The position numbers and the translations under genes are program-made. 56,737 nucleotides of DNA from Psammoneis japonica (lineage: Eukaryota): positions 615,598 through 672,334 of the forward strand of contig QPGO01000028.1 of NCBI GenBank assembly GCA_008632985.1. The letters run 5' to 3'. How positions within the stretch are numbered: position 1 is the stretch's first letter; every line of letters starts with the position of its first letter. The notes below the pieces were generated by a model, which was not told the origin of the DNA, made no database searches, and saw nothing but the letters and a program-made list of their open reading frames with translations. Shown piece by piece: positions 1 to 56,737 of the stretch.

Positions 1-291
1 GGTGGTGATCGCAATTGCTTTAACCAGTTTTTTGCAACTTCTCTCGTGTCGCTTGAAATTTGAGTGTTGTTTTTGTTTTGTTGTTTCTTTTCGTCATGCA
101 ACGTGCTAATCCATTGTACAGACGAAATAATGCTGGGTGGTGATTTTCTTCTCCAAGCACCAACTCCGAAACTGCAAACGCAACTTCGATCAAGAGTCCA
201 TCGGATCATAAGTCTTCCTCTCATTATAGTTGACATTGTTGTTGCTTTCAGCACCTTTTTAAAGGGCGATCGACTGTGAAAATGAAATGAG

Positions 292-620
292 CACTTTCAC
301 TACTACAAATTGCAAGACAATTGCGCGATTCACGTGCCCGAAGGTGGAATATCGTTGCCCGAAGCAACATTCTCCCTTCGCGCAGATGTCATTTCTACGT
401 ATGATGTGGTATCAAAATTTTCATTTTGGTCGTCTAAATCGTCCCAGTCATTTCATCAAATGACCTTGTGGTACTCTCCTACGTGATCTACGCAAATCGG
501 AGCTTCGGGCTGGCTGGTACATTTTCTACAGGCTCTACGTGCGCGAAGCTCGAATTTCAACAATCACCCTTCGGGCACGTGAATCGCGCAATTGTCTTGC
601 AATTCGTAGTAATAAACGTG
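292..620. mobile_element. Possible MITE or foldback element with ~53-bp imperfect terminal inverted repeats
   Basis: 292-344 (cactttcactactacaaattgcaagacaattgcgcgattcacgtgcccgaagg) is the reverse complement of 568-620 with a few mismatches. No convincing TSD. Confidence 0.5.
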
Positions 621-920
621 AAGAGGAAGAAAGCGTTGAGAAGCGCGATCCAAAGGCGGGCGCGCGAGATTTGAAGATTTGATGCCAACACGTACGTGTT
701 TTCCTCGTAGAAGTTGCCGTACGATGACGTCCTCGTACTAAATTTACGTAGAATCTGCTGTGTAGCCCTCTTCACCGCACGTTTTCAACGCGACGTTTTT
801 GCGCGGGAAGACGATACGTGATCAACTTTTTTTTTCTCGTGACGACGGCTCACTCTTTTGTGTGATTGATTGGGGTCCGCTCATTATCTCTCTCTCTTGT
901 CAGGCGACGTTGTTGCAGCA

Positions 921-2033
921 ATGGTATGTATCAAATCCATACGTATTGGTGCCTAGTTCGTGGCGAGAACTTAAGGAACGAAACTGGCAAAGGTTTGTAC
1001 TTTCTTTTCGCGTCGCACCTCCGCGATGAATCAAAGCTGATTGATGTGTGATCCTGAAGAGTGTACCGTGATGGTTGACGCTGTGACGTTCATCATGCAG
1101 TAAAAAGGCAGAGTAATGCTCAACTTCTGTTTCTTTCCTCGTACAGTCGAACTTTTTCGCGGCGTTGGATGACTCGGGAGATGAAGGGGAGAAAAGGATT
1201 ACCAAGCCAGCCGCCAAGAAAAAGGTTGAGGTAGTTGAACCTTCCAAGCCCGATCGTAGGTAAGAATCTTAAACACGAATCAAAATACACTGCAAGACTT
1301 GACTTGACTTATGTGCTGTGTCTTCAACTCTTATTTGAAATTAGAAAACAACCAAACCATGGCGATCGCAACACAAAGGGCGGTCGCGGTGGTCGTGCCC
1401 CACCCGTGAAGGCAAGCGTGCCTACGATCGTCGTTCTGGAACGGGACGTGGTAAGGAAATCAAAAAGGGTGGCGGTGGTGCACGAAACTGGGGAAACGAC
1501 AAGGCTGATGCTCGCAAGATGGAAGGTGCCATTGATGAAGAAGCAAAGAACAACAACAACAAAAGCTCAGAAGAAGCAAACGAAGAAGAAGAAAAGGAAC
1601 CAGAAGTTGTAGTAGAAGACAAGACATTTCGTATGAAGAGTTCATGGCAAACAAGGAGAAACCGAAATCGGACGCCTTTGCTAGTATCCAAGTCCGTGAG
1701 GTCGAGAATGAGTTTGCAAATTTGAAGACAGCCTCCAAAGGTGACCAAGAGGATTTCCTAGTCATGGGCGGCGGCAAACAGAAACGCACGCGAGAAAAGA
1801 AGGAGGGCAAAAAGACGGTTGAATCTGGATTTAAGGTGGCCGCCTCAACACCTCAGTCTCAAGACAGAAGAGGAGGTCGACGAGACGGCGGTGATCGGCG
1901 TGACCGCCGAGGTGGTGGCGGAAACCGGCGCGATAACCGAGGGCGTGACAGTGGACGCGGTGGAGGCCGTGGTGGTGGACAAAAGAAGGCTTCTGTCGAC
2001 GTGGCTGATACCAATGCCTTTCCATCTCTTTAA
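921..2033 (+). CDS. Hyaluronan/mRNA-binding family protein (SERBP1/HABP4/Stm1-like), spliced
   Basis: ATG 921-923, GT-AG introns 924-1146 and 1260-1344. Reads MSNFFAALDDS..., GKRAYDRRSGTGRGKEIKKGGGGARNWG, SYEEFM, an RGG-rich tract and the terminal DTNAFPSL. Needs two 1-nt frame corrections (~1404, ~1630), both in short homopolymers. Confidence 0.85.
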
Positions 2034-2245
2034 AGCTACTTTACATGGGTAGGATTTGGAGTGATTCTGTTGTTTTCGTTTGATGGGTGGAGCTATTGTA
2101 GAATGCAAAAGGTGGAGGATTTTTGATCATTCTAACGCAGCATACTACTGCTATGCAACATACAATGATACGGCGCATTGCATACGGTAATCAGTGAATA
2201 TCTATAAGTTTGTTGGTTGCAGCAATCAGGAAGTACTCTTTCGCT

Positions 2246-3175
2246 TTACTCCAATCCCTGTTGACGTAAAAACTGCGGGTCAAACTTCTTGACACCTTCA
2301 ATATCCAGAGATTCCTTCACTGACTTGTGTACCCAGAGTGTCTCTCTCCACCGCGACAAGCGCATAATTTTCTCATACCCATACTGTTCAAAAATATGCC
2401 TAATGCCCGCTGTAGGTCGCTCCACGGTCAGGACCGAAATGGTGTACTTTTCAAGCGGAAATGCCTGCAAGATGAATTCCTCGGCTCCCTCTACGTCCAG
2501 CGAGACGTAATCGATATGACGAGGAGCGTCATAGCGCTCAAAAATCTCCTCCAGAGTCACTGTATACCTCAGTAAGGAATTTCGCTGCCAACGCGGTCCG
2601 TTATCAAAGCCGTTTCCGGCAATACCTCCGTGATCACCCGCTTCAAAACGAAAATGGACTTCATCCATCGTTTTATTCCCCACCACCGCAGCAACCACTT
2701 GACAATCACGGTACGTAAGATTGGACCAATAGACTGGATTGGGTTCAATACAAATACCGCTCCAGCCAAAACGCTTCTCCAAAGCAAACGTGTTGGAAAA
2801 CACCGTGGCGTCATTTGCTGCCAAATCGACAAAGTACCCATTTGTCTTGCCTCGAAACAAGGTATGGACCACTTCATCCTGATGCACTTGAGAATACCAA
2901 ACTCGAGTTTCATTTTCTAATGGCAAGTGTGTGGAATTTCCATAGAAAACATCGATCGAGTGCCAACCGTCGTTTTTCTTTTTCAAGTTTTCCTTCAAGA
3001 GATGAGCTTCACGTGGGGCATTCTGCAGAGGATCGTTTCGTAGTACTTCCAGTGGAGTCGTCGTCGTCATTAGACCTCGCAAGATTCCCAACAAGTATCC
3101 CGAGACAAAGGCAATGGAAATCACCAGTACGGATAGTGTTGTGTGACGTGCGCTGGCCCTTCGAGAGAACATCAT
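2246..3175 (-). CDS. FkbM/Methyltransf_21-family SAM-dependent methyltransferase with N-terminal membrane anchor
   Basis: Motifs YSQVHQD, GYFVDLAAND, SNT, WSGICIEPN and IDYVSLDVEGAE; hydrophobic N-terminal helix. Confidence 0.88.
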   Translation of the reverse strand: MMFSRRASARHTTLSVLVISIAFVSGYLLGILRGLMTTTTPLEVLRNDPLQNAPREAHLLKENLKKKNDGWHSIDVFYGNSTHLPLENETRVWYSQVHQDEVVHTLFRGKTNGYFVDLAANDATVFSNTFALEKRFGWSGICIEPNPVYWSNLTYRDCQVVAAVVGNKTMDEVHFRFEAGDHGGIAGNGFDNGPRWQRNSLLRYTVTLEEIFERYDAPRHIDYVSLDVEGAEEFILQAFPLEKYTISVLTVERPTAGIRHIFEQYGYEKIMRLSRWRETLWVHKSVKESLDIEGVKKFDPQFLRQQGLE

Positions 3176-3551
3176 GGTTGGTCGTTGAATTGTGACGGAT
3201 CAATTTTGTTCGTTAGATCTCATATATACGTCATTGAACTTGTATATCTTTATTCAGCTTTGAAATTTCACCGACAGCTCAGCGCACCAAACCCCATCGG
3301 TGAAAATGGAAATGTCGTTATGACTGTGACATTTCACCCAAGATATCACAGTCATTCCAATAAATCTAACATTTGCCAGATCGGATGCCCAAGACGTGGA
3401 CAAATGTCGTATCGTCTCGCGTGGATCCTGCTTGCAACCTTGAAGTTCACCACCTCACGAAAGCCTTGGCTGAAAAGATGTTGTTCACTTTTTCGTATCT
3501 TTGAATCTTTTGCCAGAGGAAGCCATTGTAGCAAAACGAAGTGCATTAACA

Positions 3552-4382
3552 ATGGCGTCCGCCGACGAAGAAACACCGCTGAACCGCAATAATGGAGGAG
3601 GAGTCGAGAGGAAGGTGTCCTACCGAGTCAACATCGAAACGTTCCGTTGTTTTGGTATGGTCGCCACCATTGTGCTCTTGACGATTGGAAAGTTTGTCAC
3701 GGAAAACTTTGTGCATTGGCCGGATCCGGACAAGCCGTTTGATGCCACCAAAACGTACATTTATGAGTTGTTCCATTTCAACCATACGTGTACTGTCCTC
3801 GATTTTAATCCCTCGAGGACCATCTCCGCCCTGGTGGTGGTCTTGGCGATCATTCCGTTGGATATCTTTGTGATTCTCAACTACTTCCGCATGGAAGATG
3901 ACTACAAACAGAAACAGATTAATCGTGCCCTCTTGATTTTCAACCGGGTCATCACACCGATTCAGCTCGTCTGCTTCACCTTTTTCTACATGGTCTTTGT
4001 CAACCCACCCATGGACAAAGGATCCTTCATCCTCCACTACATCCCCTTTATGCTCTGGCAAACTGGTTTGATTCTTTGTGCCATCCAGCAAGTTCACTAT
4101 CTTATTCAAAGGGATCATGTGCCCTTCAACATTCCCAAGTTTTGGCTCAACGTTTACTGGTGGATCGTTGTATTGATGGGAATCTACTACACGTACTTTG
4201 TTTGGTCCTTCATCTTGGAACGCCCAGCCTTGAACACAAAGGAACCGGCTCAGCTTGCTATTGCCAAGGTAATTATGTACACGTTCCTCATCATTTCCGA
4301 GATCGTCCCAGCAATCTTTGCCTATGTGGAGAGCAGGAATCCGGAGATCGCAATCGGCATTATCGAGTTTACTACATTCTAA
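3552..4382 (+). CDS. Multi-pass membrane protein of unknown function
   Basis: Uninterrupted ORF from ATG 3552 with about six hydrophobic segments and gene-like codon usage. Confidence 0.8.
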   Translation: MASADEETPLNRNNGGGVERKVSYRVNIETFRCFGMVATIVLLTIGKFVTENFVHWPDPDKPFDATKTYIYELFHFNHTCTVLDFNPSRTISALVVVLAIIPLDIFVILNYFRMEDDYKQKQINRALLIFNRVITPIQLVCFTFFYMVFVNPPMDKGSFILHYIPFMLWQTGLILCAIQQVHYLIQRDHVPFNIPKFWLNVYWWIVVLMGIYYTYFVWSFILERPALNTKEPAQLAIAKVIMYTFLIISEIVPAIFAYVESRNPEIAIGIIEFTTF

Positions 4383-5024
4383 TACCGCACGGAAGCGGCA
4401 TAGTTTCCCTGACCGTTATCGAGAGGCTGTTTCGCATCAAACTATAGCTACAGCAGTTCATGTCAACAGTAGCCAAGGCTAATCTCAAGGTACTATTTAG
4501 AGCTAGGTTACATACACCCAACAGTACTCATAGGTTGCTCCGAATGTAAGTGTAGTAGGTTCTAGAGAGAATAGCGTTGTAGCCAGCTCGCCCTCGTCAT
4601 GATTGGTTGGCTGGAATCCTGTGTTGAGACTCATTCGCCGTCTAGCTATCTCGCTTCCTCTCTGTATTAGTTATTTGAAATGTGTGAGATATTATATACT
4701 AGTACTACCACTAGCGAGAAGAGTGCAAGTAGGCCTTCTAGTGACCTTACGAAGCAATTGAACACCACTGCCGAGCTGGAAAAGACCTTGGAAAGGCGTT
4801 CGTCACCGCCACTCGCTTTTTAGAAAAAAGTAGCACGACTAAAAGAAAAGATTCGGTTCTGGTATGTTCTTTGTAGAATTCTACGAAACAAATCTCCCGC
4901 ATGCTGTAGACCCACAGCTTACAGACCTCCCAAGCCGGGAGTGGACCCACAGTAATACAACGAGCAACGAGACACTCTCATCTCAAGTTCGAAAGTCATC
5001 AGTTCTCAATCTCTCTTAACCATC

Positions 5025-6408
5025 ATGACGGTCGACTACGCTGCCATTGACAAGGCGATCCGCGCTTGCGAAACTGCTGATGACGCTGTCTCAGTTTACG
5101 TTTACAATGCATCGTATGAATCATGTCTCGATCGACTCGAAGAAGCGCAAATGGACCAAGTACCGATTGAGGCTTGGGCCGAAGCCTGGGCTCGGTCGTT
5201 GACCAAGAAGGAGGCTGACGCGGTGCAGTTGAACAAGGATCGAAAGGTTGCACTACTGCTTCTCTATCGATTGTGTGACTTGAAGAATGAAAACAAAATT
5301 ACCAACGACGACATTGTTAAGAAATTCCGTCAGGAACGTATCCAGCGAATTTTGAGGCTTTGTTTGGTGATGGACCGCGCCAATGCTCTATACAATATGG
5401 TGCATGCCAATAAGCGTGGGATGCACTGGTTTGCCAAGCGAAATACAGCACAAGAAAAGCAAGCCGCCGGAATTCCAGAGGATTATGATGGAGGGCACAT
5501 GCTAAATCGCCGTATACTTGAGCTTTGCGATATTTCAGAACTCGAGCTCTTGCAAGACCCTGATTTCGCAAGGTGGATCAAACCGGCAGTATCTAACATG
5601 CGTCTGGAGGAAAGTACCGGCGTAGCCAAGATGCCTGAGACGGATAATGAAGAAGGTACGACACTGAACTAGAATTTGCTTATAATGTGTTTCATGCTAC
5701 TTTTTCTAACATGTTTTTGAATTCTTCTTGAAAGGCACAAAGGACGCCAGCCATCCCAGCATGTGGTCCATTTCCTATACACAGCTCGTCGAGTTCCACC
5801 AAGAGGCATCCAAAAAGTTTGGAGAGAAATATGGCAAAATGACAATGCATGACATTACCGATAAAATGATTCGTCCTCGTTGTCAACAAGAGGAGAAGTC
5901 GTACGCCTTACACCTTAATCCAAGTGGCTTGAAGCTGGACGTCTTTGTCACTCATGCCTGGAACGAGCCCTTTGGGCAGTTTGTTGAGTCCCTCATTCGA
6001 GTGCTTGCCCCCGCCTACAAGAAACCCAACCTGTGGATTTGCTCCTTTGCGTTAAATCAAGCCGACCCAGATCGTCTTGAACAAGAGCTTACGGAAAGCC
6101 CACTGTCGGACGCACCGTTTGTCAAGGCACTGAAAGATGCCAAGCGATATGTGGTGGCTCGCAATGGCAACACGGACGTGTTTACTCGCATCTGGTGCGT
6201 GTGCGAAGTAATGTACGCCAAGCACTTTGATCTCATTCCCGATCGCACCGACGTGACTGGTCCCGGAGCCACCTCCAAAAAGAAAATCACTTGCATGGAT
6301 GCCAAGGCGAAGATTCCCAAGGACAGAGACAAGATCATCAAAGAGCTTCTCAATGATCACAGCCGTGAGGGAATTGATGATTTCATCAATGATTTCCGAT
6401 TGCACTAG
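5025..6408 (+). CDS. Two-exon protein with C-terminal HET/TIR-like domain
   Basis: Phase-1 GT-AG intron 5656-5734 joins ORF 5025-5672 to ORF 5728-6408 in frame. Motifs FVTHAW, LWICSFALNQ and FTRIWCVCE parallel the HET-domain S-x-x-W, WID..CINQ and R-x-W-x-x-x-E motifs. Confidence 0.7.
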
Positions 6409-7666
6409 AGCAGTTGGCAATTGTGTGCAGCATGTTCGTTCTTTATGTGCATTTTTTCACGAGGAAACACAAGCCCGGCAACTCGTAAAAGAGACTTGAA
6501 ACTTCTCTGGGTAGACAGGAGATTCATTGCCAAGGGGGGAATCGTCGATGCAGGTTCTTAAACGTGCACCAAGCCCTGCCCTGGCAGAGACAACACAGGG
6601 AGCACATCTCTGAAGAAGCTGCTGTAATTTAGAACACAACTCGTGACAGATGCTCCCCTTGTTGTTGTAGACGCGAGGGAATCAGGCCTTTGCCACATTT
6701 TCCCTGCGATCCCGCACGCATTCTAAATTGCACCGGACATGCAGTGTCTTAAAACCTTGGGCTGTTGTGGCTTTTCGCTCTCAGCCAGATGGCTTGGATG
6801 AGGCATTTGCGAACTGGCATGAGAATCTTCTGTGAGTCTTGAGTGATTCAAAATTCAGGTGTGCCAGTGAAGGCCAGGTGGCAAGCAGTTTGTCAGTGTT
6901 GAAGAAGAGTTGGGCTGCCCTGGTTTAGGGTGTGAGTTTGCAGTGGCTGGAACTTCTTGCTTTCAGTTTTTTGTGCAAGGGGACATGGAAGGGAGTCACA
7001 GTCACGATTGGGTGGGCATTGGAAAATTTTGAGGGGTCAATGCTGAGGCTGGAGCATGGGCTGAGAAGTGTCTGGTGGCAGCTGCAGAGCCAGCAGGTGC
7101 ACACTTGGTGTTGCCATCATGGATTGGAAAACCTTGTTGCTTTGGAGCTCCTGGGTTTGAGCTTGGGAGGAATGCTGGCTGTTGTTTGGTTGGTGTTGAG
7201 GTTGCTCCTGCACAATTTTCACTTGGAGCTGAAACAGGCAGGCCTGCTGAGCTTGCCAAGTCTTGGTTGGCAGGTGACAAATGTCCAGCAAAAGTGGGAC
7301 AAGACCATTTTGTGTGGATGTCCATCTTCTCAAGTCGCCAGCTTGATGGCAACAATGCGGCCCCAAGTGTTGGCCTTCTGTGGTGCTCATTGAGACAATG
7401 AGACTTGAGCAGCAAGCAACTCACTTGAATTATCCATTTGTGAAAAGCACTGGCCTTGATCTGACAACCCCAAAACACGGACAGTGTTTGTCCATTTTCT
7501 CAGCATTTTGTGAAGCTGTTTCTCAACCAGGTCATTGTCAACAGCATCCGCAGCTTTCAATGTCAGCATTGTGCTCTCACACACATGCACCACACAGTTG
7601 TGAGTTGGCACTGAGCCTGGGCCAAGCTTTTGCCTTGCATCATCTTGGGTGACACACCCCCTGGAA

Positions 7667-8232
7667 GACGTGTTCCAGCCGCACGTGACCCAAATCGTGC
7701 ACAAAAACGACATTTGCGCGATTTTTGCGCGGTCTCTGACTTACGAACGGTTTTTCACCACCAAAAGTATAGATTTATTCAAATTCTAATGTTTTGCAAC
7801 ACTAACAAGACTCGTGTGAGTGTTGCAAAATCATTGTTATTGTGCCATCAATGTTTTTCATTGCGATAAACGAATCGTAACACAACGGATGATTTTCGGC
7901 GAAATTATTGCCGTTATTTGGATGTTAACTAAATATATCTTTCTACGATGGTATTTAGTATATTTGCTACTTACAAAGAAATTTACGTATAAAAAGTACG
8001 GACGTACAATCAGTATTGAGTCTACTGAGGAAGTTTATGATACATATCCCATGAGGAATTTGATACCCCACAAAAAACTATTTAATTCTTCATAATTATT
8101 CACACTCTAGACGCCTATAAAAGCCAATCCGTTTAAGTATTTTATATGAAAATACTTCATACACTAATATATACATGCCTTATATTCAAAATCGATTGTC
8201 GTTTTGTGTGTCACCTGGGACTGGAACACGTC
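7667..8232. mobile_element. Non-autonomous DNA transposon (MITE), 566 bp
   Basis: Perfect 12-bp TIR gacgtgttccag / ctggaacacgtc, extending to 23 bp with 3 mismatches. 4-bp TSD GGAA at 7663-7666 and 8233-8236. AT-rich non-coding interior. Confidence 0.85.
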
Positions 8233-8606
8233 GGAACTCTGTCAAATGATGCATCAATTCAAGAGTCTCTCTTTTTCTTGATGCCAAGCTGTGGTGTGTT
8301 GCCCTTGTTTTTGAGTTGTGTGATAAAAGGGAGTCACCTTGCAGCTTGGGTCTGGCTGGGTGCATGGATTGTCTTGTCACAGGGTGCTCATGTCTTGTGT
8401 TTGTCCTTTTTGGAGGCTGCCAAATTCTCTTGTGAATGACGGTGGCAAATGACAGTGTTGCTCAACTTGGGCTCTGTCATGTGCACTTGGGATTTCTTGG
8501 ACTTTGCAGTGCATGCTTCCCTTTTTTGTTTCCTTGGATCTGATTTCAGCTGCTGATGTCTTCCTTGCCATCTCTGATTTGCCCTTGAAAAAGATGGCAG
8601 CTGTGC

Positions 8607-8882
8607 TGACAGAAATTGAAGGCAAATGGCAAGAATTCAAACAACAACTCCTCACTGCTGTCTAAACAGCAGATGAGTCTCCGCTCAGAGACCGTCACAG
8701 GAGCCGAAAGACGTGTGAGTCGGCACAATCGGGCTACTGTCATCATTCTTGTGAGCCTTGTGGCTCGAAAGCAAACTACATCGCGCGTGAACGCGCGGAA
8801 CTAAAGCACACAAAACTGTGCGCGGTAAACTAAACAGTGCGCGATGCTTCATGCGCATCCAAATCCTGTTCAAATCCTGTCA
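8607..8882 (-). repeat. 3' LTR of family A copy 1
   Basis: Direct repeat of 15444-15719. I count 14 differences, all transitions. Confidence 0.95.
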
Positions 8883-11800
8883 CTCCCCAGTTTGCTTGAG
8901 GAGCCACAGAAACAGATTCGACTTCGGATGGAATGAAGTTCCAGAACATGAGGGGGCGGAGAAGGTCCCAGATTTGGGAGTGACCCCAATGCTTGCTGAG
9001 AATGTCAGCAGGGTTGCGGGAGCCTTCGATGAAGTGGAACTCAAGGTGACCAGAGGCAATTGCCTCACGCACACGGTGGAACGATGGTGTGGTGTGTCGC
9101 TTGTGTAACTTGGAGTGCGGGATGGTGGCACTGTCTACAACCGACTTGTTGTCACCGAACATGTAACCAATGTTACGGATCGGGACGCCAAGGCAGCGCA
9201 GGGTGATGCGCAGGTCGACAATCTGCTCAACACAAGTCCTTGCGGCAACAAATTCAGACCCGCAGGTTGCAGTCTCCACGGTGGCTTGTTTCTTAGAGAA
9301 CCAATCAGCCGGGAATTTGTTGAGGAAGTGGAGCATTCCCATGACAGAGCGTCCGGTGAGCATGCAATGGTGCAAGTTTGCATCGACGCAGTGGGTGGCA
9401 GTGACGAACTTGCCAAGGGGCGGTGGAGCGTCCTTCGGGATCATCTCTTCTGCTTCACCACACACGGAATGCATCCATTCATGGGCCGGAGCAGGGAGAT
9501 CCGAACAGTCGGGCTCTTCCGTGCGAACGCAGAGAGCACCGTGTCGCATCTTGGAGAGGCACCCACAGACGCGTTTGGCACGGTCCAAGTGGCCTTGACG
9601 GGGTGCAGCTCGGAAGCTAGAGAGTGACATGATGGCCGTGGCAATGTCAATTCGACCAAGGGACACTGCCCATTGGAGTGAACCAACAAGAGACTGGAAC
9701 TTGTGAATGCCATCGGGTCCCAGCAGTTCGGAAGTGTCCAGTTCGGGGTGGTCACCCTTCTCCAGAGGTGACAGGGTGTTGGTGGCAGGTTTCTCCCCAA
9801 ACAGTCGGGCATGGCTGTCGACCATGCGCTCGATGTACTTGCGCGGAGACAGGCACAAGGTTCCGTCGGGTTCCCGGGAAAAGTCGCAACCCAGATGGAA
9901 CTCAATGGGTCCCGCACCCTTGAGCTTGAACTTGTGATTTTCCGTGAGAGTGTCGACGAAAGATTGAGGGTCCTTCATGGCAATGGCGAGGTCATCCACA
10001 TAAACGGCAATGCACCCACAGTGGTCGCCGTTCCTGCGCATCCAAATGTCGGGTTCGGCGCGGCAGGGGAAGAAGCCTTCAGCTCGCAGGCAGTCGGCGA
10101 AGCGCTCGTGCCAGCGGAGACCGGAGCTGCGCAGTCCATGCAGTGCCTTGTGGATGACAAGGATGTGTCCTTCGAGTTTGCCGAACTCGGGTCCAGCTAC
10201 AATGTAAAGCTTCTCCTTGGTGGTGGCTTCAAGGCAGGCATTGCCAATGTCGGTGGCCCATGTCTCCAACTCGTTGAGTTCGGCCAGGAAAATCATCAGC
10301 CGAAGGCCACGGAGGGAGACTGCTCCGGAGTGGACACTGTCGACAGGTGCGTCCGTGAGGTGCCTGTCGGCTACGAGTCGTGCCTTGTGGCGACCGTCGT
10401 GTTTCACGTCGTACACTGGGTGCACTCGGATCTTCTTGTGTCCCGCAGGAGGAGTGGAAGACTTGAAGGGCCCGCAGTCATGGAAGACTTCGCATTCGTC
10501 GAGTTGGTCCATCTCGAGATTAGTTGTGTCTCCCCACTTGCGGTTGCCGTTGCGTTCGTCTAGTGACATGGCGTGTTCGTAGTTCCGGGGAACTTCGCAT
10601 CCATGCTTGCAGCGAGGTGCAGTGCGGAAGGAGCGAAGCTTGGCTTGGTTGGCCATGCGAAATAGCTTCTTTTGGCGCCTCGCGATGGTGCGGAACCGCT
10701 TCCAGCCATCCGTGTCGAGGAGTCCGTTCTCTCGTGCATAGATGGCACAGGTGACGGGGTCGTCCTTGGCGATGATGGCAAGAGGCTCGGACGTGATCTC
10801 CCCACTTTCCCATTCAAGCATGATGTTGTAGCTGGAGCCTTTCCAGGTTGGGTCGTGAGGCTTCAGAGGTCCTTCGTGCGACACGATGCGTCGAAATTTC
10901 CAAACAGTGGCATCTTCGTCTTCTTGCTCAATGTGATTCATGATGTCATTGCAGGCAAGGACTTCCTCGTATTCGTCATTGTTGACAGAGCAGACGAACT
11001 CAGTGAGCTCGGGATTGCCGTTCACTTTCCATTCGTGGTCTTCGACGGCCTTGACGATGCGAGCTCTGTGGCGTTGTCCGTCCTCTTGTGGCTGCATGAG
11101 GAAGGTACGTCCAATGATGTCTTGCGGATCGAAAACTGGCATCTTGGGTGTCCTGATCTCCCCATCAGGAGAGTCGACAGGGTTGTCGTCATGGCGAGAT
11201 TTGATGATGGGTTCAGGTGGCTCCCCATCAGGAGGATCAAGACGCAGGTTTCGAGCGGCAGGATCGGGGGTAGCGGAGCGGACGTTGGACCGGCGGAGGA
11301 TCTTCTGAGTCTCGTCAGATAGAATCTTGAAGGTCATCTGGTGGCCGACGTGCTCAGCAATGCCAACGAAGCGCCCACGCAACTCACGGGATTCGGACGG
11401 CCAATCGGAGTCATCGAGGTGGAAGCACACGGGTTCCCACCAATGAAAGCGAAGCAACGGGCTGATGTCCGGGGTGGAGCCAGTGAGAGTCTCGAGGGGC
11501 GTGCGCCAGTGGAGACGTGGGGACGCTGCATGGTTGAGCATGAAGCACACGCACATGAGCACCAGCAGCCATGTGTGGGCGGGCGAACCAAAACGATCCA
11601 TGACAGTGTTCGCCATGCGCTTCACGGTCTGGTGTCGACATTCGGCAAAGTTTTGGTGTTGCTGGTGAGGCTCACTTTGCCAGCTAGAGATGAAGAGGGC
11701 GCGCAGGATCCCGAGCACTTTGTTGCTGATCTCAACTTGAGCACGGTCGCTAATGAGTTTGGATGGGGCACCACGTTCACGGATCTGATCCTCGAGTGTG

Positions 11801-14502
11801 TTGACAAACTCTTTGTCCGTCTCAGTGCCGCAGACGTCAGTGACGGTAGACTCGGTGCCAACAAACAGTTGGGCGCTGGTGCAACCAGAGTCGACGGCCG
11901 GGGTGTCGGCACAAATGGTGTCAGTGGCGACAGGCTCGTTGCGGCGGTGCACATTAAGGGCGGGGTTGGGTGATTTGCAGGCCTTGCGAAGGTGTGTGCC
12001 GGCGGGCATGCGGGCGTACTGCGTGGTGCAGTCAAAAGTACGACGGACCGCATCGGTGGGTAAGAAGCCAAAGCAAGGCCGAAGAGACTCGAAGGGGGGG
12101 TCCTTGGGCTGTGCAGTGCGCTCCGGAGGTGGAACGTCGTCGCCCTGGGGGCCAATCGCATGCAGATGACACTCGTAGAACACGTCGTCGTTCGGAATGA
12201 GGTGATCATCGAGGGCGGACGCGTGATCGGCAGACAAGGAAGCGGACATGATGGTCTCGTTGACAACGACACGATGACGGCAGTTGCCGCATTCGTCAAA
12301 CAGGTTGGCAGTGGGATCGTCCTGCAGGTCAGAGATCGCATCGTGCCACTGGTCGTCGTCAGTGACAGAGTGATCGAGGACGGAAGGGTCCCATGTGTCA
12401 TCACCGGTGAGGATGACATGGGGCAGGGTGTCCCATTCGGCGTCAGTGTAAGGTCGCATGGCAACACAAGGCAGGCCAGCCTTGATGTCAATGGGGATGA
12501 CACAGCCATCAGGAGTGGCAATGCGTTGCAAGCCGTTGGGCACCTTGACAGAGCGATCGTTGACATCCTGTTTGCACCATTCGAGCTGGCCGCAGGAATG
12601 GATGGTCTTGCCCTTTCCCGTGCATGCGCACTGATGGAGGATGGCGATGACGGGACCACGCTGGGTCTCAACAACGGCACCAGCGGTGACAATGGGGATG
12701 TCCACCAATTGATGATTGTCAATGCCCTGAACGTCGACTTGGCGAGAGGTGCGTGCAATGACGCAAACGTCGTCGCCAGCAATGCCGCCGTTGGCCCCAC
12801 GATCGACTAGAGCACCAGTGCGTGTGGAGCGATGAGCAGAGGCAGAGTGAATGACATTGTGGTTGTCAACGCGGCGGCAAGTGCGGCCGTTGAGTTCCAT
12901 GTCATCTGCAGAAGCTGGCGGGGTAGAGGAAGCGGCGGATGGCCCCGGTTGACTGGCATTGTGGGCTTGGTTAGGAGACAACAGACGTTGCAGATCACCG
13001 GGTGGCAGTGGCTTGCGCTTGGTGAGGTGCGCCAGGATGGGATCATCCGAAGTGGCGTCCACATGTGGAGCGGAGTCACCAGAGTCAGCAGGAGTCGTGT
13101 TGGACAAGTTGACATCACCGTCACTCCCAAGGCGTTGGTCGTGAAGGTTGGCCGTAACAGACTCATGGCAGTCACTGGCTCGCGGGTTGCGGGGAGGTGG
13201 ACGACGAGAATGCTCAAGGATGATCGCCTTGGAGGAATCGGGCAACGAATCCCAGAGCTGTTGGTGGTCGGGAGGGAGACGTCTCCATTGGACACCGGTG
13301 AGGCTGGGACCGCGGGTGCAGGCAGCATTGGCCTGAAGGACGTCAACGTCGCTGTCAATGTCGCAGAACACATCGTCGGACGGTTCCTCGGAGTGGACGT
13401 CATGTGCGCACATGGCGCGTCGGGGAGCTCGAGGTGTTGTCTTGGGTTGAAACGTGCTGTCGTGCTGAGCTGCTGCGGAGAGGAGCAAGCCACAGCATTG
13501 ATTGCATGTGAGGCTCTTGCCACTCTGTGCACGATGCTGATCAGCTTGGTTCTTGACAGCACGGAGTTCCTCGACAGGGTGCACGGCATTCTCGAGCATG
13601 ACGCGCTTCTGTCCTTCAGAGAAGTGGTCACTGGCCGGGATGAGTGCCTCGCACTTGCGCAACTGATCTTGCCAATGAAGGATGAACCCGTGGGTCGGAC
13701 CTTTCCAAGTGCCATCACCAAGACGAGCGGTGGTCAGGTGCGTGAGCAGGGTGGAGGACTCGACAGATGCACGGGTGGAGGCAAGCGCGCACTCAGACAA
13801 GGAGCGGCAGACGGTCTGTGCGTCAGAAGACCCCACATTTTCGCGAATGAGAGCCTTGCCCTTGTCGGTGAGAAGGATGCGTTCGAAGACGGCGAACATG
13901 TGCTTTTGCTGTTCAGCAAAGAGCAGTTTGTCTTCGGGGCTGGTCGGTTTGTACGACGAGTCTAGAATGCACTCGACGTCTTGGGCACGGGCTTGTGCCA
14001 CAAGTGAGGTGTGCCAAGTGTGCCACTGCTTGTCGGATTTGAGAGCCGTGAAAGCGGTGGGATCACGCTTGATGCCTCGCTTGAAGTCCCGCACCGGGTC
14101 GCGTGCCTTGGTCGGGTTGGTGACATGTGGAGGTGCAAGGGGTGAGCTGCCGATGGACACAGAAGACATGTGGTCGGGGCTGAGGCGGCAGGCAAGGAAC
14201 TCGTCATGCATGAACAAAGAGGAGTCGTTGGCAACGTCAAGACCTTTGTGTGCTTTGACAATGCACAGACTGACCAGTGCTGCCAACATGTTCTTATAAC
14301 CACGGGGCAAAGGGATTGCATCAGTGCCGTTGTCGCACTCAAGCGAGTCGATTTGGGACGGCATGAACGTGAATGGTTCCTGATGCGAGTCCGTGCCGTC
14401 TTGGGCCAAAGCCAAACGAAGAGGACTCCCAGCACCTTGGGCAAGCACGGTTCCAACCACGTGCTCGAAACCATCGGTTTGTTGCTGACGAGTGAGAACC
14501 AT
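8830..14502 (-). CDS. Copia Gag-Pol polyprotein; frame open but hypermutated, probably non-functional
   Basis: Protease LVDRGANGG; integrase VATDT, LISDRA, SEPHQQHQNFAE; RT KARLVA and YVDD; RNase H DNKS and NPADILSK. Many normally conserved Tyr are Cys or His (DIGNAC, KALHGL, TATCGSE). Confidence 0.93.
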   Translation of the reverse strand: MVLTRQQQTDGFEHVVGTVLAQGAGSPLRLALAQDGTDSHQEPFTFMPSQIDSLECDNGTDAIPLPRGYKNMLAALVSLCIVKAHKGLDVANDSSLFMHDEFLACRLSPDHMSSVSIGSSPLAPPHVTNPTKARDPVRDFKRGIKRDPTAFTALKSDKQWHTWHTSLVAQARAQDVECILDSSYKPTSPEDKLLFAEQQKHMFAVFERILLTDKGKALIRENVGSSDAQTVCRSLSECALASTRASVESSTLLTHLTTARLGDGTWKGPTHGFILHWQDQLRKCEALIPASDHFSEGQKRVMLENAVHPVEELRAVKNQADQHRAQSGKSLTCNQCCGLLLSAAAQHDSTFQPKTTPRAPRRAMCAHDVHSEEPSDDVFCDIDSDVDVLQANAACTRGPSLTGVQWRRLPPDHQQLWDSLPDSSKAIILEHSRRPPPRNPRASDCHESVTANLHDQRLGSDGDVNLSNTTPADSGDSAPHVDATSDDPILAHLTKRKPLPPGDLQRLLSPNQAHNASQPGPSAASSTPPASADDMELNGRTCRRVDNHNVIHSASAHRSTRTGALVDRGANGGIAGDDVCVIARTSRQVDVQGIDNHQLVDIPIVTAGAVVETQRGPVIAILHQCACTGKGKTIHSCGQLEWCKQDVNDRSVKVPNGLQRIATPDGCVIPIDIKAGLPCVAMRPYTDAEWDTLPHVILTGDDTWDPSVLDHSVTDDDQWHDAISDLQDDPTANLFDECGNCRHRVVVNETIMSASLSADHASALDDHLIPNDDVFYECHLHAIGPQGDDVPPPERTAQPKDPPFESLRPCFGFLPTDAVRRTFDCTTQYARMPAGTHLRKACKSPNPALNVHRRNEPVATDTICADTPAVDSGCTSAQLFVGTESTVTDVCGTETDKEFVNTLEDQIRERGAPSKLISDRAQVEISNKVLGILRALFISSWQSEPHQQHQNFAECRHQTVKRMANTVMDRFGSPAHTWLLVLMCVCFMLNHAASPRLHWRTPLETLTGSTPDISPLLRFHWWEPVCFHLDDSDWPSESRELRGRFVGIAEHVGHQMTFKILSDETQKILRRSNVRSATPDPAARNLRLDPPDGEPPEPIIKSRHDDNPVDSPDGEIRTPKMPVFDPQDIIGRTFLMQPQEDGQRHRARIVKAVEDHEWKVNGNPELTEFVCSVNNDEYEEVLACNDIMNHIEQEDEDATVWKFRRIVSHEGPLKPHDPTWKGSSYNIMLEWESGEITSEPLAIIAKDDPVTCAIYARENGLLDTDGWKRFRTIARRQKKLFRMANQAKLRSFRTAPRCKHGCEVPRNYEHAMSLDERNGNRKWGDTTNLEMDQLDECEVFHDCGPFKSSTPPAGHKKIRVHPVYDVKHDGRHKARLVADRHLTDAPVDSVHSGAVSLRGLRLMIFLAELNELETWATDIGNACLEATTKEKLYIVAGPEFGKLEGHILVIHKALHGLRSSGLRWHERFADCLRAEGFFPCRAEPDIWMRRNGDHCGCIAVYVDDLAIAMKDPQSFVDTLTENHKFKLKGAGPIEFHLGCDFSREPDGTLCLSPRKYIERMVDSHARLFGEKPATNTLSPLEKGDHPELDTSELLGPDGIHKFQSLVGSLQWAVSLGRIDIATAIMSLSSFRAAPRQGHLDRAKRVCGCLSKMRHGALCVRTEEPDCSDLPAPAHEWMHSVCGEAEEMIPKDAPPPLGKFVTATHCVDANLHHCMLTGRSVMGMLHFLNKFPADWFSKKQATVETATCGSEFVAARTCVEQIVDLRITLRCLGVPIRNIGYMFGDNKSVVDSATIPHSKLHKRHTTPSFHRVREAIASGHLEFHFIEGSRNPADILSKHWGHSQIWDLLRPLMFWNFIPSEVESVSVAPQANWGVTGFEQDLDAHEASRTV

Positions 14503-15443
14503 GGTGGACAAAAGTGGTGTCAGGACAGTCAATTCTGGTTGGGAAGAGAAGGTAGACTCGAAACTTGGGTGAGAGTGGACTTGACTTGAAATGGACTTGA
14601 CTTGAAATCTTGAACCATCTTAAAATCAGAAGTCGCCGGGCTTTGTCATCCCGTTCGTTGTCAAGTGCTAAACTTCCCATCCGGTCCGTAGAGTTGTGCC
14701 GGCACGTCCGAACCCGCAGCTGGCGGCGCTTTGGGTTGCTTGCGAGCGGAGCAGCGGGTTGTAAACCCCTGCAGGCAAGCTGACCAGAGGTGGACAAGAC
14801 CCCCGAACCGTTCTTATTTTGTGTCGGTTGGATTTCCCGATCAGGCTGGCCAGTTGACGCTGGCGTCAGGCGCTGTGGACGAACGAACAAACGTGGGAAA
14901 GCACCCTCGCCCCAACGCAGGCTGCAATCACGGCTGCTTGCTCTCACAGTTGTCCTCGTGGACCTAGCAGAACTGTAGAGCACCAGCAGTCCGGGGTAGA
15001 TCAGGTACAATGGACTCGGTGTGCCTGTAGAGTGGTGGCAAAACCGCAGTCCGAAGAGTGGGTACAGGTTCTTGGCCGTGAAGATATGTATATATATATA
15101 TATGTCTTCAGCGACGAAGATCCTTGAATATGTAGGGTTCTTGACCGTTAACCGATGAATGGGTATATCAAGGGATGAGGATCAAGGATAGACTTGGATA
15201 TGACCGTTGAATGTATGTCTTCAGCGGTCAAAGGTAGTATAATCAATCCAGATATCCAGCGGTAAGGAGACTTGACGGTGACGTTAACTTCCTGCCGATG
15301 CCCTGGTGTCGAATGCGCGTAGACTTGCCGATGTATGTAGAACATATACGGAGGTCCACGTAGAATTGAAATAGCGTCGTTGGTAAATCAACGACGACGA
15401 TGGCGGTTGCTCAATGGGTTGACAATGAGCAAGACTGTTAATC

Positions 15444-15719
15444 TGACAGAAATTGAAGGCAAATGGCAAGAATTCAAACAATAACTCCTTGCTGCTGTCT
15501 AAACAGCAGATGAGTCTCCGCTCAGAGACCGTTGCAGGAGCCGAAAGACGTGTGAGTCGGTACAATCGGGCCACTGTTGCCACTCTTGTGAGCCTTGTGG
15601 CTCGAAAGCAAACTACATCGCGCGTGAACGCGCGGAACTAAAGCACACAAAACTGTGCGCGGTAAACTAAACAGCGCGCGATGCTTCGCGCGCATCCAAA
15701 TCCTGTTCAAATCCTGTCA
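15444..15719 (-). repeat. 5' LTR of family A copy 1
   Basis: Direct repeat of 8607-8882 and inverted match to 54535-54810. Confidence 0.95.
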
Positions 15720-16788
15720 TGTGCGGCGCTGTGCTGTGAGAGATCTTTCTGCTGGTGTGGTCATCTGTGAGGACACACAAGCCACACCCACGCTGTTTGC
15801 ACTTTCCAACTAGATTGTTTTCCTTTGTGCTGGACACAAGCTCTCATGATCTGGTGTTCCTCCCTTGGTTCTCCACAGCAGCTGCTGGTGGTGGCAGCAT
15901 GTGCAACCTGATGAGTCAGCCTCCAGTGCAGAAGAAACTTGACAGTTTCAAAAAAAAAGAAGCTCAGCCAGGTGGGGGGCATTGAGTGGTGGATGGATGG
16001 CATGTGGGAGGTGGTGGGGGTGTTCTCAATGCTGGCAGTTGTTGCAGTGCCAGCAGGTGCAAATTTGGGCAGCTGCCGAACACAGATCCCCGCGCAATTG
16101 TTTTGGGGCTCCTGGATGAGAAACCTCCTTGGGTGGAAGAGTGCTTGATGTGATTTTGTCAGTGATGAGGTCACTGCTCCTGTGCATGACCCTGCACCAC
16201 TTGGAGCAGCGGGTGCATCTCACAGCCAAGTTTTGCAATTTTTCTTTTGGGCTTGTTGTGAGCAAAAACAAGTGCGCCACAACGAGCAACTTGCACGCGC
16301 CTCTCTCCTTCCTTGTTGGTGCTGTTGCAGATTGCAAATCTGTGGCACTTTCACCCTTTTTGCCTCACTGCCCCCCACCTGACCCATCATGTCAGCCAAG
16401 AACTGTCCTTTCCAGCTTGTCCGTGGCGGGAGGGAAGGGTCGGCAAGCAACCCGCAAAGAGAGAGAGGTTGCCGTGCTGCTGCTGCCCTCGCTTCTTCCA
16501 TTGATCCAGATGGAAACAAATCATCTTCAGTTGAAGTTATAAAGTTATGTTCTGTGGACCCTGAAACGAAAACGTTCTTGCTCTCATTCAGTGTCAACTC
16601 TTTCCTTCAAAGAGACTGAAGTTTGGGCCATCAAAAACAAAAGATTTCATTGAAGTCGTGTGAGTCGACTCGAATGACTCCGACTCACAGGACTAACCAA
16701 CGACGTCGCCGAGTTCCAAGTTATTTCGCTTTGACGCATAAAGAAGCCATGACAGTGACAGCGGTGCGCATCCCGTTTTTGTTTCACC

Positions 16789-18356
16789 ATGGCTAAAAAT
16801 AACAGCACTGCCAACGCGGCCACTAGTCCTACGTCGGGAGGAGAAGAAGAATTTCATACAGGCCGCAACATAACGTTGGAAACAAATCAAGCGCAGGAAA
16901 ACGAAGAAGAACAACCACAAGAAGAAATCAAGTTGTATAAGTCGACTCGTCTCAAGGGTTACTTTACACTCTGTCTGGCCAGTTCCCTGAATTATGTGGC
17001 TGCCTATCAAAGCAACGACGTCATTTTAGCCAATGCTGTGCCCGCCACTACGTCTCAACGCCGCTATGCTCAAGCCGCGAGTATGGTGTCGATTTTGCTC
17101 TCCTTCTTTGCCGTGTTGGTGCATCTAGATCGCTATTCTCCGCTGCAACGCATATGGATCAAGGCGTTTCGACCCAAAGCCTTGTTTGAGTTATGCTTTG
17201 TTTTGGTGCTTTGTGTGTGGTGGTGTGTCGCGACGTAAGTAGTCTCTCCCCGCTGGCGTTCGGTAACGGAGCCTATTGTAACAGTTGAATGCGTTGCCTT
17301 CTTCTCTGGTATTCTTGTCTTCCTCACTTTTTATTCTGCATTGGCTTTTTTTATAAAGGTGGGTGCAAACGTCCGTTGAAGGCATTGCTGGAGACGGCAA
17401 GGGGCAATTCAATCTGTACTTTAGCACGTGGGCGTGTTTTCTCACCAGTGTATGGACCCTGGATCGATGGCTTGTGGCCAAGGGCATGTCGTCCTTCAAA
17501 GCGTTCCTGGCGAGTTGGCCGAATCGAGCACCTGGATGTAAGTTCTCGTTTGACTCGAACACTCTTGCCCATTTCTAAAAAGTCTCACAAGGATTCTGCC
17601 TCTATTGCATCATTAGGGATTGCGATTTTCATCTTTTCCTTTGCCTGTTTCTTATCCGTGTTGGATCTCTTTCTGAATTGGGAAGACGCCAGTAAGCAGT
17701 CACAGGAAGCCTTGGTGATTCGAGATATTTATGAAGACGTTCCAAGCAGCCAATGGAATTGGCTGTTAACGTCGAGTGCCTTGACTCTCCCGTTTGCCGC
17801 CGCCTTTGTCTTGGTGGAGCTCTTTCGCAAGAATGCCGGTGGCGACCAACACGGCAAGACAGAAGTGGAGATTATTGTCGAGGGCGCCGTGTTGGGCATC
17901 CTTGTCTTGTTTTGGAGTGCTTCCGTCATTGTCGCCACCACACCAGGAGGTGCTTGCAGTCAAGTGGGCAACGCGTACTTTTTCACGTGGCTGTCCACCA
18001 TCTTTGTCATTGAAACGTCAGTCTGGTGGATTCATGATTGGAGAAAGAGCATCCATCAAAAGATTCAAGAGCAAGAAGACGAATACAAGAAGATTCAAGA
18101 AGAGGTCCTGTCAAAAGCTCATGGCGATAAGGATGAAGGCACGAAAAAGAAAGCTGTAGCTCCAACACCAAGCGCACCGCAGGAATCTCCGCCAGAAGAA
18201 GCAGACAAGCAAGTCAAATTTGCAGCGTCGCGGGATGAGAAAGATGTTGTTGTGGATGTACCGTCGGACGATGAGGATTCTGATTCGTCGGAAGAGGAAG
18301 ATGACAAAGAAGAGGACGATTATGAAGGTGTCATTCCAGATGTTATTGGGACTTAG
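16789..18356 (+). CDS. Spliced multi-pass membrane protein with acidic C-terminal tail
   Basis: Exons ~16789-17234, ~17359-17537 and ~17617-18356 with GTAAGT donors. Internally repeated N-x-YF-x-TW helices (NLYFSTW, NAYFFTW). Confidence 0.8.
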
Positions 18357-19056
18357 GGTAATGTCATGCTACATTTAAGCGTTGTTGCAAGACCAAATTG
18401 CATGCAAGTGTACTTAACCTTCCACTGCGATTGCATCGATAGAAAATCTGTCGGAAGGAAAAGAATTAACAACGGTGCGAACCGCCATCAACAATGAATT
18501 ACCGCAAGAGCAGACTATTTCAAATAATTAGGCCATCGACTTTGTCACGACTTACAGTAGCATTAGATGTCCCGCATCTTCGGGGTTTGGGACTAGCCAC
18601 TTTCAGAATGACAGAATTCGCAAGCGGTCTTTGCATATGAAATAGCATTTAATAGTTTCTACAAATTGCGAAGTGCTTCATCATTACCGTATTTACAATG
18701 TCTCGGGAAAGCACATGCAGTCTCAACCATTTTTTTTCTGAGATCACTCCTGGTTTTTGGAGCACCAACAAATGACGGGGTTTCGTCTCCTGATTGGAGG
18801 CCAAGAAGCACTACTCGGTGGCAAAATCAAAAAGAGAACAGATAGTTGGAATACGAACAGAAAGACTGTGATACTAATACATGCATATCAGACTAGTATT
18901 ACTGGAGAACTGAAATGGATGCTCTGCTGCTAAAGTCAAGCGAGAAGCATTATCGTGCAGAGAGGAAATAGGTATCCTATGCATTCCTCGACGATAAATA
19001 GACTGTGTTAGGATTAGATGAACGTGACTCTGACGATGCTGGACTACCCAGTGCTG

Positions 19057-20359
19057 TTAAGAAACGGATAATACTGTGTCCCTGTGATTGTACGTCGTGA
19101 AGCCGCTGAAGTAATAGCGCTCGAACCAAATGTATTCCTTGGACCCAGAGCCGCAAACAGTCTCCCACTCATCCTGAATAGTTGGAGGGATGTCAAACGT
19201 AAGCTCCAGTTGCTTAAATGGCCCTTGAGGAGGAGTGACAATGCTGGCACCGTAATTCAAACGACACACATGACCACCCTCCACATTCTCAAACTCTTGA
19301 ACCCACATGTCACCACAATCCGCGCCCACGTTTTCCCCGTCAATGGAAATTAAACAAGACGTTGAGACGGAATCACCAATGCCGAAATCGCCAATGCCAC
19401 CGCCTGTAATATCTGACTCGTAATCAATGGATACAATGGTAGCATCTATTTCAAAGGTGCCAGTGGCACTAATGCGTAAAATCCCAGATGCTCTGTATAC
19501 CATGGTGATGGAGTTAGGCAATCCATCCCAGGTCTTTGAAGGGCCATCAAACTGAATGAGATATTCGTCGCCAGGTTCTCGGGGTTCACAGACAAAAGTA
19601 TCAGTTTCCACGATATAGTGCTGATAGTCACAAACGCCACCAGATGGGACAATAGTCCTGAGTGAAACTGTGTTGTTGAAAAGGGGAACACTAGTGGGAA
19701 TAGACCCAGGAGTAGTAGGTGTTGGAGGAGAAGTAGAAAGAGTTGTCGGAAGTGGCGTAGTAGCCTTGTCGACTTCGCTACCGCTACTACCGGATACTGT
19801 AATTGAAATTGTCGCGGCAACTACAGCAACTACCACCACAACCAGCACAACGCCAAGCACAATCAAACAACGCCGTTTCCTGGTTCTGTCTTGAACCTCG
19901 GGCATGGGCGAGAGGTGCGGACTGGTGACGAAGACGAACGTTCTCTTCTTCCAGAAGAGCAACTTGCTCCTGGGCATAAGCCAGAGCCTTGGCTGTCTGT
20001 GCAAGCTGAGCTTCCACCAGGACAGTCCGGTCGTCTGGAGGTGGTGGCATATAATCCGATCGAACAGTCTCCATCTCGGAGATTGCAGAATAGACATCAT
20101 CGTCACCACCACGGCGAACTTCCCTTTCTTGATTCACTGCGAAAGCGCCAGTGACTGCTGATGTAGTTTTTGGTTCGGCATCTCCGACCTCTTCTTCTTC
20201 CACGTGTATTGTCACAGCTTCTTTGTTTTGTTCGCGGTGATGCCCACGCCATTTCTTCTTTGTGAGATAAGCATGATTTGGATTGGATTCTCCTTGTTCT
20301 TGTACTGCTGCTACTTCGCCACGCCTGTAACACATGTCATCATCATCCATTTCAGCCAA
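19057..20359 (-). CDS. Single-pass (type II) membrane protein with Thr/Pro-rich stalk; 5' end probably further upstream (to ~20780)
   Basis: ORFs 19787-20359 and 19057-20112 join by a 1-nt frame correction near 19900. GAFAV motif, coiled coil, RKRR followed by a Val-rich TM helix, then TSPPTPTTP. Confidence 0.65.
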
Positions 20360-23300
20360 CTGCTTGTGTCGACTTTTCGAAATTGCTCTGTTCTTCTTCT
20401 TCTCGTCATGCCCCGATTCTTTTCAACAGAAGGATCATCTGGTGACACTTGCTTCTCTCTGTCTGTGAACCAAGGAGCATCAGTAGGATAATCTACCCAA
20501 CCGACAGAGGTCGAAAGCTCTGGGTCCTCATTGCTGCCCTTGTTAATCTGCTCTCGTCCCATCGACATCTAGGTGAATGTAACAAACTGTTAGCCCTTCG
20601 CAATGTATTGACATGAGAAACTGTGAGTTGCACTGGATGACTGATGACTGATGCTTGCCTTATGTTTGTTCGACGCTTGCGTTTCTGCTTCTTCATCCAC
20701 CTTTTTACCATTGCTTTGTTCGCTGTTGCGCACATGGCTTCCATGCGTTTCACCGTTGTCGTGCTCAGTGGGATTCATCATGGTTTTGGAAGTTTGACGC
20801 GATGATGCTATCATGAGTTTCGGAAATGCGAAATTGAAAATGCGACAGGACCAAGTATGTCTCAGACGTAGGATCCTACGCATCCGCGATCTCTGTCTTG
20901 TGAGTGAAAACGAGAACTCTGGGGCGGGAGAGTGCCTTGTCGGACGGTCTCCATCTTCTTCCGTACCACTTACAGACCTCCCAGTTGGGAGTTGACGGTC
21001 TCGTGCTTTCTCGTCAACAAGATGTAGATCAGCTTTTCTCGTTTCCATCACGGACGCGAAATTTGTGCAACTTTCATGTAACACCTCTTGGCGTTTTTGA
21101 ATCTTTTGCGTGTTGTCTCGTTGGTTGTTAGATGTTCAGTCGTGATGCGATTGATCTGCTGCGTTCCCACACTGACGCTGTGTGGCACCTGTTGGCCCTC
21201 AAATGCCCCTGGTGTTGTGTTTGCAGCTTTTGTTTTTTGTTGCACAGATGTTCAAGGTTCAATGAGGATCCCTTCATTGTGGGAGCTTGAGAAAGGTTGA
21301 GTTCATTGGATGTGGACCCAACTGGTGTGCCCATCCACTTTGCGCGGAAAATCAAAAAAGAGTGTGTGCTTGGATGTTCTTTCCCTGGTCGATCTTGGAG
21401 ACCCAACAAAACAAGGGAATCTCTTGGTTGCAAATCTTGTCATGGTGTCCTGTTAATGCCATTGCACTGGAAACAAAGCTGCTGACCCCACGCTGTCTTG
21501 AACCAACATTGCTGCCCCCCCAGACACCGCCGCTTTGTTTGGAAAAAAGTTGGCTGGCCCTGCCTGTTTTAATGCCATTGTGGAAACCATTGGAGAGGGC
21601 ACTGAAGTTGGCCAATCTGCCCAAAGTGTGCCAGCTTCCCCCATGAAGCAAGTGCACTTCTCACCAAAGCATCAGAAAAGAGTTTCCAAACAACAACTTT
21701 TGGACAACTTCCAAGTGATTTCTGACACAACCCTCCTGTTCTCCGTGCCGGTGCACCCCAGAATCCAAAAACATTCACCAAAAAGAAAGCAAACCCAGAC
21801 CACAGCTTCTGATCAAAAGGCCAGTGCTGCAGCTGAGAAGTCCAGTCAAGCATGCTGGCAAGAACATTTGAGCTCCATGGACCATTCTTGTTCAGAACCT
21901 GGATTTTTCTGTCCCTGTTGATGCTGCAAATGGCGCTTCCATTGTGGTGCTGCCAACTGGGTCCTTGCAGATCCTGACACCAAAAATCTCAGGTGCTTCA
22001 CCTCAAACAACACTGCACCAACATGTCAAAACATTGCACTTTGTCTCAACCTGACCCAGGCAACCTGGAAGTGATGCAACACAAAGCACTGCAAATTGCT
22101 CCAGGAGGAGCAAGATGCTTGAGTGCCACATCAATGTTTTCTGTCATTTCTGTGCCAATTTCCAGCAACTGCAGTGCAAATTGTTCACTTTGTCAGAGCC
22201 AACAACTTTTTTTTGAAAACCCAGATGGGTGATGGAGAGTCAATGCAATGGCATCATCACTCCATTTGATCAATGGCAGCTCTCACAGCCAATGCACAGT
22301 TGTCAACGTGGCTGGGAGTCCTCGTCCAATGTGTTGACAAGACCATTGAAACCTCAAGTTGGCTGTTGGACTTGGAAATCATTGCAAAAGCTTGTTGACC
22401 ATGCCAGAGAGAGCACTCAATTGTGTTGAGCACTTCTGGCAGATGGTGGATGGCATTGCAAAGCAAAGCTGCAAGTGCAAAGACTTGTTGTTTGGCTCTT
22501 TTGGGTGCTCTTGAACACCTCCTTGGGCTGGTGCATTGGGTGCAACAGAGCTCATGGGACCCTTGGCTGGGGGCATTGCATCCCAAAGTTTTTTTCAGTG
22601 GCATGTCCAGGAGATGATCAAAGACTCTGCTGTCTCCTGCTGTTCCTGATGTGGCAGAGCAATGCCTCTTGGTGACAAGAAGACAGGATGAGTGGCATCA
22701 GAAGCCACTTGTTGCTCAAGTTTGTGTCACAAAAGGTTGTTTGCAGTGATGCACCCCCATGATGAGATTGGTGCTGATGAGTGCCAAGTTGGGCAGAACA
22801 ACCACATGGTTGACCGCTCCAGCTTGGAACTTGGAATTGGAGTTTGCAGCTCTCTAAGATGTTGGACAACAGCAATGGCACTGAGGACAGAATGGGTGAT
22901 TGTTGCTTTTTGATTTGTGATTGGGGTCAATTGGAAGTTTCAAACAGAGTCACAGATGATGGTGTTTTGAGTCTCAAGTGGCGGTGCAGTTTGGTCATGA
23001 TCCATGACCAAGTGAACCATGGCCGCTCAACAACCCATTAGAGTTTGCCTGCATTGTTGAGCCATTGCAGCATTCAAAGTGATTTCAAGATCATCATCTT
23101 TCCAGGTCATGCCAAGGGTTGTGATGACTGCCCCATCATTTTGCTCCGGCAGTGTCAAACACCAACCTTTTTGTCATCGTGACCCCAACAGCCCTTCTTC
23201 ACCCACACCACAACAAGTGCAAAAAATTCCATGCACAAGCTTTGGAGCTGGGTGCAGAGCTTGTGACAAGACAAACATGCCACATGTGAGAAATCAACTG

Positions 23301-25719
23301 CAGCAAGCTTTGCCACTTTTAAGAGCATTGCCGTGCAAATGAGGATGGGATTGTCAAGCTCAGATGGGTGAGCAATTGTTGTTGTGAAGCTTTTGCAACA
23401 GAATGTGTCAGCTTCTTACCTGTTTCCTTTGTTGGTTCACACCAGGAGGTGTCGTCTGGACCTGTTCACAATGGACACATTGAGAGGACAAAGAGAAAGG
23501 GCCTGCAAATTTAGGCTGCCTGCACTCAACAAGCTCATCAAGATGTTCAAGAGGTGTGGCTGTGCTCTTGACTTTGCTCTCTCAAGCTTGTCAACAATGC
23601 TGCTGAAGAAGGCAGTGCTTTGAGTGCAGCACAAATTTTTGAAGTTGTTGTGGCTGCTGTGTGGCTTGCACTGGCTGATTTTTTGTTTTGTGCAAGACCA
23701 CATCATGGAATCCTGCTCAACACATGGAAGAAAAAAACCTGTGGCACCACTGGAGATTGACATGATTGTCAACAATGTGCCATGTGGTGTCTCAGTCAGC
23801 ACCCAATCTCATGCAATCACCAGGGAGGCAACCTGCAAGCAGAGGCCCATCTGCCTTGTCACTGCTGGTTCTGACCTTTGGCAGATTCTCACTCCTCAAG
23901 GGGAGTGCCCCCACTTTCTTGGCTTGCCTGCAAGCAGAGGCCTGCCTTTCTCATTGCTGCTGGCTCCAACCTGGAAGATTCTCACTCCTCAAGGGGGGGT
24001 TCAGCCTCTGCCATTTCAGCTTGTGTTTTGTCTAAAATGCCTGTGTGATTTTGCAGACATTGGCAAACAATGACCTCTGAAAGCAGCACCTTGCCCACAC
24101 CTCATGCCAACTGTTGAGCACCAACATTGTGTGTGTTCACTCTCTTGCATTGCATGGCAATGTTTGCACAAGTGGACCCAAATGGTTCACAAAGAAAGAA
24201 AATTGGAGATGATTTTTGTTCTGCAACTGCCAGCAGATTTCTTTGCTTTCCCTGTGACAACAACATTGTCACTCTTGCTTGTGACATGACAAAGACATGT
24301 TGCATGTGTGCAAAAACAACAGAGAAGATCAACACAGTTCAGCACCAAAATGAAAAAATTGCAATGCCACATTTTTGCAAGAAATGTTTTCCCAGCAAGT
24401 GCAGCACAATCAACTGCCACCCACATCTTCCAAGAGTGCAAGAGATGCTGCTTTGAATTGGGCCCTCCACAAACACAATGTGGCCATGACCAACTGGAGG
24501 GCTGTTGAGTGATTGTCACTCTCCTGACCTCCTCCCACACTGTGAGGGACATGTCTGAGGAAATCCTGGAGAAAAAGAATTTACAATGATGGGCAAAGTG
24601 AGAGAACCATTGTGCATCAATGTGACTCTGAACAACGTTCAATGTGCCACACCCAATTGGCAAATGCTTTTGTGGATCATTCCCCAGGCAGACAAACAAG
24701 AAGTCATGGCATGCAAGAAGTGGCCAGTTTGGTGCATTGGGGTTGTCCAAATGGCAGTTGCTGATGCCCTGGAGAAAAGAAAACAAGCAACATGATGAGA
24801 GCTCTGCATCCACCAAAAACAGTGGGAAGCAAAAGGAGAGAAACAACTTGCAAGCAAACAAGAATGAAAAGCATTCAGTGCAGCTCTTAGCATGATGAGT
24901 GTCCACAGCATCCTTTTGGACCATGTGCGGCACCTCTGAATTGCACGCCACACATTTCCACAAAGCACTGAACTGGGTTGTCAAAAAATGACCCACATGG
25001 CAATTGCTTCATTTGTGGACCTTGGAAACACTGACACTTCACAAGTCTTTTTATCTTGTGTTCTGAGTTTTTTGTGGAATTTCTCCACCTTTCCCATGTG
25101 CACTCCATGAGAAAAGGAAAAGCAACAGAGGCAGCACAAGCATTGTGGACACATCACAGAAGGCTGTTGGAAAACCAGTGGCAGCATTGATGTGTGCTTC
25201 TCAGATGTCCTCACCCCACCACACAATGGCTCTGTTGAGCCTCTTTGTCTTGTGTCTTGAGGTTTTTTGTTGTGGTTCTTTGCCCTGCCTCTGAGTGCTC
25301 TGTGCTCTCCATGAGAAAAACAAAAAGCAACAGAGCACAAGCACAACCTGGGTGCATCATGATGGCGCTGGCAGACACGCACCATTTTGTTCTCCAAAAT
25401 GATGTGGGGCACCCACAAACTTTTGATGTGTGTCTGATCCTTGGTGCACAAAAGGGTGAATGTGAAACAAACAAGAGTTTGTGGACAGAGGACACCACCC
25501 TCCGCTGGACTCACCTGAATCGTCCAAAGTTGCCATGGTTGCCATGTTGCAAGTGTGGCGAAAATTTTTCAGCAGAATGTTGCGAGCTGTTGTTTTGGCT
25601 AAATTTGAGCCAAAAAAGTGGCAACCAACCCCCTGTAAAATTTCCAACAGCAGCTGTTTCCTGCGAAGTTTGATTTGTGACAAAGGAGTCTAGAATTTTT
25701 GTGACAGCCGGAATCCGGC

Positions 25720-26200
25720 ATGGCACCAGAGCTGCATCGACATGGCACTGCGGACGCTGTCACCATGGTGGATCAAGAGGTTGCAGCTGCTGACACAATG
25801 CTTTCTGCTTGTAAAATGGCATTGGAGTCCACAAGTGAGTGGAGGTCTCTTAAGCCAAGATTCCTGCAAGTGCAATCCTTCAAGCAAATGATTGACAACA
25901 ACGCAGTTTTGGGGGTTCCTCCGTCCCTTTGGCGTGAGAAACATGCCCTCACTCCAATCATAAAATCGTTGGAACATTGCAATGATGCTGGGGCAGTGTC
26001 GGTGGCAATGGTGCCAGCATCAATGGGGAAGATGACAGAAGCGAAGTTCTTCTTGCATGAGAACAAAGAGCAAGTTCAAGGGATTGCAATTTGTTGCACC
26101 GGTCAGCAATCGCACGACTCGTGAATGTGTGCGGCTGATGTGCAGATGCAGGTGGAGCAATCAAAGCACGGGGCAAATCCGGAGCCCGGAAGCTCGCCGA
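25720..26200 (+). pseudogene. Degenerate fragment of a possible P-loop NTPase gene
   Basis: VSVAMVPASMGK(M)T resembles a Walker A after a beta-strand. The frame is broken. Confidence 0.3.
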
Positions 26201-26575
26201 TGCACAAACTCGATCTTTCGTTGCTGCTGATGCTGTTGTGTTGTTGAAGCCAGTTTGGGCCGATCCTTCATTGCCATGGCGGCTGCAGAAGGAACAGAGA
26301 GGGCTGGCGTGGCCACCTCCATTCTTGATCACGACTTCAGTGACATTCAGGATGCAACCTTCCAGAACCAAATTTCCAAACACATTGCCGCAGCGGAGAA
26401 CCCTGAAGATGCGACCACCGTGCAGCACTGGGCGGAGATGAAAGTCCACAAAACGTCCAGTGCAAATGAGAAAGAGGAAACGGTGGAGTTTCGAGGCACC
26501 CGTCTTGTTCTGATTGCGGCCATTGAACAAGCCAAGTTGGATGCCAACTTCTTGCTCAATTTTCAAACCTCCATT

Positions 26576-26932
26576 TGTGGGATTCTACCTGGGGTGCAGG
26601 TCCCACCTGTAGAATGTGCTGCTGACAATCAGCACAAGGTGCTAAAAGCCAGTAAAACAGCAATGAGTTGTCTTGCCAACTCGTGCTCAGTTGAAATTGT
26701 GGGCTAAAACCAATCTAAAAGTGAATCTCTCATTTTGTGATCTGAAAGATCTTGGACAATGCCACGTCAGAAAACAGACATTCTTCGAATGTCACTCACG
26801 TAGAATGTGTGCCAAGAGTCACGGCGTAAGTTCGTCACTTGAATTGTCCTTTCCGATGTCCAACTCAGCCGCGTGGAAATTCCAAGAAGATTGGACGTCC
26901 TGAGATGTCCACAGTCATGCTAAATTGTCACA
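26576..26932 (-). repeat. 3' LTR of family B element
   Basis: TG...CA direct repeat of 32354-32710. Confidence 0.93.
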
Positions 26933-27780
26933 CTCCCTTTGAAAGTGTCGGGTGAAGCTGTGACTTGATCTAAAATCACCACTTGAGCAGCTTCTTTTGA
27001 AGGCGAACAAATGTGTTTTGAGGCACTGGCTTGGTCTCCATGTCTGCAATTTGTTCAGTGGTGTCAATGGGCAGAATGGAAATGATTCCCTTCCTGACAT
27101 GTTCCTTGAAATGATGTGGTGCCAGATTGAAATGCTTGGTTCTTGGTCTCATCTTGGGCAGTCTTGCAATTTCCAATGCACCTGAATTGTCCTCGGGTGC
27201 CTTGCAATGAACCAAAGGAGTCTTGGATGGCACCTTGTGTCCATGCTCTTGAAATTCCTTGATCAAATTGATGACAGGAGTGGCGCTTCGGAGGCTCTCG
27301 GATGGAGTGACATGTTCGGCTTCTGTCGCACTTAGCGCGATTTGTGTTTGAAGCTTAGATGTCCAAACAACAGGGCAGTCTGCGCAGGCAATGACGTGCC
27401 CTGTCCTGGACTTTGAAGTGCCAATGTCACAAGGGGCAGTCATTTTGTTCCAATTGCCTGCGAAGTCGGCATCGGCACAAACTTCCAATGACTTGTCTTC
27501 CATTGGGTCCAGAATGATGCCTTCATGTCTGGTTGCTCGCAAGCACTCACAGAGCCACAGTGCTGCTTCACCGTGTGATCGTTTGGGGTCACTTGAAAAT
27601 CGCGCGACTTGATGCACAGCGCATGCGATGTCGGGTCGAGTGCTCTTTTCCAGAAAATTCAATTTGCCGATGACGCTGCGACAGTCGAAGGACCCGTCAA
27701 AAGATTCTTCGTTCTCATGTCGATGTGGCATCTTTGAAGATGCTGCTGGAGTCTGCTTGTCCGGTGGACGGGTTCCAATC

Positions 27781-28148
27781 CTAGGTGGGACTTTTTGTGA
27801 CATTGGGCGCGTAGAATTCTACGTGCGAGCTCCGTAGTAAAATCATTAAGCAATGAAAATATGAATGATCGCTGACAGAAATAGAGGCAATTTTACGAAC
27901 GTATCTCCTCCTCCAAATTTGAAGTACGTTATTTATAGTTTGCCCGGGTATATTCTTTAGACATTAAAGAATATACCCAGCGCATTTTTATTGTCATAAA
28001 TGTAGAAAACAGAAAGCCTTTGGCTTCGCAAAAGAGGCAGTGTGGAACAATTTTTTACAATACAACACGTAGAAATGTACGTGCAAAACATACGACGGAT
28101 GACAAAAAATAATTATGTCACAGTCCAGCAGTGCGAGGTCCCACCTAG
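27781..28148. mobile_element. MITE (368 bp including terminal CTAGs) nested in the copia pol gene
   Basis: Perfect 11-bp inverted ends CTAGGTGGGAC / GTCCCACCTAG plus subterminal tgtgaca / tgtcaca. Collapsing to one CTAG restores the pol frame (PTRSSSR-IGTRPPDKQTPA), implying a TA or CTAG target duplication. Confidence 0.8.
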
Positions 28149-31100
28149 AGCTGGAACGCGTCGGTGCACGACGAGGCAAGTTCACCATTTCGAGCATTTG
28201 CTTGATCATTTGTGGTTGCGTCAGTTTCATTCTGCCATCAGGTGGTGTTTCGATGTTGACACCGAGGTGGTCGTCAACATTTCCTTGATCATCGATGTCG
28301 AAGTTCGAGCTGCGGATGTCTTCGATCGCCTTGTCAACAGCACCCTTGTCCAGTGATGCAAACATGCCATCATCGACGCAATGCACGAAAATGACATTTC
28401 CTTGATGACAAAGGCATTTGTCGACTTTTGATTGTTCAAATCCGATTCTCAACAATCCTTCTCGCAAGTGCTCACCCCATGCTCTCCCTGCTTGTTTCTG
28501 TCCATGCAGGTTCTTGAGCAATTTCAACACATGGGTTCTGCCATTGCCGCACTTGGTTTCGATGCCTTTTGGCAGCTCCACGCACATGTCAAATTCGATG
28601 TCGGCATGAGGACAGGCAAGAACGAAGTCGACTTGGCGAGTGTGCCATCCGTTCAGAACGGATGGCATGAGTGGAAACCGCGCAGTGTTCCAATTGACAA
28701 CTGCCGCATGAGTCTGAAAACAATTGACTGCATGCTCTTGTTTTCCACCGTGCACATTGAGCCTTGACTTGTGCTTGTGCACTTTTCTTGTCTTGATGTC
28801 TCTTTTTCTCTTCACAGACCATGCCGCTGGGAGAATGTCGACTCCCTCTGGAACTTCTTTGACAGGAATCAGTTTCCAGTGTTTGCGTTCAATGTGATCG
28901 TTGACTTCCTTGATGCAAGCCTTGACAAACTCGTCTCAGTCTGGTTCATTCACAGCTTGATCAAAATGCATGGCATCTGGGTCGGTTCTGGCTAAGAAGG
29001 TGAAAGGTGAGTCCATGTCGTGTTGCATCTTGCAGTCGTCCTCGTGCATTGCATCGCAGCACTCGCAATGGGTCGACAGATGCGACACGATGCCGGTGGC
29101 TTGTTGTTGTTGGCTTTCGATCATTTGTTGCGTTGGTTTGCGCACTCTGCCAGCCCTGCTGACACTTGGTTGTTCTGGTGCCGTCTCTTGAGAGTCTTCA
29201 GGTGTCGTGTCTTCTGCTGATTCGGGCGTCTCGTCTTCAGTCATGGGGAGCTGCTCATCTTCGAGTTGTTGTGGAATGTTGGGTTCCGGTGTCGAAGTGT
29301 TCTGCACTGGCGCAGCGGAGCAAGGCTCCCTTGCTTCCCTTTGTGGCTTGAAGATGTTGAATCTCGATGCTCCTTGCTTCTTGAGTCCTGATGCGGTTTG
29401 CCATTGCGAGAATGTAGGTGCATTTCCTGCGGAAGGGCGTGCCGTCTCGAAGAAGTCATCGAATTGAACATGAAATTGCGGAGAGGTGAGTCCAGTCTCA
29501 AGGTTGAGCACTGAATTGACTGATCCAGCGTGTCTCGGAGATGGTCCCAAGTTGATTCCTAACCTTGCTCTTGATTGCCACTTGGGCACTCTCTGTCCAC
29601 TCTGCAGTCGGTTGTCAAGCGCATAGACGGGGCATCAGAAAGTGTGGTGTTGCTTGAGATTTGGAGCGACCTTGACGGAGGCGAATCGTTCGATTGGGGA
29701 GCTGCCATCTTCGTGGTCAGGTAAGTTGTTCTTGAGCTCATTTGAATTGCGCAGCGCACTTGGCCAGAGATTGATCTCAACAGCCGTTGACCATCTTGCT
29801 TTCGCATGTAGCAGCTGTTTGCGAGTCTGTTCTTGCAGGTCGCGGACTCGCTTTTCGGCAATGCCGTTTTGGAAGTGGGCATTGACGCCACAGTGCGATG
29901 TGGTTTGTCCTTGTTTCTCAACGTCTTGCATGAAAGTGTTGTCAGAAAATTGTCTGTTGTCGGCATGGCGGTGTTTGATTTGGACATGATGTCATCTCGC
30001 AAAGGCTTCGAAAGCATGTTTGGCTTTCAGGGTTTCCTCGGAGGCAAGTGATCGTTGCAGGAACACGTGTCCAAGTTTGGAGTGGTGATCGACAAACACT
30101 GTTGCTGCTCTGCATTGCTGTTTTGCAGGTCTCCCTTTGAGTTGAGGGACAAAGCCTGGGGTCGAGCTTTCGAGCTGATCTGCCGATGTGACCTCCCCTG
30201 GCTTTGCAGCGATGTGCATGTTCGACTTGCGTCTGGATTTGGCACGCCAAGGGTGTTTGGTCATGGCGCCATAGAGGCAGCTGGATGTCGACAACCACGC
30301 AACCTGCACAATGTTGAACGACAGATCACACTTTGTTGGTGACCTGCGTCCTGCAAACAAATGGATCAAGGGAGCAGGCAGATGGTTGGACGCAGAAGGA
30401 GAGGGCACACTCAAGTGGTGCATCGAGGACGATGACGACGACGGACAGGTGCACACGATCACCACACACGACGCACTGCACGTTCCCAACTTACCCATTT
30501 GCCTCCTCTGCCCTCAGCAATGGAGCCAACAAGCTCAGGATCGTTGTCCTGAACCACACGGAACGACTTCCTGGAACCGAGACGACAGACTCCTGCTCAT
30601 GTGGGATCAAAGGAAGCACACAAGGCTGGTCCCTCTTCTTCTCTGGCAGGTTGAGCATCGCAAACACTGTGAGCACCAACAGTGGAGCCATGGTGTCTAC
30701 GAAGCTCGTGGTGACTGGGGCAATTGTGGACGCGACAAGAACTGCCTTCATGCAGAATGCCCATGTCCGGAGCGCCTTCCGGACCAGTCATTCCTTGGAC
30801 TCGAGATCCTCGATGATTGAGGCCAGAGCGTTGGCACAGGAAACTTTCTTGTTGGAGTCTTTCGTTCTGCTTTCGGATTCTTGAGCTTTGCGAAGTCGAC
30901 AACCTTTGTCTCCCAAATCATCAGGCAAGTGAGCCACCCAAGCAGAGTGGCACTTGCACCAATGATGGTCGCGTCCCTTTTGACTCTTGTGATGACACTT
31001 GTGCCCGTTGACAGTCTTCGTAGGGTCACTGTCCTTTGGCGGAGTCTTCTTCCAGGCTTCGTCCTGTTTCTTGGCGCGTTTCGGGTTCTTGCTTTTGTTC

Positions 31101-31255
31101 TTGGAGTTCTGCTTGCTGCCACCTCCCTTGGACTTGCTGGGACCACTCTTGAGAGCCTTGGAGAGCTTGAGGTTGTGATCCTTGATGGTCTCGACTTCTG
31201 TGGCAAGTGCAACAATCCTTTCCTGCTCAGGAGAGAGTGCTCCCCACTTGTCTGC

Positions 31256-32281
31256 TCAATCGAGGTTCGTGTTCTTGTTGAGTGCTAGCTGCATGACTCG
31301 TTCCGGAGTGCAGTCCTCACCATCATCGCACTTCTGTTCTGTGTCAGCCATGCACTTGACGAATGCTTGATCGCTGGCTGCTGCACATCCTTTGAATGGG
31401 TTGACCACAAGGTCATCGCAGCCTTCTCCCCTGGCTCTGAGTCCGTCATGGTTGAGTTTGACGCACTTGTTGAACTCCTCAATGTTCGAGTTGCAGGTCG
31501 ACATGCATGAGTCAAGGCTGGACAAGTTCTTGCGGAAGCAGTTCGCGGTTGAGCGAGTGTCCACGATGGCTTTCTGAGCAAGCAGTTTGAAGAACAGCGT
31601 GCCGACTTGCACTCCGTTGATCGTGCATTGCTCACTTTCGGCGATGATCTTGTCTCTGACTTCCACAGTTAGGGTCTGAGAGATCACCTCAGCCATTTGG
31701 ACTTGGTTCTGGGCTTGCCTTGACTGAGCAGCCATGCAGGCAGCAGCGTGGTCGTGCACGTTTTGTGCGGCAAGTCTGCCATGCTCGGTGATCAAGTCTT
31801 GAGCGACTCCATTGCTGTCAGGGATCGACATGATGTTTCCCGTTCCTGATTTCCATCCTGACTCTGCTGCTCGTTTGTTGAGAACTTCACAGAATTTGTT
31901 GAGACCTTCAGAGTCTCCATTGAACTCGTGAGGTGGTGGAGCTGTAGCAGCATTCCAGAGCTTGAGACCTTGCGAGGTGCCGCAGTCTATCCAGTCGTTT
32001 GGACGGCACTGACCAGGGGTCAATGCGAATGTGGGTCCTGCAGCAGGTGCTGCAGGAGGAACCGGAGGCACTGGAGGCACTGGAGGTGCACCTCCTCCAC
32101 CACCGCCTCCACCACCACCGCCTCCTGGAGGGACTGGTGGAACCGGTGGAACTGGTGGTGCTGGCACAGGTGCGCCTGCCGGAGCGGCAGCAGGAGCAGC
32201 AGCTGGAGCAGCAGCAGGAGCTGCAGCGGGAGCTGAAGCAGGAGCTCCAGTCGCAGCAGACGAGGTGCAGGTGGCCACCAT
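31256..32281 (-). pseudogene. Copia Gag of family B element
   Basis: Directly downstream of the 5' LTR. Ala/Pro/Gly low-complexity N-terminus, then FALTPG and NSNIEEFN. No Tyr in 341 aa. Confidence 0.8.
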
Positions 32282-32353
32282 TGTTGGATGGTTTGGGTCT
32301 CGATCAACAGCTGGCTTGAAATTGAAGTTGCGAAGCAGGTCGCAGAGGAAGCG

Positions 32354-32710
32354 TGTGGGATTCTACCTGGGACACAGGTCCCATCTGTAGAATGCACTGC
32401 TGACAATCAGTGCAAGGCACTAAAAGCCAGTAAAATGGCAATGAGCCATCTTGCTAACTCGTGCTCAGTTGAAATTGCAAGCTAAAACCAATCTAAAAGT
32501 GAATCTCTCGTTTTGTGATCCGAAAGATCTTGGACAATGCCACATCAGAAAATGGACATTCTTTGAATGTCACTCACGTAGAACATGCACTGAGAGTCAC
32601 GGCGTAAGTTCGTCACTTGAATTGTCCTTTCCGATGTCCAACTCAGCCGCATGGAAATTCTGAGAAGATTGGATGTCCTGAGATGTCCACAGTCATGCTA
32701 AATTGTCGCA
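32354..32710 (-). repeat. 5' LTR of family B element
   Basis: Direct repeat of 26576-26932, followed by TSD CCATT. Confidence 0.93.
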
Positions 32711-33737
32711 CCATTGCTCGCAGTTGCCAACAAGAAATGATTGAAAAGTGCAAGGTGGATCTGAATGTTGATGTCTTTTGTTGCTGGAAGTGCGGGCAGC
32801 AAGCCACGAAATTCTGCCAGATGCTTGGCACCCCCTGGACCAGTCCACCCTGCATCTTTGAGGATCAAATGGGGACCACCATTTGCAACAACCCATGGTG
32901 CGACTTTGTGAGTTTGGACTTTGCCGCCTCAATGATGGCACGACAGAATGGCGTGGGGAGCATCATCATCCAGAAGCGATGGGAAGAAGAGAATGGAATC
33001 TTTTGGTGTGAGACGTGCCATGTGTCGAATGAATTCAAATCCCTTTTGAAATGCTCGCGCTGCAAGAAGGCGTGGTTCTGTGACCAGAATTGTCAGAGAA
33101 AGGGCTGGAAAAAGCACAAGAAAACGTGTCGGCCTTCAACGTAAAAAAGAGTTTGACAGAGTTTGTCGTTCGGGTGCAACTGGGATGGATTCAGCATTGG
33201 CAGTTCAGACTCGTAGAGTGCTGGTTCTAGCTTCACATGCCAACCTGCTGCCACGTGTGCCAGTTTCTTACATGGAAAATGCTTGGTCTGTAGATTGGTT
33301 TTCTTGGCATCGGTTTTTTGCTTTCCGTGCCTTTCGGCAACGTGAGGAGCTAGCCAGCGCTTTCACGAGCCAGCTCCATTTGCTGGTTGTTTTTCTCCAG
33401 CCAGTGAGGAGAGAAGCCCCTTCACGCAGCTGATCAATCCTTGATGCTTGGCAAGGATTCGCTGAAGCAATGCTGAGCATCCGTCCCCCCGAGGTCGAAT
33501 CTCTCATCCTGATTCTAAGCCCATTGATTCCATCACGTCCATTGTCTTGGATGCCAAGACTCAGTGGCTCAAGGTTTCGTGTGATTTGGTCCAACACCAC
33601 TGGACGGTTGGCCGTCCCCTCATGGCACGAACTAAAGAACAACAACGGCGGGCCAATGGGGTGGAAGCACAACTCAGCTCATTGAAGGATCACATGGAGA
33701 CTCTGTCCGATGTCTTTTGGTGCAATGTTGAGCATTT

Positions 33738-34802
33738 GAGTGAGAGCTTGCTGCTGCTCAACAAGTTGTGGTTGTGCTTTTGATGCAAGGATCTCCACTG
33801 CACCTTGAAAAATGGAGTGTTTGGAGTCCATTTCTAATGCCATTTCCATTCTCCAAGTGCTGGGGAGACGAGCTTGGTTCTGCTTTGGCTGTGCCCCACT
33901 CCACTCATGAGTGAGAGCTTGCTGCTGCTTGACAAGTTGTGGCGGTGCTTTTGTTGCAAGGATCTCCACTGCACCCTGCCAAATGGAGTGTTTGGAGTCC
34001 ATTTCCAATGTTCTTTCCATTCTCCAAGTGCTGGGGAGACGAGCTTGGTTCTGCTTTGGCTGTGCCCCACTTCACTCACAAGTGAGAGCTTGCTGCTGCT
34101 CAAGAAGTTGTGGCGGTGCTTTTGATGCAAGGATCTCCACTGCACCCTGCCAAATGGAGCATTTGGAGTCTGTTTCCAATGCTCTTTCCATTCTCCAAGT
34201 GCTGGGGAGACGAGCTTGGTTCTGCTTTGGCTGTGCCCCAATCCACTCATGAGTGAGAGCTTGCTGCTGCTTGACAAGTTGTGGTGGTGCTTTTGATGCA
34301 AGGATCTCCACTGCACCTTGCCAAATGGAGTGTTTGGAGTCTGTTTCCAATGCTCTTTCCATTCTCCAAGAGCTGGGGAGACAAGCTTGGTTCTGCTTTG
34401 GCTGTGCCCCACTTCACTCATGAGTGAGAGCTTGCTGCTGCTTGACAAGTTGTGGCGGTGCTTTTGATGCAAGGATCTCCACTTCATCTTGCCAAATGGA
34501 GTGTTTGGAGTCTACTTCCAATGCTCTTTCCATTCTGCTTGGTTCTGCTTTGGCTGTGCCCCACTCCACTCATGAGTGAGAGCTTGCTGCTGCTCAACAA
34601 GTTGTGGTGGTGCTTTTGACGCAAGGATCTCCACTGCACCTTGCCAAATGGAGTGTTTGGAGTCTGTTTCCAGTGCTCTTTCCATTCTCCAAGTGCTGGA
34701 GAGACAAGCTTGGTTCTGCTTTGGCTGTGCCCCACTTCACTCATGAGTGAGAGCTTGCTGCTGCTTGACAAGTTGTGGTGCTGCTTTTGATGCAAGGATC
34801 TC
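33738..34802. repeat. Tandem array of about six 171-bp units
   Basis: tgatgcaaggatctccactg recurs at 33781, 33952, 34123 and onward (period 171). One unit has a short deletion near 34535. Confidence 0.92.
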
Positions 34803-34874
34803 ATGTTCCTTGTGAAGACACCTGCCTCATGTTGAAGGCTTTTTGAGAGCAGCAAGTGGCAAGTGCCATCTTTT

Positions 34875-35868
34875 TCTCTGTGGAAGAAGTCTCATGCCTG
34901 TCACAGGGAGGCATGCACATTGGGTGCAAAGAAGAAGGATGATTCATGACGGTTCTTGTGGCAGAGTGCAACAAACAGGCCATGGAAACTTTCAAGCACA
35001 ACAACCCAGGAGCTCCTGTGTTTTGCAGAGACATCCATGACTTTCTGAAGCAGATTGAGGAGGACAAAGGAGCACGTGTGGCCCTCGGATGCATTGATGT
35101 CATTCGCACTTCCAGTCAGTGTCAAGGCTTCTCATTGCTGAACCCAGGTGGAAAAGATGACAACAAGCAAAATGAGCTGTCCTTCTTTGCATTTCCCCTT
35201 TTGTTGAAGGCAATGGAAGCGTTGGCAGGTGTCTTTGAGAATGCAGTGGGCATGTGGAGCAAAGGCTCCAATTGCCTCAAGAAAATCCTTGTCGATTGCA
35301 TTGGTGTGGGATGTCAAGTGCACATCAAGGCAATCAAAGGTGCATCCCCTGCATTTGTCATCAACTGCCAATCCACAGAATTGAAGGCAACACGCATCTC
35401 ACCCCAACCTTTTTGATTTCTTTCTGCACACAAACAGCCAAAGACTCCTGCGGAGATCCTCAGGTTTGCCTTTGTCTCATTGTCATTGTGACCAAGAACT
35501 TTGTCCAAATGCCAGATCATCTGGCTCTCACTCACGGGAAAGCACATCACCTGAAGCAGTGAGCAACCTTTGGCGACATCTTGGAGCACCTCCGCACACC
35601 ACAGGGACAACAATTCCCCAACATGGAAATGGAGAGCCTGGGCAACAAACAAGTGATGGTGAAGTTGTTCAAGAACAACTTTGCTCCAGCAATGCCTGCA
35701 TTGTGCAAAGACATCCAGCACCATGAGGAACCCCATCTCATTTCTCCACGGGGGGCAGCAGCCCTCCAATCCTTTCCATTGAACTGTGAATTCAAGGGAT
35801 TGAGTTCAGCGCAATTTCGTCAAATTGGCAATGCCGCTCCAATTGAATTGTCACGCAACATTGCTTGA
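34875..35868 (+). pseudogene. Degenerate C5 cytosine DNA methyltransferase (DNMT4/RID-Masc1-like by motif style)
   Basis: Ordered motifs: GGMHIG (end of I), AMETFKHNNP, IDVIRTSSQCQGFS (IV, from SPPCQGFS), VFENAVG (VI), CGDPQ (VIII, from YGDPQ), ISPRGAAALQSFP (IX), FRQIGNAAP (X). Probable intron 35340-35437. Contains stops and frameshifts. Confidence 0.85.
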
Positions 35869-36849
35869 TCTGTCCGGGAAAGTCTGTGCTGTCAGTGTGT
35901 GCAGAAGAATTTGGTCAAAACAAAAGGGGGTGAACCAACATGGCAACATTGATGACAACGTCCGAGGAACCACCCACAAAGAAAATGACAGGGAAGACTC
36001 TGCAAAGGACTCTGATGCCTTGGAGGTCAATGACACATGCGCGCGGCTTTGAGATGATGCCTTTGCATGGTCAAAATGGTGCAAACAAGATTCCTTCATT
36101 GATGCTCTGACACCCAGCATCCAACTGTTCACAGTGCATTTTCAACAAAAAGAACAGATGAATTGGGGTTAAATGCCAAACCTGACAAGGTTGTGTTTTG
36201 GCATGAAAGTCAACCCTGCTGCATGCTGAAACTGAATGGATTGTTTCCACCTCCAACCTTGATGCACATGGGCCCCCGGATGATGAGTCCAAACCCACCC
36301 CAGTTGTCCAAACACAGCTCAGGTCTTGGCATTTTCCCGTGCCACAGATTTGACTGTTGGTGCATGAGCGCACATGCAGGATGGGTTTTTTGTTGACATT
36401 GTGGCCCAACTCACATCTCATGAATTTCTCAAATTGAAAATTTGGGCCTTGGTTTGCAAACAGTGCCACAGCATGTGCCCGACGATGCTCCACATCTTGG
36501 ACCTCACCAACCCCAAATTGCTTTTGGTGGTCTCCATGATTTGGCCCAAATCCAAGGAAAACATCACATTGAGTCCAATGAAAAGAACACCACTTCTCTC
36601 AAAGGCCCAGTTTTCTCCAAGCCAGTTTGACAAAAAATTGGACACAATGAAGCTTGGCTGTTCACATTTGTCCTTGTCCCAGTGTGAGTCAAAGCAGCAA
36701 AAAGCTTGCTGCCGCTGTTCATGCAATCTTTGCAAATCAACACAACGGATCCAATCATCTGATCCTGGTGCAACAAAGACCCGGTGGGGACTGTCCTGCT
36801 TTAGCATCTCAGCAAGTGCTTGATTCTGAAGTGGGTTGCATTGACTGCC

Positions 36850-37560
36850 CTGACTTCCCATGTGTGCCATGAACGAAACAGATTCTGGAGTGCTGGCAAG
36901 GTTGTTTGCCAGTTGCTCCAGGCCAGTTGCATTGCAGGGAACATTCCAAACAACTTGAAACACAATTTCACCATCTTCCTCCTTCACAGCAAAGAAATCA
37001 TCATTGGCTGGCTCTGTTTCCCAGTGGACGTGTCGAACATCAAGAAAGGGGCACTTTGTGTCATGTCAATGCTTCAACTGTTGGGTCTGGATGCTGGCAA
37101 TCCTCCAAAAGGTTGGTTGACTTGTCTCATTGATGCATTGTCAAGTCCCAGCAGACAAAAAAATTCTTGATCATTGATGAACATGTGGGCAGAACAGGAG
37201 ACCCAGCAGATGAAGCTTTCATGACAACCCTCAAGTCACATTTGTGGAACACCAGTGTCTTTGCCATGGCCCTTGCTCCCAATGAAGAACATGTTGACTG
37301 GTTGTTGTCTCTCAACCAGTTGCAGGGAATCGTCCCATTGAATGGAACTCATTTGGAGAGGAGGTGTCCAAAATGGGAAATGGAAAGACATGCACTGGCC
37401 TGTCGTGACATTTAAAACAGCAGCCAGGCAGGATCCTTTTCTCATTTCTCACAGTGGCAAAGTCAATGATGCAATGGACAACTTCATTCAGGGGTTGACA
37501 GAGGAAGAACACAGACAATTGTCTGTCCTGGACATTCTGAAAATGCTTCTAGAACACTTG
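36850..37560 (+). pseudogene. Degenerate fragment of a possible P-loop NTPase gene
   Basis: SAGK followed by ...KGWLTCLIDAL... and LIIDEH (Walker B-like, from LIIDEY). Frames are broken. Confidence 0.3.
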
Positions 37561-38707
37561 CTCCCACCTGGCAAGACTTTAAAGCAGTCTTCGCTGCACC
37601 TTCATGTGCCTGCTTTTGCTGAAAACAAGGATTCTACCTTTTGCAGTGCTTGCTGCATCTCCTGCCAGTGGTTGGTGCATTGAACTGAGGGGGGCCAGCC
37701 AGAAACTGTTGAAATTCTAAGAACAGGATCTCGAAACAAGAACCGCAAAAATCCCCCGTTGATGCTCTTTTTGCTTGAGCCCGAATGGGAAGTTGCATGG
37801 TGGTCTGTGACTCAAGCATGTTGAAACAATGGAGTGCAATTTGATTGATTTCGTAGAGTGACTGCGGTGGTGATCTGACAAGCGCATGGCTGGTCTTTAA
37901 AGCATCCAACTGGCTCAACCAGAGCCAGTCTCTAGCAGCAAAGTGACATTCGCAAAGAGCTGCATGCCACGATTTTGGTTGCCAGTTTCTCGAGCCATGA
38001 GCCTTGCAAATCTTTTCATGGATGCAGTCGCCAGCAGCGGACATGGTCACGTTGGCGGGACAATTCGAAACTTGATGCAATCCAAAATGAAACCCAAAGT
38101 TGCATGGTGTGGAGCCTGGTTTCTGGGAAATCCAGTTCAGATCCACGGTTCGTGGAACCCAAAGAACCAGATTTGTCCTCTGCCAAAGCGACACTCCGCA
38201 AATTGGATCTTGCACAGCGATTTTGGAACACATGGGCTGGTCGCATCATGCCGACAACATAAAGAAGAAGAATTGCATCACAGGACGAGCTGCAAGAAAA
38301 GTCCACCAACGACGAATCAATGAACAGCATCAACCTCATGCGCTTCGGCTGTGACTTTTTCCTTCGAATGAAAAGGCGGGCACAGTGCGCTCTCGACGTG
38401 GCGCATTCTGGGCGGGGCTTCCAATGCCTCGCTCTTCGGTGCAATTGTTCCACATCCAACACCCGGCACATTGAGAATTGCCTTGACGACATTGTGTGGA
38501 GCATGAAGAAGGTGGAGTGACCAAGGCAAAGAAAAAAAGTGGCTTGTGCGAATGGGCTTTGTCACCTGCTTCACCACCGCTGCATTCAACCAAAGAACAC
38601 AAAAGTCATTCTTCCGTCCATTGTTGAAAAGTGAAGTGTGCAACCAAAAAACAAGATGGGTCGTCATGCAATCGATGAGATGGAATTAGAATCAAACGAA
38701 GAAGGAG

Positions 38708-39707
38708 CTACACATGATGACACTGAAATGCAAATTGGAGCAACAGCTCGCTGGAAGGAGCCGTGGCGCCAGAGCTCTTCACCGTGTTTTGGTTTTTGTT
38801 GTGCCTGGCACAAATGCAGCAACCAATCATGGCACCGAGAACCACAAGGGCAATGATCAAACCCCAAATGACGCTTGTGGAGCCCGGTCCACTCCTGCCC
38901 GATGAGCTCACCTGGACATCTTCGAGATCTTTGAGAGTTCCTCAATGTGGTTGCGTCCGTTGGTGTGTGCGCCATCAATGTCCATGTTTTGTTCACACTT
39001 GATGGCCTCCGTGCATGGCTCCTCACATTGTTCAAGGACATCGTCCTCTTGATCGCCGCACCTTGATCGTGTTCGATTGCATGCTCCCTGCACCTGGCGC
39101 AGTTTTCTTCTTCTTCGACAATGGGTTGGGAGGAGTGTTGCAGCTCGCATCCATTCATGTTATAGAAGGCCCCTTCTTCTGCATGCAGCATGCAGCACTC
39201 ATCGGTGAAGAATCCGAGATAGATGCTCTTTGAGTCTTCGGAGCAGTGCGGTCCAACGTGGCATCCGTCCTCCCACTCGTTGCACTCAAGGTGTTCTTGA
39301 AGGTTGAAATCATCTTGTTGGTTGCAGCGCACACTCTGACATTGCTGACATTGATCGTTGTCACCGTCCTCACAACCTTCACGACAGCATTCGCAAATGC
39401 ATTCGTGTGCCCCCATTTGTGCTTCGGTGAAGAGATCGAGAAATGCATTCATGTCCACCAGACACTCGCCTCCTCCTTCGCAGCCCTCATCGCAACTGTC
39501 ATCTTCCGGACAAAGAAGAAACGAAGCCATGTTGTCGGTGCGAAAACAATTCTCGCACTTTAACGTGCATCCAGACATCCACGAAAAGTCGTCTTCATCT
39601 TCCAGGTGACGAGGCGTCATCATGCTTCCACCTCCTCGGGGGTGGAAGGTGAGTGCCGCCATGGCGGAGGAAACAATGGAAAGGAGGGACAGAGCAGACA
39701 GCTTCAT
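38708..39707 (-). pseudogene. Hypermutated silicanin-1-like (silica deposition vesicle membrane protein family) gene
   Basis: Signal peptide MKLSALSLL, RxL-type motif RHLE, GGGECLVDM..F, EHLEC...CHVGPHCSEDSKSIYLGFFTDECC, CxxCxE and a C-terminal TM helix. Two frameshifts (~39060, ~38910). Family assignment is from motif recall, not a search. Confidence 0.7.
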
Positions 39708-40384
39708 GATGCCGAAAATGCTGGGTTGCATCCTCGCTTTCACAAAAGGCTCGCAATAAAATGAATGGACTTTTGGCGGCAAGAGAGTCAACAGAGAAAA
39801 CGTAAAACGGCTTTTCGATGCAAAAGTAAAGTGAGTGTCGAAGTCTCACCATTCCACGTGGGAGTATCATTGTTATTGTTCAGTCCCGGATCGCCGAAAG
39901 CGTGTCGACGTCGCTAAATGTTTGCTCGTGAATCGCCATTAAAGACAGAAAAAATGCTCTGTTGATAGTGTATGATATAAATATTCATTATTCTCGGACA
40001 TAATATATTAATATTGTGACTGAATATGTGTAAAATCTTTTTGTCATAATGTCCTTAACGTCTCCGAACGATACAGAATCAGAACGCAAATGCGAATTTT
40101 TTTGATTTTTCAATATATCCTTAGATTCGTATATTTTACAATGAGAACAGCATCCAATGCATTGAATACGATGTATATATGGATGTAATTGTAAAAGTAT
40201 TAAAGAACGCTTACAACATTAGCGTTTCCCGCAATTTTTCGAAAACAGCAGCAGGCAGTCTGCGTCCCTTGACACGAGAAAAATAGCCACTGTCACTTAC
40301 AGCGGCATTAGGCATAACAGCAAGCGACTTTGTTATCCTTTAGTGTGTTACTTAGACAGGTTTGCATGTGTTACACATTGTTTG

Positions 40385-42598
40385 ATGGACATGGAAGAAA
40401 TGAGTGAGACAATCATGGGCTGGAACATTGACGAAGATGTTGAAGTTGTAAACGAACAACTGACAAGCGAAAACAATAATAATGTGGCGTCGGTCCAACC
40501 ACAAGAAACAAAAGAGTCCAGTGCTCAGGGTGAGATGCTTTGTGATTTTGACAAAAACACCACAACCTTGTACAGACTTTTGGAACAAGAAGAATGGGAC
40601 AAGGCATCCGAACGGGCCACGTCACACCCACACGAAGTGAAAACGTGGATTGTCCGATACAATGAAAAGCAGAACAACAACATTATTATTTGGAAGATTC
40701 TTCCGCTTCACGCGGCTATTCTCTTTTCCAGTCCACAGTTTGTCATCAAGGCTCTTTTGCAGACACACCCCGAGGCGGCTTGGTTGGGTGACGATCGTGG
40801 AATGATACCGTTGCATTTGGCATTTCGTCAACAAAAGAAACAAAAGAGCGAGGTCTTGTTGGAACTCTTGTTGGGTCATTATCCAGAGGGCATTCACGTC
40901 AAGGATAAGCGTGGTAAAGTTCCTCTTTATTATTGTAGAGACCAAGACGTGTTTTCGAGCAAGCTCGTGCGGCACTATGCCGACGCTACGATGGCTGCAT
41001 CCAAGAAGAGGGACGCCGAGTACGAGAAGAAAATAATAAAGAGTGTCGAAATGTCATATAAAGAACGCATCGAAGTCATGGTCAAGGAACACGAATTGAT
41101 TGTGGAAAAACTCCGACAGGAAAATGAGTCGACAAATCGTCAGTTGGAAGAAGCGAAACGATACACTCCAGCATATCCCAAAGACAAAGTTGCGTTTGAA
41201 AACACGGAGCAACTCCGTTCTGAACTCAAACACGTCACTGCCGATCGTGACTCGGTGTTGGTGCTGTTGGGAAAGTCCAAACGACAAAATGAACAACTCG
41301 AGCAGCAACTATTGGAGATATCCCAGAGTCAAACGCGGTTGCACACGTTATTGACGGAGCAGCAGCAAGAACTAGCACAGTCGCAATTGATCCAGAAACA
41401 ATGGCTACAAGCACTGCTGGAGCAACACGAAAATGACAATGTTTGTGCCTCGAAAAAGAGCCAAGAAATGGTGGATCTTGCCGACAGTATGAATGTCATG
41501 ATTGAGCAGGCAATGGCCGGACCGACTCCTCCCGTTGTATCGCCTTTGCCATCTCCTGCCAGGAATAGGGGCAAAACCATTGTTGACACGCCGGGCAATA
41601 CTATGCAGCAAAGAGACGGGCAGAGTCGTACCGACAAGCCTGACATTGACGATAAATCCAAGCCTGAGAGCAACATTTCTGATGGGTCAAGAAATGAAGA
41701 GGAAGGTGAACTTGGGGTCCGAAACAATGACAACAATGGTGGCGATACGTTCGGAAGTGGGGACGAGTGCACAAAGACCAGTGACGAGCCATCAGTAGTG
41801 GACGAGCTTAACATGAAGAGTGAGAATAGTGTCAAGTCAAATGCAGATAAAATCAAAAACGACTCCGAACGCGACAATCATGTCGAAGATTTGCCGCGGC
41901 CAACAGAGACGACTGACGGGGCTATTGATCCCGACGATTCCATGCTTTCCAACCTTACCCAGTACGACCAAGACAACTGTTTTCTAAAATGTCTATATGA
42001 ATTGAACGCTACAGAGGAGACGACCAGGGATGAAAGTAGTTTTGATTCGGATTCGTGTGGAGAAAAAAGCCGCCAAGAAGATCACAACGACGGTGCATCT
42101 CTAACTCCGCCACCCAGCAGAACAGCAACCGAACTATCTCGAACCAACGATTCCATTGACAGCAATGAACATACACATGGTGACGAGCCAGAAAGCGGAC
42201 ACGAGTCCTTTAATTTCAAAAGCACGAATTTGAGCAAACCGTACGCGACGGATCGAGAAGAGCATCTGGTGGACGAAATCATTCCGTCCCTCGTGCACCC
42301 TCTTTCTTTATCGGTAGAGCAAGGGTGTGGAACTTCTGGAACCGTACCGGTTCGCATCGACAAGTTGAATGGTTCGGTTGAGTGCAATCTCCTTGACGAA
42401 TCAGCAATCGAGGGTAGCGACTGGGACATGACGAATTCAAAACAGGACTTGGCGTCTATGCAACCTCCAAAAAATGATACGATACCTGATGAGGAATCGA
42501 TGCAAAGCAGCGAATATGCAAGTGGAGACGATGAGTGTGTTTTGGTCGAAGAGACCGAGACTGAGGAGATTGAGGTCAATGTAGTACAACAACCATAG
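40385..42598 (+). CDS. Ankyrin-like repeat, coiled-coil and acidic disordered-tail protein
   Basis: TTLY...EWD, LPLHAA, DDRGMIPLHLA and KDKRGKVPL repeats, then Q/E/K heptads. Long uninterrupted ORF. Confidence 0.85.
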   Translation: MDMEEMSETIMGWNIDEDVEVVNEQLTSENNNNVASVQPQETKESSAQGEMLCDFDKNTTTLYRLLEQEEWDKASERATSHPHEVKTWIVRYNEKQNNNIIIWKILPLHAAILFSSPQFVIKALLQTHPEAAWLGDDRGMIPLHLAFRQQKKQKSEVLLELLLGHYPEGIHVKDKRGKVPLYYCRDQDVFSSKLVRHYADATMAASKKRDAEYEKKIIKSVEMSYKERIEVMVKEHELIVEKLRQENESTNRQLEEAKRYTPAYPKDKVAFENTEQLRSELKHVTADRDSVLVLLGKSKRQNEQLEQQLLEISQSQTRLHTLLTEQQQELAQSQLIQKQWLQALLEQHENDNVCASKKSQEMVDLADSMNVMIEQAMAGPTPPVVSPLPSPARNRGKTIVDTPGNTMQQRDGQSRTDKPDIDDKSKPESNISDGSRNEEEGELGVRNNDNNGGDTFGSGDECTKTSDEPSVVDELNMKSENSVKSNADKIKNDSERDNHVEDLPRPTETTDGAIDPDDSMLSNLTQYDQDNCFLKCLYELNATEETTRDESSFDSDSCGEKSRQEDHNDGASLTPPPSRTATELSRTNDSIDSNEHTHGDEPESGHESFNFKSTNLSKPYATDREEHLVDEIIPSLVHPLSLSVEQGCGTSGTVPVRIDKLNGSVECNLLDESAIEGSDWDMTNSKQDLASMQPPKNDTIPDEESMQSSEYASGDDECVLVEETETEEIEVNVVQQP

Positions 42599-42739
42599 GA
42601 AAATAGCATCCACCAAAAGCATCACGATACTGAATGAACCGTTGGTAGGTTGAATTCTGTTTCTATTTTTTAACCTAGCTATGGCTTGTTCTCTCACTCG
42701 GCCTGCTGATTTCAACGGGCTTGTTTCTTAGATGTGAAC

Positions 42740-43513
42740 TCAGAAAACTGTCGGGAAAATGTCGCGATGATTATGCTCTCGCTCTCGTTCATCGGGCGGC
42801 GATTGGGACTCTTCGTCTTCTTCCGTATCCGTCGACGAGTCCTCCTCTGACTTCTTCGCCTTGCCCGGTTTGCGCTGGCATGCGTTGCAATAGATAACGC
42901 AAAGGCCTACCCAGAGAAAGATGATGGTTCCAAAAGTAATGGCAAAGTCTGGCTGTCGAAGGTAATCAACCAGGGCGTCTCGCACACTCTTCTTGGACGG
43001 AATATGCCTCAGAACCGGAACCTCGACACGAAAGTAGCTACCGTCCTCGGGCACCAAGAGCTCTCGGTCGTTTCCCAATGGCGCAAAATAAACAGTGCCA
43101 TCAACCACAACGTTGGAATCGTCACTTTCCGTGTCTGGAAAAACCAGAGTGTGAACCACCACGGTTCCATCGTGCGTCTCGGATGTTGTAAAATCATTCG
43201 CTTCGCCATTCGAAATGAGCTGGGCGGTTTGATCGTCTTGTGTCATTGTCATTTCAGAGACACGAACTAGCTCGACCTCCTCGGAGGCAGTCCAAAAGCA
43301 AACGGAAAGGATCGAGCCCGGTTCCATACCGTATTGTGAACACTCTATGGTGTCACTGTCGCATTGACACGCTTGGACATTGTACTCGATTCTCGTGGAA
43401 CGAGAGGGCCCTCCATGTTCGCTCAACCAAGGCTTGACACTCTCGTCGTCATGTTTTGCTCCGTCGTTAGCAGTTCCCAATGGAATTCCAAAGTCACAAA
43501 AGAGCTGTCTCAA
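42740..43513 (-). CDS. Single-pass membrane protein of unknown function (last exon; small upstream exons likely to ~43722)
   Basis: Cys-containing ectodomain (YNVQACQC, ILSVCF), TM helix FAITFGTIIFLWVGLCVIYC and a charged tail. Confidence 0.7.
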   Translation of the reverse strand: MRQLFCDFGIPLGTANDGAKHDDESVKPWLSEHGGPSRSTRIEYNVQACQCDSDTIECSQYGMEPGSILSVCFWTASEEVELVRVSEMTMTQDDQTAQLISNGEANDFTTSETHDGTVVVHTLVFPDTESDDSNVVVDGTVYFAPLGNDRELLVPEDGSYFRVEVPVLRHIPSKKSVRDALVDYLRQPDFAITFGTIIFLWVGLCVIYCNACQRKPGKAKKSEEDSSTDTEEDEESQSPPDEREREHNHRDIFPTVF

Positions 43514-44013
43514 ATACCCATGGCTAATGCGGTTGAGTGTCTACAAATGTATAAGAAAGGGTTTTATGGGAAGTTAGACAGAGTAGCAGAGAGAGGCATG
43601 TACTTGACAGAGGTTGTTGATCCACTTACCAGTCTCCTCAAGGGGAGAGCCCCGAATCCGTCAGTAGCAGTAGGGTTGAGAATGGCAACGCAGCTCAGTG
43701 GAAGAAGCATAGAGCGATACATTGTAATGTTGTTATTGTAGAATGAAGTGTGCTTGTTGTGTCAAGTAGTAGTAGTTGGGATGTTGTGAGACTAAAGCAC
43801 TCCTCACTTCGATTTTTCGAATTGGCAGTGGTATGTTCTCACGTGGATTTCTACGCAAACAAAAATCACGTTGGTCCTTGCCGCCGACGCTGATTTTCGC
43901 TCGGGGACCATTTTCCAAAAGTTTCAGAAAAGTTTCTCGTGCCGCTGATGAGGTGATGACATGTATGAGAAACAACTGTCAGTGTCAACGCTGTTGCTTT
44001 ATAAAACAAAGAA

Positions 44014-44955
44014 ATGAACTACATAATCTGTTTCCTGCTTGTAGTGACACCCCCGCTTTGTTTTGGGCTTTCAACGTCCGCACCACGACATAATGTGGAA
44101 ACGACGTCTCGGCCGCTGAAAACATTGACACTTTCGAGACGAAATCTTTTTGCTCTCTCCACTCTTATGGTGCCATTGTCTGCTATTGCTAATGAAGATC
44201 CAAGAGCAATCGTGACACTTCATCTCGAATCTCCTCAGCAGAGGGCAGGCTTGGAACTTTTCGAGACAACTATTGGAACTCCACCACGAACCGTGGTTGC
44301 AATCAAGACTGTATTGCCGAATGGTTTAGCGAGCAGAAACGCAATGGTTCAACCTGGTATGCTAATCAAGGATTATCCCGATGCAAAGACAGTTCTAGAG
44401 AGGATTAAAAACGGGCCCTATCCGATTGACTTGCAAATATACAACCTTGCTGCTGGTGGAGATGCCTTTGGAGATATGGGAAAGCCGCTTGTAACTGCCC
44501 AAGATGCTTTAAAGCTGGCGAGAAATACCAAGGGCGAAGACAGTGCACTAGATCAGGAATATGTCACTCGAGTGACAAAACAGGCACCTGCTTCCTGTGG
44601 AATAAAATCTCGTCGTGGAGACGTTTTGGAAATCAATTACGAGGCTCGTTATGGCAGCCCGGATGGACCAATGTATGATTCATCCGCACAACGGGGGACT
44701 GGACAACCTTACCAGTTTGTTTTGGGCAGCGGTGACATGATTCCAGGTGTCGATCGAGGTCTATACGACATGTGTCCTGGTGAAGCTCGTGACTTGGAAA
44801 TACCGCCTATACTTGGCTATGGCGACCGGGGGAATAAGCTATTTCAAATACCGGGTGGACAACGCTTGTTCTGGTCCGTGCAACTCGTGAGGGTAAACTC
44901 GGTCGGGGAGGGCGATGAGCGAACTCGAGACGAGCTGGAAGGTCGAGTCTTGTAG
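44014..44955 (+). CDS. FKBP-type peptidyl-prolyl isomerase, probably plastid/thylakoid-targeted
   Basis: FKBP motifs GDVLEINYEA, YDSS, FVLGSGDMIPGVDRGLYDMCPGE and IPPILGYG. Signal peptide, Ser/Thr-rich transit region and LSRR...AIA lumen-type signal. Confidence 0.92.
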   Translation: MNYIICFLLVVTPPLCFGLSTSAPRHNVETTSRPLKTLTLSRRNLFALSTLMVPLSAIANEDPRAIVTLHLESPQQRAGLELFETTIGTPPRTVVAIKTVLPNGLASRNAMVQPGMLIKDYPDAKTVLERIKNGPYPIDLQIYNLAAGGDAFGDMGKPLVTAQDALKLARNTKGEDSALDQEYVTRVTKQAPASCGIKSRRGDVLEINYEARYGSPDGPMYDSSAQRGTGQPYQFVLGSGDMIPGVDRGLYDMCPGEARDLEIPPILGYGDRGNKLFQIPGGQRLFWSVQLVRVNSVGEGDERTRDELEGRVL

Positions 44956-44969
44956 AACCTCGATTAGCA

Positions 44970-47900
44970 CTACTTGGGCGTGAAAAAACTAAGCGTAGAA
45001 GACATAATCCGCTTTTCCTGTTCGTCTGAAGCAGCAGTGGCGGCCCCAAAGAGCTGGGTAGAGTCCAGAGTCTTTTTTGCATGGTCGGTAAAACGTGTTT
45101 GACCCTTGAGGCTTGCAGTGTGATTCTCCTTGAGGTCCTTAGTCAGAAACGATCCATATTTCTTTTCAAGGTCGTCGACTTTGGCAAATGCTTCCCACTC
45201 TGCATACAACACACACGCACGAGACAAGTACAAAGACGCCCAGAATCTTTCCCCTTGATCAAGAAAGACTTTGCCAGCTCTCTCATTTGCCAGCGCTTCA
45301 TCGTTAACGAATCCACACCGCCTCGCTACAGATATAGCAGCATCATATGCCTTTCTCAGTTCTTCCAAATCTGTGGGTTTGAGTGAAACGAACTCAGCCT
45401 TTAGTAGAAGCAGTTTGTGCAAACAATTAATCGCCCCGCGTTTCACCCAATTAGATTCCATCATGGAAATGATTGCTCGTGCTTCCCTAACATACTTTCG
45501 CTTCTTTGTCTTACGAGCAAGCGCAATTGAGATGAGTCCCTGGCTTTGCAAACGGCATTTTTTGAGGTATTCTGAAGTTTCCTGGATAACCGCTCAGCGA
45601 GATCCAAGTCATCAAAATAAAAGGCTAGCTGCATTCGACAAGAGGCAATGATCTGTACTCCCAGTTGATCAGGATTTGACTGGAGATCCTCGAACTCATC
45701 TTGACACATGACTTCTCCGGTTAAAGTCAAAACATCTTCGGAGCGACCCATCAAATTCAGCATTGTCTGCGTAACAGGAACGTGCGTACGGTGACAGGTT
45801 TCCTGGTCGTATTCCTTCATCTGCTTTGCGAATGCCAAGGAATCGTTTGTTCCGGATCCCAAGGGAAGCCCACAATAGAAGTAAGTTAGTTGGTAGGCAC
45901 TAGCACATTGGCAAGCCCATAATATATCACCATTCAGCATGCCTAACTTGTGTGCATTCAGATACGGATCCAGTGTGTTGTGAAGCGGCTCTCTCCAATG
46001 TAACGTGAAACTGACAGTATATCCTACTACATGGGCCTTTGCTTTGTGTGAATCCATAAGTTCCGCCATCTTGAGCGCAAGTTGACCGTAGAGATAGCCC
46101 TCCGCGAGTTCTCCTTTACAAACCAAGTCGTAAGCCCAAAATACAAGTGCAACAGCAGAGTCGTCACATCGCCCATGTAAAAGGGTCAACCTAATCAGCC
46201 TCATAGCCACGACTTTCACCATCCTCATGTTTCCCCGATGCATGTTAGAATTCAAAAGGACGCCTTGGAATTTCGAAACGTTAATTTTCACTTGGTTGGT
46301 CATCTCTGGAAGCTTCAGCATCTCCTCTGGCGTTGTGCTGTCTATCAACCGCTTCAACTTCGCGCGTTCCGTTGAAACGGTGAACCGGGTACACCGCTTT
46401 GGAAGAGGCTCGCCCAGCGCACTCAACAGACGGTAACACAGTTCGTTTGCTTCACTGTGCCTCGACTGAGCCAAGAGCGAGAGTGCTAGCACATGACTGG
46501 CGTTATTTTGTCTTCACAACATCTGGCATGGTGGATAACAGTATATGCAACTTTCTGAACTCGGTCTAAATTCCCGGTGCAATACTCCGTATCTGCTAAT
46601 GCCACATGCAAGCGTAAGCAGAGATCGTAGTGATCCTTCCATCGCCTTTCTTCATGGAGGAGACTTATACCCGATCTTAGGTAAGACAACGCAGGGAAAA
46701 ACGCAGACATAGATATTGCCTTCTCTGCCGCAACAAAATTCAGCCTTGAAACTTCGACACACTTTTCTTCCTCCGTAATGAGTACAGCACCACGATTTAG
46801 TTGATCGGCTGCTGCAAAAAGTGCCCATGCATCGTAGCGTGACGAATCTTTCATTTCCAGCAGAATCTCCCCGATCCAGAGATGAAGGTGGTCACGCGCT
46901 TGGCCTTCTGGTATCAGAGAGTACGCAGCTTGTCGGATACGATCATGCGCAAATTTATACCTTGTTCCTAGCTTTTCCAGTAGACCAACTTCAGCGGCAT
47001 TGTCAAGAAGTTCGTCGAGACTGTCTTCTGTTATGAGAACGTATTCGAAGACCTTTTGTTCCCTTTGGCCTTTTTAGACCTCTTGAAGAAGTTCAACGTC
47101 AAAAGTTGACCACAAACAAGCTGCAAGCTCCAAAGCGGTCTGAGCCTGTGGCTGCAACCGTTTGATCTCCCCTGCTACCAAATCAACAACGTTGTCAGAA
47201 AGGTTGGTCTGCGCTTTGATCTTGTCGCATTCCCATGTCCATTTATAAGTAGTAAGCGAAAAGAAAATTAGCCTTTCCTCCTGAAGCATCCTTAAAACTG
47301 AATGACAAAGAAGATATTCCCGTTGTCTTCTGGTATACTATCTCGGTCAGTGATTGTGTGTCAGAGGGTTTCAACTCCGTGACACTCGATATGACTTCAT
47401 TTATTGTCTCCTTGTCCAGATTAGACAGATGGATGTTATGAATTGCTTTTCTTTTTCGATTTTGTCCAGCTGCACTCTTAGCTGATGGTTCTCGTCGACC
47501 TCGTTATCTCGGTATGCGCCAATCACCAGAATTCGTTTAGATTGAGAGTCAAGTGCAACCGACTCAAGCAGTTCCAGTGATGACGCATCTGCCCACTGCA
47601 AATCGTCCAAGAACAAAATGATAGGGCGCCTGGCCACATTGCACACTGCTCGTACAAGGGCTCGGAACACATACTTGAGCTGGTTTAGTGAGGTGTCTGT
47701 GCTTCCCCTTCGCGCCTTCTCGTTTCGCTCCACTTTCCCCACCAGCTCACTTAGCTTGGGTATAGCATCTACCAATATGTAACCTCTTGATCCAACTTCG
47801 TCCAGAAACTGCTGTCTTACTTTGCCCTTCTCGCTGGATGCAGCAAGCATATCACATAACTGATTGAGAGCGGTCGCCAGAGCATGGTAAGGCTCACTCG

Positions 47901-48129
47901 CTCGGTCTTGGTCAAACTTTCCCGACGCAAAGTAACAGCCGTCTGTGTTCAATTCGACTAGCTTTCTGACTAAAGACGATTTTCCTGTCCCAGAATAGCC
48001 TCGCACCATCACAATTTCCGATCCATTGCAATTCCCTCGGTTGATTCGGTTGTAAGCGCATTCCAGAGTAGCCAGCTCCTCGGATCTACCCCAAAGATTT
48101 AAGTTTCGAAAGTCGAGCCTCTTTGTCAT
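44970..48129 (-). CDS. AAA_16/STAND-type ATPase with TPR-like C-terminus, related to bacterial multi-domain sensor kinases; split into five ORFs
   Basis: LWGRSEE, Walker A GYSGTGKS, SGKFDQ, Walker B ILFLDDLQWAD, GAYRDNEV, GNIFF, DEALANERAG, Y.EW.A.AKV. The breaks are mostly 1-nt shifts. Confidence 0.8.
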
Positions 48130-48499
48130 CCGCAATCGCAATCCACTAATTCAATGCGTGCAACACACAAGGCAAATAAATGCAAACGCAATCCAACAGG
48201 ATTGTGATTCTTTGACTGGGCGGGATAAATGCGAGACCCTCCATCGCATCGCATCTGCCGCCACGCATGCATACCGTACTGTACTGTAGCATGCGTGTCG
48301 CTGCGCTTCTACGGTAGACTATGGTATCGCCGGTGTTGCAAAGGCAGGCAGTCGGGATCGGGCTGGAGGTGGCAGGGACGGACGAAGGTACAGAAAGTGC
48401 GTAGAAAGCACTATAACCTTACAGACAGACCGCCACTTTGATTCTCCTTGCAAGTGGCGACACCCAACATTACATGCTGTGGGCCGTCTACCGGCAGAG

Positions 48500-50900
48500 T
48501 CTACAAGTCCGTCACAGCACAGCCAGCCACAGAGAAGTGCACAAATCATCTGTTGTCATCTGCGCACACATGCTTCCGCATGCAGTGCACGCAGTGCAGA
48601 CAACAACAGAGATGATTTGCGCAACTCTGCCAGCCTGCCCTCCCGCCCAGCCTTCTGCAGGGCCAGCATTGACGTCAACACATGCAGCCAGCCATCAGCC
48701 CCAGGATTCAGCCCAGTCAGTCTGAGTGGCTGAGCCTGAGAGTGGCACATGCCAGCAGCGCAAACAAACGAGCACATGCTCAACTCTTTTGGGGTGCAGG
48801 CGCCATTGCAGTCATCACTGTTGGTCATGAGTTCTCCAGTCAAGAGATGGCAGAAATTTGCACTGGGATCTCCAAACAACCCAGATGCTGGTGTGGCTGT
48901 TGTTGAATGTCACACACAGCGCAAGCCCTCCCTTTTGCTGAGTCTGTCTTTGCAGCGTGTTGCAGTCACTGGTTGATTCAGCCAGTGCTCCTGGCCCAAG
49001 AAGTTGACACAAAAAACCCACAGTTGCCTTTCCCCCAGGACCCCACTAGGGCCACCTGTTGCCAGCAGTTTGGGGGTGTGGTTCTCACCCCATTGGCAGA
49101 ATGGTTCACAGGCAAACACTCCTCACCCATTGGCCAATGACAGCTCTCACTTGCAACCTCTCCTGCTGCTGCTTTTGGCCCTCCTGCTCCATGACATCTG
49201 GCACAAACAAAAGGTCTGGAGATGATGTGGAGCTTGCCACCCAGCAGGTGAGTGAGGATGCATTTGGCATGACAGTGCTTGCAAGGAGCACTGACTTCTG
49301 CTGTGTGCAAAGGTGCGCTGTTGTTGTGCTTTTTCTGTTCATGGCATCTTTGATGCCCCCATTTTTCTCTTCCTCAGACTGTGCAGCAAGATTCTTCACA
49401 CAAATTGCTTTTGTCTCCATTGACTTGCTGACACCAGAGAGGAACAAAGACACACATGCACACATCTTTGTGGCATGCTGGCACCCTTGTGTTTGTGTGC
49501 TGAATCTGCCATTGCAAAGTCAGTGCAAAAGTGTGCATGAATGATTGACTTTTTGGGCCACACTGGGGCACAGGCATGTCCGTCACACAGACTTTGTGTG
49601 GCAAGATTGCTGGAAAAGTGACCCCCTCCTGGCTGGTCTTTGCACCCTGCCACATCCAAAGCAAAAACTTTTTTTCACCTGTGGCCTCTGAGCAACGAAA
49701 ACAATGGCCAGCAGTTCAAAAATGAGCAGATCACAGGAAAGAAAGCTGCAAAAAACTGGGAAAAGTTTGCTTGAAATTGCTTGCACACAAGGTGTGCCAT
49801 GGCGTGCAACAATGGAAGAGAAGGACAGAAGCAACATCCAACCTCAGCATGTGCACTTCTCACCTTGGACAAAAACACATCTTGCTCACGCAACAAAGGT
49901 GTGCTCTGAGAGATGTCAGCTCCACTTTCAACAAATGACACCCCCCTGCTGCTGCTCTGCTGCTGCTGCTGCTGCTGCATGATGCTGAGCTTTGCCCTGC
50001 ATTGCCCCTTTTTTCTTTGGCAACAAGAGGAAATTTGTTGTTGACTGGAAGAGCAGCACCAATGCAGACTGTGACTCTCTCATGTGCATCATGTTGCAGC
50101 TCAAGCAGGGGGGGTAAAAGTCTTACAAACATTTGTCGCAATCTCAAGTTTGGGTCATCAGCAGGATGATTCATCACTTGCAGCTCTCATGGGGATGAAA
50201 GCAATCATGATGGACATTGTCCTTTCTCACCACCTGGCGGACAGATGGCAACAAATCAATGAAACAAGCAGCAAGGCATGGGTGAGAAGGCAGTTTTGTG
50301 CAACACAAGCTCATCGTAACTGCTGTCATTGAGTGACACAGCAACACAGGAGAGCAGGACATGTCTCATTTTCAAAGATAGCAGCATGGCTCATCCTCTT
50401 CAACCAACAAAGGCAAATCCTGTGGTGTCTGGGAGCAAAGAAGAAAGGGCCATCACCAGCGAGTGATGGTCAAATGGCAGGGGGGCAAGTGCTGCAGTGT
50501 AAAGTGACATGGTTGATCACTTGCTTCATGCCCTCATGACATGCACACAACATCCCTGCCAATTTTCTTTAGGGAGTCAGCCAACCTGTGCAAGGTCTGT
50601 GTGTGATGGATGCCCCCAAATGAAGGTGGAAATTGGAAACAGCATCTGCATCAGGTGGACTGTGCTCACCCTGGTCGGCACAACTAAATGGGATGAACTC
50701 GGTGGGACAGGGCGACCATGATCGCGTTTGAAATGGAAGGTCGAGTGTTGCAGGGTTGTGCTGTGTTGGATTGAAATGAAACATGGCTACAATGTAAACG
50801 GGTTTTGTTCTTCTGACAAACCTCGATTTTGAACACTGCTCGGCATGTTTTCAAGAGAAGACAACACCAGGTTGTTGTGCTTGTGCTAGCTGCTTGCTTT
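48500..50900. other. TpA/CpG-depleted hypermutated block between two intact genes; origin not recognised
   Basis: TA and CG nearly absent. Normal composition resumes around the stop codon at 50928. Confidence 0.75.
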
Positions 50901-50927
50901 AGTTTTGCTAAGAGAGAATACGTTAAT

Positions 50928-52466
50928 TTAGATTTTTTCATATCGAAAGATTCTCATGATATCTGGATCCACGTTTTGTCTGAAGAACATCAAGTCTTCT
51001 TGAGTCATATTTCGGAATCGCGTTTCGTTGTTTGCAAAGCGAATCATGGCAGATGCAAGGTCTGTCATTTCGCCTGCATGCGCTGAATCTTCCTGGTCCT
51101 TCGCAGAATCCGTGACGAGACGAAAATCGTCATGGATGCGCCCCCCGGCACAGTCACATACCTGCTCCAAGACGATGTGTGGCCTAAAGAGTAGGTCTTC
51201 ATACCGAATGATTAGTCGGGGTATGCCCGGTTCATTGTCTAAATATTGCCGATACCACCAACTGTACCAATGAATCATACTTGGGAACCAAGAATTCCTG
51301 CCCATACGAATAGGAATGCCATTACGAAACTTGTTCAGAGTTGGAAAGCGCTGTAGCTCCTTTTGCGTCGGAACTACATTTGGACAATGTATGTCTCGTC
51401 TGTGCAGCCAGACTGCAGCATATGGGTGACGGCATAGACTCTGCATCCAGTGCAAAGGATCTTTTATTGCGACAACAGGCAAGACGTTATTCTTGTCGAC
51501 CCAAGCAAGCTGTTGCACGACATGATTTCGCCCATTGAAAGGACGATGTTTGCCCCAAGGAACCTGCCAAATGGATTCAATGTCGCAGTTGTCCGTCAAC
51601 AGTTGTGACAGAAGGTTAGTACCAGAATTGAACATCCCTGCAGGGGCGATGATTCGAGCTGACCGTCTGGGAACTTGATCTCGGAAGAGAGAGCAGTACT
51701 CTAATCCAAAAATAATTGAAGTATTTCCAATCTTTCTGTCTATCTCCGATTGTGTAGGTAGCTGGTGCAGCAGCTCCTTAGAGACAGAAATATTTGCGCG
51801 AACGAATGGATCCAGAACTGCATCTTTGCTATACTCTGACAAACGTTCGCCTTGTAAACCTGTTTGTGAATGCGCTCCTCTCAGAGGTGACTGCGGCTGA
51901 ACGTAGTCATCATTATACAGCCCGTCATGGTCTTGAAAATGGTGGTTCAATTCGATAGGATCGGGGTAGATTCGTTTCTTTTGGATGCCGTTTTGAGGAC
52001 TATGGTTACTCTCATTGTTCCGATCAGAGATAGTAATTGCCGCGATATCCTCGGTCGTACCGTCATCGTTTTGAAAATGGTGGTTCAATTCGATGGGATC
52101 AGGGTAGATTCGTTTCTTCTGGATGCCGTTTTGAGGACTATGGTTGTTCTCATTGTTCCGATCAGAGATAATGATTGCCGCGATATCCTCTGTCGTACGG
52201 TCATCGTTTTGAAAATGGTGGTTCAATTCGATGGGATCAGGGTAGATTCGTTTCTTTTGGATGCCGTTTTGAGGACTATGGTTACTCTCATTGTTCCGAT
52301 CAGAGATAGACATTGCCGCGATATCCTCTGTCGTACTTCCTACATGCCCCGGCAAAGAAGAAATACTTCTGTGCCACGTGATAGTATTATGAACAACGAT
52401 GAGTACAGCAAATAACAACAGGAGCCACCGTTGTTGTTGCAATACCAGGCGACAATGAACAAACAT
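50928..52466 (-). CDS. Sulfotransferase-like type II membrane protein with three 46-aa stem repeats
   Basis: N-terminal TM helix; motifs APAGMFNSGTN, VPWGKH, KDPLHWMQSLCR and IRYEDLL. Confidence 0.8.
   Translation of the reverse strand: MFVHCRLVLQQQRWLLLLFAVLIVVHNTITWHRSISSLPGHVGSTTEDIAAMSISDRNNESNHSPQNGIQKKRIYPDPIELNHHFQNDDRTTEDIAAIIISDRNNENNHSPQNGIQKKRIYPDPIELNHHFQNDDGTTEDIAAITISDRNNESNHSPQNGIQKKRIYPDPIELNHHFQDHDGLYNDDYVQPQSPLRGAHSQTGLQGERLSEYSKDAVLDPFVRANISVSKELLHQLPTQSEIDRKIGNTSIIFGLEYCSLFRDQVPRRSARIIAPAGMFNSGTNLLSQLLTDNCDIESIWQVPWGKHRPFNGRNHVVQQLAWVDKNNVLPVVAIKDPLHWMQSLCRHPYAAVWLHRRDIHCPNVVPTQKELQRFPTLNKFRNGIPIRMGRNSWFPSMIHWYSWWYRQYLDNEPGIPRLIIRYEDLLFRPHIVLEQVCDCAGGRIHDDFRLVTDSAKDQEDSAHAGEMTDLASAMIRFANNETRFRNMTQEDLMFFRQNVDPDIMRIFRYEKI
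51927..52335. repeat. Three near-identical 138-bp coding tandem repeats
   Basis: ttgaaaatggtggttcaattc recurs with a 138-bp period (~51933, 52071, 52209), encoding TTEDIAA..ISDRNNE.NHSPQNGIQKKRIYPDPIELNHHFQ. Confidence 0.93.
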
Positions 52467-54534
52467 TCTCACGACTCCAACACAGCGAAAACAGTGCAGT
52501 CGTCAGAGATTCAATGATATGGTCAGTGTATTCTAGAGTGATCCTTTTTACGTGGGAGGAGATAAAATTCCGTCGATAGATTGAGGGATGAAACCTCCAA
52601 AACAACATCAAATCAAGAATCACAATGTGATCTCGACGCATTGCGCACCCCACGGCGACGGCTGGCAGGCGCTCGAATTTCAAAAAAGAGCGCGCTGCCG
52701 TTATTGCCGTTACTTTTTTTCAAAAAAAGTGATCAAAAAAGTGAAGTGCCGAACGGATTTTCAAAATCTTTCCAAGAGAGAAACTGTGTCTCTTTGTGTC
52801 CTCAACAGAACATTATTTTTGGGTGACCATTGTGGAGAGATGGAAGCAAGACACATCTGCCATGGAAATGGAAATGCGCCAGCAAGGCAGGGCTGTTTCA
52901 CACACACTTGGCGCTTGCCTCTTTTGTTGTTGCGACACTTCTTCTTTCTTCAGCAGCTTGCTCCTCAAAGTGACGGGTTGGTTGACAGACCAGGTTCTTT
53001 GCTGACACAGGTGTTGATGGATGACCACATGGCAAAAATCCAACCAGGTGTTCTGATCAAACACTCCATGCCCTGGGCATCTTGTCCTTTAAAAAGTCCT
53101 GGGTGCCCTTGTTTTGCATCCCACAGAGAGCCTGGCCGGCATGCCAGGTTCAGGCACGTGATTGCTTGGCTTTTCTGTTTTTTTTGCCACAGCCCTTGAC
53201 AAAACCAATGGCTTCTCTGTTTCTACACAGAGAAGGTGAAACAAATGGGCCAAAGATGGCGGCAGCTGCCTGTGAAATGATGACAAAGCTTGACATTTCG
53301 ATGACGTGCCACTTTCAACTCTGGGACAGCTCCACAATGCTGGCAGGAGTTTCAAGTTGTTGCTGCTCACCAAGCTCCCTGTCACACTTCCAGAATCAGG
53401 AATTTGCTGAGGAACCACCTCTGAGAAATTCCACAAAGAATCTGGGTGACATGCCAAGGCCATGAAGAGCAGGTCGGTTGTTCTTTGTGGGGCTGGGGTG
53501 GCGAGCAACGAGTTTCTTTGTTTTGTGGGCTGGGGTGGGGAGCAAGAAAGAATTGGTCATCAACAAGTCTGGTGTGTTCAAATGGAGAAATCAAACAGAG
53601 AAATTTCAGCAACAGATTTGGCACTTTCTGGTGTGGTCAAAAATTTTGTTTAACTGCGGTGGCTGCCAGTGTGTGTGTGAAAAAAGTTGAAGCTGTTGCA
53701 GCACCAGCACTTTCCCTTTTGTTCATTTGACACCAGGCACAATGTTTTTGTGACTGACAATGTGTCATCGTGTCATGTTGTGAGTGGCATCATCAGCCAT
53801 TGTGTGGCACTGCCATCTGACATGCTTTTGCTCAGAATCACATCCTGGCATCATGCTTTTTTTGACCAGTCAGTGGCCAGGAGCCCCACACCCTGGCATC
53901 AAATGTCTCAACCAATTGGCAATCAGGACTTGCACCCAGCATTGGAAATCCTGATGGGCTGCTGTGCATGATTCCATGCACAAACGCAATTCAGCTGCTG
54001 GAGAGGCGTTTCGATTACAGCAAACCTTGCGGCTAACTCTGAGACTGCCATGGGTCCCAACCCAATCCAAACTGGCGTGGCAGTCGTGCTCCTGACAAGC
54101 GCAGTGCAGACCATCACCGCGGTGCTGTCGATCGCATCGATCGCTGTCGCAAGGAATTTGATCAAATCTCGCACCAACGATGATGATTGTTGCAATGCTG
54201 CGAAAGTCATCTAATCTTCATTTCTGCAAGAACGCACTTGACACATTGTCAATCAGCATCTGTTTGATGGGAATCTAAACACGTTCTTCACAATTTTGAT
54301 CATGTCACGTGCCGATTCTGCATCCACCACCCATGCCGCCGAATTTTTGGCAACCATGCTGTCAAAATGGTGTTGTCAATGTGCCAAAGTCTCATCACTT
54401 GTTGTCTCACTCAACTGTTGTGCAGACAGAGCCAGCTCACACTGTCAATCCTCATGTGAGAGCTCATCGACAAATCCAATGTCGCAGTCACGTTGTCAAA
54501 TGCGTTTTGGCAACGCCAATGACAAGAGAAACAT

Positions 54535-54810
54535 TGACAGGATTTGAACAGGATTTGGGTGCGCGCGAAATGTCGCACGCTGTTTAGTTTGCCGCACACA
54601 GTTTTGTGTGCTTTAGTTCCACGCGTTCGCGCGTGATGCAGTTTGCTTTCGAGCCACAAGGCTCACAAGAATGACAACAGCAGCCCGATTGTGCCGACTT
54701 GCACGTCTTTCGGCTCCTGTGACGGTCTCTGAGCGGAGACTCATCTGCCATTTAGACAGCAGCAAGGAGTCATTGTTTGAATTCTTGCCATTTGCCTTCA
54801 ATTTCTGTCA
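54535..54810 (+). repeat. 5' LTR of family A copy 2
   Basis: 276-bp TG...CA sequence matching both LTRs of copy 1. Confidence 0.95.
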
Positions 54811-55758
54811 GATTGACAGTCTTGCTCATTGTCAACCCATTGAGCAACCGCCATCGTCGTCGTTGATTTGCCAACGACGCCACCTCAATTCCACGTGGAC
54901 CTCCGTGTGTGTTCTACATACATCGGCAAGTCTACGCGCATTCAACACCAGGGCATCGGCAGGAAGTTAACGTCACCGTAAAGTCTCCTTGCCGCTGGAT
55001 GTCTGGATTGATCACACCACCTTTGATCGCTGAAGACACACATTCAACGGTCACATCCAAGTCCATCCTTGATCCTCATCCCTTGACATGCTTGTTCATC
55101 GGTTGACGGTCAAGAACCCCACATGTTCAAGGATCTTCGTCGCTGAAGCCGTGTGCATGTGTGCACATCTTCACGGCCAAGAACCTGCACCCACTCTTCG
55201 GACTGCGGTTTTGCTGCCACTCTGCAAGCACACCGAGTCCATTGCACCTGATCTGCCCCGGACTGCTGGTGCTCTGCAGTTCCACTGGGTCCACGAGGAC
55301 GACTGTGAGAGCAAGCAGCCGTGACTGCAGCCTGCGTTGGGGCGAGGGTGCTTTCCCGCGTTTGTTCGTTCGTCCACAGCGCCTGATGCCTGCGTCAACT
55401 GGCCAGCCTGATCGGGAAATCCAACCGACACAAAATGAGAACGGTTCGGGGGTCTTGTCCACCTCCAGTCAGCTTGCCTGCAGGGGTTTGCAACCCGCTG
55501 CTCCGCTCGCAAGCAACCCAAAGCGCCGCTGGCTGCGGGTTCGGACGTGCCGGCACAACTCTGCGGACCGGATGGGAAGTTTAGCACTTGACAACGAACG
55601 GGACAGCAAAGCCCGGCGACTTCTGATTTTAAGACAGTTCAAGATTTCAAGTCAAGTCCATTTCAAGTCAAGTCTGTTCTCACCCAAGTTTCAAGTCCAC
55701 CTTCACCACCTTCGCTTCCCAACAAGAATTGCTTGTCCTGACACCACTTTTGTCTGCC

Positions 55759-56737
55759 ATGGTTCTCACTCGTCAGCAACAAACCGATGGTTTCGAGCAC
55801 GTTGTTGGAACCGTGCTTGCCCAAGGTGCTGGGAGCCCTCTTTGTTTGGCTTTGACCCAAGACGGCACGGACTCGCATCAAGAACTGTTCACGTTCACAC
55901 CATCCCAGATCGATTCGCTTGAGTGCGACAACGGCACTGATGTGATCCCTTTGCCCCACGGTTGTAAGAACATGTCAGCAGCTCTAATTAGTCTGCACAT
56001 TGTCAAAGCACACGAAGGTCTTGACGTTGCCAATGACTCCTCGTTGTTCACGCATGACGAGTTCCTTGCCTGCCGCCTCAGCCCCGACTGCATGTCTTCT
56101 GTGTCCGTCGGCAGCTCGCCCCTCGCACCTCCGCATGTCACCAACCCGACCAAGGCACGCGACCCGGTGCGAGACTTCAAGCGAGGCATCAAGCGTGACC
56201 CCACCGCTTTCACGGCTCTCAAATCCAACAAGCAGTGGCACACTTGGCACACCTCACTTGTGGCACAAGCCCGTGCCCAAGACGTCGAGTGCATTCTAGA
56301 CTCGTCGTACAAACCGACCAGCCCCGAAGACAAACTGCTCTTTGCTGAACAGCAAAAGTGCATGTTCGCCATCTTCGAACGCATTCTTCTCACCGACAAG
56401 GGCAAGGCTCTCATTCGCGAAAATGTGGGGTCTTCTGACGCCCAGACCGTCTGCCGCACCTTGTCTGAGCATGCGCTTGCCTCCACCCGCGCATCTGTCG
56501 AGTCCTCCACCTTGCTCACGTACCTTGCCACCGCACGTCTTGGTGATGGCACTTGGAAAGGTCCGACCCACGGGTTCATCCTTCATTGGCAAGATCAGTT
56601 GCGCAAGTGCGAGGCACTTGTCCCCGCCAGTGACCACTTCTCTGAAGGACAGAAGCGCGTCATGCTTGAGAATGCCGCACACCCTGTCGAGGAACTCTGT
56701 GCTGTCAAGAACCAAGCTGATCAGCATCGTGCGCAGA
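55759..56737 (+). CDS. Copia Gag (partial, runs off the window), hypermutated
   Basis: MVLTRQQQTDGFEHVVGTVLAQ... and DFKRGIKRDP, same as copy 1. Confidence 0.88.
   Translation, partial: MVLTRQQQTDGFEHVVGTVLAQGAGSPLCLALTQDGTDSHQELFTFTPSQIDSLECDNGTDVIPLPHGCKNMSAALISLHIVKAHEGLDVANDSSLFTHDEFLACRLSPDCMSSVSVGSSPLAPPHVTNPTKARDPVRDFKRGIKRDPTAFTALKSNKQWHTWHTSLVAQARAQDVECILDSSYKPTSPEDKLLFAEQQKCMFAIFERILLTDKGKALIRENVGSSDAQTVCRTLSEHALASTRASVESSTLLTYLATARLGDGTWKGPTHGFILHWQDQLRKCEALVPASDHFSEGQKRVMLENAAHPVEELCAVKNQADQHRAQ

What the first reader, a model, noticed from the sequence alone, without database searches (positions are those of the whole stretch)
6420..56737. Candidate genome-defence system: repeat-directed TpA to TpG/CpA hypermutation (RIP in reverse)
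Seen: four domains (~6.4-16.5, 21.1-39.7, 48.5-50.9, 52.8-56.7 kb) have lost nearly all TA while neighbouring genes have not. Aligned copies show TA replaced by TG or CA, and conserved Tyr codons in retroelement and host proteins become Cys (TGY) or His (CAY). Known: fungal RIP and 5mC decay are C>T processes and cannot remove TA; RIP creates it. Inference: an activity causing A>G on both DNA strands at TpA is aimed at repeat-rich chromatin. Candidates are a DNA adenine deaminase (TadA-derived editors prefer TA), a modified adenine or thymine that miscodes, or error-prone polymerase eta-type synthesis (WA motif). I know of no described pathway for this but could not check the literature.
Basis: partly seen in the sequence, partly recalled or inferred. 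Interest (0 to 1): 0.95.

Follow-up and report, generated by a model that had tools for sequence, protein, structure and literature searches.

The report
TpA-erasing hypermutation of diatom transposons
In this piece of a diatom chromosome, blocks of transposons and dead genes have had almost every TA step rewritten to TG or CA, the footprint of a DNA-mutating defence that has so far been caught in action only in one unrelated alga.

Summary
Four blocks (about 6.5-16.5, 21-39.75, 48.5-50.75 and 52.75-56.7 kb) hold 5.3 TA per kb against 40.2 per kb in the genes between them. The edges are sharp to within 250 bp.

Polarised tests show TA was ancestral. In a Copia polyprotein, 31 of 41 conserved Tyr codons are now Cys (TGY) or His (CAY), while 52 of 57 conserved Arg are kept. 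A>G hits TA (22/41) but not AA, GA or CA (4/199). Part of the change came after integration: the two LTRs of one insertion differ mainly at inferred TA sites, and three LTR copies show TA/CA/TG at the same position. CpG decay is a separate, slower layer seen only in the older blocks.

The window comes from a raphid-pennate-type diatom. A 2026 preprint recorded exactly this TpA>TpG/CpA hypermutation live in mutation-accumulation lines of the chlorarachniophyte Bigelowiella natans. Eight literature searches found no report for diatoms.

My verdict is a genuine second lineage of a very recently described process. The enzyme is unknown; a TadA/ADAT-like DNA adenine deaminase is the favoured candidate. 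"Repeat-directed" is not shown.

The parts
6500..16500 (.). TA-depleted block 1: an old TA- and CpG-poor sequence with Copia1 inserted in it
   Evidence: 250-bp TA counts are 0-6 against 7-27 in the genes; 1-kb O/E 0.07-0.44.
8607..15719 (-). Copia1, a full-length Ty1/Copia LTR retrotransposon. LTRs lie at 8607-8882 and 15444-15719. The 5-bp target-site duplication TGTGC lies at 8602-6 and 15720-4. The 1900-codon ORF is 8830-14532.
   Evidence: Self-BLAST; sequence reading; RVT_2 E=3e-24. Tyr makes up 0.74% against 3.87% in 40 homologues. Of 41 conserved Tyr, 22 are Cys, 9 His, 3 Phe and 7 kept.
14960..15719 (-). Unconverted patch of Copia1 (5' LTR and the first part of the leader), which keeps its TAs, including a (TA)n microsatellite
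   Evidence: TA counts of 22, 13 and 5 per 250 bp. The same stretch in Copia3 is converted: of 36 TA sites, 18 are CA, 14 TG, 4 TA and 0 CG.
7740..8240 (.). TA-rich, AT-rich island inside block 1; a multi-copy sequence, probably a later insertion
   Evidence: 51 TA in 500 bp. X1, X3 and X4 contigs of about 91% identity lie on it.
21000..39750 (.). TA-depleted block 2: old TA+CpG-free DNA, Copia2, a 171-bp tandem array, a DNMT-like pseudogene and a hypermutated host-like gene
26576..32711 (-). Copia2, a second and unrelated Copia lineage with broken frames. LTRs lie at 26576-26933 and 32354-32711 (89.9% identical). The RT ORF is 27994-28815.
   Evidence: Against 83 homologues, the 6 conserved Tyr columns read 3 Cys, 2 His and 1 kept, and Ile>Met (ATG) occurs in 2 of 3. 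The LTR pair has 12 aligned CA/TG dinucleotides.
27767..28162 (.). MITE-like insertion with about 25-bp terminal inverted repeats inside Copia2; TA-rich and unconverted
33737..34802 (.). 171-bp tandem array, free of TA and CpG. Its units differ by CA/TG flips, and one position reads CA, TG and TA in different units.
34943..35865 (+). Decayed C5 cytosine DNA methyltransferase-like gene in two frames
   Evidence: PF00145 E=1.6e-6 and 3.3e-7; frames shown.
38664..39791 (-). Hypermutated non-transposon gene (signal-peptide-like start, Cys-rich protein) inside block 2, with normal CpG
   Evidence: Its single homologue is P0391 (48% identity). The 17 Tyr of P0391 align to 7 Cys, 3 His, 2 Tyr, 2 Phe, 1 Gln, 1 Lys and 1 Asn.
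48500..50750 (.). TA- and CpG-depleted block 3; no recognisable domain
52750..56737 (.). TA-depleted block 4: old DNA (52.75-54.5 kb) plus Copia3, which is cut by the window end
54535..56737 (+). Copia3, a second copy of the Copia1 family (LTR 54535-54811, leader, start of the polyprotein). It is 92.3% identical to 13524-15719.

Best explanation
A DNA-level mutational process in this diatom converts TpA to TpG or CpA. That is A:T>G:C at the A of TpA on either strand, with one hit per site. It acts within delimited blocks of transposons, tandem repeats and pseudogenes. It acts in place after integration, and much faster than CpG decay, until almost no TA is left. It has the same signature as the hypermutation measured live in Bigelowiella natans.

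Shown here: direction, TpA specificity, use of both strands, action after integration, sharp block edges, and independence from CpG decay.

Inferred: the chemistry. I favour enzymatic deamination of adenine to hypoxanthine by a TadA/ADAT-type deaminase brought to silenced chromatin. I put that at about 0.5 on its own. tRNA A34 deaminases naturally act on a U-A step (recalled), and a TpA palindrome offers a target on each strand that is destroyed by the first hit.

Also inferred: that it serves as a genome defence. What marks a block for attack (repetition, small RNA or chromatin) is unknown.
For: Polarity from proteins. In 736 columns conserved in at least 80% of 40 Copia homologues, Tyr is changed in 34 of 41 (22 Cys TGY, 9 His CAY). 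All other residues are changed in 60 of 695 (Fisher p=1e-26). Arg is kept in 52 of 57.

Context at codon position 2. A>G occurs at TA in 22/41, AA in 1/60, GA in 3/91 and CA in 0/48 (p=3e-16).

Copy against copy. Where Copia1 keeps TA (14960-15442), Copia3 has 18 CA, 14 TG, 4 TA and 0 CG at 36 sites. A>G occurs at TA in 14/37 against 3/98 elsewhere. T>C occurs at TA in 18/36 against 3/84 elsewhere. A (TA)n microsatellite has become a TG/CA mosaic.

After integration. The two LTRs of Copia1 (target-site duplication intact) differ at 14 of 276 positions, all transitions. By my reading, 9 are at inferred TA sites and 3 at CpG. Two positions read TA, CA and TG across the three LTR copies.

Budget. 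The sum TA+CG+TG+CA per kb is constant at 239.5, 246.4 and 235.3. In the Copia elements the TG+CA gain (+33.3) equals the TA loss (-33.0), with CpG unchanged.

Native composition excluded. 0 of 79 related Copia loci have TA O/E below 0.49. 0 of 1505 1-kb windows are below 0.34. All 120 homologues have 2.9-5.0% Tyr.

Independent replicates. Copia2, a host-like gene and a tandem array.

Family-level reads. At 5 sites in GTAA, TTAG, GTAG, TTAC or CTAG context, 39-80% of the family's contig depth carries the state that differs from this copy; at four of them that state is TA where this copy has TG or CA, and at the fifth this copy keeps TA.

Precedent. In B. natans lines, 230 of 231 mutations in two viral inserts were A>G or T>C, all of them at TpA (preprint Results).
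Against: No enzyme, modified base or chromatin mark could be examined, because no genome is held. The deaminase is therefore a guess resting on substrate logic.

Targeting is unexplained. TA-rich multi-copy inserts sit untouched inside converted DNA, and the same sequence is converted in Copia3 but not in Copia1.

At five sites this copy has TG where 81-99.9% of the family depth has CA. Either strong site-specific strand preference or amplification of already mutated copies could cause this. If the latter, part of the load was inherited and not acquired in place.

Tyr>Cys exceeds Tyr>His (27 to 13, p=0.04). This strand bias is unexplained.

All read support comes from one sample, probably the source of the assembly.
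Confidence: 0.78

Rival explanations
1. The target is the same, but the thymine is attacked instead of the adenine. A TET/JBP-type hydroxylase would make 5-hydroxymethyluracil (or a base-J-like derivative) at TpA in silenced DNA. Mispairing or faulty repair would then give T>C.
For: T>C at TpA on one strand cannot be told from A>G on the other, so all sequence evidence fits equally. From memory: in dinoflagellates 5hmU is enriched at TpA, and in kinetoplastids base J sits at T-A steps of telomere repeats.
Against: From memory: 5hmU pairs with A and is only weakly mutagenic towards C, so near-complete conversion would be surprising. No such enzyme could be searched for here, because no genome is held.
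Confidence: 0.1
2. RNA editing before integration. An ADAR-like enzyme edits retrotransposon RNA at UA, and reverse transcription fixes the changes.
For: ADARs prefer a 5' U (stated in the preprint Discussion). Sense-strand A>G is about twice as common as antisense at Tyr codons (27 to 13).
Against: Both strands are hit and interleaved, with no strand runs. The two LTRs of one insertion differ. Non-retroelement DNA is affected: a tandem array, a host-like gene and a DNMT-like pseudogene. In B. natans, single-copy silent viral DNA mutates in asexual lines.
Confidence: 0.03
3. Ordinary 5mC deamination at CpG, combined with a natively TA-poor transposon composition.
For: CpG O/E is 0.06-0.3 in the older sub-blocks, where about half of the TG/CA gain comes from lost CpG.
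Against: The Copia elements keep CpG (60.4/kb against 53.8/kb in genes) yet have lost TA (7.2 against 40.2). Arg is kept in 52 of 57 columns while Tyr is lost in 34 of 41. No related Copia locus is TA-poor.
Confidence: 0.02
4. A sequencing or assembly artefact, for example systematic miscalls at a modified base in heterochromatin.
For: All read data come from one sample of one study. The platform is not on record.
Against: Contigs built separately by Logan from run X1 match the TA-free stretches with 0-2 differences per 0.4-2.7 kb. Miscalls on both strands would also create CG, but 0 of 36 sites read CG. Copy-specific TA/CA/TG states at the same position are reproducible. The same signature was called from Illumina data in B. 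natans.
Confidence: 0.03
5. Error-prone repair synthesis (polymerase-eta-type, WA motif) concentrated in heterochromatin.
For: It gives A>G at TA, and it could be regional.
Against: A WA motif predicts that AA is hit as well. The observed rates are AA 1/60 and 2/32 against TA 22/41 and 14/37. The process is almost purely transitional (145 of 159 differences between Copia1 and Copia3).
Confidence: 0.03

Closest known systems
TpA-specific hypermutation of integrated giant-virus and virophage DNA in Bigelowiella natans (Mettrop et al., bioRxiv 10.64898/2026.01.13.699255; abstract, Results and Discussion read)
   Same: Changes are exclusively A>G/T>C, only at TpA, giving TpG or CpA. The process is confined to delimited regions of selfish or foreign DNA next to normal genes. 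It leaves a long-term footprint of TpA-poor, CpA+TpG-rich 1-kb clusters in which reverse-transcriptase and DDE domains are enriched.
   Different: The host is a diatom (Stramenopiles), not a chlorarachniophyte (Rhizaria). The evidence here is a footprint, not a measured rate. Conversion is near-saturating (O/E 0.0-0.2, against 0.45 for their virus insert). The targets documented here are LTR retrotransposons, a tandem array and a host-like gene. A flank preference is visible (ATAT and ATAC/GTAT sites are gone; CTAA, CTAG and TTAA sites survive best). A separate CpG-decay layer is present.
Repeat-induced point mutation (RIP) of Neurospora and other fungi
   Same: Transition-only hypermutation of transposons in place, bound to a dinucleotide context, regional with sharp edges, and inactivating copies.
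   Different: The chemistry is opposite: RIP is C>T at CpA and creates TpA, while this process destroys TpA and raises GC (0.54 in the Copia elements against 0.47 in genes). It makes no stop codons, so dead copies keep long ORFs. Dependence on duplication and on meiosis was not shown here.
CpG decay through 5-methylcytosine deamination on methylated diatom transposons (DNMT5-dependent methylation; PMC9998398, passages read)
   Same: It also yields TG/CA, and it is present in the older sub-blocks.
   Different: It cannot remove TA. It is slower here: between Copia1 and Copia3, 2 of 54 C or G positions within CpG differ in the stretch where 32 of 36 TA sites are converted.
ADAR hyperediting and APOBEC editing of retroelements
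   Same: Deaminase-driven hypermutation of selfish elements. ADAR favours a 5' U.
   Different: Those act on RNA or on single-stranded cDNA and mark one strand before integration. Here both strands are marked, after integration, and non-retro DNA is included.
Engineered adenine base editors derived from TadA (recalled; no paper read)
   Same: A>G in DNA through inosine, with a preference for T before the edited A.
   Different: Those are laboratory constructs guided by Cas9. No natural chromatin-directed DNA adenine deaminase is established.

Membership tests
B. natans-type TpA hypermutation | Changes are almost only A>G and T>C | tested here: met
   145 of 159 differences between Copia1 and Copia3 are transitions. 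In the polarised stretch, 32 of 45 transition differences are TA>TG/CA.
B. natans-type TpA hypermutation | Restricted to the TpA dinucleotide | tested here: met
   A>G at TA is 22/41 against 4/199 in AA, GA and CA. In the second test it is 14/37 against 3/98, and T>C is 18/36 against 3/84.
B. natans-type TpA hypermutation | Confined to delimited regions of selfish or foreign DNA beside genes with a normal spectrum | tested here: met
   Four blocks with edges no wider than 250 bp hold three Copia elements, a tandem array and pseudogenes.
B. natans-type TpA hypermutation | A directly measured, roughly 1000-fold raised and episodic mutation rate in cultured lines | not testable with these tools
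   This needs mutation-accumulation or pedigree sequencing. Only indirect support is available: the LTR pair differs at 14/276 while the flank on an empty-site contig differs at 0/396.
Fungal RIP | C>T/G>A transitions, mostly at CpA, that create TpA and lower GC | tested here: not met
   The direction is the reverse: Tyr>Cys/His, a (TA)n repeat turned into a TG/CA mosaic, and GC raised.
Fungal RIP | Triggered by sequence duplication above a length and identity threshold | tested here: inconclusive
   The Copia family is multi-copy, but the converted 21-26 kb DNA assembles as single contigs at gene-like depth. Short multi-copy inserts and a 414-bp tandem repeat inside a gene are spared.
5mC/CpG decay | CpG loss accounts for the TG/CA gain | tested here: not met
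   Not met for the Copia elements: CpG is 60.4/kb and TA loss equals TG+CA gain. It is met only as a second layer in the old sub-blocks.
ADAR/APOBEC editing before integration | Single-strand signature fixed at integration, so both LTRs are identical | tested here: not met
   Both outcomes are interleaved and the runs tests are not significant. The LTRs of one insertion differ at inferred TA sites.
Polymerase-eta WA-motif mutagenesis | A>G at both AA and TA | tested here: not met
   AA is hit at 1/60 and 2/32.

The most novel reading that the evidence does not exclude
Diatoms and chlorarachniophytes share an old, SAR-wide or wider genome-defence pathway. Its effector is a natural, chromatin-targeted DNA adenine deaminase that erases TpA from transposons and integrated viruses. 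It would be nature's own adenine base editor and the mirror image of fungal RIP. It should be identifiable by comparing gene content between species with and without the footprint.
Probability: 0.3. Interest if true: 0.92.

Novelty: new member of a known kind. Interest (0 to 1): 0.7.

Why it matters
Until 2026 no cellular pathway was known that hypermutates selfish DNA in the A:T>G:C direction. One preprint now shows it happening in a rhizarian alga, with no enzyme identified.

Finding the same footprint in a diatom has three consequences. (1) The process is not a peculiarity of one species, and may be ancient within SAR. (2) It points to a lineage with transformable, CRISPR-tractable model species in which the effector could be sought, if those species carry the footprint too. 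(3) It broadens the target range from integrated viruses to LTR retrotransposons, tandem repeats and neighbouring genes.

A natural DNA adenine deaminase, if that is the effector, would interest genome-editing work.

There is also a practical point. The process removes TAA and TAG and never creates stop codons. Dead copies therefore keep, and even gain, long ORFs that gene callers will annotate. Their LTR divergence will also greatly overstate insertion age.

Tried and rejected
No whole genome is held. Genome-wide profiles and a search for deaminase genes could therefore not be done.

Earlier scan notes gave nothing on this genome or sequence. A words search returned only unrelated phage cases.

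Sequencing runs: no RNA holder is listed. Run X2 behaves like RNA, with GT..AG joints at 17234-17359 and 17537-17617. It has contigs only on gene regions and none on 6.7-15.3 or 21.3-26 kb.

The X1 contig joining 8601 to 15720 (the exact pre-insertion site, 5 shared letters) has only 30 letters beyond the joint. That is one short of the tool's bridging criterion, so I treat a polymorphic Copia1 insertion as a hint only.

Summed contig depth over Copia1 (10^4-10^5, against 32-81 on most of the flanking bins) is not a copy number. I use it only to say the family is multi-copy.

Strand-run tests for processive single-strand action were not significant: p=0.12 for the best case, 0.46-0.95 for the others.

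I tried to separate a 5' from a 3' flank effect. Trinucleotide gains are confounded by the different native composition of the elements. Tyr-codon outcomes do not depend on the preceding base: 11:5 against 11:4, my split of the codon lists. The side that matters is unresolved.

The scan of metagenome contigs for other hypermutated Copia copies found 0 of 79 loci. The search patterns and the best-80 cut favour intact copies, so this serves as a control for native composition, not as evidence of absence elsewhere.

The consensus of the Copia1-lineage homologues did not hit Copia2, so a separate search was needed.

The DNMT-like fragment had no PDB match by sequence.

Pfam on 89 stop-to-stop frames of the old blocks gave only DNA_methylase, zf-MYND and sub-threshold noise, so the origin of the old blocks is unknown.

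Supplementary tables of the B. natans preprint are closed and were not seen. They may hold extended sequence contexts that bear on my flank-preference claim.

Full report
OBSERVATION. The window (56,737 bp, 49% G+C) has 1,177 TA and 2,488 CG dinucleotides. In 1-kb windows, TA observed/expected is 0.39-0.90 over the gene-bearing parts. It falls to 0.00-0.27 in four blocks, where TG and CA rise to 1.3-2.25. In 250-bp bins the transitions occupy a single bin. Examples are 39501-39750 with 1 TA followed by 13 and then 26, and 48251-48500 with 15 TA followed by 1. Pooled, the depleted parts hold 174 TA in 33,067 bp (O/E 0.09). The undepleted parts hold 859 in 21,353 bp (O/E 0.57); chi-square is 850.

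Two refinements are needed. First, CpG is also almost absent (O/E 0.06-0.3) at 21-25.5, 34-37.5, 49-50.5 and 53-54 kb, but is normal (about 0.9) in the Copia elements, whose G+C reaches 0.57-0.59. Second, the blocks contain TA-rich islands at 7740-8240, 14960-15719 and 27767-28162.

WHAT IS THERE. The best named relatives of the FKBP gene at 44014-44955 are diatoms (Fistulifera, Epithemia, Nitzschia, Cylindrotheca) at 42-53% identity. Unnamed hits reach 68%. Fistulifera is a raphid pennate of the Bacillariophyceae. The window is therefore diatom DNA and not Bigelowiella.

The blocks contain the following features.
- Copia1 (8607-15719, minus strand) has 276-bp LTRs and an intact TGTGC target-site duplication.
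- Copia2 (26576-32711) is an unrelated Copia lineage with broken frames.
- Copia3 (54535 to the window end) is 92.3% identical to Copia1.
- A 171-bp tandem array lies at 33737-34802.
- Fragments of a C5 DNA-methyltransferase-like gene and a zf-MYND frame are present.
- A gene for a secreted-looking Cys-rich protein lies at 38664-39791.
- Several kb have no recognisable domain: 89 frames were scanned.

Between the blocks lie ordinary genes: an FkbM methyltransferase, a MARVEL-like gene, an ankyrin gene, the FKBP gene and an AAA_16 STAND NTPase.

POLARITY. I aligned the 1,900-residue Copia1 ORF with 40 of the 84 full-length homologues (1800-2000 residues) among the 120 listed hits. Tyr makes up 0.74% of it, against 3.87% in the homologues. 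Cys is 3.11% against 0.92%, and His 4.89% against 3.57%. All 120 homologues have 2.9-5.0% Tyr.

In the 736 columns conserved in at least 80% of the homologues, 94 are changed in the window copy. Of 41 Tyr columns, 22 are Cys (all TGY), 9 are His (all CAY), 3 are Phe and 7 are kept. Of 57 Arg columns, 52 are kept and 3 are Cys (Tyr against all others, p=1e-26). The Cys and His excess therefore comes from TAY codons and not from CGY codons.

The same table gives a context control at codon position 2. A>G occurs at TA in 22/41, at AA in 1/60 (Asn plus Lys), at GA in 3/91 (Asp plus Glu) and at CA in 0/48 (His plus Gln); p=3e-16. At position 1, T>C occurs in 9/41 Tyr codons. No Phe>Leu, Trp>Arg, Cys>Arg or Ser>Pro change is seen.

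Copia2's RT frame, aligned with 83 of the 150 homologues returned (those covering residues 10-205), repeats the result. Of 6 Tyr columns, 3 are Cys, 2 are His and 1 is kept. Ile>Met (ATG) occurs in 2 of 3.

The non-transposon gene at 38664-39791 has one detectable homologue, P0391. The 17 aligned Tyr of P0391 face 7 Cys, 3 His, 2 Tyr, 2 Phe, 1 Gln, 1 Lys and 1 Asn. With a single homologue, polarity there is less secure.

NUCLEOTIDE-LEVEL TEST. Copia1 has kept its TAs in its 5' LTR and leader (14960-15719), while Copia3 has lost them in the same stretch. I took Copia1 as a stand-in for the ancestor over 14960-15442. Of its 36 TA sites, Copia3 has CA at 18, TG at 14, TA at 4 and CG at none. A>G occurs at TA in 14/37, against AA 2/32, CA 1/23 and GA 0/43. 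T>C occurs at TA in 18/36, against TT 0/19, TC 0/24 and TG 3/41 (p=6e-7 and 6e-9).

The opposite polarity would be a RIP-like CA/TG>TA change in Copia1. It is unlikely for two reasons. A perfect (TA)n microsatellite in Copia1 faces a TG/CA mosaic in Copia3, while 61 other CA/TG sites in the same stretch are unchanged. The protein data for the rest of the element are also unambiguous. The absence of CG products fits a process that needs an intact TpA and is ended by its first hit.

AFTER INTEGRATION, IN PLACE. LTRs are identical when an element integrates (established knowledge of LTR retrotransposition). Copia1's LTRs differ at 14 of 276 positions, all transitions. In the three-LTR alignment I read 9 of these as lying at inferred TA sites (CA against TG, or TA against CA), 3 at CpG and 2 elsewhere. 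At two positions the three LTRs read TA, CA and TG, and only an ancestral TA is one step from both derived states. Copia2's LTR pair has 36 differences, all transitions, including 12 aligned CA/TG dinucleotides. Units of the 171-bp tandem array differ by CA/TG flips, and one position reads CA, CA, TG, TG and TA in five units.

BUDGET. Transitions among TA, CG, TG and CA conserve their sum. The sum is 239.5/kb in genes, 246.4/kb in the Copia elements and 235.3/kb in the old sub-blocks. In the Copia elements TG+CA is up by 33.3/kb and TA is down by 33.0/kb, with CpG unchanged (60.4 against 53.8). In the old sub-blocks TG+CA is up by 78.5/kb, against losses of 37.8 (TA) and 44.9 (CG). Two layers are therefore present: a fast TA loss, and a slower CpG decay of the usual methylation type. 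Diatom transposons are CpG-methylated (PMC9998398, passages read).

CONTROLS. Native composition does not explain the pattern. The 79 related Copia loci from metagenome contigs have TA O/E of 0.49-1.02. None of their 1,505 1-kb windows is below 0.34.

Nor is it an artefact of this one assembly. Logan's contigs of run X1 lie on the TA-free stretches with 0-2 differing letters per 0.4-2.7 kb (records 1, 2, 3, 5-8). All four runs, however, come from one sample of one study, probably the source of the assembly.

The read table also gives a view of the whole Copia1 family. At 8717, 11823, 13395 and 14318 this copy has TG or CA where 39-80% of the family's depth has TA. At 14966 this copy keeps TA and 47.5% of the depth has TG. 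The contexts are GTAA, TTAG, GTAG, TTAC and CTAG. At 10412 this copy keeps TA where 85% has CA. At five sites this copy has TG where 81-99.9% has CA, with 0-13% TA by difference. Several CpG>TpG/CpA changes private to this copy are also visible (10527, 11916, 12340, 12765).

FINER FEATURES.
(a) Flanks matter. The density of surviving TA relative to the gene regions is 0 for ATAT (0 against 66), 0.009 for ATAC/GTAT and 0.06-0.09 for ATAG, ATAA and GTAC. It is 0.17-0.18 for CTAC and GTAA, 0.27 for TTAA, 0.35 for CTAG and 0.38 for CTAA/TTAG. By my arithmetic on those ratios, a simple additive model of the two flanks fits all ten classes. I could not decide which side of the edited base matters.
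(b) The two outcomes are interleaved, with no significant strand runs.
(c) At Tyr codons, sense-strand A>G outnumbers antisense 27 to 13 (p=0.04). This bias is unexplained.
(d) The process cannot create a stop codon inside an ORF, and it destroys TAA and TAG in all frames. The dead Copia1 therefore still has a 1,900-codon ORF, and the blocks are full of overlapping spurious ORFs.
(e) Conversion is patchy in tracts. The same 760 bp is untouched in Copia1 and 89% converted in Copia3. A 396-bp MITE-like insert with inverted ends (27767-28162) and a 500-bp multi-copy island (7740-8240) sit unconverted inside converted DNA.

TARGETING. The blocks are transposon-rich. However, the 21-26 kb part assembles into single contigs of up to 2.7 kb at gene-like depth (32-68, against 39-81 for the genes). 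A host-like gene is hit. A 138-bp x 3 tandem repeat inside a gene is not hit. Repetition as the trigger is therefore not shown. The data are compatible with episodic activity on silenced chromatin, or with guidance by small RNAs; both ideas are raised for B. natans.

One X1 contig joins 8601 to 15720 with five shared letters, which is the exact empty site of Copia1. Its 396 flank bases show no difference from the window. That would make the insertion polymorphic and its 5% LTR divergence very fast. Only 30 letters lie beyond the joint, so I treat this as a hint.

COMPARISON WITH WHAT IS KNOWN. Eight full-text searches found one relevant work: Mettrop et al., bioRxiv 10.64898/2026.01.13.699255. 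I read its abstract, Results and Discussion and searched its text for diatom terms, finding none. In 15 mutation-accumulation lines of B. natans, 231 of 302 nuclear point mutations fell in an integrated giant-virus region and a virophage region. Of those 231, 230 were A>G or T>C, all at TpA, at about 6e-7 per site per generation, and in only some lines. Genome-wide, the authors found 124 clusters of TpA-poor, CpA+TpG-rich windows, and reverse-transcriptase and DDE domains were enriched among TpA-poor coding sequences. They propose an ADAT2-like adenosine deaminase.

The window shows the same signature in a different supergroup-level lineage. No search found it described for diatoms. The library excludes most subscription journals, so an older mention could have been missed. 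The preprint's supplements were not available to me.

The process is the chemical opposite of fungal RIP. It is also distinct from CpG decay, from ADAR or APOBEC editing before integration, and from polymerase-eta WA mutagenesis (see the membership tests).

MECHANISM. The following are shown: A:T>G:C at TpA on either strand, one hit per site, in place, regional and near-saturating. The chemistry is inferred. I favour adenine deamination to hypoxanthine, which pairs with C, by a TadA/ADAT-type enzyme acting on DNA. My reasons are that these enzymes' natural site is A34 after the invariant U33 of tRNA (recalled), and that a palindromic TpA gives each strand one target. I put this at about 0.5. 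A thymine-modification route gets about 0.1. The remainder is spread over unknown chemistry and the rivals listed. Nothing in the window encodes a candidate enzyme: Pfam was run on 20 ORFs and 89 frames.

VERDICT. "Repeat-directed" is unproven, and "undescribed" is superseded by a 2026 preprint in another lineage. It is a new member of a very young kind and is of high interest to specialists.

Noticed in passing
window 34943-35865 (+): Two out-of-frame fragments of a C5 cytosine DNA methyltransferase (PF00145, E=1.6e-6 and 3.3e-7), with a recognisable QCQGFS stretch, lie decayed inside the TA- and CpG-free block. It is unclear whether this was a host DNMT paralogue or one carried by a mobile element.
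   Followed up: partly
window 32701-33141 (+): A zf-MYND frame (PF01753, E=2e-9) lies just outside the Copia2 LTR, in TA-depleted DNA. It has 11.4% Cys and no Tyr.
   Followed up: no
window 27767-28162: A 396-bp TA-rich insert with about 25-bp terminal inverted repeats (MITE-like) interrupts Copia2 and is not converted. Either it is very young or short elements escape the process.
   Followed up: partly
window 7740-8240: An AT-rich island with 51 TA in 500 bp sits between TA-free sequences. X1, X3 and X4 contigs of about 91% identity lie on it, so it is multi-copy yet unconverted.
   Followed up: partly
window 8601/15720: One X1 contig joins these two positions with 5 shared letters, which is the exact empty site of Copia1. 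This suggests the insertion is polymorphic or heterozygous in the sample. Only 30 letters lie beyond the joint.
   Followed up: partly
window 9000-14500, both strands: Loss of TAA and TAG leaves many long overlapping ORFs in several frames on both strands (for example 11622-12800 minus and 12832-13965 plus). These are spurious and would mislead gene callers.
   Followed up: yes
window 16785-17953 (+): Run X2, listed as 'DNA?', carries spliced contigs with GT..AG joints at 17234-17359 and 17537-17617. It is probably a transcriptome, and it gives the intron structure of the MARVEL-like gene.
   Followed up: no
window 21342-23342: X1 word depth here is about 32, roughly half that of the neighbouring genes (50-81). 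This part of the old block may exist on one haplotype only.
   Followed up: no
window 51922-52336, within ORF 50928-52472 (-): A 138-bp x 3 tandem repeat (93% matches) lies inside a 514-codon ORF of unknown family and has normal TA content. It is a repeat that the process has not touched.
   Followed up: no

What the first reader, a model, noticed from the sequence alone, without database searches (positions are those of the whole stretch)
8607..15719. LTR pair shows the changes arose in DNA after insertion and on both strands
LTRs are identical at integration, yet these differ at 14 of 276 sites by my count, all transitions. Examples: acaaCaac/acaaTaac, cggCac/cggTac, ggcTac/ggcCac, and reciprocal CA/TG pairs (cctCAct/cctTGct, cgtCAca/cgtTGca). 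A>G and T>C on one strand, independent in each LTR, argue against ADAR-like RNA editing before reverse transcription. Caveat: CA/TG pairs alone could derive from CG; the sites retaining TA give the polarity. LTR-divergence dating would overestimate age here.
Basis: partly seen in the sequence, partly recalled or inferred. Interest (0 to 1): 0.75.

Follow-up and report, generated by a model that had tools for sequence, protein, structure and literature searches.

The report
TpA-targeted hypermutation of diatom retrotransposons
The two end repeats of a young jumping gene in a diatom genome differ only by base changes of one peculiar kind, which shows that the cell rewrites TA into TG or CA in inserted foreign DNA, a defence-like process so far measured directly only in an unrelated alga.

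Summary
The LTRs (8607-8882 and 15444-15719, 276 bp, TG..CA ends, perfect 5-bp target duplication) differ at 14 sites, and all 14 are transitions.

Twelve of the 14 lie in pyrimidine-purine dinucleotides. Three are CA/TG "flips", three are TA/CA, three are CpG decay, and two are other T>C changes.

- At 42 columns where 30 homologues conserve Tyr, this copy has Cys 22, His 9 and Tyr 7.
- A (TA)7 microsatellite in this copy's leader reads as a TG/CA mixture in a second copy.
- Sites in the family show TA/CA/TG mixtures.

Host genes in the window keep normal TA and Tyr content, while repeat blocks lose about 85% of their TA. A second, unrelated copia LTR pair shows 36 of 36 transitions and 12 flips. 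An empty-site contig suggests the insertion is still polymorphic, so LTR dating overestimates its age.

The signature matches the TpA>TpG/CpA DNA hypermutation measured in Bigelowiella natans (2026 preprint). The host here is a pennate diatom, for which seven literature searches found no such report.

The parts
8602..8606 (.). Target-site duplication, left copy (5 bp)
   Evidence: Identical 5-mer at 8602-8606 and 15720-15724. The empty-site joint 8601>15720 shares 5 letters on both sides.
8607..8882 (-). 3' LTR of copia element A (276 bp, TG..CA)
   Evidence: Carries 8 of the 14 derived states, including all three CpG decays.
8830..14532 (-). Open 1900-codon gag-pol frame (P0001), hypermutated: Tyr 0.74%, Cys 3.11%, His 4.89%
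   Evidence: (RVT_2, E 3.4e-24).
14960..15440 (-). Leader patch of element A that escaped hypermutation (36 TA in 15001-15500); includes a (TA)7 run near 15089-15102
   Evidence: The homologous leader of copy C has CA or TG at most of these sites.
15444..15719 (-). 5' LTR of copia element A
   Evidence: Carries 6 of the 14 derived states.
15720..15724 (.). Target-site duplication, right copy
54535..56737 (+). Copy C of the same family (5' LTR 54535-54810, leader, first 336 codons; cut by the window end). 92.3% identical to A and more heavily TA-depleted in the leader.
26576..32711 (-). Second, older copia element with LTRs 26576-26933 and 32354-32711. Its LTR pair has 36 differences, all transitions, with 12 CA/TG flips.
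33737..34802 (.). 171-bp tandem array inside a TA- and CG-depleted block. Its units differ by CA/TG flips at 4 dinucleotide columns.

Best explanation
Element A is a recently inserted Ty1/copia-type LTR retrotransposon in a pennate diatom genome. After its double-stranded DNA was complete, most probably in the chromosome, it was hit by a hypermutation process that changes A:T to G:C at TpA dinucleotides on either strand. TA therefore becomes TG or CA at random. Each copy, and each LTR of a copy, is hit independently.

Of the 14 LTR differences:
- 9 fit this process: three TA/CA sites, and three CA/TG flips where both LTRs lost the same TA on opposite strands.
- 3 are ordinary methyl-CpG decay.
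- 2 are T>C changes next to an edited site.

Because A>G and T>C never create stop codons, the 1900-codon frame stays open although most tyrosines are gone.

What is shown: the signature, its polarity, its restriction to repeat blocks, its independence between copies and between LTRs, and its sequence context (A-TA or TA-T is almost wiped out, while CTAG and CTAA are relatively spared).

What is inferred: that it acts on chromosomal DNA as in Bigelowiella natans; that the chemistry is adenine deamination by an ADAT2/TadA-like enzyme, as that preprint proposes; and that it serves as a genome defence.
For: LTR pair:
- 14 of 14 transitions, 12 of 14 in YR dinucleotides, 5 adjacent pairs (P = 1.7e-4), and derived states in both LTRs.

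Polarity:
- P0001 has Tyr 0.74% against a mean of 3.80% in 82 full-length homologues (minimum 2.86). Cys is 3.11 against 0.94, and His 4.89 against 3.53.
- At 42 conserved-Tyr columns the copy has C 22, H 9, Y 7, F 4. Other residues are retained at 80-100%.
- Against a Tyr-normal homologue, 72 Tyr positions read Y 11, C 30, H 15, F 5, other 11. The median C+H fraction in 79 metagenomic relatives is 0.028.
- A (TA)7 run in A reads as a TG/CA mixture in C.
- Family read-outs give three-state mixtures at single sites. For example 10604-5 is CA .47 / TA .26 / TG .27, and 9168-9 is TG .44 / TA .44 / CA .12.

Independence:
- A and C carry different derived residues at 4 of 8 informative Tyr columns.
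- The A-versus-C YR table fits independent loss from about 104 ancestral TA in 2.2 kb, which is a normal TA density (my arithmetic).

Targeting:
- Host ORFs (FkbM, FKBP, AAA_16) have Tyr 2.8-3.9% and TA O/E of 0.5-0.7. Repeat blocks have TA O/E of 0.01-0.25.
- TA density is 41.2 per kb in host-like blocks against 6.1 per kb in depleted blocks.

Generality:
- The second copia LTR pair has 36 of 36 transitions and 12 flips.
- Units of a tandem array differ by flips.
- Family-wide variant places are 273 transitions against 25 transversions.

Youth:
- One contig joins 8601 to 15720 with 5 shared letters, which is the empty site.
- CpG O/E in the element is still 0.91.

Precedent:
- In B. natans mutation-accumulation lines, 230 of 231 mutations in two integrated viral regions were A>G or T>C, and all of those fell on TpA. 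The rate was about 6e-7 per site per generation (bioRxiv 10.64898/2026.01.13.699255; Results and Discussion read).
Against: - No direct measurement of new mutations exists for this organism, and no whole genome was available. Only three LTRs of the family could be compared base by base.
- By simple outgroup parsimony the 14 LTR changes split 7 AT>GC and 7 GC>AT. One site (8724/15561) reads as CA>TA. The TA-ancestor reading of the three flips needs two hits per site.
- A homogeneous independent-hit model on retained TA sites predicts about 0.2 flips against 3 observed. The fit needs most target TAs to be already converted (q about 0.5 per LTR; my arithmetic).
- At 9085-6 the family is 98-100% CA while this copy has TG. 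So some flips start from a non-TA state, via a transient TA or CG.
- Two LTR changes, and about 4 in the second pair, lie outside YR dinucleotides, unlike the B. natans data.
- The empty site rests on one contig with only 30 letters on its shorter side.
- The sequencing platform of the runs is not on record, so independence from the assembly is not shown.
Confidence: 0.75

Rival explanations
1. Editing happens before integration. RNA (ADAR-like) or single-stranded cDNA of the retrotransposon is deaminated during each replication cycle, so copies are mutated on arrival, like APOBEC3-hypermutated proviruses. The LTR differences would then arise during reverse transcription.
For: Every copy looks independently mutated from a TA-normal source, which dead-on-arrival editing also predicts. 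The mutated tract of element A does not extend into its left flank (8001-8500 keeps 27 TA). There is a mild sense-strand excess: Cys 22 against His 9 at conserved Tyr columns.
Against: RNA-stage changes are copied into both LTRs and cannot make them differ. Editing of minus-strand or strong-stop DNA predicts that 3'-LTR-specific changes are sense T>C and 5'-LTR-specific changes are sense A>G. Only 7 of 15 CA/TG flips in the two LTR pairs have that orientation (0 of 3 here, 7 of 12 in the second pair). Both strands are hit within a few bases of each other, and no strand-coordinated runs were found (runs test P = 0.32-0.46). Units of a tandem array and blocks without any retroelement domain show the same signature. 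In B. natans the process acts on resident chromosomal DNA.
Confidence: 0.1
2. The LTRs differ because one or both were partly overwritten by gene conversion from other, diverged copies of this very abundant family. The transition-only spectrum would simply mirror family polymorphism.
For: The family is very abundant: summed word depth is 54,000-286,000 against about 60 for unique flanks. The differences are clustered at LTR positions 39-48, 90-91, 118-140 and 232-246. Some states of this copy are minority states in the family.
Against: Derived states of both LTRs interleave within one cluster: 118-140 holds L2-derived changes around L1-derived 135-136. The second element's pair shows the same pattern with 36 differences. 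Conversion would also import transversions and indels, which make up 25 of 170 differences between copies A and C, yet none is seen in 50 LTR differences. It would still need the TpA process to create the family polymorphism.
Confidence: 0.07
3. All CA/TG differences come from methylated CpG. The ancestral state was CG, deaminated on one strand in one LTR and on the other strand in the other LTR.
For: Three of the 14 changes are CG>TG/CA, with CG kept in the partner LTR and in copy C. Older blocks in the window have lost CG as well (CG O/E 0.08-0.24 at 22-26 kb and 34-38 kb).
Against: CG is barely depleted in element A (O/E 0.91) while TA is at 0.27. With 18-21 CG retained per LTR and 3 single decays, double hits at one CG are expected about 0.05 times against 3 seen (my arithmetic). 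CpG decay cannot remove tyrosine codons or turn (TA)7 into a TG/CA mixture. Sites with TA, CA and TG together need fewer steps from TA.
Confidence: 0.03
4. Assembly or base-calling artefact. For example, a modified base in silenced repeats is misread, or repeats are polished with reads from other copies.
For: The platforms of the runs and of the assembly are unknown to me. Strand-dependent miscalls at a palindromic TpA would give CA/TG/TA alternatives.
Against: Contigs of four runs reproduce TA-poor family sequence at 95-99+% likeness: 3622 pieces at 99% or more in X1, and long pieces with 2-21 differences in X2-X4. Host genes in the same window are normal. Polishing with multi-mapped reads would homogenise the two LTRs rather than make them differ (inference). 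An environmental relative from another data set (L075) shows the same Tyr>Cys/His signature. The same signature was measured with Illumina data in B. natans.
Confidence: 0.03

Closest known systems
TpA>TpG/CpA hypermutation of integrated viral DNA in Bigelowiella natans (Mettrop et al., bioRxiv 10.64898/2026.01.13.699255; Results and Discussion read)
   Same: A:T>G:C transitions at TpA on either strand. TpA is depleted while CpA+TpG is enriched. The process is confined to foreign or mobile DNA, with host genes spared. It acts patchily and not always. In that genome, TpA-poor coding sequences are enriched for reverse-transcriptase and DDE domains.
   Different: The host there is a chlorarachniophyte (Rhizaria); here it is a pennate diatom (Stramenopiles). 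There the targets with measured rates are a single-copy giant-virus insert and a virophage; here they are high-copy LTR retrotransposons and other repeat blocks. Depletion here is much deeper: TA O/E is 0.01-0.25, against 0.45 reported for the viral region. The context rule found here (ATA/TAT most hit, CTAG/CTAA spared) is not given in the sections I read. Here there is no direct rate measurement.
Repeat-induced point mutation (RIP) of fungi
   Same: Transition-only degradation of mobile DNA in the genome, dinucleotide-specific, acting on both strands and independently in each copy. It inflates LTR divergence.
   Different: RIP converts CpA to TpA and makes repeats AT-rich and TpA-rich. Here TpA is destroyed and repeats become GC-richer (element interior 57% GC against 46-49% in the flanks). 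RIP creates stop codons, which this process cannot. Homology dependence is not shown here, since the leader of element A escaped although it is as repeated as the rest.
ADAR hyper-editing and APOBEC3 editing of retroelements in animals
   Same: Deaminase-type, context-dependent transition clusters in retroelements. ADAR also prefers a 5' U (as stated in the preprint's Discussion).
   Different: Those act on RNA or on single-stranded cDNA and give strand-asymmetric changes that are shared by, or ordered between, the LTRs. Here both strands are hit at random and the LTRs differ. ADARs are known from animals (recalled).
CoDi-type Ty1/copia retrotransposons of diatoms (Maumus et al. 2009, PMC2806351; only a term search of the text was done)
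   Same: Copia-type element of about 7 kb with a single long gag-pol frame and an RVT_2 domain. More than 1000 relatives of about 1900 aa occur in aquatic metagenomes.
   Different: A term search of that paper found no mention of deamination or dinucleotide bias, and 'transitions' and 'mutation' occurred only in unrelated senses. I did not place the element in the CoDi phylogeny.

Membership tests
Ty1/copia LTR retrotransposon | Direct long terminal repeats ending TG..CA, flanked by a 5-bp target-site duplication | tested here: met
   276-bp LTRs with TG..CA ends and identical 5-mers at 8602-8606 and 15720-15724.
Ty1/copia LTR retrotransposon | Copia-type reverse transcriptase (Pfam RVT_2) in a gag-pol frame between the LTRs | tested here: met
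   RVT_2 at E 3.4e-24, residues 1362-1573 of the 1900-aa frame. It aligns full-length with copia-type polyproteins of about 1900 aa at 50-59% identity.
Ty1/copia LTR retrotransposon | Domain order protease - integrase - RT - RNase H | tested here: inconclusive
   Pfam reported only RVT_2. The RT lies in the C-terminal third, as expected for copia order, but the integrase and protease were not scored.
TpA-targeted A:T>G:C hypermutation (B. natans type) | Changes are almost only A>G and T>C once polarised | tested here: met
   At conserved Tyr columns, 31 of 35 changes are Y>C or Y>H. At 41 sites copy A keeps TA where copy C has CA or TG, against 3 the other way. In the LTR pair itself polarity is mixed, because flips and 3 CpG decays are included.
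TpA-targeted A:T>G:C hypermutation (B. natans type) | Mutations fall on TpA dinucleotides only | tested here: inconclusive
   9 of 14 LTR differences can be assigned to TpA, 3 to CpG, and 2 are T>C outside TpA. TA per kb is 41.2 in host-like blocks against 6.1 in depleted blocks. AT O/E stays at 0.87-0.97.
TpA-targeted A:T>G:C hypermutation (B. natans type) | Restricted to foreign or mobile DNA; host genes spared | tested here: met
   Block structure in 500-bp bins. Host ORFs with Pfam domains keep Tyr at 2.8-3.9%.
TpA-targeted A:T>G:C hypermutation (B. natans type) | Arises de novo in resident chromosomal DNA at a greatly elevated rate | not testable with these tools
   Needs mutation-accumulation or time-series resequencing. 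The indirect support is LTR-LTR differences, the random orientation of flips, and one empty-site contig.
Fungal-type RIP | CpA>TpA, giving TpA excess and AT enrichment | tested here: not met
   TpA O/E is 0.27 and GC is 57% inside the element. There are no stop codons in 1900 codons.
RNA hyper-editing fixed by retrotransposition (ADAR type) | A>G on the sense strand only, identical in both LTRs | tested here: not met
   Both Y>C (sense A>G, 22) and Y>H (sense T>C, 9) occur. The LTRs differ at edited sites.

The most novel reading that the evidence does not exclude
Diatoms possess a RIP-like genome defence of opposite polarity: an enzyme system (perhaps an ADAT2/TadA-like adenine deaminase working on double-stranded DNA) that recognises newly integrated or silenced mobile DNA. 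It erases TpA, preferring ATA/TAT, within the time an insertion is still heterozygous. It kills the coding capacity (Tyr>Cys/His) without making stop codons. Its presence in both Stramenopiles and Rhizaria would make it an old, shared SAR-clade immune mechanism, and it would systematically distort TE dating and gene prediction in these genomes.
Probability: 0.4. Interest if true: 0.9.

Novelty: new member of a known kind. Interest (0 to 1): 0.72.

Why it matters
If chromosomal TpA editing of mobile DNA operates in diatoms, a major group of ocean primary producers, then a mechanism so far measured directly in one chlorarachniophyte is widespread. It could be studied in tractable diatom models.

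Practical consequences:
- LTR-divergence ages are inflated. Here the p-distance is 5.1% overall but only 2 differences fall in the roughly 132 non-YR positions, and there are no transversions.
- Hypermutated elements keep long open frames, and TA-poor DNA produces long spurious ORFs on both strands, which can mislead annotation.
- Each mutated copy becomes unique at the k-mer level, which hides repeats.
- The context rule (A-TA/TA-T hit, CTAG/CTAA spared) constrains the search for the enzyme. A natural double-strand, TpA-specific A>G editor would interest the base-editing field.

Tried and rejected
- **Dinoflagellate idea.** I tested whether the host is a dinoflagellate with a modified thymine. 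A search for the spliced-leader motif gave one 2-mismatch match, no better than shuffles (23 of 100 shuffles had at least one). The FKBP relatives then pointed to pennate diatoms, so the idea was dropped. A thymine-modification route to T>C cannot be told from adenine deamination by sequence alone. A paper on 5hmU and transposon silencing in dinoflagellates (PMC11572971) was seen only in a search listing.
- **Strand-coordinated (processive, single-strand) editing.** The runs test on copy C outcomes was not significant (P = 0.32 and 0.46). In the LTR pair, 5 of 5 conversions in one LTR are CA and 3 of 4 in the other are TG (Fisher P about 0.05, my arithmetic). I treat this as chance.
- **Which side of the TpA matters.** Trying to tell whether the -2 or the +1 base drives the preference, using edited against unedited strand contexts at 41 sites, gave no difference.
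- **Pfam on depleted blocks.** Scanning 64 of the 76 ORFs listed from the TA-depleted blocks gave only RVT_2, a weak Pol_BBD, a zf-MYND and a DNA_methylase fragment. The origin of the doubly depleted blocks stays unknown.
- **Earlier scan notes.** Nothing was returned.
- **Literature.** Searches for a diatom report of this process found none. A term search of Maumus 2009 found no relevant passage. Supplements of the B. natans preprint were not opened.
- **'ATG versus GCA' triples.** These looked like a three-base event but resolve into a CpG decay next to a TpA conversion, from a CGTA ancestor.
Full report
**What is there**

The repeat finder and a pairwise alignment show one direct repeat pair at 8606-8882 and 15443-15719. 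The true LTR is 276 bp (8607-8882 and 15444-15719). It starts TG and ends CA, and it is flanked by an identical 5-bp duplication at 8602-8606 and 15720-15724.

Between the LTRs, on the minus strand, lies one open frame of 1900 codons (8830-14532). It has a copia-type reverse transcriptase domain (RVT_2, E 3.4e-24). More than 1000 relatives of about 1900 residues occur in aquatic metagenomes, the best at 70% identity. So this is a complete Ty1/copia-type element on the minus strand, with 15444-15719 as its 5' LTR.

The host is a pennate diatom. The best named relatives of a neighbouring FKBP gene (44014-44955) are Fistulifera, Epithemia, Nitzschia and Cylindrotheca, at 42-53% identity.

**The observation**

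The LTRs differ at 14 of 276 sites, without gaps, and all 14 are transitions.
- Twelve lie in pyrimidine-purine (YR) dinucleotides, against a background of 0.52 (P = 0.01).
- Five pairs of differences are adjacent (P = 1.7e-4 in random placements).

By class, using window coordinates of the two LTRs:
- Three CA/TG "flips": 8653-4/15490-1, 8696-7/15533-4, 8741-2/15578-9.
- Three TA/CA sites: 8645/15482, 8724/15561, 8735/15572.
- Three CpG decays, all in the 8607 LTR: 8838, 8851, 8852.
- Two T>C changes outside YR, in the 15444 LTR: 15580, 15583.

A third LTR of the same family lies at 54535-54810 on the other strand. It belongs to copy C, which is cut by the window end and is 92.3% identical over 2205 bp. 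Among the three LTRs, 31 of 31 variable sites are transitions. With copy C as outgroup, 8 changes are derived in one LTR of element A and 6 in the other.

**Polarity**

Four independent lines point to TA instead.

1. Tyrosine content. The polyprotein has 0.74% Tyr, against a mean of 3.80% (minimum 2.86) in 82 full-length homologues. Cys is 3.11% (mean 0.94) and His 4.89% (mean 3.53).
2. Conserved Tyr columns.
   - At the 42 alignment columns where at least 80% of 30 homologues have Tyr, this copy has Cys 22, His 9, Tyr 7 and Phe 4. Every other conserved residue type is retained at 80-100%. TAY has therefore become TGY or CAY.
   - Against one Tyr-normal homologue, 72 Tyr positions read Y 11, C 30, H 15, F 5, other 11. 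In 79 metagenomic relatives the median C+H fraction is 0.028.
3. The unmutated leader. Copy A keeps a roughly 480-bp leader (about 14960-15440) with normal TA density, 36 TA in 15001-15500. The homologous leader of copy C has CA or TG at those places. A (TA)7 run in A reads as a TG/CA mixture in C. Across the 2.2-kb overlap, A has TA where C has CA or TG at 41 sites, against 3 the other way.
4. Family mixtures. When contigs of four runs of one sample were laid on the element, single sites showed mixtures of all three states in the family. For example 10604-5 is CA .47 / TA .26 / TG .27, and 9168-9 is TG .44 / TA .44 / CA .12.

CG, in contrast, is hardly depleted in the element (O/E 0.91, against 0.27 for TA).

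**Independence and timing**

At columns where Tyr is the commonest homologue residue, copies A and C carry (C,C) three times, (H,C) twice, (C,H) once, (H,Y) once and (Y,Y) once. So the two copies were converted separately from a Tyr-bearing source.

The A/C table of YR states fits independent loss from roughly 104 ancestral TA in 2.2 kb, which is a normal TA density (my arithmetic).

Changes made in RNA would be copied into both LTRs, so they cannot make the LTRs differ. Editing of single-stranded cDNA predicts a fixed orientation of LTR-specific changes. Of 15 CA/TG flips in two LTR pairs, only 7 have that orientation. Both strands are hit within a few bases of each other, without strand-coordinated runs (P = 0.32-0.46).

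One contig of the same sample joins 8601 directly to 15720 with 5 shared letters. This is the empty site, so the insertion seems still polymorphic. It rests on one contig with 30 letters on the shorter side, so it is modest evidence.

**Scope**

The signature is not genome-wide.
- Host ORFs with Pfam domains (FkbM 2246-3175, FKBP 44014-44955, AAA_16 47401-48141) have 2.8-3.9% Tyr and lie in blocks with TA O/E of 0.5-0.7.
- Repeat blocks have TA O/E of 0.01-0.25.
- TA density is 41.2 per kb in host-like blocks and 6.1 per kb in depleted blocks.
- Younger blocks (element A, copy C, a second copia at 26576-32711) have lost TA but keep CG.
- Older blocks (21.5-25.5 kb, 34-37.5 kb, 48.5-50.5 kb, 53-54 kb) have lost both, leaving almost only CA and TG.

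The LTR pair of the second, unrelated copia shows 36 differences, all transitions, with 12 flips. Units of a 171-bp tandem array in a depleted block differ by flips at 4 columns. A tandem repeat in a host-like block shows 7 transitions, 5 transversions and no flip. Family-wide, variant places are 273 transitions against 25 transversions.

Survival of TA depends on context: ATAT 0.01, ATAC/GTAT 0.02, ATAA and ATAG 0.06, GTAC 0.12, TTAA 0.29, CTAA 0.40, CTAG 0.41.

**What argues against a clean story**

- By simple parsimony the 14 changes are 7 AT>GC and 7 GC>AT. One site looks like CA>TA.
- The flips need two hits each, which is only plausible if about half of the target TAs in each LTR are already converted.
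- At 9085-6 nearly the whole family has CA while this copy has TG. So some flips start from CA or TG, through a short-lived TA or CG.
- A few changes lie outside YR dinucleotides.
- No direct rate measurement exists here, the genome was not available, and the platform of the runs is unknown.

**Comparison with what is known**

The closest match is a 2026 preprint on Bigelowiella natans (bioRxiv 10.64898/2026.01.13.699255; I read the outline, Results and Discussion).
- In mutation-accumulation lines, two integrated viral regions mutate at about 6e-7 per site per generation.
- 230 of 231 mutations there are A>G or T>C, and all of those fall on TpA.
- This happens only in some lines.
- TpA-poor coding sequences are enriched for reverse-transcriptase and DDE domains.
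- An ADAT2-like deaminase is proposed as the agent.

The present case has the same signature in a different supergroup lineage (a diatom). It acts on high-copy LTR retrotransposons, shows far deeper depletion, and shows a context preference not given in the sections I read.

It is the mirror image of fungal RIP, which makes TpA. It does not fit ADAR- or APOBEC-type editing of RNA or cDNA.

Seven full-text searches and a term search of the main diatom-retrotransposon paper (PMC2806351) found no report of this process in diatoms. One of 79 metagenomic relatives (L075; TA O/E 0.31; 15 of 39 Tyr positions read Cys or His) shows the same signature, so it is not unique to this genome.

**Verdict**

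The LTR divergence (p = 0.051, K2P 0.054) is dominated by hypermutation. Only 2 differences fall in the roughly 132 non-YR positions, and there is no transversion, so dating from this pair would overestimate the age several-fold. I rate it as a new member of a recently described kind, and of high interest because it extends that mechanism to diatoms and to retrotransposons.

Noticed in passing
window 14960-15440: A roughly 480-bp leader inside the otherwise hypermutated element A keeps normal TA density (36 TA in 15001-15500), while the same stretch in copy C is converted. The process is therefore patchy within a copy and is not simply homology-driven.
   Followed up: partly
window 8601/15720 (read laying joint): One contig of the same sample joins the two flanks with 5 shared letters. 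This is the empty site of the insertion, suggesting the insertion is heterozygous or polymorphic.
   Followed up: partly
window 34943-35413 (+): An ORF in a block that has lost both TA and CG matches the C-5 cytosine DNA methylase family (PF00145, E 1.6e-6, profile 24-141 of 324). It could be a decayed methyltransferase gene or a transposon-borne one.
   Followed up: no
window 32608-33141 (+): An ORF with a MYND zinc finger (PF01753, E 3.1e-9) starts inside the LTR (32354-32711) of the second copia and extends beyond it, within TA-depleted sequence.
   Followed up: no
window 15720-16500 and 6001-7500: The right flank of element A is itself TA-depleted (0 TA in 16001-16500), although the contig covering it has single-copy depth of about 61. 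The left flank 7501-8500 is normal. The element therefore sits at the edge of an older mutated block, or the process leaks on one side.
   Followed up: partly
whole window, e.g. 9811-14299 (+) and 21000-39500: Because TAA and TAG are erased, TA-depleted DNA carries many ORFs of 100-390 codons in several frames and on both strands. Nearly all lack a Pfam match. This is a trap for gene prediction.
   Followed up: partly
locus L075 (2759 bp): One of 79 metagenomic relatives has TA O/E of 0.31 and Cys or His at 15 of 39 positions that are Tyr in a normal homologue. This is the same signature in another data set.
   Followed up: partly
window 8830-8882: The 1900-codon frame runs 53 bp into the 3' LTR. 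I wondered whether the original stop codon (TAA or TAG) was itself erased by the TpA process, but did not test it.
   Followed up: no
window 33737-34802: A 171-bp satellite of about 6 units at 87-93% identity, lying about 1 kb beyond the second copia.
   Followed up: partly

Follow-up and report, generated by a model that had tools for sequence, protein, structure and literature searches.

The window analysed here, the whole stretch of 56,737 nt, contains two copies of one Ty1/copia LTR retrotransposon, copy 1 on the minus strand and copy 2 on the plus strand. A preliminary description had reported that part of the 5' leader of copy 1 keeps its TA dinucleotides although the ORF and the LTRs around it are converted. 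This was borne out by dinucleotide counts, since the TA observed/expected ratio (o/e) is 1.09 in this leader patch versus 0.16 in the ORF and 0.36-0.43 in the LTRs. The locus therefore raises the question of how one part of an element escaped a change that rewrote the rest, and which of the two states came first.

The element and its leader patch

Copy 1 possesses direct LTRs of the TG...CA type (ends TGACAG...CTGTCA), a 5-bp TSD, a purine tract and a match to the Pfam domain RVT_2 (E = 3.4e-24) in a single gag-pol frame, as is expected for Ty1/copia. The protein of this frame, P0001, has 1398 homologs, and residue 1 of one of these, P0004, aligns at 14502, at the gag start. The features of both copies are as follows.

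8602-8606, no strand: left TSD, TGTGC, identical to 15720-15724
8607-15719, minus strand: copy 1; LTRs of 276 bases that are 95% identical, TSD, one gag-pol frame
8607-8882, minus strand: 3' LTR of copy 1, with the purine tract GGGGAG ahead of it in element sense; 6 TA, o/e 0.36 (computed on 8606-8882)
8830-14532, minus strand: gag-pol frame of copy 1 (P0001); open, 1900 codons, TA-depleted, most conserved Tyr lost
14503-15443, minus strand: complete 5' leader of copy 1; its 941 bases separate the 5' LTR from the start codon of gag
14960-15443, minus strand: TA-retaining patch, first half of the copy 1 leader; 32 versus 0 sites, TA o/e 1.09, RNA fold z -4.25
15084-15103, no strand: (TA)n tract capping a 59-base hairpin (15066-15124); TRF period 2, 10 copies; DNA fold z -2.85
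15444-15719, minus strand: 5' LTR of copy 1, 95% identity with the 3' LTR; 7 TA, o/e 0.43
15720-15724, no strand: right TSD, TGTGC, a perfect match to the left copy
54535-56737, plus strand: copy 2, truncated by the window end
54535-54811, plus strand: 5' LTR of copy 2, 91% identity with the copy 1 LTRs; 3 TA, o/e 0.18
54812-55293, plus strand: converted counterpart of the patch in copy 2; 5 TA, o/e 0.19; CA 1.65, TG 1.60; RNA fold z -3.62
55151-55166, plus strand: converted (TA)n remnant of copy 2, placed by alignment; a 7-bp stem still forms
55759-56737, plus strand: start of copy 2 gag-pol, by tblastn with P0004 (residues 1-320); truncated by the window end

In the copy 1 frame, no integrase or protease domain was detected below the Pfam E-value cut-off of 0.001, and a tRNA-type primer-binding site was not recognised by eye in copy 1. 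A search of 14400-15800 against Rfam returned a sub-threshold chance match only (21.9 bits versus a cut-off of 75). When further copies were sought in the window, tblastn with P0004 returned copies 1 and 2 only. The top protein matches of P0001, P0002 and P0003, were considered as close copies and rejected, as they are nested or duplicated RT fragments with 45-54% identity.

For the comparison of the two copies, the reverse strand of copy 1 was globally aligned with copy 2 (2194 aligned columns). Identity is 92.3%, the 159 differing columns fall into 124 groups, and almost all differences are transitions among TA, TG, CA and CG. Within the patch, TA in copy 1 faces TG or CA in copy 2 at 32 sites and the reverse is found at none, while 4 TA are common to both copies and 3 sites are CA/TG swaps. 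By hand count, the 32 sites and the 3 swaps make up 38 of the 46 differing columns of the patch, so that the changes are mostly confined to TpA. The other 1710 aligned bases hold 9 TA in copy 1 only, 3 in copy 2 only, 8 shared TA and 21 swaps. Retained and converted sites of copy 1 accordingly number 36/3 in the patch versus 17/24 outside (Fisher p = 1.1e-6). In copy 1 the patch has an unbiased composition (37 TA, o/e 1.09; CA 0.94; TG 1.17); its counterpart in copy 2 has a dinucleotide skew like that of all repeats in the window, and the copy 1 ORF holds just 40 TA in 5703 bases. The run of retained TA extends from 15483 to 14966, starting 40 bases inside the LTR and fading gradually towards gag. 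Among the visible sites of copy 1, TA is retained at 92% in the patch, at 55-58% in the 5' LTR and the remaining leader and at 22% in the ORF; in copy 2 retention is uniformly low (10-33%). The converted sites of the copy 2 patch became TG in 18 cases and CA in 14. All 26 CpG that the copies share in the patch are intact, and a C-to-T excess in other contexts is absent.

The finer claims of the preliminary description agree with this alignment. Between 15181 and 15300, 8 of the 9 TA sites of copy 1 are TG or CA in copy 2 and the survivor, at 15286, lies in TTAA; exactly two further differences occur, at 15274 and 15227. As had been claimed, GATTATACTACC in copy 1 corresponds to GATCACACCACC in copy 2, and the (TA)n tract, which spans 15084-15103, faces GTGTGCATGTGTGCAC in copy 2, with a length difference of 2 bases. 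The leader folds better than 100 of 100 shuffles in both copies (z -4.25 in copy 1, -3.62 in copy 2). The hairpin with the (TA)n cap is present in both (15066-15124, 59 bases, and 55130-55186). In copy 2, the 5' arm carries TG and the 3' arm CA in 3 of 3 paired units, an arrangement that may be due to chance (1 in 8). Folded as DNA, the hairpin of copy 2 is the more stable one (-13.2 versus -7.9 kcal/mol in copy 1) and the 7-bp stem survives.

Several other repeats were noted in the window. The stretches 21500-26000, 34000-38000, 48500-50500 and 52750-54000 have a TA o/e of 0.00-0.10, a CG o/e of 0.06-0.31 and CA+TG of 1.6-2.0, which suggests old repeats where the editing of TpA and the decay of CpG are both complete; Pfam searches with two ORFs from these stretches gave no matches. 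A second copia-type element lies on the minus strand at 26576-32711, with LTRs of 358 bases that are 90% identical and RVT_2 at 27994-28935. Its interior is TA-depleted (3 TA in the 850 bases beside the 5' LTR), and its LTRs retain 9-10 TA each. The ORF of this second element carries an insert of ~360 bases (27800-28160, minus strand) with normal TA and an 11-base terminal inverted repeat (CTAGGTGGGAC / GTCCCACCTAG), which looks like a MITE-like, unconverted insertion, either recent or too short for targeting. Just outside the 3' LTR of copy 1, an AT-rich island with 51 TA in 500 bases (7751-8250) is located between TA-depleted stretches. Tandem arrays are formed by six 171-base units (33739-34874), in a TA- and CG-free stretch, and by three 138-base units (51924-52336).

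Direction of the change and mutational process

The preliminary description regarded the patch as the cleanest polarity evidence in the window. This part of its claim did not hold, because two copies give no direction and because saturating C-to-T change also makes a perfect (TA)n from an alternating pyrimidine-purine tract; the patch alone is thus insufficient. The polarity that it had proposed, with TA ancestral and TG/CA derived, stood, and is based here on protein comparisons, a host-gene control and other copies of the family. An outgroup for the leader is lacking, since neither a leader motif nor an LTR motif was matched in exact-pattern scans of metagenome contigs (0 matches).

Among 121 proteins, P0001 is the sole outlier in residue content. 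Compared with 95 homologs of more than 1700 aa, its Tyr content is 0.74% versus a median of 3.76% (minimum 2.86), its Cys content 3.11% versus a median of 0.94% (maximum 1.41) and its His content 4.89% versus 3.54%. At the 38 columns where at least 80% of 45 aligned homologs have Tyr, P0001 has Cys in 20, His in 10, Tyr in 5, Phe in 2 and Trp in 1. Conserved Cys (6 of 6) and His (29 of 30) are kept in the same alignment. The replacement of conserved Tyr by Cys and His means that TAY codons became TGY and CAY. The CA/TG swap sites of the ORF lead in the same direction where they are informative, that is, at the 5 sites where at least 25 of 45 homologs agree. At 4 of these the majority residue (Leu, Leu, Tyr, Val) is encoded by a TA codon and a CG codon does not fit; however, the remaining site, 13642, fits a CG ancestor better. 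At position 13740, copy 1 has His and copy 2 has Tyr, as do 45 of 45 homologs. In the LTR, the swap site 15554 is TA at 75% of the depth in contigs of other copies (among the variants listed, 40 of 302). The host FKBP gene in the window, used as a control, has a Tyr content of 3.48% versus a homolog median of 3.22%, and five host-like ORFs have a TA o/e of 0.46-0.63 versus 0.16 in the element ORF. Taken together, TA is very probably the ancestral state and TG/CA the derived one, which identifies a TpA-to-TpG/CpA hypermutation.

What the patch escaped was, in all likelihood, a hypermutation at the DNA level that is symmetric between the strands and changes A:T to G:C at 5'-TA-3' on either of them. 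Most TpA sites of the copy 1 ORF and LTRs would have been changed by it, as would ~90% of those in the stretch of copy 2 that corresponds to the patch. The occurrence of both TG and CA outcomes shows that neither strand was spared, and this speaks against RNA or single-stranded cDNA as the edited molecule. The two LTRs of copy 1 differ at 14 of 277 positions, including 3 CA/TG swaps and 3 TA/TG sites; 4 post-insertion conversions were assigned to the 5' LTR and 5 to the 3' LTR, with converted and retained sites interleaved. Because these differences include TA-derived sites and both LTRs belong to a single insertion flanked by a TSD, we infer that conversion continued after insertion, in integrated DNA. 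In the one window examined, the process is restricted to the element and host genes are spared. Although the protein is ruined, the frame of 1900 codons is still open, because A:T-to-G:C transitions cannot create stops. A model with a gradient of cDNA editing was also considered, and was rejected because both strands were hit.

The abundance of CA/TG swaps is explained by the same process, because swaps are expected when TA sites common to two copies are converted independently and to near saturation. Over the alignment, 24 swaps, 129 shared CpG and 28 single CG-versus-TG/CA differences were counted, and the excess of swaps relative to singles agrees with the prediction of near-saturated TA conversion. 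Uniform CpG decay was rejected as the source of the swaps, as it predicts ~150 single CG-versus-TG/CA differences by a rough hand estimate that assumes ~27 swaps and ~100 conserved CpG, where 28 were observed. CpG decay nevertheless acts too: Arg has become Cys at 3 conserved columns, and CG-to-TG/CA changes private to copy 1 occur at 9531, 9777, 10365 and 11916 (against contigs of other copies, among the variants listed). With a CG o/e of 0.82-1.07 in both copies, this decay is slower there than the loss of TpA.

Two observations on the spectrum of changes were made in addition. In the ORF (8830-14532), Tyr-to-Cys replacements outnumber Tyr-to-His replacements by 30 versus 15 when compared with the homolog P0004 (binomial p = 0.036), while the copy 2 patch, which is non-coding, has balanced outcomes; selection or a transcription-linked strand bias may be responsible. 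A/G differences outside TpA occur at 15583 and 15580 (LTR columns 137 and 140), with G in the 5' LTR alone, and at 15227, where all other copies have A (among the variants listed). These may be due to off-target editing or to ordinary mutation.

The patch in other copies and its escape

Contigs from four public runs (X1-X4) of one sample and one study, probably the assembly's own, were compared with the window over 8883-17000. In the deep run X1, summed depth is ~49,000-140,000 on the element versus ~61-77 on the unique flank, though this depth is not a copy number. In the low-coverage runs X2-X4 the unique flank is not covered at all (zero depth), but contigs over the patch are present. These differ from copy 1 by 2 letters (15038-15293, X3), 16 letters (14817-15382) and 14 letters (14816-15438), while copy 2 differs from copy 1 by 50 letters in 14817-15382; the comparison of the patch with other copies is based on difference counts of whole contigs. 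Since runs that do not cover single-copy DNA reproduce the TA-rich leader, this leader is a multi-copy form of the family and is not unique to the copy 1 locus, nor is it a single-locus event or a chimera introduced by polishing. The polished-in chimeric consensus that the preliminary description had named as a refutation is contradicted by the raw-read contigs 14816-15438 and 15038-15293, which carry the TA-rich sequence. ORF contigs from the low-coverage runs are also only about 0.7-4% different from copy 1, and much of the ORF conversion therefore seems to be common to many copies. At some positions copy 1 is unlike the family majority: 9085-9086 and 12057-12058 are TG in copy 1 and CA in ~97-100% of other copies, and 10183, 10578, 11295 and 12139 are CG in copy 1 and CA or TG in 90-100% (both among the variants listed). 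Such states imply subfamilies, so that the majority state is not always ancestral to copy 1. In the LTR bin 15387-15657 the summed X1 depth is 437,090 versus 49,000-140,000 in internal bins; with the reservation that depth is not a copy number, LTR sequence seems to be several times commoner than internal sequence, perhaps as solo LTRs.

Why, then, did the patch escape? Tentatively, and as a possibility rather than a settled answer, we favour survivorship, in which the cis-acting signals of the leader are kept, together with editing in place that is uneven. The leader would be TA-rich family-wide because it holds cis-acting signals, such as the primer-binding region and a structured packaging leader. 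If this lineage was copied with proteins supplied in trans, the signals of the leader would have to persist while the ORF was free to decay. The ORFs of the source elements may already have been ruined when they were copied, and new insertions would then begin with a TA-rich leader and a TA-poor ORF. Later editing in place would be uneven, so that the copy 2 leader was hit and that of copy 1 not yet. Survivorship alone is insufficient, because within this one insertion the LTRs are converted to a greater extent than the patch (converted versus retained sites 9/13 and 3/36; Fisher p = 0.005), and local shielding, later gene conversion or chance is also needed. Two further points speak against it: the LTRs are also cis-acting, yet they are TA-poor, and a spared leader was looked for in the second copia family of the window (26576-32711) and is absent there.

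Several alternatives to survivorship with uneven editing were weighed. Open or transcribed chromatin near the promoter, bound factors or DNA structure might have kept editing off the leader at the copy 1 locus. The peak of TA retention in the copy 1 leader, with lower values in the flanks and lowest in the ORF against the uniformly low retention of copy 2, is in line with such shielding, as is the deficit of conversions in the patch relative to the LTRs of the same insertion. However, the 5' LTR, which bears the promoter, received as many post-insertion conversions as the 3' LTR (4 and 5), without a sign of protection at the promoter end, and a leader that is TA-rich in many copies is not a feature of one locus; shielding of the locus as the whole explanation is thus unlikely. 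Alternatively, the leader of copy 1 or of its source could have been replaced from an unconverted copy, either by ectopic gene conversion or by template switching between co-packaged RNAs during reverse transcription. Donors are plentiful in a family this abundant (judged by the summed depth given above, which does not give a copy number), an abundant form found in X3 is near-identical to the copy 1 leader (2 differences in 256 bases), and the mosaic states elsewhere hint at subfamilies. Against such a repair, an unconverted, Tyr-rich copy was not seen, the other two leader contigs are 14-16 letters off in ~600 and thus no closer than the ORF contigs, and the 3' boundary of the patch is gradual, not sharp. 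We regard it, by either route, as quite unlikely. Editing might also come in bursts that cover parts of repeats, the copy 1 leader merely having been missed so far. According to a preprint on Bigelowiella natans, hypermutation there occurred in some lines only and in variable numbers (Mettrop et al., bioRxiv 10.64898/2026.01.13.699255), and 7 consecutive CA outcomes in the copy 2 patch hint at strand-coordinated clusters. The runs of TG and CA are nevertheless not significantly clustered (13 versus ~16.8 expected, hand calculation), the copy 1 LTR has converted sites in between retained ones, and luck at a single locus does not account for a TA-rich leader in many copies, which makes chance patchiness very unlikely.

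The remaining alternatives concern the observation itself. If copy 2 were ancestral, the copy 1 leader would have gained TA by RIP-like C-to-T change at CpA/TpG. The pairwise pattern is indeed symmetric, a perfect (TA)n would also result from saturating C-to-T, and the TpA/ApT ratio of the patch, 0.86, is near the usual RIP threshold. But the direction in the ORF is from TA to TG/CA, the shared CpG of the patch are intact without C-to-T excess in other contexts, and the host is a diatom, not a fungus; moreover, the ancestor would need an extreme CA/TG excess and a coincidental return of every dinucleotide to ~1.0. This opposite polarity is extremely improbable. Hardly more credible is an artefact of assembly or polishing, in the form of a chimeric consensus or of modified bases miscalled as TG/CA. 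Assemblies are prone to error in repeats and the reads all come from one sample; yet the same raw-read contigs join the TA-rich sequence to the TA-poor stretch below 14960, and an X1 contig (15720-17000) links the LTR end to the unique flank with 2 other letters. Independent strand-flip errors would leave many TA and create CG, whereas both are near zero in those repeats that are converted most.

Relation to known systems and implications

Repeat-induced point mutation, or RIP, in ascomycete fungi changes C to T at CpA (or CpG) in duplicated DNA, raises TpA and creates stop codons. The process described here resembles it in that repeats undergo dinucleotide-specific transitions on both strands, with destruction of coding capacity and a strong dinucleotide skew. 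Its direction is the mirror image, however: TpA is removed and stops cannot be made, so that the C-to-T change and TpA gain typical of RIP are opposite to the polarity found in the element. The host is also not a fungus, as the named relatives of the FKBP gene in the window are diatoms only (Fistulifera, Epithemia, Seminavis, Skeletonema; 41-53% identity). APOBEC3 and ADAR enzymes have RNA or single-stranded cDNA as substrates and leave their marks on a single strand, and ADAR favours a U ahead of the A that it edits. Editing of the deaminase type that targets retroelements and prefers a certain 5' neighbour is common to these systems and to the element; here, in contrast, both strands are affected about equally (TG 18, CA 14) and the LTRs of a single insertion diverged after integration, which differs from one-strand editing before integration. 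CpG decay, the deamination of 5-methylcytosine in methylated repeats, likewise ends in TpG/CpA. It is present here too (Arg to Cys; CG o/e 0.06-0.3 in the oldest repeats), but it cannot account for the loss of TA or for Tyr to Cys/His, and CpG is still at 0.82-1.07 in both copies.

The closest parallel is found in B. natans. As reported in the preprint, TpA-to-TpG/CpA is the only type of hypermutation in this organism, nearly all changes gained by mutation-accumulation lines in the integrated DNA of giant viruses and virophages are of this kind, and reverse-transcriptase domains are enriched among TpA-depleted CDS; an ADAT2-like, DNA-acting adenine deaminase was put forward as a conjecture for the enzyme (Mettrop et al., bioRxiv 10.64898/2026.01.13.699255). 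Both systems share an almost exclusive A:T-to-G:C change at TpA, with TpG or CpA as the product according to the strand and with TpA depletion and CpA/TpG excess, and in both foreign or selfish DNA is targeted and host genes are spared; genomic DNA is edited in place there and probably here too. They differ in several respects. The host there is a chlorarachniophyte and here a probable diatom (a stramenopile), and the targets are single-copy giant-virus and virophage inserts there and a very high-copy LTR retrotransposon here. TA o/e is 0.45 there, whereas here it is 0.16 in the element ORF and down to ~0.01 in older repeats, near saturation and accompanied by CpG decay. De novo mutations were recorded in cultured lines there, while the process described here is deduced from sequence comparison; a spared leader patch is seen here, and none is described in the portion of the B. 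natans preprint consulted. In our literature searches, a report of TpA-to-TpG/CpA hypermutation in diatoms was not found, and the B. natans preprint was the only source on this type.

In summary, this study describes a TpA-removing hypermutation signature at saturation on a very high-copy retrotransposon of a probable diatom, a signature that, going by our literature searches, was known before from one chlorarachniophyte. It is tempting to speculate, although we hold this to be rather doubtful, that diatoms defend their genomes by targeted DNA editing, with A-to-G change at TpA on both strands of repeats, as a mirror image of RIP and distinct from methylation decay. Such a defence would be targeted below the level of the element, with the structured leader actively excluded, and might be shared or convergent between stramenopiles and rhizarians. 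If this is true, spared patches would be footprints of how the machinery is guided, be it by chromatin, small RNA or DNA structure. With the same signature in diatom retrotransposons, the process would reach a second supergroup of eukaryotes and would include retrotransposons among its targets. Reading frames that are open but dead, as stops cannot arise, would find an explanation, as would Cys/His-rich, Tyr-poor "proteins" in diatom annotations. For genome annotation, TA-free and stop-poor repeats will mislead repeat finders and gene callers. Natural internal controls would, in turn, be provided by spared patches and by copies that were edited independently, and from these the polarity, rate and targeting rules of the process could be read without experiments.
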